Source: Macrostomum lignano (Eukaryota). Taken from it: a stretch of DNA of 64,000 nt. Below the pieces are notes generated by a model. That model worked only from the letters and a program-made list of their open reading frames with translations, had not been told where the DNA came from and did no database searches. The stretch is taken from positions 1 to 64,000 of the forward strand of contig NIVC01000712.1 of assembly GCA_002269645.1 (NCBI GenBank). Direction: 5' to 3'. Below are positions 1 to 64,000 of the stretch, piece by piece; the first letter of the stretch is position 1, and each line of letters opens with the position of its first letter. Made by a program: the position numbers and the translations under genes.

Positions 1-3000
1 TTCGCGAGGCCAGCGTCCAAAGACGATACCCTATGTGGTTTTCGTCCCTGCTAAGAGCACCGCAGCTGGAGCCAGACGTTATTCGCCGGGTCCTACTGCG
101 TCTGAACCCCGACCTCCCTGCTAGTGGACTGGTGTATCACCGCAAAGTCCGCAGGGGGGAGACGGGCAACGTCAATTGTCCTCGCCTTTCCAGCACTTTG
201 GGCGAGTCGGTACCCTAATGGATCCTCTTTCCAGTTGGGTGCCCTCAAGCTCAAGATGCGCCGAGGAAAGTCTGCCAAAGGGAAGGCTTCTGCCAACCCC
301 GGCATCTCCGCAAGAGCGGGGCGCAGTCTAAGGCCCAAGGAAAGGCGCAAGCGCGATCCCAAAGCCAAAGCTGCGTCTCGCCCCTCTGCTAGCAGCAGTT
401 CGGCGACCGCGGTAACGGCTCCGGCCAAGCCCCGGGAACGCAAACCTGCCAGTCGGAGAAGGAGTTGAGGACGAGGCCGGGTCTTCGGAATCCGAGCTCT
501 CCTCGCCACCCTGGTGGGGTCTGAAGGTAAAGATGCAGGTGAGGAAGCTTCCTGCCATCCTGTCATCGGAGCCTGAGGACTCTGCTGGGGGGCGCGGTGG
601 GGGTGAGGAGGCCATGGACGTCGACCAACTCCCATCTCCCAGTCAAGCCCCAGCGGCCTGGGACGAGGACGATCTGTTGTCCAAGTCTCCTTGATGGCCC
701 TGGGCTCTAGCCAGAAATTGCATTTAATACAGTATGACTAAGCTCCACGCTGCCAAAGGAGCGACATTCTGTCTGCAAATTAATTTACAGGCATTGCGTA
801 TCTGCGTCAGTAAATCTGATGAAGATTGCTGAGCTGTACAGGCCAGGCCTCATCCTGATCCAGGAACCCTGGATGCGCAACGGTAAGTTGCCCAACATTC
901 CCTCTGGCTACTCTGATTTTTATGTGTGTGGCCCGGGGAACAGTCGCCCTAGAGCGGCTATCCTCGCTGCTAGCCATCTCCAGGCTTGGCTGAGGACTGA
1001 TCTCTCTGATGGAGACCTTTGCGTCATCCAATCTAATCATTTCTCTCCGCGTACGTGTCTTGTTGCCTCGGTTTATATCCCAGGCGACAGAGACCCTGCT
1101 CTGAGAGTTTACTGCGCCTCGCGCAGTACTGCGAGTCCCAGAACGCTGAGCTGTGCTTAGGGGGCGACCTCAACGCGCACCACAAGCACTGGGGCTGCAA
1201 AGATACCAACACTAGAGGAGAGGAGCTTCTGGCCCTCATTTCTAACACAAACCTCATGCTCTGCAACCGCGGCAGCACTCCTACCTTTAATAATGGCAGA
1301 TGGACTGAGGTCCTCGACGCCACACTCGTTACCCAAGACTCTTTGACAGAGTTGAGGAGTGGAGAGTCTGGTCTGAGGAGCCCTCCCTGTCTGACCACTG
1401 CTTTATCGCCTTTAACATCGCGGACACTAAAACCCAGTCTCCGATCACTTGGAGACGCAATATCCGCAACACTGATTGGGCGGCCTACAAGGCTGCCCTT
1501 GATCTGCACCTGCAGGAACTCACGGACTTACGTCCGATTGAGACCTGCGAGGATGTGGATCATATGGCTGAGACGCTGACAGGTTGCATTATTGAAGCCT
1601 ACGAAGCGGCTTGTCCTGCTCGCGCCTACAAAGGCAAGACCTCGGCGCCGTGGTGGAACCCGGAGCTGGGGAAACTCAGGCGGAAGGCCAAAAGCCTTCA
1701 TCGCCGTGCCATGAAGACCGGAAACCCGGAGGACATGGAGCTTTTCCGGCAAGCCTCCCGCAATTTCAAATCTGAAGTGCGCAAGGCCAAGGAATGTAAG
1801 TGGCGCCAATTCTGCAATGAATTGGATCAAGACAGACCTACTTCTAGGCTTGTCAAGGCCCTTACAATGGACAAAATGTCCAAATTAGCCATGATCAAAA
1901 AAGATGATGGCTCTCTTACTAAAGACCCTGAAGAAGTGCTTCAGCATATGCTTAGCACATTCTTCCCGAGGGTACCTACTGCTAGACCGGAGCCCAACCA
2001 TTCGATGGATGGAGCCACCCTAGCGGCGGGCATTGTCACTGAAGACCTAATCGCTCGTGCGGTCAGAACCTTCAAACCCTTCAAATCTCCTGGACCTGAT
2101 GGTATCTACCCTGTTCTCCTTCGTGAAGCAGCCAAGATACCCTCGTTCCTGAGACTCACCCGCAATCTTATGCGGGCCTCTATCCAGCTGGGATACGTTC
2201 CCAAATGCTGGACTGAAGCTCGGGTAGTCTTTATTCCCAAACCTGGGAAGGGTGACTACCAAAGCGTCAAGGCCTTCCGGCCTATTAGCTTAACGTCAGC
2301 AATGCTTAAGCTCACTGAGAGGCTTATTCTCTGGCGGCTGCTGTCCTGCGAGCTGACAGCGATGCCCCTCAGCAATAATCAGCACGCCTTCCGTACCGGG
2401 AGGTCGACTGACAGCGCCTTGCATGCGATTGTCGAGAAGATTGAAAGGGCGGTACTGGGTGACGGTTACGCTCTGGCTCTCTTTCTTGACATTGTTGGCG
2501 CCTTCGACAACGTTATCTTTGAAGCGTTTCAGAGGGCCCTTCAAAATCGCAAAGCTCATGCTACCCTCATACGGTGGATCATGTACATGATCTCCAACCG
2601 TACGGTCACTGCCCAACTTCTTGGGCAAACTGCCTCCACCAGAGTCTGTAAGGGTGGACCCCAAGGCGGAGTCCTCACCCCGACGCTCTGGAACCTGGTC
2701 ATGGACGCTCTTTTGAGTGACTCCCGACCCGACCCCGTCTTCAAAGTCGGGTATGCTGATGACGTCACGGCCATTGTGGCAGGAACGTCTCCCAGCACGC
2801 TCAGGGATCTGATGCAGAGCTTTATCCGCAAAGCAGAATCCTGGGCCAATGACAATGGTCTGGAACTCTCTGAGCCCAAAACCGTTGCCATTATGTTTAC
2901 CAGCAGACTACGCTGGAACATACGTCCTCTGCAGCTCTACGGCAGAGATATTGCCTTCGCGCACCAGACCAGATGTCTCGGGGTCATACTTGACCACCGG

Positions 3001-4500
3001 CTCAACTGGTCCTCCCACGTGAAAGCAAAAGCCAAGCGTGCCTCAGCCATCCTGGCCCAGCTCCGACGAGCACTTGGCACTTCTTGGGGTCTATCCCCAA
3101 AGCGGCTTTGGTGGATCTATACTTCCGTAGTTAGACCTGCCATTACGTACGCCTCTGTTGTCTGGGTTAGCGCTACCCAGGTCAAAAGCCATGCAGACCT
3201 GCTCAACACGATCCAAGGCAGAGCGTGTAGGCTCATCTGCAACGCCACCAGGTCCACGCCCTTTGCTGGCATGGGGGCCTTCCTTAATCTTCCGCCTCTT
3301 GACCTCTTCATCAGGGGTGAGGCGGCTAGAACGACGCGGCGTCTAATTGATGCCGGCGTCAAATTCATTTACATGAGAGCACCTGCTAAGCGGAACCTTG
3401 TCCCGCATAGCGATCTGTGCCTCAACTTTCTCAACGAGTGTCAGGCCAATCGCGTCTTCACCGATGGCATTGCCTCAACGCTCAACCTGAGACAGCGCTA
3501 CTCCGTAGCTATCGACTCGCGCGATAACATCAATGACCAATGGAACCCTGGTGAGCTTCATTGCTACACCGACGGTTCTAAGCAGTCAGCCAACACCGGC
3601 TTTGGTGTTGGAATCTTTCTGAACGGGAGGGTCATCGCTACCCACGCTCAATACACTGGGGTCAACTCCAGTGTTTTCCAAAATGAAGTTCTGGCCATCA
3701 GCTCCTGCACTGCAGAGCTTCTCGCCACTGGCGTTACTGGTAAGAACATCATTTTCCATTCGGACAGCCAAGCTGCCTTGCACGCCATCAGTGGCTGCAG
3801 CACCAACTCTGCTACAGTCCTCGACTGTATCAAACTCCTCAACATGTTGGGTTCCGCCAACAAAATTACCCTTAAGTGGGTTCCGGGGCATGTGGGGATC
3901 CGAGGAAATGAGTTGGCTGACACCCTTGCAAAAGTTGGTGCCTCCGGCTCCTCTCTCGGCCCCGAACCTCTTGTCCCGATTCCTGGCTGTGTCATCGACT
4001 CGCGCATCAAAGCGTGGATCAGGACTCAGCACCGCTCGACTTGGGCGAACCGCACGAACTGCAGGCAATCCAGAGGCGCTGTCCCTCAGCCCTCTCACCA
4101 GCTCCGGAAGCTCCTCTTGCGCCTCTCGCGCAGAGACATCCGGGCTGCCACCATGACCCTCTCTGGTCACGGCTGCTTCTCCAGGCACCAGTACCTGCAG
4201 GGCAACGCCACCAACGCCACCTGTAGCTTCTGCAACTCAGGTGACGAAACCGCTGAGCATTTCGTCAGCATCTGTCCCGCCTTCACGCGGGCCAGACTCA
4301 CTTACCTCGGGCCACACACATCTATTACTGAAGCGTGCAAACCCGAAAACTTTAATCAGCTCATGCGCTACCTTCGGGCCACCCGCAGGGCTGAACTCTC
4401 CTTTCCAGAGAGCACCATAGCTGCTGGCGACACTGGGGGACCTCCCTGGGCGGCGCCAACCCTCCGTCCATAGCGACGCGTCGGCCGTTCAGGGACTAGC
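1..4500 (+). mobile_element. Non-LTR retrotransposon, LOA/Lian-like (I group with RNase H), 5' end outside the window
   Basis: Broken ORF1-like basic/low-complexity 3' part (1-~700), then an APE-RT-RNase H-CCHC polyprotein. The 3' boundary is approximate. Confidence 0.85.
819..4473 (+). CDS. LINE ORF2: AP endonuclease + reverse transcriptase + RNase H + C-terminal CCHC finger; frameshifts in the endonuclease part
   Basis: APE motifs LIQEPW, GGDLNAHH, PTF. RT motifs SPGPDG, FIPKPGK, FRPISL, GGPQGGVLTP, GYADD. RNase H YTDGSK, SDSQAAL, WVPGH.GI.GNE.AD. Finger CSFC-x7-H-x4-C. Spread over ORFs 819-1160, 1055-1579 and 1555-4473. Confidence 0.92.
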
Positions 4501-4564
4501 GGAATGGGCGCCCGCGCCTTCCCGCTGTGTCCCCTCCGGGACAGCCCTGCAGCTAAGTCAAAGT

Positions 4565-4920
4565 CAGGGGTGGTGGGTGCTGTGGGGGTGCGGGAGCTGT
4601 GGGGTGGTGGGTGCTGTGGGGTGGTGGGTGCTGTGGGGGTGCGGGAGCTGTGGGCTGGTGGGTGCTGTGGGGTGGTGGGTGCTGTGGGGGTGCGGGAGCT
4701 GTGGGCTGGTGGGTGCTGTGGGGTGGTGGGTGCTGTGGGGGTGCGGGAGCTGTGGGTTGGTGGGTGCTGTGGGGTGGTGGGTGCTGTGGGGTGGTGGGTG
4801 CTGTGGGGGTGCGGGAGCTGTGGGGTGGTGGGTGCTGTGGGGGTGCGGGAGCTGTGGGGTGGTGGGTGCTGTGGGGTGGTGGGTGCTGTGGGGGTGCGGG
4901 AGCTGTGGGGTGGTGGGTGC
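4565..4920. repeat. G-rich minisatellite, 17-bp subunits forming ~51-bp higher-order units
   Basis: Alternating GGTGGTGGGTGCTGTGG and GGGTGCGGGAGCTGTGG subunits. The repetitive ORFs here are artefacts of the array. Confidence 0.9.
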
Positions 4921-5662
4921 GCACACGCTCACAAAAGAGCTAATTTCTATATGCAATCAGATGTACGAGTATATTAAAGATAGCAGTGATATCCCATTTC
5001 GAATGTTATATGGGAACGAATTTTAAGAAACTAAAAAGTAAATGCTAGTTTTATGATTACTGGGTTAATTTTTGCTTGATAAACAGTGCCAAGAACTCTA
5101 GCAAACCCATTTAGTTTTAAAGATTTTAGCCAGTTTTCGGCTAATTCTGTTGAACTTTCATCCAGACAGGAATATTTATACCTGTGCCGCCAACGAGTGT
5201 TCGCCATTTGGACGATGGGGCTTCTGTGGTGGCTTCTCAGATTTTAAACATGAAGGTTTTCAGTTCATCTTCCATGTCTGTGTGGCCACTTTTACTTTCA
5301 GTGCCCTGCAGTGGAGCTTTCTAATTGTTTAAAAGCTCGAAGCGATCTTTCGTACTGACCCAACCCAGGTCCCTTCCATAGACTTCCAGGGGATTGACGT
5401 CATACAATGTTGACTTAATGTCAACTTTAGACAGTAGAATAGAATCCAAACAGGATCTCAAGGATCATTCATCATTTTCAAAGTTATCTTTTGTCCTTAC
5501 GCTCGTAGCATATATCAGTCAGTGCTGTTGTGCACCAAGTGTCTCAGTGGTTTTATGATTTGACTGTTTTAACTTCATCATGGAAACCAATTTAGCGTCT
5601 CGGAGTTTCCAATTCAACCAACTGGTCCGACAAGTAATCAAGATTTTGTTTTCAATCCGCAG

Positions 5663-7042
5663 ATTCAAAACCAACCTAGCCATCCTGAGCAGCAAGTCGT
5701 ACGCCGCTCTCGCCGGAGGTCAAGCTGGACAACGAGTCGGAGCCAACCAGGCGGACAGCTGGATCAACCGGGAGGCCACATCGACTGGGGCTGTTGGACG
5801 GTTTAATCGACAGAGCACCTTGGTTAGACTGGGTGAGTTGATTGTCTGAGTGTGAATAGTGATAGGGCATTGTTCTGGGGCGTCACCACCGGGGGACAGG
5901 GGGGCCCCAGTAAAAGCTATGGAGAGACATGCCAATGCTTTGTACCCCCAAGCCTCAACTTGCGACTCGTTGCTAAACTCAATAATTTTGCTTTAGGGTG
6001 CCAAAATGAGTGCCTGCGGCGCCAAAATAAGTGCCTGAATGCGGCGCCAAAATGAGTGCCTGAATGCGGCGCCAAAATGAGCGCCTGCACCGCCAAAATG
6101 AGTGCCCGAATGCGGCGCCAAAATGAGTGCCTGCGGCGCCAAAATAAGTGCCTGAATGCGGCGCCAAAATGAGTGCCTGCGGCGCCAAAATGAGTGCCTG
6201 AATGCGGCGCCAAAATGCGCGCCTGCACCGCCAAAATGAGTGCCTGCGGCGCCAAAATGAGTGCCTGAATGCGGCGCCAAAATGAGTGCCTGCGGCGCCA
6301 AAATGAGTGCCTGAATGCGGCGCCAAAATGAGTGCCTGCGGCGCCAAAATGAGTGCCTGAATGCGGCGCCAAAATGAGTGCCTGCGGCGCCAAAATGAGT
6401 GCCTGAATGCGGCGCCAAAATGAGCGCCTGAATGCGGCGCCAAAATGAGTGCCTGCCTGCACCGCCAAAATGAGTGCTAGCCACACCGATTCCCAATATA
6501 ATGTAGAAATTTAGTCATGTACATGTAGAATTTTTGGCTTTTTCTCCACCCACCATAAAATCCATGCCGAAGCCTCTGGAATTGTTTCTCAGTTTCTACC
6601 GTTTTGAATGAATGCTGATTTTAACATTCGTGTAACTTTATGAGCAGTTAATGCAATTTTTGGTAAAACAATATAGAACCTTCAAAAAGTCCTAAATGCA
6701 TTACCGTCACTAACATGCGTCTTGTGTAAAAGGGAGCAGCTTTGATTAGCGATACGTTCTATAACAAAGCTCTGAGCATCCAATGACACCCACAATTACT
6801 TGGTCAGTGAAGAAGACTTAGGTGATGAAAGTTAAAAAACTTTTTTAAAAACTATTGAGTAAACATCACTATTCCTAGATGTATACGTCACTAGATGATT
6901 ACAAACTACGTAACACAGAAGTGAAAGAGATTAACAAATCCCATGTTTATCGATAATTATTTTTTCAGGCGGAATCAATCGCGAACGAAGCGTTATGCAG
7001 ACGAAACGCATGGACTTCCCATTAAAAAGTCAGCCTCAATGA
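5663..7042 (+). CDS. Candidate last two coding exons (5663-5832, 6969-7042) of an unidentified gene extending upstream
   Basis: Acceptor ccgcag, an open frame, donor G|GTGAGT (phase 1), then tttttcag|GC in phase. Reads ...STLVRLG-GINRERSVMQTKRMDFPLKSQPQ-stop. No homology recognised. Confidence 0.35.
5998..6478. repeat. Minisatellite with mixed 21/25-bp units
   Basis: GCGGCGCCAAAATGAGTGCCT(GAAT) repeated about 20 times. Confidence 0.9.
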
Positions 7043-7584
7043 TCTGACCGTAGTTAAACAAATATAAGTGTACATTTAAGCTACGAGTTGCACTACTTTT
7101 GTTTGTACTTGTGGTTTTTATCGATTTTTCCAAACAGCTGCTGAGTAAATTGCCGTTTCTGTACTGCGAATTTGGCACCATTAAGCAAGTACAATTGGCT
7201 CAATCCTCTTTTCAAATTGCGAGTAGCTATTTATAACAAACAGTTTGTAATAAGTGTGTACTACCTAGCTATATTTGCAGACATTATTGTTTTATGTTAT
7301 TTGTGTTTTATGCAATTGCATGATTCTTTTCAGTTCGTTTGAATTTCGAATGGCACCATCATTGACCTTTTTTCTGTTATTTTTTTCTTTTCATACACAA
7401 ATCCGTGCTGAGAAAATAAACTGGTGCGTCCACTTGTAATCTAATGACTCGTTTCATCCATTACGTACCTTCTGACTTGAGATTTTTCCTACATTTGCGC
7501 GATGTCATCTTTAGCTACAGATGGTCTGAAATTTCAAATTTATTTAGCGGTCTAGCTCAAGGCCACGAATCAATTGTTCCAAAT

Positions 7585-7625
7585 GGGTTGAGAATCGAAC
7601 CCCCGACCTTTAAGTCGTGAGTTCT
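7585..7625 (-). mobile_element. Fragment of tRNA-derived SINE head
   Basis: Minus strand carries a B-box-like GGTTCGATTC and matches part of the SINE at 62822-63120. Confidence 0.45.
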
Positions 7626-8632
7626 TTTGATCATCATTAAACACAGCAGATGCGGCAGAAACGCTTTTTAGGTTCAGCGAGTTTCTGTTATTATTGAATA
7701 GATGCAGTCGATAATAACTCGTGAATGTCATTAACAATCGTAACGACTTCATTAGTGGCTAGGATATTAAGTTGTGACGTGCTTGTACGAGTCGTATTTT
7801 GCGTCTTTCCAGACGCCATTTATATTCCTCAGTGCATCTATACTGGTAAATAATTCATGAAAACGGGCCCTAACACAAGAACTTTGCAGTTTGCAGGATG
7901 GACCAAGTGTCATGGTCATCTGGTGGCAGTAGTTACTCCATCTGACGGCAGTTAGTTTATCCTCTCGACTTTGATTGCGCCTTCCCTTCTGGGCCGACGA
8001 TAGGCATGGGCATCCTTCAATTAAATTCTTGCATAGCTAAGCGGAATGCAAGATTTGCGGGAGTCGAGAGCGGTAGGCGATGCCACCCAGTCAACGAGAA
8101 ATAAGCTATTCCCTTCAACTCCGCAAGTTTTATGCCATACCGGAGATGACGCTATGATGAGAGCAGCTCTCTATACTGACTGGAGTGGAAATGCCTGGAA
8201 GCTAATTATTTATTTATCAGGTGTGTACGAGCGTCTCTTAGCCGCATCCCCTAACGATGCTGCTGGCAGCAACCCAGCCTCCATATCCAGTTGATTATAG
8301 CATGGGCAACTGTTTGGCCTTAACGCAGCTCAACTATGCCTACCTGCTCCGATCTGACAGCTGCTCAGACTGCTTGATGAGTCCGTGCTGTTCGCAACCA
8401 GCTAGCTAAACTGCAATAATTGATTTAAAAAAATTGTTAGCCCCGACTGGAGCACCAGCTCATGTGACGATAATAGCGTGACAATGAGTCAGACACCGTT
8501 GATCTCAAATCATGAGTTGATGCGAGTTAATTAAAATGAATATTTTTAGCCCACAGAGTAAACTGGCCATAACATGTTTACGCTGCTCTAAACGCTGTGG
8601 CAAACCAGCTATCTAGTCTATACGAGCTACAT

Positions 8633-8830
8633 CAGAAGTCGGCAAACTTTTTGCCTCAAGGCCCAGATAGAAAATACAGCTCATGGCTGCGGGCCATGAA
8701 AATGTAATGAGAGAGGAAAGTAGAAAGGACAAAATATAAGAGTGAGATGAGAAAAAATGGGAGAGTAGAGAAGGAGAGAGGGGAGAGGAGAGGAGAGGAG
8801 AGACGGGGAGAGGAGAGTAGAGAGAGAGAG
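8633..8830. repeat. Possible hAT-like left end followed by a (GA)-rich microsatellite
   Basis: CAGAAGTCGGCAAACTTTTT...GCGGGCC resembles Charlie/MER58-type ends. GA tract at ~8760-8830. No right end found. Confidence 0.3.
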
Positions 8831-9189
8831 CCAGCTATCTAGTGTATACAATATACATCGATTTATATTAGAAAGAACTGAACAAAAGACGTTGATAATT
8901 CTTTTGTCAATATAGGATGATAGATTTTTTCTGTTCTGCTGTTGCGATGCCTCAATTCGCGGTTAGGCATTCAACCTTAGACAAGGAAAAACTTCATTTG
9001 AATATGTTTTTTTTCACGGGATTTACGGGTATTTGCCAAGTGTTTTTTGTTTAACTTCAATGTGTTTATACTACTCGAAGGTTATAGTTATATTATTATT
9101 CCTTCCAAGTCTATCAGTAGTTAGTTATTCTTCAACGGCGAACCGGTCAGTCGGGAGAATTCCGCACTTTTGACAGCCCGGCGACTCGA

Positions 9190-12100
9190 TCACTGGTTGG
9201 AGTTGCCGAGGAAGCCGGACTGGACCAGGCGGCCGAACAAGGCGTAGGCCTCGCGGTAGGCCTCCTCGGGCATGCCATCCAGGATCAGGTCGATGACGCG
9301 GCCGTCCTTGGCGTACTCGAGCGTGAGGATTAGCTTCTCGGTCTGTTCGGAAGTCAGATGCACCTTAGCGGCGTAGTCGCGCACGTTGGGCTCCTCTGTA
9401 AAATGGAAAGGACTTAGTTTGCGCCTAAAAGGCTGACTGTTCGGTTCTAATAAGCTTCAGAGCTCAAGTCCGGGTCAGAGGAATGGGTAAAAGTTTCAGA
9501 TGGGGTATCATAGGCAGAGACATATAGTCAAGTCAAAACTCACTTCAGGAGACACCCCACTGACATCAACCGTTGTGGCGGGCTTAAGGCCCTACTCGCA
9601 CCATTTAAGTATCGTTTCTAATGGCCAGATTTTGTTAAAAGATTTATAAGCTCGAAGTTGAACGTGACATTGGCGGCTGTTCGTAGATCTATGGTTTTTT
9701 ATTCACAAATGACTGGACTCAAATGATACGGATAGACTAAACGGTTAATCGGCATGCACGATCCAACATCCAACCAGTCTTAATTAATTAACTATAACTA
9801 GAGCAAGCTTAGTACCAAGATGAGCAACTAAATTATTAACTACTACCAATTTTCACGATTGAAGGTCCTGAAGAGTTCTACGGTTGGCGATGATTGCTGA
9901 TAGAAACTGAAAGGAACATCAAAATTTTGTTTCTTTTCTGCTTGAATCTCGGCTCAAATTTGACCGGAAACGAATAACCTTTCGAAGAACTTCTTGTTGC
10001 TACCGGGAATTAAAAAAACGTTTCCATCATTCTAGTCAAGCTTCCGCAAACTCACCGGTAAGCAGTTTAGCCAGCTCATTCGGAGTCCCTTCGCCAAGGA
10101 CGCCGGGGATTAGCCAGTTATGAAAGCGTTGAATAAAGCCGGCGAGGATGACGCTAGCGGGTCGGTCCTCTGCAAGGTTTGGAAGCAGTAGGATAGTTTT
10201 GCCTTAATGCTCGTAATAATAATGTTCACTAGAAGGTTGTGGACACCCTAGCGCAACGCTTTAGGCGAACTCGTCGGACAACCAGCGCTGAGGCACATAC
10301 AAGCGCGCCAATACCCGTACGAAGGCACGCACTCACACACATGCTCACACAGGGTGTACAGTGGCCCTGAAGTTCTAATCGTTAGGCGTGTACACCCTCT
10401 AAGCCTCATTGGTGTGAATTGAACGACAACCCGACCTTACTAACTTTCGTGCACAAGCGCCGAACGAATGCGACCGCGAACAGAATCGAACCAGATGTCG
10501 TGATGGCTCGAGAGTCAGACGCGTTTACCCCTCTTGATTAAGATGATTAAAATGGCAAGCCTAACTGGGAAATTTTAGTACAATCCGACTCTCAAGTACG
10601 TCTCAAGTCTCAAGTGACTCTCAGCATTGGATCGTACTCGTAGTGATTCTTATGCTAGCTTGACGTTGCTTTGCTTTGTAAAATATTTTTTAAATGTTCA
10701 TCATAAAGCTAAAAGTTACAGAAGCCAATTGATTGTGGGAAACTGGGATCACTCTGCAAAAACAGGGCCACTCACTGGCGGTGCACAGAGCGCTGTCCTC
10801 GTCGTATCCGTCGATGCAGTCGCTACGGCCGTCGCAGATGAAGGAGAAAGCCAGGCACTGGCCGCTCTTGCAGGGCCAGGGTGCAGTTTTCGGACAGTCG
10901 TTGCCAGCCGGGTTCCCTGATGTTTGAGGATTAATGTTGTAATTAAGCACTTTTGAACCTCTGTGGTGTTCTAGTAGCAAGTCATGGACAGACCCAAGGA
11001 CTGCAATGGGGAAATCATCGTTCAAGGACCGCTAAAAGTATGCGGAGGCAACACGGGCTCCACCATAATTGACTACCGCTAAATGACAGCTTAGCTAGTT
11101 GACTGACATTAACTTTGTACGAGCGTATACCTTATTTAATAAAGCCTGGTATCCAGGAAACTAACTGACAAATTTCTCACAAGCTCATTACTCTTGTTCT
11201 TTATCAAGCCATATCAGACCAAGCACGGACACTGGTCTCTTACGGCTGCTGGAAAGTACCAAAGTGTAATAAAGTTGTCAATTTGTGACAAAGATCGGAA
11301 AAATCGTAATTCAGCATTCCTTTTTAAATCGAGGCCACAATGAATTTCAAGAACTTTCAGGGCCTCGATTTCATTATGAAGACGCACTTTTGCGAATCAA
11401 GAATAAGAAAGACATCAATCTTTCGAGGTTGATTTTCTTGATGGCTGATTAGAAAACGAAGCTGTATAGATGTCTGTTTGAGCCGAACGAAGCTCTAAAA
11501 GTGAGAATAAAATCCATTTTTTACTTCAAAATCTTAGCTGGATATAAAAAATACCTGAGAAGACAGCCAGACGGAAGCAATTTCTATCAGTTTTTTCTTG
11601 TCTTTCCGGTGTACTTTTTATATCCGCTTCAGTTGCTAGGGGAATCAATTCTGTTACTAGAAGAATCAATTTTGTGATAGTGGCACAAATTTAGTTGCTA
11701 CGGGGCATAAAGTTAGTTGCTAGAGGGATACCAATTCCGTTACTAGGGGCACAAAATCAGTTGCTAGGGCCATCAATTTTGTTACTAGGCGCACCGATTC
11801 AGTTGCTAAGACCGCCAATTTAGTTACTATGGTGACCAAATTCAATTTTTAGGATCGCCAATCCAATCAAAACGCTTACGTGCGAAGAAGGCAGGTAAAT
11901 ATCAAAGGTGTTAGACAGATTCTTAGCATGTTAATAGCAGTATCACACACTTTAAAAAATTCATTCGAAAACTTGTAAACATATATATGTGACGCAGAAA
12001 GTGCATCAAATATTAGACCTAAGCAGGAATGTTTGTATGTAGACTGATTATTGAATGGTTTAATTTTCAGCCTTTTAGAGAAGTTTGGTGGATTTTGGCT

Positions 12101-12911
12101 TTGTAAATGAAGATTTCAAAGAGTAAAAAAGCTTTGCGTACTAAATTTGCTACTTATGAACCGTTTTTTTATTCTCCTCGTCTACTTAATTCTTCCAACG
12201 CTAACCATTCAAAAACAGTCAATTTTGTTATAATGAAATTCTGTTAAACTCACTCTCGGATACATAATGGAACAACCTGAAAAACTCTCATATCTTTTCT
12301 TAAGAACAATAACATTAACAAATTTATAATCATTTTTGCAACACTTGAATAAAAGTTAAATTACAAAGTCATACTTTTTTCGATTTATTACCAATACCGC
12401 ATATTATAGCATAATATTCATTTTAAGTTCATTATATCACAGCTTACAGTGTCCCGTTGTATCTGAAATTTATCAAACGATCGATCGTTATTGTATACTT
12501 TAAAGAAAAATAGAATTAGGTAAAACAAAAAGTCTAATTTAAATTGCCAGAACTGTGCACATTAAAACCGCTAACTTTACTGTTTTAATTCAAGTTTTAT
12601 TTTTTCTATAAATTAATATATGCAAGTAGTATAGGCATGGGAAATATGGGAAAGGATGGGCTTTCTGAGAAAATCAGTTACCAACAATGAAAAGATGCAC
12701 CGGAGTTTTTGTTTTACCTTTCTTTACCAGAGGCTGTCGGTAACCAGTGACGCTTGCTAGAAGGATCAGCAGTACCACGGTTGCTATGGTGATGCTTGTA
12801 TCGGTGCCTAGAATAATTGAAATCGTTAAGAGATACCTTCAGTAATACTACTTCTATTATTGAAATTTATTTAATATAATGAATTTAATAAACGACTGCA
12901 TTACCTTTCAT
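9190..12911 (-). CDS. Prohormone-4-like secreted protein (LDLa domain neuropeptide-precursor family), spliced
   Basis: In-phase GT-AG exons: 10916-10776 (LDLa CPKTAPWPCKSGQCLAFSFICDGRSDCIDGYDEDSALCTA), 10169-10056 (KDRPASVILAGF...ELAKLLT) and 9395-9190 (...FGRLVQSGFLG). Probable signal-peptide exons 12911-12905 + 12807-12728 (MKGTDTSITIATVVLLILLASVTG). Linking exon(s) at 11.0-12.7 kb unresolved. Confidence 0.8.
11628..11830. repeat. Degenerate ~21-bp tandem repeat
   Basis: Alternating AGTTGCTAG / TGTTACTAG motifs inside a prohormone-4 intron. Confidence 0.6.
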
Positions 12912-13156
12912 TGCTAAAAGTTTACTTATAGCTGTCAGTGGGTTGCAGTTTCCGAGTATTGAAACTATCAGCTTTGTCGTAGGTGAGATGGCTCAGCATT
13001 TTCATTCCGTATCATATATCAGCCTGCAACGATATGGACTGCCATTCTGTTGGCAACTGCACTATTGGCTGTTCCACATCATTGGCTGATGTCTGATAAA
13101 ATTTAAATTAACGTGCTGCTGTAAAAAAGCTATATAGAATAATAAACCAATCATAA

Positions 13157-14170
13157 ACCAGGGGCTTTAGCACCAGGGGCTTTAGCACCAGGGGCTTTAG
13201 CACCAGGGGCTTTAGCACCAGGGGCTTTAGCACCAGGGGCTTTAGCACCAGGGGCTTTAGCACCAGGGGCTTTAGCACCAGGGGCTTTAGCACCAGGGGC
13301 TTTAGCACCAGGGGCTTTAGCACCAGGGGCTTTAGCACCAGGGGCTTTAGCACCAGGGGCTTTAGCACCAGGGGCTTTAGCACCAGGGGCTTTAGCACCA
13401 GGGGCTTTAGCACCAGGGGCTTTAGCACCAGGGGCTTTAGCACCAGGGGCTTTAGCACCAGGGGCTTTAGCACCAGGGGCTTTAGCACCAGGGGCTTTAG
13501 CACCAGGGGCTTTAGCACCAGGGGCTTTAGCACCAGGGGCTTTAGCACCAGTGGCTGTAGCACCAGGGCTTTAGCACCAGGGGCTTTAGCACCAGGGGCT
13601 TTAGCACCAGGGGCTTTAGCATCAGGGGCTTTAGCACCAGGGGCGCCAGCACCAGGGGCGCCAGCACCAGGGGCGCCAGCACCAGGGGCGCCAGCACCAG
13701 GGGCGCCAGCACCAGGGGCGCCAGCACCAGGGGCGCCAGCACCAGGGGCGCCAGCACCAGGGGCGCCAGCACCAGGGGCGCCAGCACCAGGGGAGCCAGC
13801 ACCAGGGGCGCCAGCACCAGGGGCGCCAGCACCAGAGGCGCCAGCACCAAAGGCGCCAGCACCAGAGGCGCCAGCACCAGGGGCGCCAGCATCAGGGGCT
13901 TTAGCACCAGGGGCTTTAGCACCAGAGGCGCCAGCACCAGGGGCTTTAGCACCAGAGGCGCCAGCACCAGGGGCTTTAGCACCAGAGGCGCCAGCACCAG
14001 GGGCTTTAGCACCAGGGGCTTTAGCACCAGGGGCTTTAGCACCAGGGGCTTTAGCACCAGGGGCTTTAGCACCAGGGGCTTTAGCACCAGGGGCTTTAGC
14101 ACCAGGGGCTTTAGCACCAGAGCTTTAGCACCAGAGCTTTAGCACCAGAGCTTTAGCACCAGGGGCACCA
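13157..14170. repeat. 15-bp minisatellite (~65 copies) with variant blocks
   Basis: ACCAGGGGCTTTAGC block, ACCAGGGGCGCCAGC block, a mixed block, then a return to the first type. Confidence 0.95.
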
Positions 14171-14964
14171 GCGGTGGTCATTTTTGTCACCGCCCCCCTT
14201 ATCCTTCTGTATTATGCACTGCATGGTTACGGCTGGTACGCAGTTATGTATCTGATAACTAAGGCCATCATAAACCAAATCAAGCTTTTGAGGTTTCAAG
14301 ATAAAACTTAAAACGAGACAGGCTCACCAAAAAATCGGATCCGCGGAATTACCGCTAGCTTTTGCACTGCCGTTGTTGAATGGTTGCTCAAGAACTTCAT
14401 CTATAACAAAACAAACGAATGAAGAAACGTTGGTTCAGGTAGTGCTGTGACGGAAAGATTTTAAGCTATCGTTTGTCTTCAAAGTCTTGTCCTATCATTT
14501 TTCGAAATCTTGCTTCAAGGAGCACAAGAAGATGACTGCAATATGAATGCTGACCTATCATATTTCTGGCTTTCCCTGAAAACTTTTCAGCCAGTTGAAA
14601 AGAGAAGAAAGACCCAACTGCAATGGGCTGCCGCATACCGTGAAGCTAAGTTCGCTGCATTTTCGGAACCAGCAGTGTGCAGCAAGACGTGAAACCGAGC
14701 CTGCAGCTGGAATGGAGGATGATGTTGAGTAGTTTCCGCAGGACCTCTAAAAACTGTTAGAACAAGGAGAACTAAAGGTGCGACACTCGCGTTTCATGGG
14801 AAAAGTTTTATAGGCCACTTTAGATAAATATTTTGCTGGATACTACCGCCTTGCAATTAACATTCATTTATTTATTTACAGATTCTACGAGTACACGGCT
14901 AATCGAATCCTTCGAAGAGTTAGAAATGGAGTTTAAGGCACGCAACTAATTTTAGATACTAATA

Positions 14965-15386
14965 TAGTATTTGTCATGCTATCTCAGCCTAGAGACATCC
15001 AAACTCAGCCAGTCCCATTCCGCAATGCGTTTTTTTGGCTCGAGCTAGTCGACTTTTACCATAGACATGCTTCTTAAGGCCATGCTATCTCAGCCTGGGA
15101 CATGCAATCTCAGCCAATATAGATTTCAATTGCAAACACTTCTCGCTTCGTCTTCGTCGCTTGTTGCTCTCATTCTGTTTCATTTGCTTCGATCACAGAC
15201 TAAGCCACGGACAGCTTGACATAGCATCTGAAAAGTGGCTGAGATTGCATGTCCCAGGCTGAGATAGCATGGCCCCAAGAAGCATGTCTATGGTAAAACT
15301 TGACTGGCTTACGTAAAAAATCGCACTGTCGAGATGGGCTGGCTGAGTTTGGATGTCTCTAGGCTGAGATAGCATGACAAATACTA
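14965..15386. mobile_element. MITE with ~150-bp imperfect TIRs and probable TA target duplication
   Basis: TA|TAGTATTTGTCATGCTATCTCAGCCTAGAGACATCC...GGATGTCTCTAGGCTGAGATAGCATGACAAATACTA|TA. Confidence 0.75.
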
Positions 15387-15450
15387 TACATACCTTGTTG
15401 GAAAAAATGTGTTGCCTTAAAACCTCTTCCACACTGATGCCTTTGGGTCT

Positions 15451-17929
15451 CACTCACGCAAGTGACGGATGGTACGCATAGCGTACCATAGACTATTTTG
15501 TGGCCGCAAAAATTTTGACAGCACACCCTCAAGTGCCGGCTAGGCGGGACTTTTCGTTCTTTGACTATTTTTCTTTCTATACGAGCGGCTTCCTATTTTA
15601 CAGCGTTTATACGACCGTAATCGTTTCATTTCGATCTTTAATTCACAGCTCCACCGATTGACCGTCTGGTTTGTGTGTTTCTTTATTCCCGTTATTGTTT
15701 CTTTTTCCTGTGTTACCTACTTTATATACTATTTTCTGTACGAGTATTATACTTTTTTAGTGTGCTTTCCATTTGTGTATATATCCTATTTGTAACGCTT
15801 TATTAGGCTGTATTACATTGCTGTACATTATAAGTTATTTAAATTAGAACTTTTTGTATCAAATATGGCCATGCAGTTTATTCGTCAGGCTCTTGTGGGT
15901 CTTCGTGGTGGGCCAGCTGAGGTCTCGAGCGATTCTGACGACGGTTCCGACGACGAGATTTCAGAGGACGAATCTATGGATGAAGATGTGACTGAAGAAC
16001 AAGGCGATGATGCTAAAATGCAGTGGCGAGGCGTGACTGAGGAGACGGATACACGAGAAAGCGCTGATGTGGAATTTTTCGGTGTTGAAGGCCTGAATCA
16101 TGGACTTCATGTTCCCGCCGACGTTGAGAATGGAGTCGAAAGTTTCTTTTCAATGTTCGTTACTGATGATCTATTGCAAATGTTGTGCAAGTTTACTAAT
16201 GCTAGGGCATGGGCCGAGGTGCATTCATGCGAAGAAGATGGTCTTGGTCAAATGCCTGCAAGGTTGTCAGCTTGGCGCGACTGCACAATTTCCGAGATGA
16301 AAAAGATGCTAGCCATAATCATGTACATGGGTGTCGTCAAAAAGCCTGACATGCGTGCATATTGGTCCACTGATGAGTTTTACGGCAGCAGTCTGTTTCA
16401 AGGCGAGTTTTGCATCGCTCATTTTCAAGCAGTATATTCCCAAGAAGCGGGCTCGCTTTGGAATAAAGACATACTGCCTCGTGGACGCCAAAAACGGCTA
16501 TCTCTGGAACATACTGATTCATTCAACACCGGATGAAAATGCTCGTTTCGGAGAGGGCCTGGGCTGCGCTGAACTCAGCATAACTGAAAGAATTGTTGTT
16601 GAGCTCATGCAAGATCTTTTCGGCTTTGGCTACCAAGTACTCACTGATAGTTTCTTCACGTCAATCAGACTTGCCAGTTTTCTTCTCGAGAAAGGCACCA
16701 CAATCACCGGTTCAGTCCAAGCAAACCGAGGCATCCCAGCCTCGCTTAAGACTGCTAATATTCCAGCTCCCGGCTTTCGCTTCATGCGTAAAGGTGATAT
16801 CCTGGCAATAAAAATGACCGACAGGAAGGCAAGTGGGGTCAAGACTTTGCATCTCCTCGACACTCACGGTGTTGCCGGCTCGGTCGAGCGACAGACCATC
16901 CGCCGCGGAGGGCTAGTGCAGCTGGTTAGAAAGCCTACGAGCGTAGCGAACTACACCAAATTTATGGGAGGAGTCGATAGACTGGACTCGTGTCTTCAAC
17001 CGTACCACCCTAACAGGAAGACATACCGATGGCATCAAAAGTTAGCGCTCCATCTGATGTTTCAACTGGTGCACAATTCGTGGGTTGCCTACCGAATTTC
17101 AGGTGGATCCCGGCCTTTTCTGCGATTTTTGGAAACCTGCATCACTTGGCTATTGAGAAGCACGGGCCCTGGGAAGTTGCGGTGCATGCGGACGACGCCT
17201 GCTACACACGCTGGTGACGGACACTTCCCTTCGAAGCTCCCATCTACCCTGGGCAATCCACGTCCGTCTAAGCGCTGTCGCGTCTGCTATAGAAATGGAG
17301 TATCAAAGCGCACAGTGACCGTCTGCAAAGGTTGTGTGAATCAGCCGGGACTGTGCATTGGAGACTGCTTTGAGCAGTGGCACGTTTAAGTGCAGTCCCC
17401 GTTTCTTGTGAATCCTCAGCCAATTTTCAGAGTTTGCACACGTTTGCGCAACTTATCCTGTCTGTACGAAACTTAAGTATATATTGTTGTTTCTTCTTCT
17501 CGTTCTAATGTCAGATATGGATTAGATATTGTAAAAGTTGTAAAATTGTGCTAGCCATTCACACTGAATGACATCAGACAATTTAGTTATCTGATAAAAT
17601 TACAAGTGCTTATGAGTTCCAGGTAGCTCGTATGGGATCGAAACACAGGAAAAAAAATCTTCGAAACTTCAAATATCAGTTCTTTTTTCCATACCTCCTC
17701 TGCAGAAAATTGTGTTAAGTTTCTCGTGTTTTTATACTTTTCTAGACTGTTCGATTCAAATTATATGCCTTTATTTGTTCCAGTTTTTATAGCAAGAAAT
17801 TGTTTGATAAATTATGTTATTTCTATAGTATTTAACAATAAAAAGCTTTTAATAAAAAACTAGAAAGCCACGAGTTAATTGACTCGCTAATCATGGCGTG
17901 CATGGCGTACCATCCGTCACTTGTAAGTG
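15451..17929 (+). mobile_element. piggyBac-like DNA transposon, internally deleted
   Basis: Perfect 19-bp inverted core CAAGTGACGGATGGTACGC (15459-15477 / 17905-17923) encloses a piggyBac transposase. No TTAA duplication visible. Confidence 0.8.
15865..17389 (+). pseudogene. piggyBac (PGBD4-like) transposase, frameshifted, lacking the first catalytic Asp segment
   Basis: Acidic N-terminus, FKQYIPKKRARFGIK, TDSFFTS, MGGVDRLD and a C-terminal Cys-rich RCRVC...C..C...LC...CF..WH. The segment between YWST and FKQY is missing. Confidence 0.85.
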
Positions 17930-18662
17930 TGTGTTCTTGCGGCTAGGATTTCTGCAGGCTTATAGATTATTTCCATAGATTTTAAGTGTTGCGTCCTTCT
18001 ACTTTAGTAGTACATGTGTGAGAAGACAAGAATTACCTTAGGTAGATAGCACGGTGGGAGCTTGCAGAAAAAAAAACTTAGGCTCTTTTGGCAAGAAAAG
18101 TATTGCAGTTTTTTATCTCTGCGCTCAACGTACAGTCTATGCAATCGAAGAGCCCAAAAATTAGAGCACTTACCTATAATCATCAGTTAACTAAATATAG
18201 AGAAAATTTATTTTAAATGACGAAGTTCAACCAAATTTATTGACCTCCATGCAGTTTACTACTTATAGCAGCAGGTTACCTAGCAGCACCAAAACTATTT
18301 TCAAACGGAGTTCATAAGTTTACTTTAACTTTGCACTTTTTTAGTCCAGGAGCTTATGCACTCTTGTGAGGAAACATTTTTAGCTTCCCCATCCTAGTTG
18401 GCTCTCAAATGCTAAGTATATTTACCAGGATTTCGAAATCAAGCATTTCAAGAGATTGTTTCCAGCGACGCGCAGTTCGAATGGACGCTGGCTGAGCCTT
18501 CGACTACTGGCGATGTTGTGACTGACTAAATGTCACTGGAATCTACGACTGAATGAAACTCCAACAGAGGCGTGTTTTCTAGTGGCTAAAAGTTGACAAA
18601 AGCCATGGCCATTAGGCCAAGTGATCAGAAACAACTTCGGCATTGCCTACATGTATTTAGAA

Positions 18663-19118
18663 GGGAAGCGACGTTTGCCAGCCGACATTTGCCAGCCGAC
18701 GTTTGCCAGCCGAGGTTTGCCAGCAGGATATTTGCCAGCCGAACTTTGCCTGCCGGACGTTTGCCTGCGGCACGTTTGCCAGACGACGTTTGCCTGCCGG
18801 AAGTTTGCCAGCTAAAATTTGCTAGCCAATATAAAGCCAGTCAGTGAAAAACTTGATACTGAAATATTCCCAGTTTAGTCGTCTGGCAAACGTCGGCTGG
18901 CAAACGTCCCGCAGGCAAATGTCCGGCAGGCAAACGTCGGCTGGCAAACGTCGGCTGGTAAATGTCGGCTGGCAAACGTCGGCTGGTAAATGTCGGCTGG
19001 CAAACGTCCCACAGGCAAACCTCGGCTGGCAAACGTCCCGCAGGCAAACGTCGGCTGCCAAACGTCGGCTGGCAAACGTCCCGCAGGCAAACGTCCCGCA
19101 GGCAAACGTCGTAGACCC
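18663..19118. mobile_element. Foldback-type non-autonomous element built of inverted 14-bp arrays
   Basis: ACGTTTGCCAGCCG array on the left and CGGCTGGCAAACGT array on the right of an AT-rich spacer. GGG...CCC termini; no clear TSD. Confidence 0.7.
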
Positions 19119-20334
19119 TTATATAAGTATTTTTAGTATTTACTCGTATTTTTAGTAAAATTTGGGTTGATGGTGGAGTCCCTTTCAAGTAATTTGAAGA
19201 ATTGATTCAGAGACTACATCGTATCAGGTCGTATCAGGTTGATTTTATACATGTATAGCCACGCCGCGTGCATGCGAATGCGGTGGAACTCAGCCACAAT
19301 CGATTTAAGCGATCAATCTGACCTGCTTATCTAACTAATAAGCCTTTAAATGTTAAATTTTGGACTTAAGAAATGCACAGAGACTACACTTGGCCTTGAA
19401 GGCACGTGTTTTGTGAGTGCACTTGCAAGAAAGGGAAAGAGAGGACTTGGAGGGACAGACAGGGCGTCACCCTGTCTCGTCCTAGCCGCGGTCTGCAGGC
19501 CGAACTATAATATAAATAAATAAACTATATGGAGAGAAGATTTTCTCCACTTCTCCTGCTCCCCAGATGTAACACATAATTTCCGGTGGCTTCTGAAGGC
19601 CTCTCACCAACATGAATGTCTGCTACCCTTCTGTCACGATCGACAGAGGCCTTAAATCAACAGAGACAAGGCTTTGTAATTTACAGTGTACTGTGGCTCA
19701 CAGTTGGTCCAAACCAAACAGCAATAGCAAAGAGAGATCTTTTCTTTATATAGTCAATATATTTACAGTCCATCCTGCAGACCGGCAAGGATAGCTCTCC
19801 GAATGAGATTGAGAACAGACCCTGGGATCTGTGTACATGTTTTTTGTTTTCAGCCTTTATATTGTTATTGAATGCGTGTGCCGCACAGGTTTAAACTGGT
19901 TAGCAACAAAGGAACCCGAACGGAGGAAATATTGATTAAAAATGAGTGACAGCGTTGCAGAAAAGTACTCAGAAGAATAATGAAAAATTTAGGTAGCAAA
20001 CTAAGGTAAACCAAATAAATTTGCTAATTTAACGACGAAGGGCTACATAAACGAGCAAACGTCAATACGGCTCGTACTTGGCCTTGATAAATGACCTAAC
20101 ATGTATTCGATGAGTTAACTTCAAAGTGACAAACAAGTACTCGTATGGAGTAAAATGGCTTTAAAGACTCAAAAATCAACCTGACTCAATCGACTTCTTC
20201 ACAGACTCGATCAATCTTTTCAGAAGCTTTTTTGAAACTCCAGCTGGATATACTCGTAAAATAGTTGGAAAACGACAAAGAAGACAGGATTCTAAGTATA
20301 GGCTTCATCAGCAACTGTCATACCGTTTTGTCTT

Positions 20335-21610
20335 TACAACAGCAACAACAAAAAGGCGCAGTTAGCGTCACAGGGCGCGTCTAAGGTCCAGGTGGCGAAC
20401 GAACGCCAACGCCGGCCGAATCCGGGCCGCCAGCGTCAGCCAGCAAGCAGTCGACGAAAAGCCGAGAGCGCGCCTGTCCCCGCCGGTAGGGTGCCTGCAG
20501 TGTCGGCAGCAGCATCTCCTGCACAGGTAGCGGGCAGTATGTCTCGGCGCGGATGATATGGCCTGCCAGCTGGAGTCACCGACGGCGCAGCAGGTCGCTT
20601 GGACGGAGCAGACCGGCCGGTTTTACAATACCGCGTTGGTCACTCGCTCGTAGCCGATCTTGAAGACGTCCGCGTCCAGGTTTCAATGTTGTACAACAGG
20701 ACGGTTTCAACCACCGCCTGGAACAACGCCGCCCTCTGGCGGTCAGGTGGCCTCGGATTGCAGAACTGCCCCCGCAGAACGGAAGCCCAGGCAAGCCAGG
20801 AACCAGACCGCCGAGGCAGACAAACTGCTGACAACACGAGAGCTCCGCCACCTGTCCATCAGCGCATCGGTACAAAATCACAGCCTCGATGTCGTCCGGC
20901 ACGCAGAGCACGACATTTTTCTGCATGTTGACCACCAGGCCGACACCACCAGGTCGACAGCAACTAGTAGCTTGTCCAGTTGTCGCTGGGTGCCCTCGAC
21001 AGTTGAGGACAGCAGGGTGAGATCGTCGACGTAGCCAAGCACGCTGAGCCGTCTCTCCGGTTGACGTCGACCCACGCACCGCCGCAACAGAAAGCCGTCG
21101 TCGTTGGTAGGAAGAGCGATCCACACAACATCCAGTCAAGCACCAGAACGAATAGAACGGCGCAAGTGTATCTCCGAAGCGTACCCCGGAGGATGTCTCA
21201 AAGAAGTCCGATTTTTGTCTCAAAGAAGTCCGATAGGCCGTCCGGTGTTGAAACAGCAGCTTTCGTATCGTAGTACATCGCCATGATGGCAGAAATCAGC
21301 TGCTCTGGCACGTTGTATGCACGGAGCACCTTTGGAAGCACGGACCTGACGACCGAGTCGAACGCCTTCTTGAAATCTATGAAGAAGACAATCAGGATCG
21401 ATTGGCGCGTCCGCGTTTCCTCGATGACTCGCCGAAGAGCTAGGATCTGCGTCACTGTGCCACGATGGGGCCGGAAGCTGTACCACTTAGGACGTAGGAA
21501 CGGATCCAGCACGGGCTGAAACCGCGTTAACAGCATCCGTTTGAACAACTTCGCAGCGCAGCGGCGGATACTTTGATGCTCCTCAAGCTTTGTGGTGCCC
21601 GGCTTCTTAT
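20335..21610 (-). mobile_element. RTE-clade LINE fragment (RT and 3' end)
   Basis: Minus-strand FRPHRGTVTQILALRRVIEE, FIDFKKAFDSV, GV.FGD.LAP, LGYVDD. Short (CAA)n tail at ~20336-20352. Frameshifted and deleted. Confidence 0.8.
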
Positions 21611-21764
21611 AGAAACTTCACATATATACTAATGGAAATCTGAAAAAATTAGGGAAGGGAAGGGCGACATTTAAGGCTACCCCACAAGCCTTTTGCTAGC
21701 CAAAAAGTTTCGTGCTTTTTACTTAGCTAATAAGTAGGCTACAGTAGATTCAATTAGCTAGAAC

Positions 21765-22010
21765 TTGTCGTCTGGCAGTTGTCGGATGACAGTTTTCCGG
21801 CTGGCAGATTTTCTCGGCTGGCAATTGTCGACTGGCAATTGTCGACTGGCAGTTGTCGGCTGGCAGTTTTCCGGCTGGCAGTTTTCTCGGCTGGCAGTTG
21901 TCGGCTGGCAGTTGTCGGCTGGCAGTTGTCGACTGGCAGTTGTCGGCTGGCAGTTTTCCGGCTGGCAGTTGTCGGCTGGCAGTTTTCCGGCTGGCAGTTG
22001 GGGTGCTCCC
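21765..22010. repeat. 14/15-bp tandem array, one arm of a foldback-like element
   Basis: CGGCTGGCAGTTGT / CGGCTGGCAGTTTTC units share the CGGCTGGCA core with the 18.7-kb element. Ends in CTCCC. Confidence 0.7.
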
Positions 22011-22149
22011 GTAACAATCTGCGGAAAGTCTTCAATCACTGTGACATCTGCTCTAAGACCTGCAGAGTTCTACCACGCTGGCCTGGCTCACTAAATCGGT
22101 TGCCAACTACATTGTGGTCGCCAAGCCCAGGCTACTTTTAGAGAGACGG

Positions 22150-22600
22150 TATCCCCTTGGCGCATCGTGATTTTGGGGGGTCCCACAAGGCAGCAAGCTG
22201 TATTAGCCCTCTGTTGTTCGCATTTTACCTAAAGGATCTCCAGCACCGGATCCGCCTACCACTATCACGTACTGGATACGCCGACGAACTGGCCGCGACC
22301 TTGACCTCCGGTATGAAAATCGAGAGAAAGCTTAACGGCTACTTGGATCGACTGGTCCCCTTCCGGGAAAAGAAAAAAGCTCTACATCTCAACCAATAAA
22401 TTCCGGTAACTCTGTTTACTGACATAAGGATCAACAACATACTTCTACCGATCACCACGTACCCGAAAATCTTTGGGATGACTCTGGACCCTAAGCTTAC
22501 TTTCGAACGGCACAGTACGCTCAGCGCCCAAAGGGCACGTACGTGCAACAGTGTTCAGAGCTCTCACCGCCTGGGGCTGCGATAAGGAGACGGGCGGGCC
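22150..22600 (+). pseudogene. Degraded LINE reverse-transcriptase fragment
   Basis: ISPLLFAFYLKDL, GYADE, PKIFGMTLDPKLTF, WGCDKET motifs across broken frames. Confidence 0.7.
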
Positions 22601-22639
22601 CAACACACATGTGAAGTGTGAGCCGCAATCGACAACATG

Positions 22640-22845
22640 CCAACTACCGATCTTCTCTCTTCTCTCTCACCTTTTCCCATCGCATCTCTCATCTCGCCTC
22701 TCTTCTGTAAACTCTCATCTCCTCTTTATTCTTCTCTCTCCCCCCGTTCCCTCACCTTTCCACTCTCATCTGGGTGGGTCTGGGTTGGCCCGGATTGGTC
22801 CGCCCCCATTGGGGAGTTTCACTTTCATATCAAGAGTATTCCCTG
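22640..22845 (-). mobile_element. Truncated P-superfamily element end in the promoter region of copy A
   Basis: Ends ...GCCCCCATTGGGGAGTTTCACTTTCATATCAAGAGTATTCCCTG, similar to the TIR/subterminal region of the 34762-37314 element. Preceded by a CT-rich tract like the reverse complement of that element's left interior. Confidence 0.55.
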
Positions 22846-23262
22846 CTCAGGCTCAGCTGCCCTGCCTCGCTTATGCAAGCAACTTTTTTCTGTTCATTTT
22901 ATTCGTCATTTTTTAATCATTGAGCTTGTAGAATTCGAGTGCACTAAATATATTCGGTTTTTCACAGGGGCATGTTCTCCCTTCGCCTGCCACGCCTTTG
23001 CTGCGCCCTTGCCTTTCTTCCTCCTTTCTTGCCTTTTGTCGTTCGTTAAAAGTACGTTACTGCAATTCGGAAGAAATACTTTGAAGCGTTATACCTTCTC
23101 CAGTGTTCTTTTCCAAGAATTTTGCTACAATATAGCCATTTCGTACATTTCATGGTACTTGCTGGGTTCCCGTCGAGGTTCTGATCCCTAGCAGCTCTCT
23201 GATCAAAATTCAGAGACGATTGGACTCAGATTCTCGACTTCCCGGTCGCTGAGACCTGCTGA

Positions 23263-26127
23263 ATGGCCGGTGTCGAGTGTCACTCAGGCTGGTTGCCTGA
23301 AGTCAATTGCGACAGTCGAGAGATCGAGAGAATTCTGAAAGAGCTACAAAATACAAACAATACATGGATGAAAGGTTTCTGCCAGCTTGCTATTGCCCAC
23401 CTGTATACTCTACCTGGCTTCTGTAATTTGACTGAAGCATGGAAGGCTCTGAATTCCGCCAGTCAGCCAGACGAAGAGGTAGAACATAACTTATTTACCC
23501 TACCGACCATTGACATTCGATTTCTTGCCACAGCAGTGAAACTAAGGCTTGAGAAAATGCAGCTAGGACACCCATCTAAGCACGAAGATTTAAAGAATGA
23601 ATTAACGACTTTATGGGCAGCTCAGGATGAGTCGGTGAAGGCGACTTGCTTGGTTGCCAAAGGCTGGACGATGCACTGGTTTGCAGTCGGACCGCAGCGA
23701 GACGAAGTTTTGAAAGTGTGCCACAAAGCATTGAAGGATGCTCAAAAAAAATTAGCCACTATACCTGATGCTGCTGATCAATTGAGTCATGTAACATTTC
23801 TCTGTCTGTTCGAGCTGGCTTGTACATTTTTCTGACGGCGAAAAGATGAGCAGAAAATTTTTCAGGAAGAACTTGACCTGTGGACTACTTCCAAAATGTT
23901 ATATGATGAAAACAAATGGAATCACCCGCTGTTTGAGCTTGAATTTCACAGGGCCGTCGCCTCCATTCCGCTGTACTTTGATGACTGCAGAACTTTCGCC
24001 GATGAGAAGTATTGTGAAATCATGAATAAGTCTAGCTTGTTGAATCAACTCTTTGAAGCTTATTGCACTCTTCCGGAAATCTACGACGTGCTGAAGAAAC
24101 AAAAAAAGGCAGAGATTTGGCACAGGATTTCGAAACTAAAGTAAGTAAATTGCTGGAAGAGGGAACCAATTTCAACGAATGTTCGATGCGTAAAAGATTT
24201 TTGCATCGAAGAATCGTGGCAGCTGATCTAGAGGACGCGATCGACATGCTCAAAAGTGAAGAGAACGAGTACTGGTTTGCCAATAGACTCATCATGCTAG
24301 AATTAAAATTGTATTTTGCTGATGAATCGATGTTCTCTTCTTGATTCGTTGAAAATTTCATGCAACGCTTCGAGTCTCTCTGCATTAATATTCCACTGAA
24401 GGCTTCAAAATTTCGCTTGAAAAAAGGCATATTTCTGTTGAAGTGCGGCAGAGTCAAAGAAGGAATGCACAGCCTCACCTGGGCAATGAACGACTATCTG
24501 CATTCTCCGTTAAGCTTTGAGCCTTCTAACTTTGTTAAGCTAAAGGATGCAGAGTCGTTTTTGAAGGATTCTGGATCTGATTTTTATCTGATTTGGATTG
24601 AAAGTCAGTTTAAAACTGATTTTAAGACTTACCACGTCGATGACTCTATTCAAAAGTACCGGACTGAGTTCACAAGGAAAGATCTGACGAACGAACATCG
24701 CCATTTCATCAGTGAGCACATCGGAAGGCTGCTGATGCAGAAGTCGCAGTTTGAAGAGGCGGAGCAAATGTTCAGGTCTCTGCCTGACGCACTAGAGCAC
24801 AAAAACGCAATGATTGCTGACTCTCTCTTGTGCCAGGCGGAGATTTTGTTGAGCGGTGATGACGCCACAGAAGTTTGCAAGGCCAAGCTACAGGAGTTTA
24901 AAGCACACCCAGATAATTCAGTTTACATAACCAGCATCGGGATGCGGCTGTACCTGCTGAACGAGTGTGCAAAGCTGGGCTGCAGAGACGCCATTCAAGA
25001 GGCGCTGCTTCTGCTGGAGGACATCCGGAAGCAGAGTGGCAGAGGTCACTTGTTGCAGCAAGCTCCAAACCATTTGTTCGTGCACAGCACTTGCGTTTAC
25101 GAGTTCTGCTCCCGGCTGCTTCAGCTGAGAGAGCAGGGCTTCCAAATTGAGCGAAGAAAAAGCTTTGTAGATTCTAGCGGTGACCAGATGGGTGACATGC
25201 TAGACAAAGTAGAGCAAATCTTGGCCACTGAGTTGTATCCAAGAAGAATTCGACTGAAAATGACACAGCTGAGCTTGAAGTATGAATCAGTAGAGGAAAT
25301 GCTTCAGAGTCCCGAGGCTGAGCGCAGCATTTGGCACACGCTGGAGGAGTCCCGAAAAGCACTCGATAGCTTCTGGGCTCAATTCGTCTCTAAATTGGAG
25401 AAGCAGGAAGTTGTCTCCGAGTCGAAGAGCGTTCCGAGATATTACCCATTTGCCCGCCATAGGCGGGCATCAGAGATTTGCTGTGTGACAACTAAGTCAT
25501 CATTACCTACATTTGCAACACAGAATTGCCTCTTATATGTGGCTTGTAATCCAACATGCTCAATTAAATTTAGACACGTGGCCTCAGGAGCTGCGAGCAC
25601 TGATTGACCGAATCCAGCCTCAGCCACAGCCGAGGCAACAGCAGCAGCAGAGACCATCCCAGCCGTCTTTTCGCTCTCCTTCGCAGCATGAGGCGCTGGC
25701 GGGGATTAGGGATCGGGATGCTTTCTACTCAACACAACATCAAGGAAGTTGGCGGTCAGCAATGGGTCAGTGCAGGGCTGCGCCATCTGCTGCTAAAGGT
25801 GAGGACGCTCTTGACTCATCACAACAGCAAGGAAGTTGGCGGTCAGCAATGGGTCAGCGCAGGGCTGCGCCATCTGCTGCTGAAGGTGGGGACGCTCTTG
25901 ACTCATCACAACAGCAAGGAAGTTGGCGGTCAGCAATGGGTCAGCGCAGGGCTGCGCCATCTGCTGCTGAAGGTGGGGACGCTCTTGACTCACCGCAACA
26001 GCAATGAAGTCGGCCGCCAGCAACATCAGGTCAGCAGAAGGACAAAATTCGCGACACAGAGAAGTCAGAGGGCCAGCAGAGCACTAAAAGCAACGGATTT
26101 GAGGATCCCCCTGAAGACGAAGGATAA
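23263..26127 (+). pseudogene. Copy A of IFIT-like/CCCH family: IFIT-like exon 1 (truncated at ~25462) joined to the intron before the Q-rich exon (25574-26127); zinc-finger exons deleted
   Basis: Near-identical to copy B up to CGCCATAG, then jumps to intron-3 sequence. TGA at 23833 and 24342; A7 versus A8 frameshift at 24101. Confidence 0.75.
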
Positions 26128-26300
26128 GCAATGCTTTAAAATGACTGTCTTTGCTGAATTTTTTCTGACTACTAAACTTGTACTTCCCCAAACTTCAGCG
26201 AATGATTATTCAGTAAAGCCACTGATTCAAAATCAGGCGTCCAATTTAAGGTAGCTAGCTAATCGTTAGCTGCAGCTTAAGGGCAGCGCAGCTTTGTCTT

Positions 26301-26316
26301 AATAAAATTCAATAAA
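26301..26316 (+). terminator. Candidate polyadenylation signals of copy A
   Basis: Two AATAAA hexamers ~175 bp after the last exon's ancestral stop. One is conserved in copy B near 45165. Confidence 0.4.
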
Positions 26317-26327
26317 ACACTGATTAA

Positions 26328-28327
26328 CAGTAGGAATACCAAGCCATTTTTCCGCCCGTCGAACTATCAAGGGGGGGGGGAAATTTCCCCCCCCTGACAA
26401 TTTTTTTTGCTGCGCCGGAACGGAGCAACGCAGGCACACGAAATTCAAGAACACGGGCTAACTTTTTGTTGCGCACCTTCTCAAACAAGAATCAAGTCGC
26501 CAGCCCTCCGGACCGTCGAGATATTCGACGATTCTGCCAGAAGGTCGGATTTTTCCCATAAGCGCTAGTGTATTCAGTACACCCCTGTGCGCCAATCAGC
26601 ACTGCGCCTCAGTGCAGCCTTGCCAAGTCTCCAAATTTCATCAGCACGTCGACCACATGTGTCTGCATCAGTTCTGACTTCGTTGGTCACTAGCCTTCAC
26701 CCAGGTGGAGCTTCTGGACCCTCAACAGCTGTGGCACCAGGTGACTATGGACACCCTGATGCGGATTTCTCTAGTTTCGCCGATCAAGCCTCGACAGTGG
26801 GCAAGAATCAACCGTCAGACATTCTCAGCTAGTCTCTCAAGCATTCCGTCATCATCCCGACGCATCAGGTGTCCTTGCTCACCTCGTGCCACCTGTTGAA
26901 GGTGCCCACGGTGTCGGGGTGATGACTGAAGGCTCCAGAGACTGGCTGAGAATGTCTGACGGTTGATTCTTGCCCACTGTCGAGGCTTGATCGGCGAAAC
27001 TAGACAGATTCTTATCAGGCTGTCCATAGTCACCTGGTGTAATCTGTTGAAGGAGCCGACGGCGTCGGGATGATGACGGAATGCTTGAGAGACTAGCTGA
27101 GAATGTCTGACGGTTGATTCTTGCCCACTGTCGAGGCTTGATCGGCGAAACTAGACAGATTCTTATCAGGCTGTCCATAGTCACCTGGTGTAATCTGTTG
27201 AAGGAGCCGACGGCGTCGGGATGATGACGGAATGCTTGAGAGACTAGCTGAGAATGTCTGACGGTTGATTCTTGCCCACTGTCGAGGCTTGATCGGCGAA
27301 ACTAGACAGATTCTTATCAGGCTGTCCATAGTCACCTGGTGTAATCTGTTGAAGGAGCCGACGGCGTCGGGATGATGACGAAATGCTTGAGAGACTAGCT
27401 GAGAATGTCTGATGGTTGATTCTTGCCCACTGTCGAGGCTTGATCGGCAAAACTAGACAGATTCTTATCAGGCTGTCCATAGTCACCTGGTGTAATCTGT
27501 TGAAGGAGCCGACGGCGTCGGGATGATGACGAAATGCTTGAGAGACTAGCTGAGAATGTCTGTCGGTTGATTCTTGCCCACCGTCGAGGCTTGATCGGCG
27601 AAACTAGAGAAATCCGCATCAGGGTTTCCATAGTCACCTGGTGTCATTTGTTGAAGGTGCCGACGGCATCGGGGTGATGACGGAATGCTCGAGAAACTAG
27701 CTGACAATGTCCATCGGTTAAGGTTTGCCCATTATTGAAGCTTGATAAGAAAAATCTAACATATTTGCAACAGGATGTCCATAGTCACCTGGTGTAATCT
27801 GTTGAAGGTGCCGACGGCGTCGGGATGATGACGGAATGCTTGACAGACTAGCTGAGAATGTCTGATGGTTGATTCTTGCCCACTGTCGAGGCTTGATCGG
27901 CGAAACTAGAGAAATCCGCATCAGGGTGTCCATAGTCACCTGGTGCCACAGCTGTTGAGGGTCCAGAAGCTCCACCTGGGTGAAGGCTAGTGACCAATGA
28001 AGTCAGAACTGATGCAGACACATGCGGTCGACGTGCTGAGGAAATTTGGAGACTTGGCAAGGCTGCACTGAGGCGCAGTGCTGATTGGCGCACAGGGGTG
28101 TACTGAATACACTAGCGCTTATGGGAAAAATCCGACCTTCTGGCAGAATCGTCGAATATCTCGACGGTCCGGAGGGCTGGCGACTTGATTCTTGTTTGAG
28201 AAGGTGCGCAACAAAAAGTTAGCACGTGTTCTTGAATTTCGTGTGCCTGCGTTGCTCCGTTCCGGCGCAGCAAAAAAAATTGTCAGGGGGGGGGGGAAAT
28301 TTCCCCCCCCCCTTGGTAGTTCTACTG
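26328..28327. mobile_element. 2.0-kb non-autonomous foldback element with TTAA target duplication
   Basis: TTAA|CAGTAG...CTACTG|TTAA, ~500-bp inverted arms and internal 151-bp tandem repeats. Absent at the paralogous site in copy B (~45187). Confidence 0.85.
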
Positions 28328-28486
28328 TTAATGACATCAACCAATACCTAACCAAAATGTACTCACGACTTGATCAGACCCAGATCTCCCACTGTATTCT
28401 ATCAATCTGGTCGTTCTATATTCGTGCGTTGGATTAAATTTGGCATACAAAGTGAACAAAAGGCCAAGAAAAGCAAAATTCAATTG

Positions 28487-28800
28487 GGCCTGGCCATAGA
28501 CTGCAGACACGTATTTATTCCTCACTTGGGCCCAGCCATAGACTGCAGACACGTATTTATTCCCCACTTGGGCCTGGTCATAGACTGCAGACACGTATTT
28601 ATTCCCCACTTGGGCCCAGCCATAGACTGCAGACACGTATTTATTCCCCACTTGAGCCTGGCCATAGACTGCAGACACGTATTTATTCCCCACTTGGGCC
28701 CAGCCATAGACTGCAGACACGTATTTATTCCCCACTTGAGCCTGGCCATAGACTGTAGACACGTATTTATTCCCCACTTGGGCCCAGCTATAGACTACAC
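28487..28800. repeat. 42-bp minisatellite (~7.5 copies), 3' flank of copy A
   Basis: GGGCCCAGCCATAGACTGCAGACACGTATTTATTCCCCACTT units. Confidence 0.9.
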
Positions 28801-29619
28801 AGAAGTATTTTTGCCTGGCGCAGTAAACCTCCAATGCTTAAATAATATTTTACTTTTTTTAACAGCTTTTTATCGGCTAGTCTATATTTACAAATATATA
28901 TTTGTGATGCAATATTACGTAATAACCTTTAGTCCTCCACTATGTAGCAAGCGCCGCACAGTCTGTACTTAAATTTTTAGTTTTTTAGATTTTTAGATTT
29001 TTAAAAAGTTGTATTAAAGCACGAAACAGTTAAAATCTGGTTTTATTTTTCGAGTCTCCGGTTTAAAGTTTGTACTTTTTTTCGAAACTTTCGCTGGTCA
29101 AGCCAGTTTGTGGCAGTTTTTTAAAACCGTTGAAATTTGTTTTGATTTTTCCAGTCTCTGGTTTACAGTTTGTGTTTTTAGGTAGGTTTGTCAGTCAAGC
29201 CGTTTTTGGCAATCAATCACTAACAATTAATTAATCCATAACTGTGAAATATCCTTTAACTCACTCCAAGCTTTAGCCCTTATTTATGGACTAATAGGTG
29301 TCAGGGTTAATAAGTGTTGTTTAACTGATTATGGCTGTGGATAATTTTATGCTACTATTATTATTATTATTATTTTGCTCGTATTATATTATAACTACTA
29401 TTTTATGTCTAGTCAGTTATCCTCAAGATTTTAATATGCATACTAATTATTCATATAAACTAATATATCGATATATGAGGCTACCGCTATCCCCATCCGG
29501 ATATGTCTGTCTCTGTCTACCTGTGTCGCAACGCTTATTGCGCAGCGGGAAAGGCACTTCAACATAAAGAGTCTAATATTGACGTTTTGAATTTTACTTT
29601 TGAAGCGACAGTATTACTG

Positions 29620-30200
29620 TAACCCTGAAGACGAAGAAAAAGAATGCCTTAGCTAGTTAGAGATTGTGTTTGCTGAATTTTTCCTGTCTACTAAAATTTT
29701 ACTTGCACTTTAGGTTATTTGCCTAAATCTGTGGAATAGCTTCCCAAAATCTAAGCGAATGATTATCCAGTTAAGCCACTAAATAATAATTCAGACGTCA
29801 AATTACAATAGCTAACTTTTTGGCAGTTTTTAGAACAGTTAAAATCTGTTTTCATTATCTAATCTCTGCTTTACAGTTTTCCTTTTTCGCTACTTTTGCC
29901 ATTCTAGCCAGTGTTTATGGCAGTTTTTTAAACACTAATAGGTGCATGGGCAGGGTTAATAAGTGTTGCTTCACTGATTATGGCTGTGGATAATTTTTGG
30001 CTACTAATATTTTTATCATCATATTATCATCATCATCATATTAATTATAAACTAATATATCGATATAAGGTTAACGCTATCCCTATCTGGATATGTCTAC
30101 CTGTGTTGCAACGCTTATTGCGCAGCCGAAAAAAGCTTCAACAGAGTCTAATATTGATGTCTTGAATTTTACTTTTTAAGCAACAGTATTACTGTTGGTA
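29620..30200 (+). pseudogene. Relic 3' end and flank of a further paralog
   Basis: CCTGAAGACGAAG...TTTGCTGAATTTTT...GCGAATGATTAT..AGT.AAGCCACT repeats the last-exon end/3'UTR of copy A (26110-26270), followed by a second copy of the downstream flank. Confidence 0.6.
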
Positions 30201-30599
30201 GTACTACAGTAGCAGTAGTACTTCGCCCCTTCAACTGCACACACTTGTGCTTGCTGATCAACGTCAGCAAATGCACTCTGTTGGAATGAGGTCCTTCCCA
30301 GCTGCTTCACAAGGATGTAGTGAATGTGTCGTCAGTGGAATGTCCATGCAAGATGTCTTCGAGCTATCGTAGATTCTCACTTTAAGATTTGTATCCAGTG
30401 CCTGTTCAACACGATGATGTCCTCTTGGTTCCATTGTTGTTTCTCTCATAGCTCGTATTAGGACTATATAAATATCGGATTGTGAGCTCTATATCTTACA
30501 ATTTCTCGTGCCGGATTCGCGCCAGTCGCCACAGCCTGATGAGCAGTGATGAATTGAGTTAGAAGCTGCTGGACGAGACTATGGATGTGCCATCATTTG

Positions 30600-30658
30600 A
30601 TTTTGCCCACAGATACTAGAAGAACAACAATTGTTGTTCTAGTATCTGTGATTTTGCC
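30600..30658. mobile_element. TSD-flanked head-to-head TIR stub (putative P-type excision footprint)
   Basis: ATTTTGCC|CACAGATACTAGAAGAACAACAATTGTTGTTCTAGTATCTGTG|ATTTTGCC. Confidence 0.75.
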
Positions 30659-30659
30659 T

Positions 30660-32270
30660 ATTAATTGGCCTTGTTTGTTCTGATGTTCAATCTGTCTCGT
30701 GCCGCGGTGGAGTACTTGCTTCGACTTCTTATTCGAATGGGTGTCAATGTTCCACCGTCTTTTTACCTATTAATGAAAGAAAATAGGCAGTGCGGCCCCT
30801 GTAGTGTCGCTTACCTGCGATGGTACTTTTTCTTACATGCATGTCCATTCGATAGCACATCAAGTTTTAGATAAATCGTTGCTTTGCCTTAACGCACTGC
30901 CTGTTGAATCATCTGCCATTGTCATTAATGCCCTTATTAATATCGACGGATAGCCTCTTTGCAAGAGCATGCAGTTCTGCGTCTCTTCGGCCCATGCTAA
31001 TCCAGTTTGAAGGCTCTCATATTTCCTCTTGCTTTGTTCTATGGGTTTTCGAAGCCAAAGGTAGATAAGTACCTGAACAATTTTTTCAACGAAGTCCTTC
31101 TGTTGAGGCACACTAGGTTTGAGTATAACGGTAAGCTTTTTAAGTTCGGTCATCTAACGTTCATTTGCGATGCTCCTGCGCGTGCTTTTATACAATATAT
31201 CGCTGTTCATACCTCTGCTAACGGTGTGACTATTGCCGAGTCATCGCCAAGAAAGAAAACAGTCGGATGCATGGTTTTCCCTGTGTCCGTTGCTGCCCCA
31301 GAGAGGATCAGTTGTAATGCTAAGAAAGAAGAAAATAACCAGCAAAGATTGTCGCAGCTTTGTAGCATTGCATCCCTGTTGACTGATTTCCCAGTAGACT
31401 ATCAGCATTTCGTTTGTCTTGGAATTTTTAGGCGTCTGTGCAAGTTTTATTTTCAAAGCGTCAAGTCCTTTCGTCTTCGTTGTCGTATTTCAGTGCTCAG
31501 CTAACTGCATTTTCTGACAGTATCGCTGCTTGCAGTAAGTATTTTCCCTGTGAGTACTCCGAGGCGATTGGACAAGGAGCTGAGCAGCTATAGAAGCAAC
31601 TGAATCTCGCTCTCTCATTCTTTACTGTGGCCCTTTTCTGTCCAAGGTCCTACTTGCCTGCCCATACTTTGAGCCTTTTCTCATTCTACACTTTGCCTTT
31701 TTTGTCTTTACTTCCCATCAACTTAATCACTTGCACCAGCAGGCAGCCAGTGCCATTCAGTTGTTTGTTTTTCAGGAACGTGAGTTGTTTGGTTCTGGTT
31801 CCATTTTCTACAATTTTCATATTCTTTTGCATATTTTTGACTTTGCCTAGCGTTATGGGCCCTTGGACAGTTATTCAAATTTTTGTTTTGAAAACTACCT
31901 GGGAAGATTGAAGCGAAGAATCAGGCAAGTTTGAGGCATCTTTAGTCATGTCAATAGGCAAGTTGTGGCACTCAGAGAGTTGGATTAAGATAAGCGTGAT
32001 CAGCGGCAATTTTTCCATAAGACCTCTGCACCAGACAACTGCTCAAATGGGTAAATGCGTAAATGGCATGTACATTTTGATTGATTTCATTATTGGTGAT
32101 GAAACTGTCACTGGATCATTTCTTGTATTTCAGCGGGACTTGTATGTTTACCCGTATAGCTCTCGTATCCTTAATATTGGCGTTTACGCACTTTCGCGGT
32201 CAAGAATTACGGGTGTACCACAGGGAAAGGCTATTGCTTTTCCGAAGGTAGCCAGAAATTTTCTTCAGGA
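30660..32270 (+). pseudogene. Degraded CACTA/EnSpm-like (Mirage-type) transposase
   Basis: NIDG, FYGFSKP, FICDAPARAF, DFPVDYQHFVCLG, MGPWT/GPL-like and FE..LG remnants, with many stops and frameshifts. Confidence 0.65.
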
Positions 32271-32420
32271 GGGATAGGCCGCCCCTACATAGAAATTTTC
32301 TTCAGGAGGGATAGGCCGCCCCTACATAGAAATTTTCTTCAGGAGGGATAGGCCGCCCCTACATAGAAATTTTCTTCAGGAGGGATAGGCCGCCCCTACA
32401 TAGAAATTTTCTTCAGGGAG
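32255..32420. repeat. 37-bp tandem repeat (~4.5 copies)
   Basis: GAAATTTTCTTCAGGAGGGATAGGCCGCCCCTACATA at 32255, 32292, 32329, 32366, partial at 32403. Confidence 0.9.
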
Positions 32421-32538
32421 AATAAGCCACCTCTATGGAGAAAAACATACTTCAAAAAACATTTTTAGACTTTTCGGGAGGTGCATCCCCCGGATAGCCC
32501 CCTCGCTGTCGGGCTTGATGTTTCCTGTTTCTTTCTTC

Positions 32539-33600
32539 GGGTAGGTTTCACAACCGCTAAACTTCACAACCGCTAAACTTCACAACCGCTAAATCTCATC
32601 TACTTTCACAACCGCGAAACTTCACAAACGCTAAAATTTTTGCACTTACTTTCATATACAACAGTCTTTTTAGCGGTTGCGAAGTTTCGCGGTTGTGAAG
32701 TTTCGCGGTTGTGAAAGTAGATGACATTTAGCGGTTGTGAAGTTTCGCGTTTGTGAAGTTTAGCGGTTGTGAAGTTTCGCGTTTGTGAAGTTTAGCGTTT
32801 GTGAAGTTTAGCGTTTGTTAAGTTTAGCGTTTGTTAAGTTTAGCGTTTGTTAAGTTTCGCGTTTGTGAAGTTTAGCGTTTGTGAAGTTTAGCGTTTGTGA
32901 AGTTTAGCGTTTGTTAAGTTTAGCGTTTGTTAAGTTTAGCGTTTTGAAGTTTAGCGGTTGTGAAGTTTAGCGTTTTGAAGTTTCGCGGTTGTGAAGTTTA
33001 GCGTTTGTTACGTTTAGCGTTTGTGAAGTTTAGCGTTTGTTAAGTTTAGCGTTTTGAAGTTTCGCGGTTGTGAAGTTTAGCGTTTGTTAAGTTTAGCGTT
33101 TGTGAAGTTTAGCGTTTGTTAAGTTTAGCGTTTTGAAGTTTCGCGGTTGTGAAGTTTAGCGTTTGTGAAGTTTAGCGTTTGTGAAGTTTAGCGTTTGTGA
33201 AGTTTAGCGTTTGTGAAGTTTAGCGTTTGTTAAGTTTAGCGTTTGTTAAGTTTAGCGTTTGTGAAGTTTAGCGTTTGTGAAGTTTAGCGTTTGTGAAGTT
33301 TAGCGTTTGTGAAGTTTAGCGTTTGTTAAGTTTAGCGTTTGTGAAGTTTAGCGTTTGTGAAGTTTAGCGTTTGTGAAGTTTAGCGTTTGTTAAGTTTAGC
33401 GTTTGTTAAGTTTAGCGTTTGTGAAGTTTAGCGTTTGTTAAGTTTAGCGTTTGTGAAGTTTAGCGTTTGTTAAGTTTAGCGTTTGTGAAGTTTAGCGTTT
33501 GTGAAGTTTAGCGTTTGTGAAGTTTAGCGTTTTGAAGTTTCGCGGTTGTGAAAGTAGGTGATTTAGCGGTTGTGAAATTTCGCGTTTGCGAAAGCAACCC
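32539..33600. mobile_element. Asymmetric foldback (MULE-like) element with 8-bp TSD
   Basis: CTTTCTTC|GGGTAGGTTTCACAA...TTGCGAAAGCAACCC|CTTTCTTC. Short left arm and ~900-bp right arm made of inverted 16-bp units (TTTAGCGTTTGTGAAG). Confidence 0.85.
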
Positions 33601-34242
33601 CTTTCTTCTAGTAGTCTTTTGGCATTGTTCTGCGAATCTTCAAATTATTTATATAGTGCCTTGCGTTGGAATTGGAAATTGTATTGGTAAAGTTGATATT
33701 ACGACTGGCGACTCGTATAAACCACGCATCGTACCCTATGGTTTTCAATGCACTGGATTCAAATAATTCAACCAATCGTGAAAAATCAGGGGCACCTGAT
33801 TGATACAATTTTTAGGACAAATTGTTTTTCTTTTTTTAAATTATCGAGTTTTTTTTCTAGTAGTAAAATTAGAAAGTAGAAAGAGCGATTCAGTTGTACG
33901 ATATAAAATTGGTTTTTAATGCAGACGTATAAAACCCAAGGAGCTGCAGCTAGGGAAAGCAGCAATTGCTGTATGGTGCACTTAAAAGCAGGCGGCTCGA
34001 GGCCGGCGCGAGCGCTACTAGCTGCGATTGGAAAGCGGCTAGGCTTCGGCCCGTCTGCGATTTTCTGCTACACGTAGCAGGCGGCCCAGCAGCATTCCTC
34101 GGCGCATGCCGCCCGCAGCTGCTACGCCAACCGCTACGTAGTATGCTACCCGCCTGCCTGAGTCAAGGTCTGGCGTCTGCTTCTCCACAGCCCCACAATG
34201 GCATATCTCAATCATTGTGGGCTGGCCCGAGCTAGCGGGAGC

Positions 34243-34617
34243 CATAGATAAAGTATACATAGATTCCACCCCTGCCCAGAATGTACACACGCTCGTGTCC
34301 AAACTTTGACCACCATAAAACTCACCGTGCTCTCATTGGCTGGCGCGAAAGCCTTCCTTTCAACACCTTCGATTTCATTCCCTCACCCCTTCCACACAAG
34401 AAAGCTTTATAACTTTAATGCGCGGAACGAAAGGATGTCTTACCAGTTTCAACAGTTAAAGCGGAGATAATAGAAAAGCGGAGTTGGGGGAATGTACACA
34501 CGTGGACTCAATGTGCATAGCGTGGCCCAGCCAATAGGAGCGCAGTGAATAAAGTGATGGTCACAATTTAGACACTCCGCGGGGGTAGGGGTGGAATCTA
34601 TGTATACTTTATCTATG
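34243..34617. mobile_element. 375-bp P-superfamily-like MITE
   Basis: 31-bp TIR CATAGATAAAGTATACATAGATTCCACCCCT and 8-bp TSD GCGGGAGC (34235-34242 / 34618-34625). Confidence 0.85.
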
Positions 34618-34623
34618 GCGGGA

Positions 34624-34678
34624 GCCCACCCAAGGATTCCTCTATAACTTCTAGTTATAGAGGAATCCTTGGCCCACC
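34624..34678. mobile_element. TSD-flanked head-to-head TIR stub (putative P-type excision footprint)
   Basis: GCCCACC|CAAGGATTCCTCTATAACT-TCT-AGTTATAGAGGAATCCTTG|GCCCACC. Confidence 0.75.
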
Positions 34679-34761
34679 CCACCGTGGAGCGGACCGCACT
34701 CGCGGGTTATTCTTAGCGTGGGATGGTCTCCGCTAGCTGGCGGCCATAAACTGCATCTGTC

Positions 34762-37314
34762 CAGGGAATTCTCCAGACCTGGAAGTGACACTGGCAAAAT
34801 CGGGCCCGGGTGCCCGGGCCAAGTCAGGCCATTCATTTTTGGCTATGAAGGGACAAGAGAGGAACCGACTGAGTGTGGGAAGAGTGAATGAAAAGAAGAT
34901 GGGGGTGTAAGATAAGGGGGAAGGAAGAAATGTGCATTTGGGAAAGAAGAAAAAGAACTGAGGAAGATTGCAGACAAAGACATTATGCACAATTGTACAT
35001 GTACGGAACAAAAAGTTCTATGCACAGCCTACCTACTTTTGCCCTTCTTGGGTGTACGTTTTTTATACGCTCGTATAAGTCTTCGCACGAAGTTCCCAAG
35101 TTGCTCATTTTGTATTACATGCAAAGATAAATCATGGGTTACAAGTGCTGTGTGTTCGGCTGCAAATCAGGCTATTCGTCAGAAGGAACTGTGGGAATAA
35201 GCTATTTTGCTTTCCCAAAGGATCCTGTACTGAGACAGCAGTGGCTTCGTGCTATACCAACCGCCGACCTGAAGGCCACGTCTTCTCAGCGTGTCTGCTC
35301 GAAGCACTTCACGGAAGCTGACTTCGTCAGAGAATCAACCGACAAGACCATCCGTCGTAAGAATCGAAAATTCTTAGAAGCGAAGCTCCAACAAGTTCGC
35401 CTGAAGAGTGCTGCAGTGCCAACTCAATTTGACAGTGTGCCGAAGTACCTCAGCAAGTCAGCGCCAATGGAGTGGACTACAAGTGCCTTGTCCTCATCTC
35501 GTCTGCAAGTGGAGAATGCGCGTTTGAATGAGATGATCGGCGAATTTCTAAGCTCTGATGAGTTGCGTACTCTCAGTGACCTGCTAGACAAGTTGGATTC
35601 AGCCAATATTCCATCCGGATTTGTAAGAAGCACCAACGCTGGATCAGCTTCGTTTTTCCTAATCGACACATCCATCTCAGGCTCCGCTCCACACCTCACA
35701 GCTTCACTGACTGTCTTTGAAGATCTCACGTATCAGGCATTTGTTTGTGGCCTTCGCTGTACTAGCAGCATGCTTGGACATCTGTTTCCAAAGCAGCAAG
35801 ACACCCTCCATCTGCAGCTGCTCTCCACTTTTGAGAACCTGCTGGCATTCCTCAAATCTCTGGCCCAGACAGGAGAGACACGTGATCCCATCACGTCGTC
35901 TGATTTCGTGGAGGAGGTTTTGAAGAGCTACCTCGGATCTCTGAGCGATGAATCAGATGTTCAAGGACAAGTGAAGTTCCTTCTCGAGCAATTTTCCCTG
36001 ATCCACACCCAGGGGCCGTCTCGTCGCTATACGCCAACAACAACAGTACTGGCGTATTTGATTTTTTCAACTAGCCGCGCTGCCTACAAGGCAATTCTGG
36101 ACGATGGGTCCATTTGCTTGCCCTCTATCAGGAATCTCGTTAGGCTGACATCCGTTCTTTCCAAGGAGTCTGGCATCGTGGAAGAGGCGTACATTCAGCT
36201 GCGGGCAGGATCGCTTGACCCTCGAGAGAAGTATGTGGTCCTCATCATCGACGAGGTGACCACCGCGAAGAGAGTGGAATTTAACTGCGACTCCATATAT
36301 GGTCTCAGCAGCGATGGCAAGGTGGCTTCCTCTATTCTGGCGTTTCTCGTCAAGTCAATCGGTGGGTCCTACCAGGATGTCGTTGGTCTTTTTCCGGTCA
36401 ACTGTCTTACAGCCAGCCACCTGAGTAGCCTTGCTGGTGATGTAATTGAGGCGGTCGCGAAAAACGGGTTTGAAGTCGTTGCTTTGTCCTGTGACAATTC
36501 GGCCGTCAATCGGAAATTTTACTCGATGTCTGCCGCTAACGATGACGGTTTGACTATGAAGCATCCCTGTGACAAAGAGAAGGAGATTTTCCTGCTGATG
36601 GATACGACCCACAACATCAAGAATGTGTATAATAATTTTCAACGGCGGAGGGAGTTTCACTGCCCAACCATGGATGGACAGGAGTGCTTCGTCGCCAAGT
36701 TTAGCGACATCGAGGCCGTGTTTGAAATTGAGAGAGGCCAGTCGTCCAAGATCGCCTACCGGTTGACAGAGAAGGTTCTGCGCCCACTGAATGTTGAAAG
36801 AACGAGTGCGTCTCTGGCCGCAGCTGTGTTTGATGAAACAACGGTTTCTGCGTTGCAGCTGTACTCAACCATGCAGAGTGTGAACGTAGACACATCAACC
36901 TTCAACAGCACGGCCAAGTTTCTTTCCAAGGTCAATCGTCCTTCCCTCGTTGGCAAGCGAAGATCTGATGGCCTGAAGGGCAACGACAGCTGCCGAAAAA
37001 TTGCCAAGTTAAACCCCTAGTTCCGGACCACTTCCTTCTGTTGCTTTTCCCTTCACATCCTGGCTTCTGACAGTTTTTGGTAAGTTTGAATGGCAATGCC
37101 TACTATCTGATGCTATTTCTATTGTGTGCAGTACGAGTATAATGATAACTCGAATTCTAATTTTTTATGTTTGTAAGTAACAAATTAAGGGGTCTTTAAT
37201 TTGCTTGCAACATCGATATGCATGAACTGGGCTGGGCTCAGGCTCGGAAGAGGTCGGCCTGACTTGGCCCGCCCCCATTGGCCAGTGTCACTTCCAGGTC
37301 TGGAGAATTCCCTG
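34762..37314 (+). mobile_element. P-element-superfamily transposon (THAP transposase), 2553 bp
   Basis: Perfect 34-bp TIR CAGGGAATTCTCCAGACCTGGAAGTGACACTGGC, inverted subterminal GGGCCAAGTCAGGCC, 7-bp TSD ATCTGTC. Confidence 0.92.
35134..37020 (+). CDS. THAP-domain P-element/THAP9-like transposase, probably C-terminally deleted
   Basis: THAP motif CCVFGC...FPKD...QWL...RVCSKHF...AVPT; IIDEV; CDNSAVNRK; DTTHNIKN.YNN. Ends before the expected D.LE..F..R catalytic segment. Confidence 0.88.
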   Translation: MGYKCCVFGCKSGYSSEGTVGISYFAFPKDPVLRQQWLRAIPTADLKATSSQRVCSKHFTEADFVRESTDKTIRRKNRKFLEAKLQQVRLKSAAVPTQFDSVPKYLSKSAPMEWTTSALSSSRLQVENARLNEMIGEFLSSDELRTLSDLLDKLDSANIPSGFVRSTNAGSASFFLIDTSISGSAPHLTASLTVFEDLTYQAFVCGLRCTSSMLGHLFPKQQDTLHLQLLSTFENLLAFLKSLAQTGETRDPITSSDFVEEVLKSYLGSLSDESDVQGQVKFLLEQFSLIHTQGPSRRYTPTTTVLAYLIFSTSRAAYKAILDDGSICLPSIRNLVRLTSVLSKESGIVEEAYIQLRAGSLDPREKYVVLIIDEVTTAKRVEFNCDSIYGLSSDGKVASSILAFLVKSIGGSYQDVVGLFPVNCLTASHLSSLAGDVIEAVAKNGFEVVALSCDNSAVNRKFYSMSAANDDGLTMKHPCDKEKEIFLLMDTTHNIKNVYNNFQRRREFHCPTMDGQECFVAKFSDIEAVFEIERGQSSKIAYRLTEKVLRPLNVERTSASLAAAVFDETTVSALQLYSTMQSVNVDTSTFNSTAKFLSKVNRPSLVGKRRSDGLKGNDSCRKIAKLNP

Positions 37315-37752
37315 ATCTGTCTCTGTGTCGCGGAGGTGGGCGGGCGTCTTTTGGAGGGGCTTTTATTTTTGCCCCGGGCAGCTCAGACCCGGCTGCTTAG
37401 TTTCGCTCTTGAACACGCAATTTTTCCTTCGACTTCATTTGTCCTTTTTAATCCCCAAACCTATCGAAATTGAGAGCAATAAATATATTCGATTTATCAC
37501 TGGATAACCTCCTTCCTGTCCTTCCTCGGCGTCGTTCGCTAAAAGTACGTTACTGCAATTGGGAAGAAAAAAGTGTTACCTGTCCCCCTTTTCCAGTGTT
37601 CTTTTCCGAAAATTTTTCTACAATATAGTCAGGTTGTAAATTTCAGGGTACGAGCTTGCTAGATTCCTGGCGAGGTTTCAGTCACTAGCAGCTCAAAATT
37701 CAGAGACGATTGGACTCAGATTCTCGACTTCCCGGTCGCTGAGACCTGCTGA

Positions 37753-40594
37753 ATGGCCGGTGTCGAGTGTCACTCAGGCTGGTTGCCTGAAGTCAATTGC
37801 GACAGTCGAGAGATCGAGAGAATTCTGAAAGAGCTACAAAATACAAACAATACATGGATGAAAGGTTTCTGCCAGCTTGCTATTGCCCACCTGTATACTC
37901 TACCTGGCTTCTGTAATTTGACTGAAGCATGGAAGGCTCTGAATTCCGCCAGTCAGCCAGACGAAGAGGTAGAACATAACTTATTTAACCTACCGACCAT
38001 TGACATTCGATTTCTTGCCACAGCAGTGAAACTAAGGCTTGAGAAAATGCAGCTAGGACACCCATCTAAGCACGAAGATTTAAAGAATGAATTAACGACT
38101 TTATGGGCAGCTCAGGATGAGTCGGTGAAGGCGACTTGCTTGGTTGCCAAAGGCTGGACGATGCACTGGTTTGCAGTCGGACCGCAGCGAGACGAAGTTT
38201 TGAAAGTGTGCCACAAAGCATTAAAGGATGCTCAAAAAAAATTAGCCACTATACCTGATGCTGCTGATCAATTGAGTCATGTAACATTTCTCTGTCTGTT
38301 CGAGCTGGCTTGTACATTTTTCTGACGGCGAAAAGATGAGCAGAAAATTTTTCAGGAAGAACTTGACCTGTGGACTACTTCCAAAATGTTATATGATGAA
38401 AACAAATGGAATCACCCGCTGTTTGAGCTTGAATTTCACAGGGCCGTCGCCTCCATTCCGCTGTACTTTGATGACTGCAGAACTTTCGCCGATGAGAAGT
38501 ATTGTGAAATCATGAATAAGTCTAGCTTGTTGAATCAACTCTTTGAAGCTTATTGCACTCTTCCGGAAATCTACGACGTGCTGAAGAAACAAAAAAAAGG
38601 CAGAGATTTGGCACAGGATTTCGAAACTAAAGTAAGTAAATTGCTGGAAGAGGGAACCAATTTCAACGAATGCGCGATGCGTAAAAGATTTTTGCGTCGA
38701 AGAATCGAGTCAACTGAATCAAAGACTGCAATCGAATTGCTCAAAAGTGAAGAGAACAAATGGAAGAACGAGTACTGGTTTGCCAATAGACTCGTCGTGC
38801 TAGAAATATTGGTAGATGATTCACTGGTTGAAGATTTCATGCAACGGTTCGAGTCTCTCTGTACAAACTTTCCATTAATGGAATCGGAAATGCGCTTAGA
38901 AAAAGGCATATTTCTGTTGAAGTGCGGCAGAGTCAAAGAAGGAATGCACAGCCTCACCTGGGCAATGAATGACTATCTGCATCCTCCGCTAAACTTTAAG
39001 CCTTACTACTCTAGCAAGCTAAAGGATGCTAAAGCTAAAGCTAAAGTCGTTCTTGAAGGATTCTGAGCGTGATTTTTATCTGATTTGGATTGAAAGTCAG
39101 TTTAAAACTGATTTTAAGACTTATCACGTCGATGGCTCCATTAAAAAGTACCGGACTGAGTTCACAAGGAAAGATCTGACGAACGAACATCGCCATTTCA
39201 TCAGTGAGCACATCGAAAGGCTGCTGATGCAGAAGTCACAATTTGAAGAGGCGGAGCAAATGTTCAGGTCTCTACCTGACGCACTAGAGCACAAAAACGC
39301 AATGATTGCTGACTCTCTATTGTGCCAGGCGGAGATTTTGTCGAGCGGTGATGACGTCACAGAAGTTTGCAAGGCCAAGCTACAGGAGTTTAAAGCACAG
39401 CCAGATAATGCAGTTCACATAACCAGCATCGGGATGCGGCTGTACCTGCTGAACGAGTGTGCAAAGCTGGGCTGCAGAGACGCCATTCATGAGGCGCTGC
39501 TTCTGCTGGAGGACATCCGGAAGGAGAGTGGCAGAGGTTACTTGTTGCAGCAAGCTCCAAACCATTTGTTCATGCACAGCACTTGCGTCTACGTGTTCTG
39601 CTCCCGGCTGCTTCGGCTGAGAGAGCAGGGCTTCCAAATTGAGCGAAGAAAAAGTTTTGTAGACTCTAGCTGTGACCAGATGGGTGACATGCTAGACAAA
39701 GTAGAGCAAATCTTGGCCACTGAGTTGTATCCCAGAAGAATTCGACTGAAAATGACACAGCTGGGCTTGAAGTATGAATCAGTAGAGGAAATGCTTCAGA
39801 GTCCCGAGGCTGAGCGCAGCATTTGGCACACCCTAGAAGAGTCCCGAAAAGCGCTCGATAGCTTCTGGACTCAATTCGTCTCTAAATTGGAGAAGCAGGA
39901 AGCTGTCTCCGAGTCTAAGAGCGTTCCGAGATATTACCCATTTGCCCGCCATAGCTGTGATCTGAAAAGCAGCACTGAAAGCTTTTCAAACATTTTCAAA
40001 AACAATTGGAGCGATCAAGCAAAACTGTTTACTTCACTACTTCAAAGCTTGAAAAGCACAATTGAATGCCTCGACAAGGCTAAGGAGGAGGGACACGAAC
40101 TTAATGAATGCTTGAATGCTCTGGAAAATATTGACGAAGCTAAGTTAAAAGATGAAGTATCAGATGATCAGCTAAACGATTTCAAACATAAACTGGAGAA
40201 GCTCAAGAAATTTCGCAACACTGCGACAAGTTCCGCATGTAGTAGTCAGTCAAAGCAAGCAGGCTCAATCGACAGGCTTAGAAATTCCAGTGAGAAATTT
40301 AACGAAATGCTACAGAAACCATTCCCACTCGCGTTTCGAGCGAATGACGAAGTCTGTAAATGGATGATCCGGAAGGAAGAAGCCATTGATTCTAACCAAG
40401 GTTGTTGGCATGTACACTGGTGCAACGAAGTCAACTCAGATAAGCACGATGAGCAGGTTAATCTTGCCAAATTCAACGAAAAAATAAAAAAAAGATTTAA
40501 TCAGAAGCAGAGTGGGCCAGTAGATGTTCTGGCTTTGGCTCATTGCGCTGCGGAATTCGCTGAAGAGGCCAGGCTCGTTCTCGAAGAGTACACG
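37753..40594 (+). CDS. Copy B exon 1: IFIT-like TPR region plus helical/coiled-coil region (in-frame TGA at 38323, frameshift ~39030)
   Basis: VECHSGW, AKGWTMHWF, DLTNEHRHFISEHIERLL. Ends at the strong donor ACG|GTAAGT. Confidence 0.7.
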
Positions 40595-41683
40595 GTAAGT
40601 TTTTCTTAATTCTATTTTTTAAGAATCAAAGTAACTGTTTTGATTAGACGTTGTAAAATGGAGATCATCGAACAAAGATGATTCAAATGCTGTTTTTAAG
40701 CTCTTTTCGATAGTGTAGCAGGTGTAATTTTACTTATTTGTTCCATCTCGCAATTTCCACTAAATGCCACCAAGTTGTAGCAGATTTATTTGTTCTGCCT
40801 AATTGAATCACTCCATTTGTTACGAGCGTATGACTCTTTTCTAGAAAATTTCCTGATTCACTAGATTTCTTTGGTAAGACACTGGTCTAAATTCATAAAT
40901 TAAGCCCGAAATTACAGCGTTTCCGGGGACCAAGGGTGTCCGGCGGCGAGCCTTAATACCTAATATTTGTCTGTCTTCTAATGCCTAATAATTAACATCT
41001 AATCTTATGGCCTTCTTAATACCCCTTGAGCCTGTACGGCTTTATCTCTACTACTGGGTCTGTACGACCTCTATTGCCTGTACGGCCTTTTCCCTACTTC
41101 TGGCATAAGAAATGAATAAGCAAAGATCATGTCTCAGCAGAAATTTCCTTTAGCAAAAGAGGCAAGCTAGGAACAAACTGGAGCTTGCCCAAGTTAGCTG
41201 GTTTTATTTTCATGCCAGGCGAAGCTTTTATATAATAAACAGAGGGGGTGTGGGGTGCATCGTAATTGGCGGGGACAACTTAAAACAAAATTAGATAAGA
41301 ATTTTAGCAAAACTAGGATTTTATAAAAAATAATACCGTATAAAACAAAGGATTTCTGATTACTTGCTAAATTACATTCGCATGTAGCTACTTATAGTAA
41401 TACAATGGGGATTGGCCAGACCCTACATCAATAGCAAAAGCAGACGTTTGAAATATTTTGCTAAGCTTTGACGTTAGCATAAACTTAAATTCACTTAGAA
41501 GCTCGGCTGAAAATATAAAATACGGATTCTATTCCACTTTTTCTATTTTCAAATTTTAGAGAACCGAAAGTAGTGGGGTAAAAAAATTGCTGACATTTGC
41601 AAACATTTAATTTTCCGACAGATCTATAAAACTCGGTTTACAACCAATATACCCTGTATCATAAAACTAAATTCGATTTGCAG

Positions 41684-42320
41684 TACCCAGAGTTAACCAT
41701 TCCAACGAAGCCAGACGCCATCGGTGAAAACTTCGAGTGGAGCCTTGTCTGCTACTCGTGTGCTCAGCCGAACGACGTCCTGCGCAGCAGATGGAGCCGC
41801 TTGCAGAATGATTGTGCCAACTGTGACAAGTGCATTCTTTTGGTCAGAGAGAAGGCCAGTGCGGCACCAAGTGACGTTTGGCAGCGGGTCCGACCCAGAC
41901 CAAGGAAACTCGTCAAGCTGGACATGTGCAGGAGATACAGCGATATAGAATCCTGCAACGGCTGCAAGCGTTCTGAATGCGACTTTGCCCATGGAGACGC
42001 GGAGCTGCGGCTGTGGGAGCTGGAGAGAATCGGCAAGTTCTCCTTCAACAAGCTGCTGAAGTCCAATCGATCAGCTGGGTCAGAACTGCCGCTGATTCTC
42101 TGCGAGCGACCTGCGGTCGAAGGAGGCTCGGAGCTCCAGATTGTCTACACGGGTCCGGAGTCGCTTCCCGCCAGACTCCCTACTGGGAAAGCACAAAATT
42201 CCTGCTATTCGCTCTGCAACTCGCTACTTGAAGGAACTGAGTGCCAGCATCAAGGCATATGCTTCAGTGCTCACTGTGCTGAGGAGGAGCAGCTGTGGAA
42301 CATCATGCAACAGAAAAGAG
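41684..42320 (+). CDS. Copy B exon 2: ZC3H7/HELZ-type zinc-finger module 1
   Basis: ttgcag|TAC phase 0. LVCYSC...CDKCILLVR...WQRVRPRP...C..C...CDFAHGDAELRLWELERIG; second finger C-x5-C-x4-CFSAHCAEEEQLW. Donor AG|GTAGAA phase 1. Confidence 0.8.
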
Positions 42321-42422
42321 GTAGAATCGAGATGCTTACATAATCCTAATCTTTACGTTATAGCTCGTAATATTGAATAACATAGAGTTAAGGCTCGTGT
42401 TACAATTCATTAACTCTTTCAG

Positions 42423-43058
42423 ATAATTGGCCCGAACATCTGGTTTTAAGAATCGACAAAATCGAGCCCGAACTCATTGGCTGGAGCCTCGAATCGAGCT
42501 GCGACTACATGTACAAGCTGACCTGCTACAGGTGCTCCGAATCACTGGATCCTCTGAGAAGCAGATTCAAGCTGAAGGAAACACAGAACTGTGAGCGGTG
42601 CGACCAGAGCATCCTGCTGGTCAGATCGAAGAACAATCAAATCAACAAGTGGCAACGCATCCGAGACAGACAAGGACATCTGGTCATATGTGATCTCTAC
42701 CAATCAAACAAATGCAGGCGCTCCGAATGTGACTTCGCTCATGGCGATATGGAACTGAAGCTGTGGAAGCTGGAGAGAATCGGCAAGTTGTCCTTCGACA
42801 AGCTACTGAAGTCCAAACTGCCGCTGATTCTCTGCGAGCGGCCTGTGGTCAAAGGAGGCTCGGAGCCCCAGATTGTCTACACGGGTCCGGAGCCGCTTCC
42901 CGCCAGACTCCCTGAGAAACGTAAAGATTTCCACACTCTTTGCAACTCGCTGTTTGAAAGAAAAGAGTGCCCACAATACAAGTATAATCGCGGCAACTGC
43001 TTCTATGCTCACTGTGCCGAGGAAGAGCAGCTGTGGAACATATTGCGAAAGAAAAGGG
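42423..43058 (+). CDS. Copy B exon 3: zinc-finger module 2 (duplicate of module 1)
   Basis: ctttcag|AT phase 1, giving DNWPEHLVLR...LTCYRC...WQRIRDR...CDFAHGDMELKLWKLERIG...CFYAHCAEEEQLW. Donor G|GTAAAA phase 1. Confidence 0.8.
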
Positions 43059-43143
43059 GTAAAATAATCATATTTATATGCTATTAGAGTACGTTTTTAA
43101 CCTTCGCCATTCTCTCTTCGTAAATTAGAACCATGGTTTGGAC

Positions 43144-44077
43144 CATATAGATCTTATATTCCCTAGATAGGCCACTTTGTATTGAAGTGATCTTAATTTA
43201 AGCATGTTATGCCCAATGTTATTTTTTAGTCTAATGCGAACTTCAGAAGGTTTTTCTATCAGGAAAGTACAGCACATGCTTGTGCACCAGTAAAGATCCT
43301 ATTGCGTGAAGCGAACACCAATGAAATGCGTTATAGAAATCATATATATACTAGCGTTCAGTGAGAATGAAGCCTCTCTCCAGTTTTTCCCGGTTCTCGG
43401 CTCTCCGCCTCTTTGCCTCCTCAACTGCTCCGCTAGCTTGCCCCAACAATCGGGCCTGAACTCTAATATCCCGATTTAACAGAGATAAATCCGGACAAAC
43501 GTCAATTCGTGCAACAATATCGATAAGTAGCCTGTGGCTCCATTTTCACTGAATTGCTTAACAAATTTGCGTAATTGCGTGATCAATATCCTATTAGGAA
43601 TTGCTACTAACATTGATTAGTAATAAACATCTTGTTGAAGGTTAGAGATCGAGAGAAACAAATCGAACCTCCGACTTATTTGATTCAACAGCAACATCAA
43701 CGATCATAGTCATCGTCAGAGGGGCACACCCCCGCAACACATTATTCTAAAACATTTGAGTATGGCGTAAATAGAGAAAGCGCGACCGCTGTTTTTCGTC
43801 ACTTGTGCGAAAAAGCCGACATGGGTTGCTTAAATTTTGAGTTAAGTAGCTTAGGGACACAGACGCTATTTTTGAGAATTTAATAGAACTTCTCATGAAT
43901 TTAATAAAAAGCTACTCAATCAAACTATGAATTGTGCATGTACTGCAGAGACAACGGACGAAATTGAGTTCAGTAGTTGATTTTCGCGCTGTCGCGAGTT
44001 GCAAATGTTTTTACATTAGCTTTTATGGCCACATGAGTGGTTAATGAGTGGCCCATCTTGTGTATATATGATCTTTG
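43144..44077. mobile_element. 934-bp non-autonomous element with CA...TG ends and 8-bp TSD (P-like), in intron 3 of copy B
   Basis: GTTTGGAC|CATATAGATCTTATAT...ATATATGATCTTTG|GTTTGGAC. Confidence 0.7.
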
Positions 44078-44588
44078 GTTTGGACCCATGATTGATTTGA
44101 GTGCGCATTTTAGCAGTGTGCATTGTAACACGATATAAATGTGTAAAAGCGTGCATTAAACGCTAAAAGCGTGCTTAAATGGCTCGTGATCGCGTATTGG
44201 CTGGAGTCATTTAATGTACGAGAAATGTATATCGTGTTACAATACAACTCAAGACTTGGTTTTTCTGGCTTAAATGTCTAGGTCACGAGTGCGCACTGTG
44301 CTCAAAACCAAGTATTGAATCCTATATTCGGCTGTAAAGGTTTTGATAAGCGGAATTTTCATCTATGGATCATCCTGTCAAATAGGGTCTCATTTTGAAT
44401 TGCAGAATTGTATGCGAAAATTGTATCTTTAGCTATCAGAGATTTACTGTGTGCCAACTAAATCATGTTACCCTTCCCATATAATCTGTCTATATTAGAC
44501 GCTGTTTTCTTGGCCTCTACCTACATGTACAAAATGCAATACAGAGTTACCTCTTACGCTCGTATCCAACATGCTCAATTAAATTTAG

Positions 44589-44995
44589 AGAAGTGGCCTC
44601 AGGAGCTGCGAGCACTGATCGACCGAATCCCGCCTCAGCAACAACCGAGGCAGCAACAGCAGCAGAAGCAAGGAAGTTTCGGAACTGAACAACATTCCTT
44701 CGGAGGATGCGGCGCCCACAGGGCCAGCAACAGCAGATCAGAGCGGGGCTGCGCGGTAGGTCAGGATGCTCCTTGCTCAACGCAACAGCAATAAGGAACT
44801 TGGCGGCCGGCAACATCAAATCAGAGCGGGACTGCACCATCTGCTGTAGGTCAGGCTGCTTCTTACCCACCACAACAGCAATGAAGTCGGCCGCCAGCAA
44901 CATCAGGTCAGCGGAAGGACAAAATTCGCGACACAGAGAAGTCAGAGGGCCAGCAGAGCTCCAAGAGCATCAGATTCGAGGATCTCCTTGAAGAG
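44589..44995 (+). CDS. Copy B exon 4: Q-rich low-complexity tail (early TAA at 44792)
   Basis: aatttag|AG phase 1, giving EKWPQELRALIDRIPPQQQPRQQQQQ. Paralogous to 25574-26127 and 60177-60365. Confidence 0.6.
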
Positions 44996-45310
44996 GAAGG
45001 ATAAGCAATGCTTTTAAAAGACTGTCCTTGCTGAATTTTTCCTATCTACTATACTTGTACTTACACTTAAGTTATTCGTCTAACTCTCTGAAACAGCTTC
45101 CCGAAATTGAAACAAATTTTAGCGCACAAGGGCCGCTAAAAAGGAATCCGCGCAGTTTTGTCTTAATAAAATCAAATGAAACTCTGATTGATGAAATCAA
45201 CCTATACCTAACAAAAATGTGCTCGTGCCTTGATCAGATCCCTCATTTGTGCGATGGATCAAATTTGGTCTACAAAGTGAACAAAAATCTAAGAAAAGCA
45301 AAATTCAATT

Positions 45311-45770
45311 TGGCCCGGCTATAGACTACAGAAACGTATTTATTCCCCACTTGGGCCCGGCCATAGACTACAGAAACGTATTTATTCCCCACTTGGGCCC
45401 GGCCATAGACTACAGAAATGTATTTATTCCCCACTTGGGCCCGGCCATAGACTACAGAAACATATTTATTCTCCCCTTGGGCCCGGCCATAGACTACAGA
45501 AACGTATTTATTCTCCCCTTGGGCCCGGCCATAGACTACAGAAACGTATTTATTCCCCACTTGGGCCCGGCCATAGACTACAGAAATGTATTTATTCCCC
45601 ACTTGGGCCCGGCCATAGACTACAGAAACATATTTATTCTCCCCTTGGGCCCGGCCATAGACTACAGAAACGTATTTATTCTCCCCTTGGGCCCGGCCAT
45701 AGACTACAGAAACGTATTTATTCTCCCCTTGGGCCCGGCCATAGACTACAGAAACGTATTTATTCCTCAC
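45311..45770. repeat. 42-bp minisatellite (~11 copies), 3' flank of copy B
   Basis: GGGCCCGGCCATAGACTACAGAAACGTATTTATTCCCCACTT units, paralogous to 28487-28800. Confidence 0.9.
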
Positions 45771-48389
45771 TGGCGCAATAAAGCTTCAAAACTTTATAAA
45801 GTTTTATTTCTTTTATCAGCCTTTTTATCGACTTGTCTATATTTGCTAATCTATATTCGTGATCTGCAATATTACTTAATTACCTTCAGTCCACCACTAT
45901 TATAATAATTAAATAAGCGCCGTGCAGTCGGTACTTTAATTTTACATTTTTTCATTTTAAAAATTGTATTGAAGCACGAAACAGTTAAAATCGATTTTTA
46001 TTTCTCGAGTCTCCGGTTTACAGTCTTTGCCTTTTTCGGTACTTTTGCTAGTCAAGCCAGTTTATGGCAGGTTTTTAAACCGTTGAAACTTTTTCCAGTC
46101 TCTGGTTTACAGTTTGTGGTTTTCTCGCGGTAGGTTTGTTAGTTAAACCATCTTTGCAATTACCAGTTTATTAACCATAACTCATAATTGCAATATCCTT
46201 TAAACTCCCTCCAAGCTTTTGCCGTTATGTATGCACTAATAGGTGGCAGAGTTATTAAGTGTTGCTTCACAGACTATGGCTGTGGATAATTTTATGCTAC
46301 TAATTTTTTATCATCATAACTTTTCCATATCTTCTCGGCTATCCGCAAGATATTTATATGCATATTAACTATAAACTAATACATCGATATATGAGGTTAA
46401 CGCTATCCCCATCTGGATATGTCTACCGGCCTGTGGGGCTACGCTTATTGCGCATCTGAAAAGAAGCTTCAACAGAGTCTAATATTGATGTCTTGAATTT
46501 TACTTTTTAAGCAACAGTATTACTGTTGGTAGTACTACAGTACGAGCTAGCAGTAGTACTTCGCCCCTTCAACTGCACACGCGTGTGCTTGCTGATCAAC
46601 GTCAGCAAATGCACTCTGTTGGAATGAGGTTCTTCCCAGCTGCTTTACAAGGAAGTAGTGAATGTGTCGTCAGTGGAATGTCCATGCAAGATGTCTTCGA
46701 GCTGTCGCAGAGTCACTCTTAGACCTGCACCCAGTTTCCGTTGAACACGATGATGCACGTGCTTTTTTCTATTGCTGAAGTTCTATCATAGCTCGTATTA
46801 TATAAATATCGGCTTGCGAGCTTCAGATATAGAGTTTTCTAGTGCTCAACAAACTGCGACATGTATATAGTAGTCTCAGAAAGAATATAATTGAGTTACT
46901 ACACATTTCATAGTATCTTGAAACTGTTGCTCAACTTGATCCAACTCGTCCAGAAAAGTCTGTCGACCTGTGGCTTCTTGCCGAAAGAGTGCGTCATAGA
47001 ATGCATTGAGCAGCTTCATTTTATGTGCTAGTCGTGTTCTGTAGTGGCTGCACCGGATGCTTTGAGCCGCTGCTCCGCCTAATGATTGATGGTCATGACT
47101 TCGTATTGAAAAAACGTTCGAGACGTTCTCACCAAGATGAAGGTCACAAGGTCACCACATCAGGCCCTTGCCGAAAGCCATGGCCACATGGCAATGCCTT
47201 CGCATACGTAGGGATCCGTCAGTGAAGCTACGCGTTGGAATGGTGCACTTTGATGTATTGACGACTGTGACGATATGGGGGAGTGGGAGTAAGCGCGTGC
47301 TCTCAGCAATAAGCTCAAAGGGTAATGAATTTATCACAGTTTAAACTCGTTGCACCTTTTATTGCCTCAGCTCGGATAATCATGCAGGTGCAGCGGTGGC
47401 AATTTGAGATGGTGTTGAGCCTATCGTAGGGGGTAGATGGGTACGGATGGCTCGGCAGATGCTACTGTTCTGTTGCACGAAGGAAAAAGAAATCAGAGAA
47501 CGAGCCTATCTATTTTGAAGTTTCGCAATCCAGGTTCTGGTTTTAGGCGTCCTTGGCTCAGCGCTGTGACCAAATGAAGGGATATAGGGCTGTTTACGCG
47601 GGTTTGTGCCAGACGTGCACTATAAGAACAAAGAGATAGAATATTCTTACTCCGCGCGCTGGGCGGAGGGGTTTTATTTTAGCATTAAAAAACTGGACCG
47701 CAACATTGTGTTCCCCATAGTTCGCATATTTGTGCTTCCATTTATTTTGGCCTCAACCGACCGCTGAGTTAGTTTAGGGTGGCCCTGAAAAGGGCCGTTT
47801 GACTTTCCAGTCACCTCTTAATACACAATAGCTAGTCTGCAGCTGGTGCAGTCGGTGCAGCCGGTCCCGCATTGTCTTCAGCTCAAACGCCGCTGGACCA
47901 GACGAAACACGCGTAAGCGATGCTGAATCGGATGATATCCGTGTAGATCCACTGGACCGTCTGTGGAGAGAGCTCCCATGCAGGCAGGCGCAATGTCTCT
48001 CATTTGTGCAGAGCATCACTTAATTAGCGCACCCGATGACATTGACAACATGCTTGGTCCAGCGGCGTAGATCATGCGTGAGCGTTACGACTCGTACAGT
48101 TCAAGGACGACTGAAAAAATCTATATATCTACTTACCTACTTCAAGCAATCTAATTAAGTAGTCCTTAAAGCGTTTCACCTAGGCATTTTGTTTCTTGTG
48201 GGATTTCCTTTCTATAGATGGTGTCTCGCATGCTCCACCACTTCCGCTTTCTGGTGAAAATAATGGCCACCGTCGTCTTGGCGGTTGCTAATTTATAGTG
48301 AGGCAATGTTGGGTGGCCCCAATGTTGGGGCGAACTGCTGCATCAGGTTAATTCCGGAGAAAGCTGGTGTTCAGGGCCACTGAAAAAAG

Positions 48390-49613
48390 CTGCGACATCC
48401 GCGTAACCGCGCGGCTCTGATGATGCTGCTGGGGGCGTCAACCGTCAGGAGTTCGTCGTCGATCACAAGATTCCAGAGCGCAGAAATCACTGCCTGTCTG
48501 GCAGAGCGACCCGACCATCAGGCAGTCGCGGCTCAACATCGAGCGACTCGGCAGAAACCGGCGGCCCGGGGGCGACGCTGAAGACGCGTTTGAGCGAGCA
48601 AGCCGCTGTCGACAACGCCGCCAGGTCCATCACTGCAGCCGGCCCTGACGTAAAGAGCCGCGCAGTGTGGACGGCCGTCCGGACTCTGACGGAGAGCAAA
48701 AAGCGCGTGGCGCTGAATCTGGCCGTCGACACCCCGGAGGAGCGCAGGAATGAATTGCGGACTTCTTCGCCGGCATCGTGAACGCACCCGCCTGGACTGT
48801 CGCGCACATCGTGCCGATGACAAAGAAGGCAAGAAAAACGCGGAAAGAAGACCACCGCAGGATTTCGCTGATGTCCGGCACCGCGAAGCTCTTCAACCGG
48901 CTGCTGCTCGATCGTCTGCAGTCGGTGCTGGACCCGTACCTGCTGTACGAGCTGAACGGATTCCGGACCCAACGCGGTATAGTGACAGTGGTACAGGGCA
49001 CTCGGCCGTGTCATCAAGGAGGCGCGCCAGATCGACAGGTCTGACCTGACCTGACCTGACATGCCGCGGCGCAGACGGGCAGATGACCAAGCTCGCACGC
49101 TTCCAGCGGTTCACCTACCTCGGCGGTCTGGTGCCTCACGTGGAGGAAGCCCTCCGGCTTGACTGTTGCAGGCAGTGTTCGAAACCGTCCTGCTCTACAA
49201 CCCCGAGACGTGAACGCTGACGGCTACGCTGGAGCGGCAGACTCAGCGCACTCAGGGCTGCTCCGCGCGGTCTTTCGAGCTGACGAGAGCGTCGGGACCG
49301 AGGCCCTGAGTGATCGGGCCAAGCTGCAGCGCCCGTACATCATCCTGCGCTGGCGGCGACTTTATCTGGTGGGCCACGTGATCCGGGCTGAGGGCTACTG
49401 CCCCCTATCTGTTCAGGACGTCTTGCTGCTCACCATACAGGGCCCGCTCAGGCGGGGTCAGGCCCAAACCCGTCGATACGTGGACTGCCTCCTACGCGAC
49501 GCCGGGGTGCCCGACACTGCCAACGGGGTGGACTTCGTCCACTCTCAGGCTCTGCGGCGCGCCATCTGACGCACCCTGCTCTGTGACTTTGATTGCGGGA
49601 CCGCGTGTTTTGT

Positions 49614-49647
<34 letters not shown>

Positions 49648-49655
49648 ATTGTTGT
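48390..49655 (+). mobile_element. RTE-clade LINE fragment with RT core deleted and (TTG)n tail
   Basis: WTVAHIVP..KK, RRISLMS..AKLFNRLLL.RLQ, NGFR..RG, F.YLG, C-terminal LRRGQAQTRRYVD. (TTG)n at 49607-49655. Confidence 0.8.
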
Positions 49656-52600
49656 TAAAGTTTTGGAGGGTTTATAGGTGTCGGCAGCAGCTGCACCCAA
49701 GGTGCTGCGTGGGGCATTACTCGAAAGGGTGCCGCGGTCTCTCGGTCGGTGGCCGGAATGATTTGCTCAGGGTACTCGCCAATAGGAAAGCTTGATGAGA
49801 AGAGCAGCTTGAGAGTCCTGAGTGGTTGTGGCATAGTTTCCATCTATGCACATGTAGGAGAGAGTTGCACTGGACGAGGATAACAGCTGGTAGTAGCATA
49901 AAATTATGCCAGTCATTATCAGCTAAGCAATCCACTTATATAACCTGCCCCATTAATTATTGCATATATAGGGGCTAAAGCTAGAGGATAGTTCAAAGGA
50001 TATTGCATAGTAATGGGTTAATCAACTGGTAATAACTGCTATAAACTGCAGCTTGACTTTTGGACCTCCCGAAAAAACAGTTCTTGAATATTGATAAAAA
50101 CGCAAACTGTAAACCAGCAACTAACGAAACGAAATTGAAAAAAGGATAAAAATTCTTGGGCTGGCGACAGCTGAAGTCAGTCTGTGCGCTTCATCACTTA
50201 TCGATTTTTCTTGTTTCACTGCCCTGCTAGAGGGGCTGGTGGACTGGCGGACCAACTGGATCAAAGGTCGCAGCTCATGACAACTACTCAGGATCAAGTG
50301 AGAATGCCAATGTAGTGAGTCGCTAGTTTAGTTAGGCGCCGCACTAGTCAGCTGTTGCCCTCGCCCTCGCCCCAGGCTTCTGTCTGCCGCTGGGCAGTTG
50401 CCTGTCCCTCCCGTCTGTCCTCTGGCCTGTCCTCTGCCCGTTTGCCTGTCTGTCTGTTTGTCCTCGTCTGCCCCTTTTGTTTCGTTTTCCCTTTTTGCAG
50501 TGCCCAGACAGCTTGGTCTGGCCTGTCTCTGTTTCGTTCTCTGTTTGGCATCTCCAAATTTGGAGTGCCGTTCTGTTTTCCGGTCTCACGGGCACGAGTG
50601 CCTTCACATGTGGGCCTTTTCCCCTTGTCATGTGAGCCAGTCACATGACAAGGCCTTCTTCCTTCTTTAGTCGAAAGTGCAATGATTTCATCATTGTACG
50701 CCGGGCTCGTGTTTATGGGGAGATCACGTGCGCCCGGACCCCTGCCTCCTCTGAGGCAGAACCCGCTTGTTTGTTGCTAAAAAAAGTAACAGAGTCACTC
50801 TTGACTCTCAGCGGGGATCTTTCGTGGTATGGTGCAATCGATCCTCCCTATAAAGGCAGCCCCTCTCTTGGCTTGGCTCAGTCAACCGGCTTTCTCTCCT
50901 GTTTTCGAGCCCGAGATTTTCTCAGTTCAAGCCTCTAAGTTTGTGTGCCAAGTTTGCGCTTAAGTTGAACTCCAAGACTCCCGACTTTGCGTGTGCCTGC
51001 TTCCGTTGCTCCTGCTATCAATTAGCAGGCCAGCTCAGATCGCCCGAAGCTAGCACTTTCGCTCTCACCCCGCACCAGCCCGGCAGGGACTGCTGACGCC
51101 TGACGGTGGGCACCTCTGCGCCAGAACTGCTAAATCTGCACGAAGTGCGAGTCTCTTTCTCTCGTCTTAGTTATTTGCTTCTCCAAGCTCAGCACCTCAC
51201 CGAAGGCTGCGACTCTGCGAAGCTGGTGGCAGCACTACCAACGCTACTAGATCAACCGGAGACTTCCCAGAAGAGCTCAAGGTAGGCAGCTCACGTGACT
51301 GATTGGGAAGCAAAGAGTAACAAATACTTCACCAACAGGATAACAATTTCTGCACTCTGAACCCTGCTGGTAGTCAAAGCTTAAATGTCATCCAGCAGTT
51401 GAGTTGCGATAACGTTATTGATAATATCATAAAAGCTGAGTTTTATTCTAGCATAAATGTACATCTTGGGTTGTTGCACGCGGTCAATAATTCATGTACG
51501 CAGTGAGACGGTAAAACTTTTTGCATGCGTTCTGTAGCCTTTACATATAAATGTTTTATTACACCATTATTTTGCCGTTAAAAACCATGCCTTATATTCG
51601 TAATCCATTGCACAACTTACTCTTTTGTAAAAAAACTTATATACTCGTACAACTATTTCTTTTATATATATACTAAATCATTTATTATTCGCTGTTTCCA
51701 GTATAATGCACATCCAATAATAAATTTATCTTAATACGCTCGTACAGTACGTGCGCCATTAGACCAAAAATACGTTCAGTTAGGGACGTACAGACTCTCC
51801 CCCAAACACCTGCCTATCCCCCGGTTGAACAAGCGTGTGTCTTCCCCCGTCCCCCTTCTCCAGACGTTCACCCAGGTGTACTGCCTTATCCCCAATCTAG
51901 ACGTTTTGTCTATCCCCTGGCATTTGCCTATCCCTTTACTCGTACCCCTTTTAAACACACCTTTATCCATTAGGCGCCTTGCCTCCTTATTTCCTCTGGT
52001 ATTCTGCCATTCCCCATCCCCAAGTCCTTTCCCCCATCATAATGATGGGTTTCGGCCTTTTCGGCCCCTTTCGGGAAGCCTTCGGGCCTCAGGTCTCAGA
52101 AATAAATCAATTAGAGTCCTGGCCCCCCACTCCTGTCAGATGGTCAGCCCCATGGTAGCTTGATCGTGTGGCGAGCAGTCTAGGTCCTATGGCTAAGAGA
52201 GGGACAGCGAGAGACAAGCAGGGAGAATTTTGAAGGTAGAGATCAGCTAATCCGCAGATTAACCAACCCGCTGCCACCAGCCCGTGCGTCCTGGCTCACC
52301 AAACCGGAACTTTCGAAATCGGGCTTCCGACTAGAGGGGGCATAGCACTTACCTGCCAACTAGTGTCTTTTTGCTGTCAATCTCGAAGTCATAGCCGATG
52401 ATAAGGGACACTGCTGGGACTAGATCGCATTGGCCATGCAGGTACAGAGGGGACTTGTGCAGGGGATTCTTGCAGTGGCGAGACTATGGGGTAGCTACAT
52501 GTACTATTCCATTGCTAAATACGAGGAATTGTACTTTTGGCCTTCAACGCGCCAACTAGCCTCTCATAGCGCTGATGATAGGCTAACTCGAACATCGGAG

Positions 52601-54760
52601 ACCGCATGATTCATTACCCGAGCCGCTTGGCAAACCTAGAGTGCACAAAGTACATCTCTGGCGCCGATTTGCACTATTGGCAATTTTGCTCACTGATTTG
52701 ATAGATTGATCGACTGAGAACCGCCTTGCCATTGGTCCACTGTTGACCGGCGCCTACTAGCTTAGCTACTCATCTGAGCCATCGGCGAACAAAGAAATAA
52801 AACCGATAAAAATAACTGTCAGATTTAACCTTCTCCTTAGATCACTTCACTCTTCAGATCGAATTGGAGTTTCAGACTACTAGCAGTATTATTGAATGAT
52901 TTCTGCCTCAGCAACAGCACTACTGAACAAAATGAGCAAAAGTATGCGCCTAATTCAGCTACTGAAACAGGGGACAGATAAGGAATCACCCAATCAAGCA
53001 AGTCTAGGTAGCCTCTCACCCAACCAATCAGAAACTCAACAGCCGGAGACCAGGTAATCCACAGTGACCGAATCGGCTTAGTGCTACGCAGCTGTAGACC
53101 CGGGATGATGCTGATGTCACAACCTTCGCAGATAGCTAGCAGGTGATGATCTTAACCTTGATGTTCGCTGCTGACGACCGGGGGAATTCGTCCTTGATGA
53201 TGATGGGGGGGGAGTCGCGATCCGGGGATCAAGAGACGACGGTCGAGCTCCGGGAGGTCTAAGTTAGGCCAAAGTCCTAGGAGGTTACCGGGGTTTGAGG
53301 TCCGAGCGGGCCAAAAACACCGGTTTAAATAGCCGCCAACTGGACCGCAATTTGTTATAATGCAACACCTTGACGCTGATTGGCTGAGCCGATTTGTTAT
53401 AACTGACGTCGAATTTTCTGATTGGCTGAGCTTGTTGCCACCCAAACTCACGTGACCAGAAGATCTTATCAGTTCCCTCATGGCCATAAAAATACGACAG
53501 GTGCGGTCATAAATCACTCAAAATCGCTATATAATGATTTATGACCTTTCGCGTAGGAATGACAAAAATTAATGAAAAAATATGCATTAGAAAGATCTTA
53601 TTAAGTAGAAAGTGAAGAGAAATCGCTAATCGCTAATCCGAAAGTACTTTTAGGAGTAAAACGCATAGCTGTCAAAGCTGTCAAACGCCTGAGTGAACAC
53701 GAACAATAGGCCCTTACCTCATAAATCTGATGGCCTGTCAAAAATGATGAGAAAAAAGCTACCGCCCGCATCCTCTGGCGCCAGCCTCAGCATTGAGTGA
53801 GGCGCAGGTGGCTGTCAGACGTGCTCAAAAGCAATGATTCATGACCCCAAAAGCAGCAAAACACCGCGCCTATTTTATTATAACTACAAGTATGGCCGAT
53901 TCATATGGCTACAAAAGTCCTACTAGTATGAAGTCTAGAAAAGTTACATAAAAAGAAGAAAAATGCTCATAGCCTGCTGTTAGTAGGCTAGCAAGTTTGG
54001 AACCCATGTGCGAGCGTGAAATTTGGAAAAAAGTGCGTCCTCATCAATAACTTGATAGTATCGATTTATTCCCCCAGCCCAAAAGGTCCGTAACAAATTG
54101 GTGACTCAGCGGTGGAATTCCATTTATACTCCCCATAACCCTATAACAAATCGGTGACAGCTGTAAGATTAATAAATTCAATATTTCCCCCAGAACTTTC
54201 CCCTATAACAGTAGAAGCATTCACTTTTAGAAGCTCACAAGTATATAAATCGCTAACTTGGCCAGTTTGGGTATCGCTCATTGCCGCTCACTTTATATGT
54301 ATATCGTGATTACTCTTTGCAGGAGCCCAGAAACAATGCAAAAAAACTGCGAGCATGTTATAAGACGCTGCGTGAGGGGTAGAAATGGGAGCTGCCGTGT
54401 GTACAAAACTGTGTCCTTGGACCGTTCGCAAGCTGAGCGACGTAAATAGCCTACCAGTGAAGTATGCTTGCTTCGCTTGATTCGCTTGAGCCAGAGAAAG
54501 AGTTGCTCGCATAAAACTCAAGTGTCGGCTCTCTCGGTGAGAAAATCACGTCTTTTATTCATCAGAAAGCAAGAAAATCTTTTCCTCGTGAGATTTTCTT
54601 GCCGAGCAAATCTTGCAAGAAACTCGCAGTTTTTTATTCTTATAAACGCAAGAAATTCTTGGATTTCTTGCAAGAAAAAAAATTTCTTTTTTTTATTCAT
54701 ACGGCTCTATACGTGGCGCTTATTGAGTTCCTGTTGGATACTGAAATCGCCGGCTGTAGC

Positions 54761-57645
54761 ATGGCCGAGGGCTTGTTCGAAAGCTTTGACGAAATCGAGT
54801 GCCACTCCAAGTGGCTGCCCGAGCTCAATTGCGACAGCCAAGAAGTTGACAAAATCCTCGAGGAGCTCCATTGGCAAAGCGACAATTATCCTTGGCTGAA
54901 AGGTTTATGCTTGCTCGCCATCGCGCACCTGCACACTCTGCCAGGGTCATGTGACATCGAAAAGGCACGAGAGAAACTCGAATCGATTAAGCCGTGTGAA
55001 GCAGTTTCAGGTGATCTGCCACAGCCGGATGTTAAATTTCTAGTTAAAGCAATGGAGCTCAAACTTCGAATAATGGAGTCACAACCAAGTCTGCCATCCA
55101 AATACAAAGACCGGCTGGAGGAATTGTCAAACCTGTGGAAAGATAAGTCAGTTCAGGCCACTTGCTTTGTTGCCAAAGGCTGGACAATGCACTGGTTTGC
55201 TGTCGGCAATAATCGAGAGGATTCTTTCCAAATTTGTGCTTCGTCTTTGTTAAAAGCGAAATCAATTATTGAAGGCGTAACTGGTGAAACTGAGAAGCTT
55301 AAAGTGGTTGAATTTATCTGCCTGTACAGTTTGGCGTTCGCCTTCTTCCGGAGACGAGAAAATCACCATCGACTGTGCAATGATGAGTTTGTCTGCTGGG
55401 ACAATGCGTACAAAATTTTGACAGACAAAGAGTGGCGGCATCCAATTTTCTTGCTGGAGTTCGCTAGGGCAGTCTCTTGTTCACCTGGTCACGTAGAGTT
55501 GTGCAAAAAACTGTTAGCGGAAGAGAAAAAAAATCGAGAACAACAGGAGAAGTATTATCAAACGTACATCATTTTGCCGGATATATTTTCGTGGCTGAAG
55601 AAGACACGAAAAAATGATACATTTTTGATCGAACTTGAAAAGATATCAGCAGTTTGCTTGAAGAAGGAAGAAAAATCGAAAAACTACAACAACATAAAAA
55701 ATTTTTGCGTCGAATAGTTGAGTTTCTAATCAGCTGCTCAAGACGAGAAGACGCCAGAGAGCTGTTGCAGAACACAAAGGAGGAGAGGAACACAGAGCTC
55801 TATAGGCCATCCAGCAAATACTGGTTCGAAATAACGCTGATCGCTTTAGAAATACCCAAAACAGCCAAGGGATGCCAGAAGCTACAGCCTAAAGAGATCG
55901 AATCCTTCCTATACCGACTAGAAAACCTGTGCACAAACGTTCCGTCAAAAGCAAGGCAAGTTCGACTGACAAAAGGCATTTTTTTAATAAAGTGCGGCTA
56001 CATCGATGAGGGCATGAAGTGCTTAGCGTGGGCCATGAATGACTACCTGCATCCAGCACAAAGCTTCAAGCTTTTTGCCAAAAGAAATTAAAGAAGCTAA
56101 AACGGTTTTAGAAGAAACAACGGACAAAAAAAGTACCTGAATTGGGTTGAAAGTCAATTCGAAACTCATTCGGCATTTTATCACGTCGATGACTCGATAC
56201 AAAAGTACCAGACTGAGCTGAATAGGCAGGATTTAACAGAAGATGAGACATTTTTCATTACCGAGCACCTCGGAAGGCTGCTGTTGAGGAAGTACAGGTT
56301 TGAAGAGGCGGAGCAAAAGTTCAGGTCTCTGCCTGAGGCTCTGGAGCACAAAAACGCAATGATTGCTGACTCCCTCTTGTGTCAGGCAGAGAGCTTGTCG
56401 AGCGGTGATGACGTCACAGAAGTATGCAAGGCCAAGCTACAGGAGTTTAAAGCACAGCCAGATAATGCAGTCCACACAACCAGCATCGGGATGCGGCTGT
56501 ACCTGCTGAACGAGTGTGCAAAGCTGGGCTGCAGAGACGCCATTCATGAGGCGCTGCTACTGCTGGAGGACATCCGGAAGCAGAGTCACAGAGATCACTT
56601 GTTGCAGCAAGCTCCAAACCATTTGTTCCTGCACAGCACTTGCGTCTACGTGTTCTGCTCTCGGCTGCTTCGGCTGAGAGAGCGGGGCTTCCAAATTGAG
56701 CGAAGAAAAAGTTTTGTAGACTCTGGCGGTGACCAGATGGGTGACATGCTGGACAAAGTAGAGCAAATCTTGGCCACTGAGTTGTATCCCAGAAGAATTC
56801 GACTGAAAATGACACAGCTGAGCTTGAAGTATGAATCAGTAGAGGAAATGCTTCAGAGTCCCGAGGCTGAGCGCAGCATTTGGCACACGCTGGAGGAGTC
56901 CCGAAAAGCACTCGATAGCTTCTGGGCTCAATTCGTCTCTAAAGTGGAGAAGCAGAAACATGGCTCCCAGTCTAAAGCGATATATTATCCATATTATCCA
57001 TTTGCCCGCCGTGATTTGAAAAGCAGCAATGATAGTTTTTCAAACCTTTTCAAAAACAATTGGAGAGATCAAGCAAAACTGTTTACTTCACTGTTGCAAA
57101 CCATGAAAAGCACTGTTGAATGTCTCGACAAGGCTAATGAGAACGGAGTTGAAATTAATGCATGCGTGAAGGATCTGGAAGATATTGACGAAGCTAAGTT
57201 AAAAGATGAAGTGTCAGATGACCAGCTAAACGATTTCAAACAGCAGCTGGAGAAGCTCAAGCAATTTTTCAACCCTGCTACCACTGACCCAATTAAGTCA
57301 AATCAATTAGCAGGCTCAATCAAGAGGCTTAGAAATTCCAGTGAGAAATTTAACGAAATGCTACAGAAACCATTCCCACTCGCGTTTCGAGCGAATGACG
57401 AAGTCTGTAAATGGATGATACGGAAGGAAGAGGCCATTGATTCTAACCACGGTTGTTGGCATGTACACTGGTGCGACGAAGTCAACTCAGATAAGCACAT
57501 TTATCCGGTTGATGTTGCCAAATTCAACGAAAAAATCAAAGAAAGATTTAATCAGAAGCAGAGTGGGCCAGTAGATGTTCTGGCTTTGGCTCATTACGCT
57601 GCGGAATTCGCTGAAGAGGCCAGGCTCGTTCTCGAAGAGTACACG
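54761..57645 (+). CDS. Copy C exon 1: IFIT-like TPR region plus helical region; three 1-bp indels, all in homopolymer runs
   Basis: AGCATGG start. LFESFDEIECHSKW, AKGWTMHWF, EFICLYSLAFAFFRR, DLTEDETFFITEHLGRLL. Donor ACG|GTAAGT. Confidence 0.75.
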
Positions 57646-58820
57646 GTAAGTTTTTCTTAATTCTATGTTTTAAGAATCAAAGTATCTGTTTTTTGATTAG
57701 ACATTGTAAAATGGAGATCACCAAACAAAGATGATTCAAATGCTGTTTTTAAGCTCTTTTCGATAGTGTAGCAGGTGTAATTTTACTTATTTGTTCGATC
57801 TCGCAATTTCCACTAAATACCACCAAGTTGTAGCAGATTTATTTGTTCTGCCTAATTGAATCACTCCGTTTGTCAACAAGTTACCAACGTATGACTCTTT
57901 TCTAGGAAATTTCCTGATTCACTAGATTTCTTTGGTAAGACACTGTTCTAAATTCATAAATTAAGCCCGAAATTACAGCGTTTCCGGGGACCAAGGGTGT
58001 CCGGCGGCGAGCCTTAATACCTAATATTTGTCTGTCTTCTAATGCCTAATAATTAACATCTAATCTTATGACCTTCTTAATACCCCTTGAGGCTGTACGG
58101 CTTTATCTCTACTGGGTCTGTTCGACCTCTATTGCCTGTGCGGCCTTTTTCCTACTTCTGGGTCTGTACGACCTTTATTGCCTGTACGGTCGTTTCCCTA
58201 CTTCTGGGATAAGAAATGAATAAGCAAAGATCATCTGTCAGCAGAAATTTCCTTTATCAAAAGAGGCAAGCTAGGAACAAACTGGAGCTTGCTCAAGTTA
58301 GCTAGTTTTATTTTCATGCCAGGCGAAGCCTTTTTATAGTATAGTAAACAAACGTGTGGGGTGCATCGTAATTGGCGGGGACAACTTAAAACAAAATTAG
58401 ATGAAAATTTTATCAGAAATAGGATTTACAACAAATAATACCGTATTAAAACAAAAAATTTATTTTTGGTTGCTAAATTAGCAACCATTGCGATTTTTGG
58501 TCGCATGTAGCTACTTATAGTAATGAAATGGGGATTGGCAGACCCCACTTTAATAGCGAAAGGTAGACGTGTGAAATACTTTGCTAAGCTATGATATCAG
58601 CATAAATTTAAATTCACCTAGAAGCTCGGCTGGAAATAAAAAATACGGATTCTATTCAACTTTTTCTATTCTCAAACACTGTTTTCAAGCTCTTATAGAT
58701 TAATTTGAGAACCGAAAGTAGTGGGTTAAAATTTGCATACATTTAATTTACCGACTGATTTATAAGACTCGGTTTACAACCAATATACCCTTGTATCATA
58801 AAACTAAATTCGATTTGCAG

Positions 58821-59460
58821 TACCCAGAGGTAACCATTCCAACGAAGCCAGACGCCATCGGTGAAAACTTCGAGTGGAGCCTTGTCTGCTACTCGTGTGC
58901 TCAGCCGAACGACGTCTTGCGCAGCAGATGGAGCCGCTTGCAGAATGAATGTGCCAACTGTGACAAGTGCATTCTGCTGGTCAGAGAGAAGGCCAGTGCG
59001 GCACCAAGTGACGTTTGGCAGCGGGTCCGACCCAGACCAAGGAAACTCGTCAAGCTGGACATGTGCAGGAGATACAGCGATATAGAATCCTGCAACGGCT
59101 GCAAGCGTTCTGAATGCGACTTTGCCCATGGAGATGCGGAGCTGCGGCTGTGGGAGCTGGAGAGAATCGGCAAGTTCTCCTTCAACAAGCTGCTGAAGTC
59201 CAATCGATCAGCTGGGTCAGAACTGCCGCTGATTCTCTGGGAGCGGCCTGCGGTCGAAGAAGGCTCGGAGACCCGAATTTTCTACACGGGTCTTAAGCCG
59301 CTTATTCCTGCCAGACTCCCTGTGAAAGCACAAAATTCATTCTGCTATTCGCTCTGCAACTCGCTACTTGAAGGAACTGAGTGCCAGTATCAAGGCAAAT
59401 GCTTCAATGCTCACTGTGCTGAGGAGGAGCAGCTGTGGAACATCATGCAGCAGAAAAGAG
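58821..59460 (+). CDS. Copy C exon 2: zinc-finger module 1, intact
   Basis: Same acceptor and donor as copy B exon 2; 640 bp, phase 0 to phase 1. Confidence 0.8.
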
Positions 59461-59602
59461 GTAAAATCGAGATTCTTACAGAATTCTAATCTTTACGTTA
59501 TAATATTGAATAATAATTTACGAGTATATGGGATAAAGTTCAAGTGTGTTACGTATAATAACAAAGAGTTAACGTTCGAATTACAATCCAATAACCGTTC
59601 AG

Positions 59603-60006
59603 ATAATTGGCCCGAACAGCTGGCTTCAAGAAATCGACAAAATCGAGCCCGAACTCATTCATTGGTTGGAGCTCGAATCGAGCTGCGACTACAAGCTGAC
59701 CTGCTACAGGTGCTCCGAATCACTGGATCCTCTGAGAAGCAGATTCAAGCTGAAGGAAACACAGAACTGTGAGCGGTGCGACCAGAGCATCCTGCTGGTC
59801 AGATCGAAGAACAATCAAATCAACAAGTGGCAACGCATCCGAGACAGACAAGGACATCTGGTCATATGTGATCTCTACCAATCAAACAAATGCAGGCGCT
59901 CCGAATGTGACTTCGCTCATGGCGATGTGGAACTGAAGCTGTGGAAGCTGGAGAGAATCGGCAAGTTCTCTTTCAACAAGCTGCTGAAGTCCAATCGATC
60001 AGCTAT
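59603..60006 (+). CDS. Copy C exon 3: zinc-finger module 2, second finger lost, +1 indel near 59630
   Basis: ttcag|ATAATTGG acceptor. Homology stops after KSNRSA at a possible new donor AT|GTAAGA. Confidence 0.65.
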
Positions 60007-60176
60007 GTAAGAAGTGTATTCTTAGTTACCAGAGATATACTGTGTGGCGACTAAATCATGTTACCCTTCCCATTCTAATCGAGAAACACATTTTTGTGGC
60101 CTCATTACCCACATGTACAACACAGTATTGCCTCTTATACCAGTGGCTCGTATCCAACACGCCCAATTAAATTTAG

Positions 60177-60365
60177 AGAAATGGCCTCAGGAGCTGCGAG
60201 CACTGATCGACCAAATCCAGCAGTCTCAGCCACTGCAGCAGCAGTAGCAGCAAGGAAGTCGTCAAGCTGAAGTTTGGGATCCTCTTACCCACCATAACAG
60301 CAAGGAAGTCGGCCGCCAGCAACAGCAGGTCAGCAGGACAAATTTGCCAGCAGAGCTCCAAGAGA
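60177..60365 (+). CDS. Copy C exon 4: shortened Q-rich tail
   Basis: aatttag|AGAAATGGCCTCAGGAGCTGCGAGCACTGATCGAC conserved with copies A and B. The reading frame depends on which donor is used. Confidence 0.5.
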
Positions 60366-62821
60366 AAACAGATGTGCAAACCTGCTCGAAGTTGATGGCG
60401 TTTAACTTTTCATAGTGGTCGACAAGCAAAACATTTCTCTTACAATTTTCTGATTATAGTTAATAACTTGACCCACATTATATAGCCGTCATTTTGATAG
60501 AAGCATCGTTTACTAGGATTCTATTAGAAGTAAGTGATATTGTTTTGCAGCTCTGCTATTATTACTCATGCTCATGACAGCGACTTTTTCTTCAAGTTTC
60601 GGTTGATAAATAGTTGCAGTTTTTCCGGGATCGGAACTTCGTCTCTGTAAAGGTTTTGATGATGCTGATTAAGATTTTTATGTAGCTTCAATCCAAGTCT
60701 ATGTAGCTTAAAGCCAACCCCGGGGCATGAGAAATGAGGGGTTTTAAGGTGGCGAGATTCTTAATGGGGATTAATTTTATACAGTATATCAATTTAAACT
60801 TGAAGAGAGGCATAGAGACCTATTCCAGTTTAGGTAGATTCATTCTTGGCTTAATTTTTTTAGTTACTAGTGTTAAGATAGTGGGGTTGCTTTAGGTGTA
60901 ATTGCCAATAGCTGATATGTTCTATTTCAATAGGTGAATTCGTATTCCTCTTTTACATGTATAATACTCGTACAATGCTTCTTAACTTCGTGCAGTACAC
61001 AGCTTTGTCTATACCGGTATGTTTGCATTCTCCGTAGTTAATCTTTTATTCTTTCTGAGACAACTATATTTATATATATAGTTTTAGCACGAGAAAACTT
61101 GAGCTCTGAACTCACAAGCCGATATTTATAATACGAGCTGCTATATACCTTTGAGCTGCCCTCTAGCCTCAAAAACACTTAAGGCTGTTTGATGCGCTAT
61201 AGTTTTTTGGGCTAAAATGTACTTTTCAGTATAATCAGTTATTATATATCTATATATGATCGAGAAACACGATGAAAATTTCATCAGCTCTGGGTCTTGA
61301 AACAAAGTCTATACTGCACAACACAAAAAGCACTATGGGTTTAAAATAATGATGCACACTAATTACAAAATAAAGGATCATCACGTTCAAATAAAGAATT
61401 GGCCAAAAAAAGTGAATACAGCGAATGTACGCTGTCATACGGCGACATTCATTTCGTGATTATCTGTTGCACATTTTAATTTTAAATACGACTACACAAT
61501 TTTGGTGATGGATAAAGCGAATATTCCTTTGAAGTTTTGCCTTCCTGCGCAAAAAAATTGTCTAAGGTTTTATCGCATTGTGTTTTTGTGTTTGCTTTCT
61601 GTATATGTTTCTGCGTTATTTGCGATGAGGTTTTTGCATCCCCTGTTCGAATGTTTTTTTTCCAATTTTTCAGCGCTTATCTCCTTTGTTTACTTACTCG
61701 CACGTACACTACGTTTTTAATCGCCCTTTTGTTAATCCAGATTGACTATTTATCCTATCCTGTACTCCGTTTACTTGACATGTACCTAATTATTTGATCC
61801 CATTTTCACTTTTGTTATTTCGCCATGAGTACTTTATCATAGCGATTACGAGCTACCGTGTATACCCATGATCGCCTAATGCACCTGCCGCCTTCGCTTC
61901 ACGTACGCCCACCTTTTTCACCTTATCCGTTCTGATTTGTTATAATCGTAAATTTTAAGTCTTACCACTCTTACCAACTTTCGTTAAAGCCTGTGTCGAC
62001 CCCGCTTTCTATTCAATTGAGAATCGAGATAAACCCAGCACAAGCCGAGGCTTCGTTTTATTTAATTTGCTTTTTCTAAACATAGCTAGCTCACTACTTT
62101 CAGTTCTCGGCACAAACTAACTGCGTCACAGATGCCCAAGACTTTTCTTTCTTTTTAACGTAAGACAAACTTTGAGACAAAATCGATGCATTATCATCAA
62201 TGGCAGTTCAGCAAGCATAAATTTGAGTCATATATCCGCATAACAACTGCAGAGGCTTTTATGTCAATTAATGAGGGTTGTGTTGTGTTGTGTCATAAGC
62301 TTGCTGACAACTGCAGGGATCGATTTCATAAAAAAGCTACAAGTGACAAGTCGACAAATGACAAGTGTCAAGCGTCAACGATTTTGGTTTCATAAACTCA
62401 TTTTTGTGTCTATGGTTGAACCACCGTTTGAAATCGATCCAGCCTTTAAACTGGAGTCTGAAGGACGGACTGAAGACCTGGACGAAGGTGGTGCCGTTCG
62501 ACCAATTTCTACAGAAGTTGTTGCCGACTATATCTGATAAGAACGAGCCGATCAAGCGGAAACCCCACGGCGTCGCCTGATGTGCTAATGTGGGGCCTGT
62601 GCGACGATGTGACGCGCGGCACAGTGATTTTAATGCCGCAGATCATGAGACAAATCAGGCAGTTGATCCCAAGTTTGGAGGCCAGAGCAGGAGATCGTAT
62701 AACCTTCGTCCACGTGGCCATGATAAACTATCGTATCATATCTAGGTCTGTGCGTTTGATAGTTAAATACAAAATATCAGAGCTGGCTCACTGAGAACTT
62801 TATTGTTCGTGTTATCTAAGA

Positions 62822-63120
62822 AATAATAATAATTGATTACACCCGCCCCAATGGGCAGATGTGCAACCGACAGCTCAGCCGCAGCTATTGCGCGGCGCAT
62901 CTGAAGGCTGCGTACGGCTGTTCAGTCCAAGGACTGGGGGGTCGCCACACACACCCTCAATTACCCCAGCTAATGCTGGCACCCATTTTACAGCTGGGTG
63001 AACTGAAGCAATACAGAGCTAAGTGTCTTGCTCAAAGACACAAATTGTTCCGAGAAGGATCGGGAATCGAACCACCGACTTTCAAGTCGTAAGTCCGACG
63101 CTCAACCGCTAGGCTACAAC
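62822..63120 (-). mobile_element. tRNA-derived SINE with Nin/Deu-like central domain and (ATT)n tail
   Basis: A-box TAGCCTAGCGG, B-box GGTTCGATTCC, core GTGTCTTTGAGCAAGACACTT...CACCCAGCTGTAAAATGGGTGCC, ATTATTATT tail. Confidence 0.8.
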
Positions 63121-64000
63121 CCCTACTAATGCTAGTGTTATCTAGCACTTGTCAAGTCTTGCTCTCGGCTCTTACATCCGACCGGAAATAATTGTTCTTT
63201 AAATGCGTCAAATAGCACATAAAAAATGAATTGGGGGGAATCCCAAAATAACTGTCGAAACGACACGAAATTTGTGAGAATCGACAATTGGTGGCACATG
63301 TGACACAATTAAGAATCAAATTTTTAATTGTGCACTGCTGTGCCACAACTGTGCCACAACTGTGCCAGTTGTCTCAGCTATTTTTGAGTGCTTATAATTG
63401 TGCACAACTGTGCCATAAATGTACCATTTGGCACCATACGAGTAAATGTGCAGCTAGAAGCAGTTAAACTAGCGCGTACTGTGCCATTTGGCGTAAATTC
63501 TCCAGACGAGTGAATTTGCAGTTTAAAGCAGTTGAACTAAGCGCATAATATGCTATCTGATGCTGTTATAGTTGACCCGTTAGTCAACTACGAGTTATGA
63601 AGTGTATGAAGTAGCTAAGATTTGCGAGAGGTCCTTCTCATGTTTAAATGAGGGAAGACAAATTGAAAAGAGTTGTTAATGTAAATTAAACTTTAAAATA
63701 ATGTTGAGCGCGAACATAAACAGATTAAAACAGTTGGAAAAAGGGATGTTGCATAAATACGTATATATTTAATGGGAAGTAGCAAATAGGACAAAAAACA
63801 TGTATAAAACAGGAAAAAGGGGAGGCTGCGGAATTAAAAAATGCATACTAGAAGTTAACGGAAAGAAACATAACCGACAGCGGACATTGGACAGGAAACA
63901 AAAAACAACGTAATTAAAAAGCGCGGTGCATGAAAATTGTGGTGCCAGCCAAAGAGTTTACACTTCTAATACATTTAAAACTAAAACATGCAATGTAACA

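Follow-up and report, generated by a model that had tools for sequence, protein, structure and literature searches.

The 64,000-nucleotide stretch of Macrostomum lignano DNA that we analysed (the window; assembly Mlig_3_7) carries three tandem copies, A, B and C, of a gene with one very large first exon. The large-exon paralogs lie on the same strand within 37 kb, with start positions of 23263 for A, 37753 for B and 54761 for C, in agreement with the local tandem expansion put forward in a preliminary description of this DNA. Their parts are as follows.

23263–25460, + strand: copy A exon 1, a pseudogene with the IFIT-like N-terminal region and part of the middle
25574–26007, + strand: copy A terminal-exon remnant (DTWPQELRALIDRIQPQPQPRQQQQQ...), running into an 87-bp tandem repeat
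37753–40594, + strand: copy B exon 1, with the IFIT-like TPR region, the middle and the C-terminal domain
41684–42320, + strand: copy B exon 2, finger module 1, with a C4 knuckle, W..VRPRPR, a CCCH finger, a linker and a second CCCH finger
42423–43058, + strand: copy B exon 3, which encodes a complete finger module 2 and continues the frame of exon 2 (DNWPEHLVLRIDKIEPELIGW... linker)
44589–44794, + strand: copy B terminal exon (EKWPQELRALIDRIPPQQQPRQQQQQ...), encoding the Q-rich tail, its phase matching the donor of exon 3
54761–57645, + strand: copy C exon 1, ~961 codons, with the IFIT-like solenoid, the helical middle and the C-terminal domain
58821–59457, + strand: copy C exon 2, finger module 1 of the ZC3H7/HELZ2 type
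59606–60010, + strand: copy C exon 3, finger module 2, truncated, ending ...KSNRSAM* and matching PDB 2d9m
60177–60247, + strand: copy C terminal-exon remnant (EKWPQELRALIDQIQQSQPLQQQ*)

At the nucleotide level, identity is 92% between A and B and, over 4 kb, 86.7% between B and C. None of the three copies has a clean ORF in the Mlig_3_7 assembly. Copy A is a truncated pseudogene whose frame shifts near 24108, between a TGA at 23833–23835 and a stop at 24342–24344. Its homology to the other copies ends at 25460, which indicates deletion of both finger exons and of the last third of exon 1, with the C-terminal domain; the 87-bp tandem repeat occupies 25727–26023. Copy B is disrupted at its 5’ end, where it shares the in-frame TGA of copy A (here at 38323–38325) and is shifted in frame by an (AAAGCT)n insertion at ~39045. 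From the ATG at 39026 its exon 1 is an intact ORF up to the GTAAGT donor at 40595, and exon 2 is joined to exon 1 in the P0063/P0002 models. Copy C is nearly intact and is the only one of the three with the full exon of ~960 codons. Its frame is broken by 1-nucleotide indels at A-runs 55642, 56080 and 56132, which are found in the Mlig_3_7 assembly only, and its splice sites are canonical, with a GTAAGT donor at 57646 and a CAG acceptor at 58820. Finger module 2 of copy C is cut by a 1.6-kb deletion relative to B, and in this assembly exon 3 does not share the frame of exon 2, owing to one additional A and a duplicated CATT in the linker at its start. A short terminal exon (EKWPQELRALID...) is present in all three copies, starting at ~25576 (A), ~44591 (B) and ~60179 (C), and is read in another frame by the paralog P0066. 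Thus the three paralogs described earlier are all there, but the ~950-codon length given for them holds for C only; similarly, B and C both have two finger exons and a terminal exon, but the Q-rich frame reported for the latter stops after 23 codons in C.

The spacers between the copies are rich in transposons and satellites. Between A and B, and outside the gene family, lies a P-element-like transposase ORF with a THAP domain (35134–37020, + strand; THAP 1e-18, TNP-like RNaseH 7e-13). An Rfam search of the window gave no match.

The large exon and the finger exons belong to one transcript. Across the join of exon 1 and exon 2 in copy C, GenBank PAA78005.1 matches the window with 100% identity, and the M. 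lignano annotation that carries this protein was built on RNA-seq (PMC5730564), which answers the concern that transcripts might never connect the two parts. Copy C is also 98% identical to UniRef A0A1I8J5T1 over 100% of its length. An intact paralog of 1521 residues with three finger modules, PAA56471.1, is encoded on another contig, and the 1521 residues of P0066 agree with the proposed protein length of ~1500 residues. In copy C, the sequence and the predicted structure give an all-helical TPR solenoid from residue 1 to ~610, with an ECHSKW motif at 13–18, and a helical middle at ~650–860; these are followed at ~880–960 by a conserved C-terminal domain of 85 residues with the motifs W..W, N..KH and AH.AAEFAE. 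All three lie within a single 2.9-kb exon. The downstream exons encode one to three modules of ~210 residues, each with a C4 zinc knuckle and two CCCH fingers. A profile of the C-terminal domain had no match in the PDB, and a HEPN-like reading of its N..KH motif was dropped because the arginine is absent and no match supported it.

The N-terminal end of exon 1 is homologous to the vertebrate IFIT proteins (IFIT1, IFIT2, IFIT3 and IFIT5); its first ~180 residues correspond to their subdomain I and the beginning of subdomain II. Against the whole PDB, a profile of the N-terminal family region had IFIT5 as its sole significant match (E = 7.1e-4; next match, E = 0.064). P0006 alone also retrieved IFIT5 (E = 1e-3), and BLASTP aligned its residues 7–188 to residues 13–188 of IFIT5 (E = 7e-7). 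The hhalign probability of the family against IFITs was 94–98%, and still 92% (E = 6e-7) after removal of the hallmark motif, compared to 0.1–0.8% for the reversed and TPR-containing ZC3H7 controls, with reversed controls giving 0.2–0.3% in the comparison in which the motif was removed. The motif itself is strongly preserved: P0006 has LEELECHFTW, which contains the IFIT hallmark (L-x-C-H-F-T-W) in its exact form LECHFTW, LECHF[KN]W occurs in P0009, P0010, P0018, P0019 and P0044, and the window copies have ECHSKW or ECHSGW. Within the aligned family the C, H and W never vary, and they correspond to C18, H19 and W22 of IFIT5, and the match register begins at this N-terminal motif in both families. 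The preliminary description had set four IFIT5 motifs against four from the window; all four occur in IFIT5 (the IFIT5 sequence used is identical to PDB 3zgq_A at 482/482 residues), and all four window motifs are present. It had also allowed that the region might score no better to IFITs than to generic TPR proteins. Because no other TPR protein in the PDB scores as well against the N-terminal region as the IFITs do, the claim of IFIT homology stands, and by these sequence comparisons the first ~180 residues are specifically IFIT-like, as a distant relative. The IFIT-specific similarity is confined to this stretch; the ~180 collinear residues are followed by a remainder that is weakly similar but in the same order.

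The gene organization is also reminiscent of the IFITs. Vertebrate IFIT genes have their coding sequence almost wholly in one exon and form tandem clusters (PMC3688568); the flatworm IFIT-like part similarly lies in one large exon (2.9 kb) that includes the ATG, and its family also shows tandem clustering and signs of gene conversion. In contrast, the flatworm helical part is twice as long (960 residues compared to ~480), with insertions, an extra middle and a novel C-terminal domain, and it carries zinc-finger modules fused to it. M. lignano, moreover, is an animal without an interferon system, and no interferon is known in flatworms.

We compared the family with IFIT5 at the residues of the RNA-binding pocket (K150, R186, R253, Q41, T37, Y250 and K415; PMC9677429 Table 5). 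In the profile alignment, the position of K150, the main triphosphate contact, is W, C or S in all eight members, and the positions of Q41, T37 and K415 are not conserved, an alignment that is uncertain beyond ~residue 220. R186 is retained, with R or K in 7/8 members, and the Y156 position is aromatic in 5/8. The IFIT RNA tunnel, the absence of which had been named as telling against the proposal, is not supported at these contacts, and the 5’-triphosphate pocket of IFIT5, as judged from the alignment, is not conserved in the flatworm family. The flatworm proteins probably do not read 5’-ppp or cap0 ends in the manner of IFIT1 or IFIT5.

The finger exons had been assigned to a ZC3H7/HELZ type, and profile searches agree, with the nearest helicase relative being HELZ2-like and not HELZ. 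HMMER with the finger module found frog ZC3H7B and a HELZ2-like protein of Batillaria at 1e-10 to 1e-12 (down to 1e-10 for the module shared with ZC3H7A and ZC3H7B, or RoXaN); residues 139–270 and 412–533 of the Batillaria protein match the flatworm module at E = 4.5e-12, and the ZC3H7A finger in PDB 2d9m matches at E = 1e-3. A PDB search with full-length copy C returned this ZC3H7A finger only. The shared features are the zinc knuckle, W..(I/V)RPRP and a CCCH finger with AH..EE...W..ER at its end, and the ZC3H7 pattern given in the preliminary description was recovered in the consensus of ZC3H7B proteins. By their sequence profiles, then, the finger exons are true ZC3H7B/HELZ2-type modules. 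HELZ2 is an interferon-stimulated helicase and 3’–5’ exoribonuclease. The N-terminal finger modules of the Batillaria HELZ2-like protein resemble the flatworm module, but the flatworm protein lacks the helicase (AAA_11/AAA_12), RNB and OB_HELZ2 domains, of which helicase and RNB are present in Batillaria P0011.

The fusion of an IFIT-like region to such fingers had been singled out as the possibly new part, and indeed, among 1.84 billion representative proteins, we find it in M. lignano only. Unfused relatives of the exon-1 family exist elsewhere. Homologs in ENA (ERZ25074608) have 35–39% GC and no nucleotide similarity to the window. Word-indexed protein searches returned almost nothing beyond P0001, P0018 and P0044, and since they missed proteins identical to query rows, they are uninformative on distribution. 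An exact look-up of P0001 yielded no contig. Pfam searches of all window pieces and P0001 gave no TPR or zf-CCCH model over threshold, so that the homologies of both the IFIT-like region and the fingers are invisible to annotation pipelines; the likeness to IFITs falls below Pfam/InterPro detection. Literature searches on the locus names found nothing.

The family is under purifying selection, with pairwise dN/dS of 0.13–0.50. For the sequences compared, this range points to constraint and to mosaics formed by gene conversion; it does not indicate that the family evolves fast in general. The earlier characterization of the locus as fast-evolving is thus not sustained, and positive selection is unsupported pairwise. 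The strong N-terminal divergence of A and B from C reflects an old divergence, saturated in dS, with homogenized 3’ parts.

How much of this could be explained by a generic TPR solenoid? In such a scenario, a lineage-specific TPR and CCCH protein would have come by its CH.W motif and its collinear matches through convergence or chance. The full-length exon-1 profile matches only consensus or designed TPRs in the PDB, at profile positions 452–507, an outcome that would have refuted IFIT homology had the N-terminal profile behaved likewise, and Pfam is empty on copy C. The AF2 model of the N-terminal region (610 residues; pLDDT 77, pTM 0.64) is equivocal as to the three-subdomain TPR clamp of IFITs: the predicted fold is an all-helical TPR solenoid, as in IFITs, and IFIT1 and IFIT5 are its best structural matches, but the lead is small. 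Foldseek ranked IFIT1 first and second by a small margin over other TPR proteins, with E-values close together (IFIT1, 5.1e-4; Ctr9, 7.8e-4; OGT, 1.2e-3), and IFIT5 had the highest TM score of the list at only 0.50–0.52 and the lowest rmsd at ~10 Å. The one systematic survey of IFITs found in the literature searched, which was also the only relevant result of our literature search on invertebrate IFIT-like genes, restricted IFITs to jawed vertebrates and judged invertebrate TPR and BLAST matches not to be true IFITs (Liu et al. 2013, PMC3688568). However, a generic solenoid accounts poorly for IFIT5 as the lone significant PDB match of the N-terminal profile, for a register that starts at the same motif in both families, and for an hhalign probability that survives loss of the motif while the controls stay near zero. 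We consider it improbable. Far less probable again, and rejected here, is that the gene is simply the flatworm ortholog of ZC3H7A/B. The order of TPRs and then fingers is the same and the finger modules are clearly homologous, but the N-terminal TPR region is unrelated (hhalign probability of 0.1% against ZC3H7 for the A1 or A4 alignment) and spans 960 helical residues compared to ~200. The zf-C2H2_jaz finger that is found in ZC3H7B matches is absent from P0001, even at E up to 10. The number of modules also differs, and the flatworm modules are separate 3’ exons added to a family whose members otherwise occur unfused.

A further alternative accepts the homology and the architecture and places the family outside immunity, as an endogenous regulator, for example of RNAs in the germline, in neoblasts or in miRNA processing. 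Housekeeping functions in RNA biology belong to CCCH proteins and ZC3H7, and ZC3H7 has been proposed to act in miRNA processing. The loss of the triphosphate pocket and a dN/dS below 1, with no overall sign of an arms race, fit such a role. On the other hand, tandem expansion, many paralogs, pseudogenes and gene-conversion mosaics are typical of defence families, IFIT and HELZ2 are both interferon-stimulated antiviral gene families in vertebrates, and absence from most of the animals searched would be unusual for a core regulator. We regard an endogenous role as unlikely, while giving it real weight.

The reading that we favour, with slightly better than even confidence, is that the locus holds tandem genes, some of them decayed, of an M. 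lignano family encoding a large modular protein that would act in RNA surveillance. The domain combination suggests a putative RNA-surveillance protein, and we infer RNA binding by both the CCCH and the IFIT-like parts. In this mechanism, the CCCH modules would bind RNA and the IFIT-like solenoid would provide a second scaffold, for RNA or for partners, so that together they could capture particular cytoplasmic RNAs, with viral or transposon RNAs as the obvious candidates. Captured RNAs might then be sequestered, or handed to decay or translational repression. The family may have an immune role, and a specifically antiviral or anti-transposon function is speculative.

A broader hypothesis, about which we are more doubtful than confident, is that the IFIT fold is older than interferon and jawed vertebrates. 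The flatworm family might then be a surviving protostome IFIT branch in antiviral or anti-transposon RNA surveillance, in which recognition shifted from the lost triphosphate pocket to ZC3H7/HELZ2-type CCCH modules, uniting in a single protein parts of two families that are interferon-stimulated in vertebrates. If protostomes have a family with the exact N-terminal hallmark and a profile similarity specific to IFITs, the IFIT domain would date from before interferon; the origins of Mx, viperin and cGAS-like genes were recently revised in a similar way. The M. lignano-only fusion also gives a concrete hypothesis that is testable in a transgenic, RNAi-amenable model animal. In public records, proteins of the family are named only ‘C3H1-type domain-containing’ or ‘hypothetical’.

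Self-comparison of the window revealed three same-strand units, copies A, B and C. A (23038-25462) and B (37531-39954) share 92% identity, and B (38901-42816) and C (55971-59994) share 86.7%. The conceptual translation of copy C is 98% identical over 100% of its length to UniRef A0A1I8J5T1 from Macrostomum lignano, a record named merely 'C3H1-type domain-containing protein', and across 56359-57645 and 58821-59462 the window matches GenBank PAA78005.1 (BOX15_Mlig023181g1) with 100% identity, which identifies the stretch as part of the Mlig_3_7 assembly. The reference points in copy C are:

ATG at 54761 to GTAAGT donor at 57646, plus strand: exon 1, from sequence reading
after the CAG acceptor at 58820, plus strand: start of exon 2, phase 0, from sequence reading
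about 57400-57645, plus strand: C-terminal domain (protein residues 880-960), from family alignment A6

In copy B, the exon 1-2, exon 2-3 and terminal-exon junctions all keep frame and agree with the ML2-assembly models P0063 and P0002. The Mlig_3_7 GenBank annotation was built from StringTie/TACO RNA-seq assemblies and a de novo transcriptome, and its ORF calls come from TransDecoder (PMC5730564). Two of its RNA-seq-derived proteins, PAA78005.1 and PAA56471.1, span the exon 1/exon 2 junction exactly at the predicted splice sites, which counters the possibility, raised in the preliminary description, that transcripts never join exon 1 to the finger exons. The gene family is real and transcribed.

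The copies in the window are damaged to different extents. Copy A is a pseudogene, with two stops, one frameshift and a deletion that leaves exon 1 codon ~730 abutting the terminal-exon region. Copies A and B have a TGA in common, and this lesion is thus older than the A/B duplication; copy B also carries a microsatellite frameshift, and its ORF is unbroken from an ATG at 39026 across both finger exons. Copy C has three 1-nt indels, each at an A-run, where the frame is open in the other assembly (P0001), as well as further lesions at the exon 3 start and a 1.6-kb deletion that shortens module 2. An intact paralog, PAA56471.1 (P0066), lies on a different contig and has 1521 aa with three finger modules.

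Sequence comparisons tie the N-terminal 180 or so residues specifically to the IFITs, the vertebrate antiviral TPR RNA-binding proteins. HMMER, run exhaustively over 1.84 billion representative proteins, gave 50 matches, seven of which cover the N-terminal region: two from M. lignano (P0006 and P0028) and five on eukaryotic contigs in ENA ERZ25074608 (P0009, P0010, P0018, P0019 and P0044). The IFIT N-terminal hallmark, LECHFTW or LECHF[KN]W, opens all of these except P0028 (6/7). By BLASTP, P0006 residues 7-188 matched IFIT5 13-188 (38.9 bits, E=7e-7); the IFIT5 and IFIT2 sequences used were identical to PDB 3zgq_A and 4g1t_A. When the family N-terminal profile (237 positions) was searched against all 177,635 distinct PDB sequences, IFIT5 was the sole significant match (E=7.1e-4), with a designed helical protein next (0.064) and IFIT3 lower (0.95), and P0006 as a single PDB query found IFIT5 (E=1e-3) and IFIT2 (0.023). 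The family aligned with IFIT5, IFIT1, IFIT2 and mouse Ifit2 at 94-98% hhalign probability, against 0.2-0.3% for reversed alignments, 0.1% for ZC3H7, itself a TPR protein, and 0.8% for IFIT versus ZC3H7. Deletion of the first 24 and 28 residues retained 92% (E=6e-7).

The remainder of the TPR solenoid is collinear but very divergent, with copy C residues 294-346 aligning to IFIT5 232-282 (hhalign 56%). An AF2 model of residues 1-610 is all helical (pLDDT 77.4, pTM 0.64), and Foldseek against the PDB listed IFIT1 first, second and fourth, and IFIT5 sixth, eighth, ninth and fourteenth. TM-scores were highest (0.47-0.52 by target) and rmsd lowest for these matches, whose E-value lead over Ctr9 and OGT was small. 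Two results count against an IFIT relationship. Pfam detected no TPR in copy C, although it does report TPR in P0006. In the PDB, the full-length profile matched consensus TPRs only, at the 'EHLGR' repeat, and so one of the four motif matches to IFIT5 in the preliminary description is a generic TPR.

Each finger module opens with CxxC...CxxC, followed by W..VRPRPR and a first CCCH finger ending AHG.AEL.LW.LER; about 60 linker residues then lead to another CCCH finger, which ends AHCAEEEQLWNIM. The finger exons and the terminal exon all start with a shared linker, (D/E)xWPxxLxxLIDxI. The module matches frog proteins named ZC3H7B (P0013, P0014), PDB 2d9m, the multi-module proteins P0007 (M. lignano) and P0008, and the Batillaria protein P0011, which is HELZ2-like by its RNB, AAA_11/AAA_12 and OB_HELZ2 domains. 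The ZC3H7 finger pattern given in the preliminary description is reproduced by the ZC3H7B consensus. The homologies proposed there, IFIT for the N-terminus and ZC3H7/HELZ type for the fingers, are essentially right. P0007/P0057-P0061 (M. lignano) and P0008/P0062 are proteins of 1450-1590 aa with five or six tandem knuckle plus CCCH modules, and no IFIT-like or ZC3H7-like TPR was detected in them. The finger exons may have come from this family.

With three profiles run on all retrieved proteins, the N-terminal or C-terminal domain occurred together with fingers in M. lignano only, where the paralog groups with this combination number at least four (P0001/P0066, P0002/P0063, P0004 and P0005/P0064). 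P0006, P0056 and the ENA homologs P0009, P0010 and P0055 end directly after the C-terminal domain, and no finger match lies within 8 kb downstream of the homolog in locus L001. The domain combination is absent elsewhere in the searches run. Given fused forms only in M. lignano and unfused relatives elsewhere, where gene models are fragmentary, the fusion appears to have arisen in Macrostomum, by accretion of exons at the 3' end. The ML2 model P0054 (UniRef A0A1I8JIK7, 4203 aa, named 'AMP deaminase') has an IFIT-like N-terminal domain at 973-1194 and the C-terminal domain at 1763-1846, and is probably a merged gene model. Locus L002 (ENA ERZ25074608 contig) carries a Tudor-domain gene at 4756-6654, 3.3 kb upstream of P0018, an IFIT-like homolog.

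The C-terminal domain spans about 85 residues, and in alignment A6 its W-x3-W, N-x2-K-H and A-H-x-A-A-E-F-x-E are invariant. It is the best conserved stretch of the family, is present in unfused homologs too and has no match in PDB or Pfam. The copies had been called fast-evolving; they are not uniformly so, with pairwise dN/dS of 0.13-0.50. Between B and C, dS is saturated (3.2, dN/dS 0.13) over the N-terminal 190 codons, 0.21 in the exon 1 3' half and 0.08 in exon 2, and these regional differences show the copies to be mosaics from gene conversion or unequal crossing-over.

The IFIT RNA pocket was checked by mapping the mutational list of PMC9677429 through the global hhalign alignment. The position of IFIT5 K150, the strongest contact, is W, C or S in all family members aligned, those of Q41, T37, E33 and K415 are not conserved, and just R186 is mostly kept (R or K in 7/8 members), which gives no support to a retained IFIT RNA tunnel. 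Because the pocket residues are largely lost, the family is unlikely to recognise RNA 5' ends in the IFIT1/IFIT5 manner. This weakens the claim of a shared mechanism and leaves that of homology standing. On the strength of the homologies, RNA binding would be the likeliest activity of the fused protein. The IFIT and HELZ2 relatives are interferon-stimulated genes; a defence role would be compatible with this and with the tandem expansion, pseudogenes and patchy animal distribution, all of it circumstantial, and an endogenous regulatory role instead of defence is a serious rival.

The window is eukaryotic in content, with many transposons and satellites, the latter including large tandem arrays:

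1555-4473, plus strand: retroelement ORF, 972 aa, by domain content (reverse transcriptase and RNase H)
13157-14166: tandem array, 15-bp period
15865-17389, plus strand: piggyBac-like transposase (DDE_Tnp_1_7 plus zf-Tnp_2), two overlapping ORFs
26358-26863 vs 28325-27817: inverted repeat, 509 bp, 98% identity, flanking the 151-bp satellite array downstream of copy A
26864-27945: tandem array, 151-bp period
28484-28810 and 45312-45771: tandem array, 42-bp period
32727-33552: tandem array, 16-bp period
35134-37020, plus strand: intact-looking THAP and TNP-like RNase H ORF (P-element/THAP9-like transposase), 628 aa, between copies A and B

The split of the piggyBac-like transposase over two ORFs implies a frameshift. 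GC is about 55% in the first 6 kb of the window and about 44% elsewhere in it. The 42-bp satellite and its flanks are repeated downstream of A and of B (28420-30488 vs 45245-46822), and the spacer therefore belongs to the duplicated unit.
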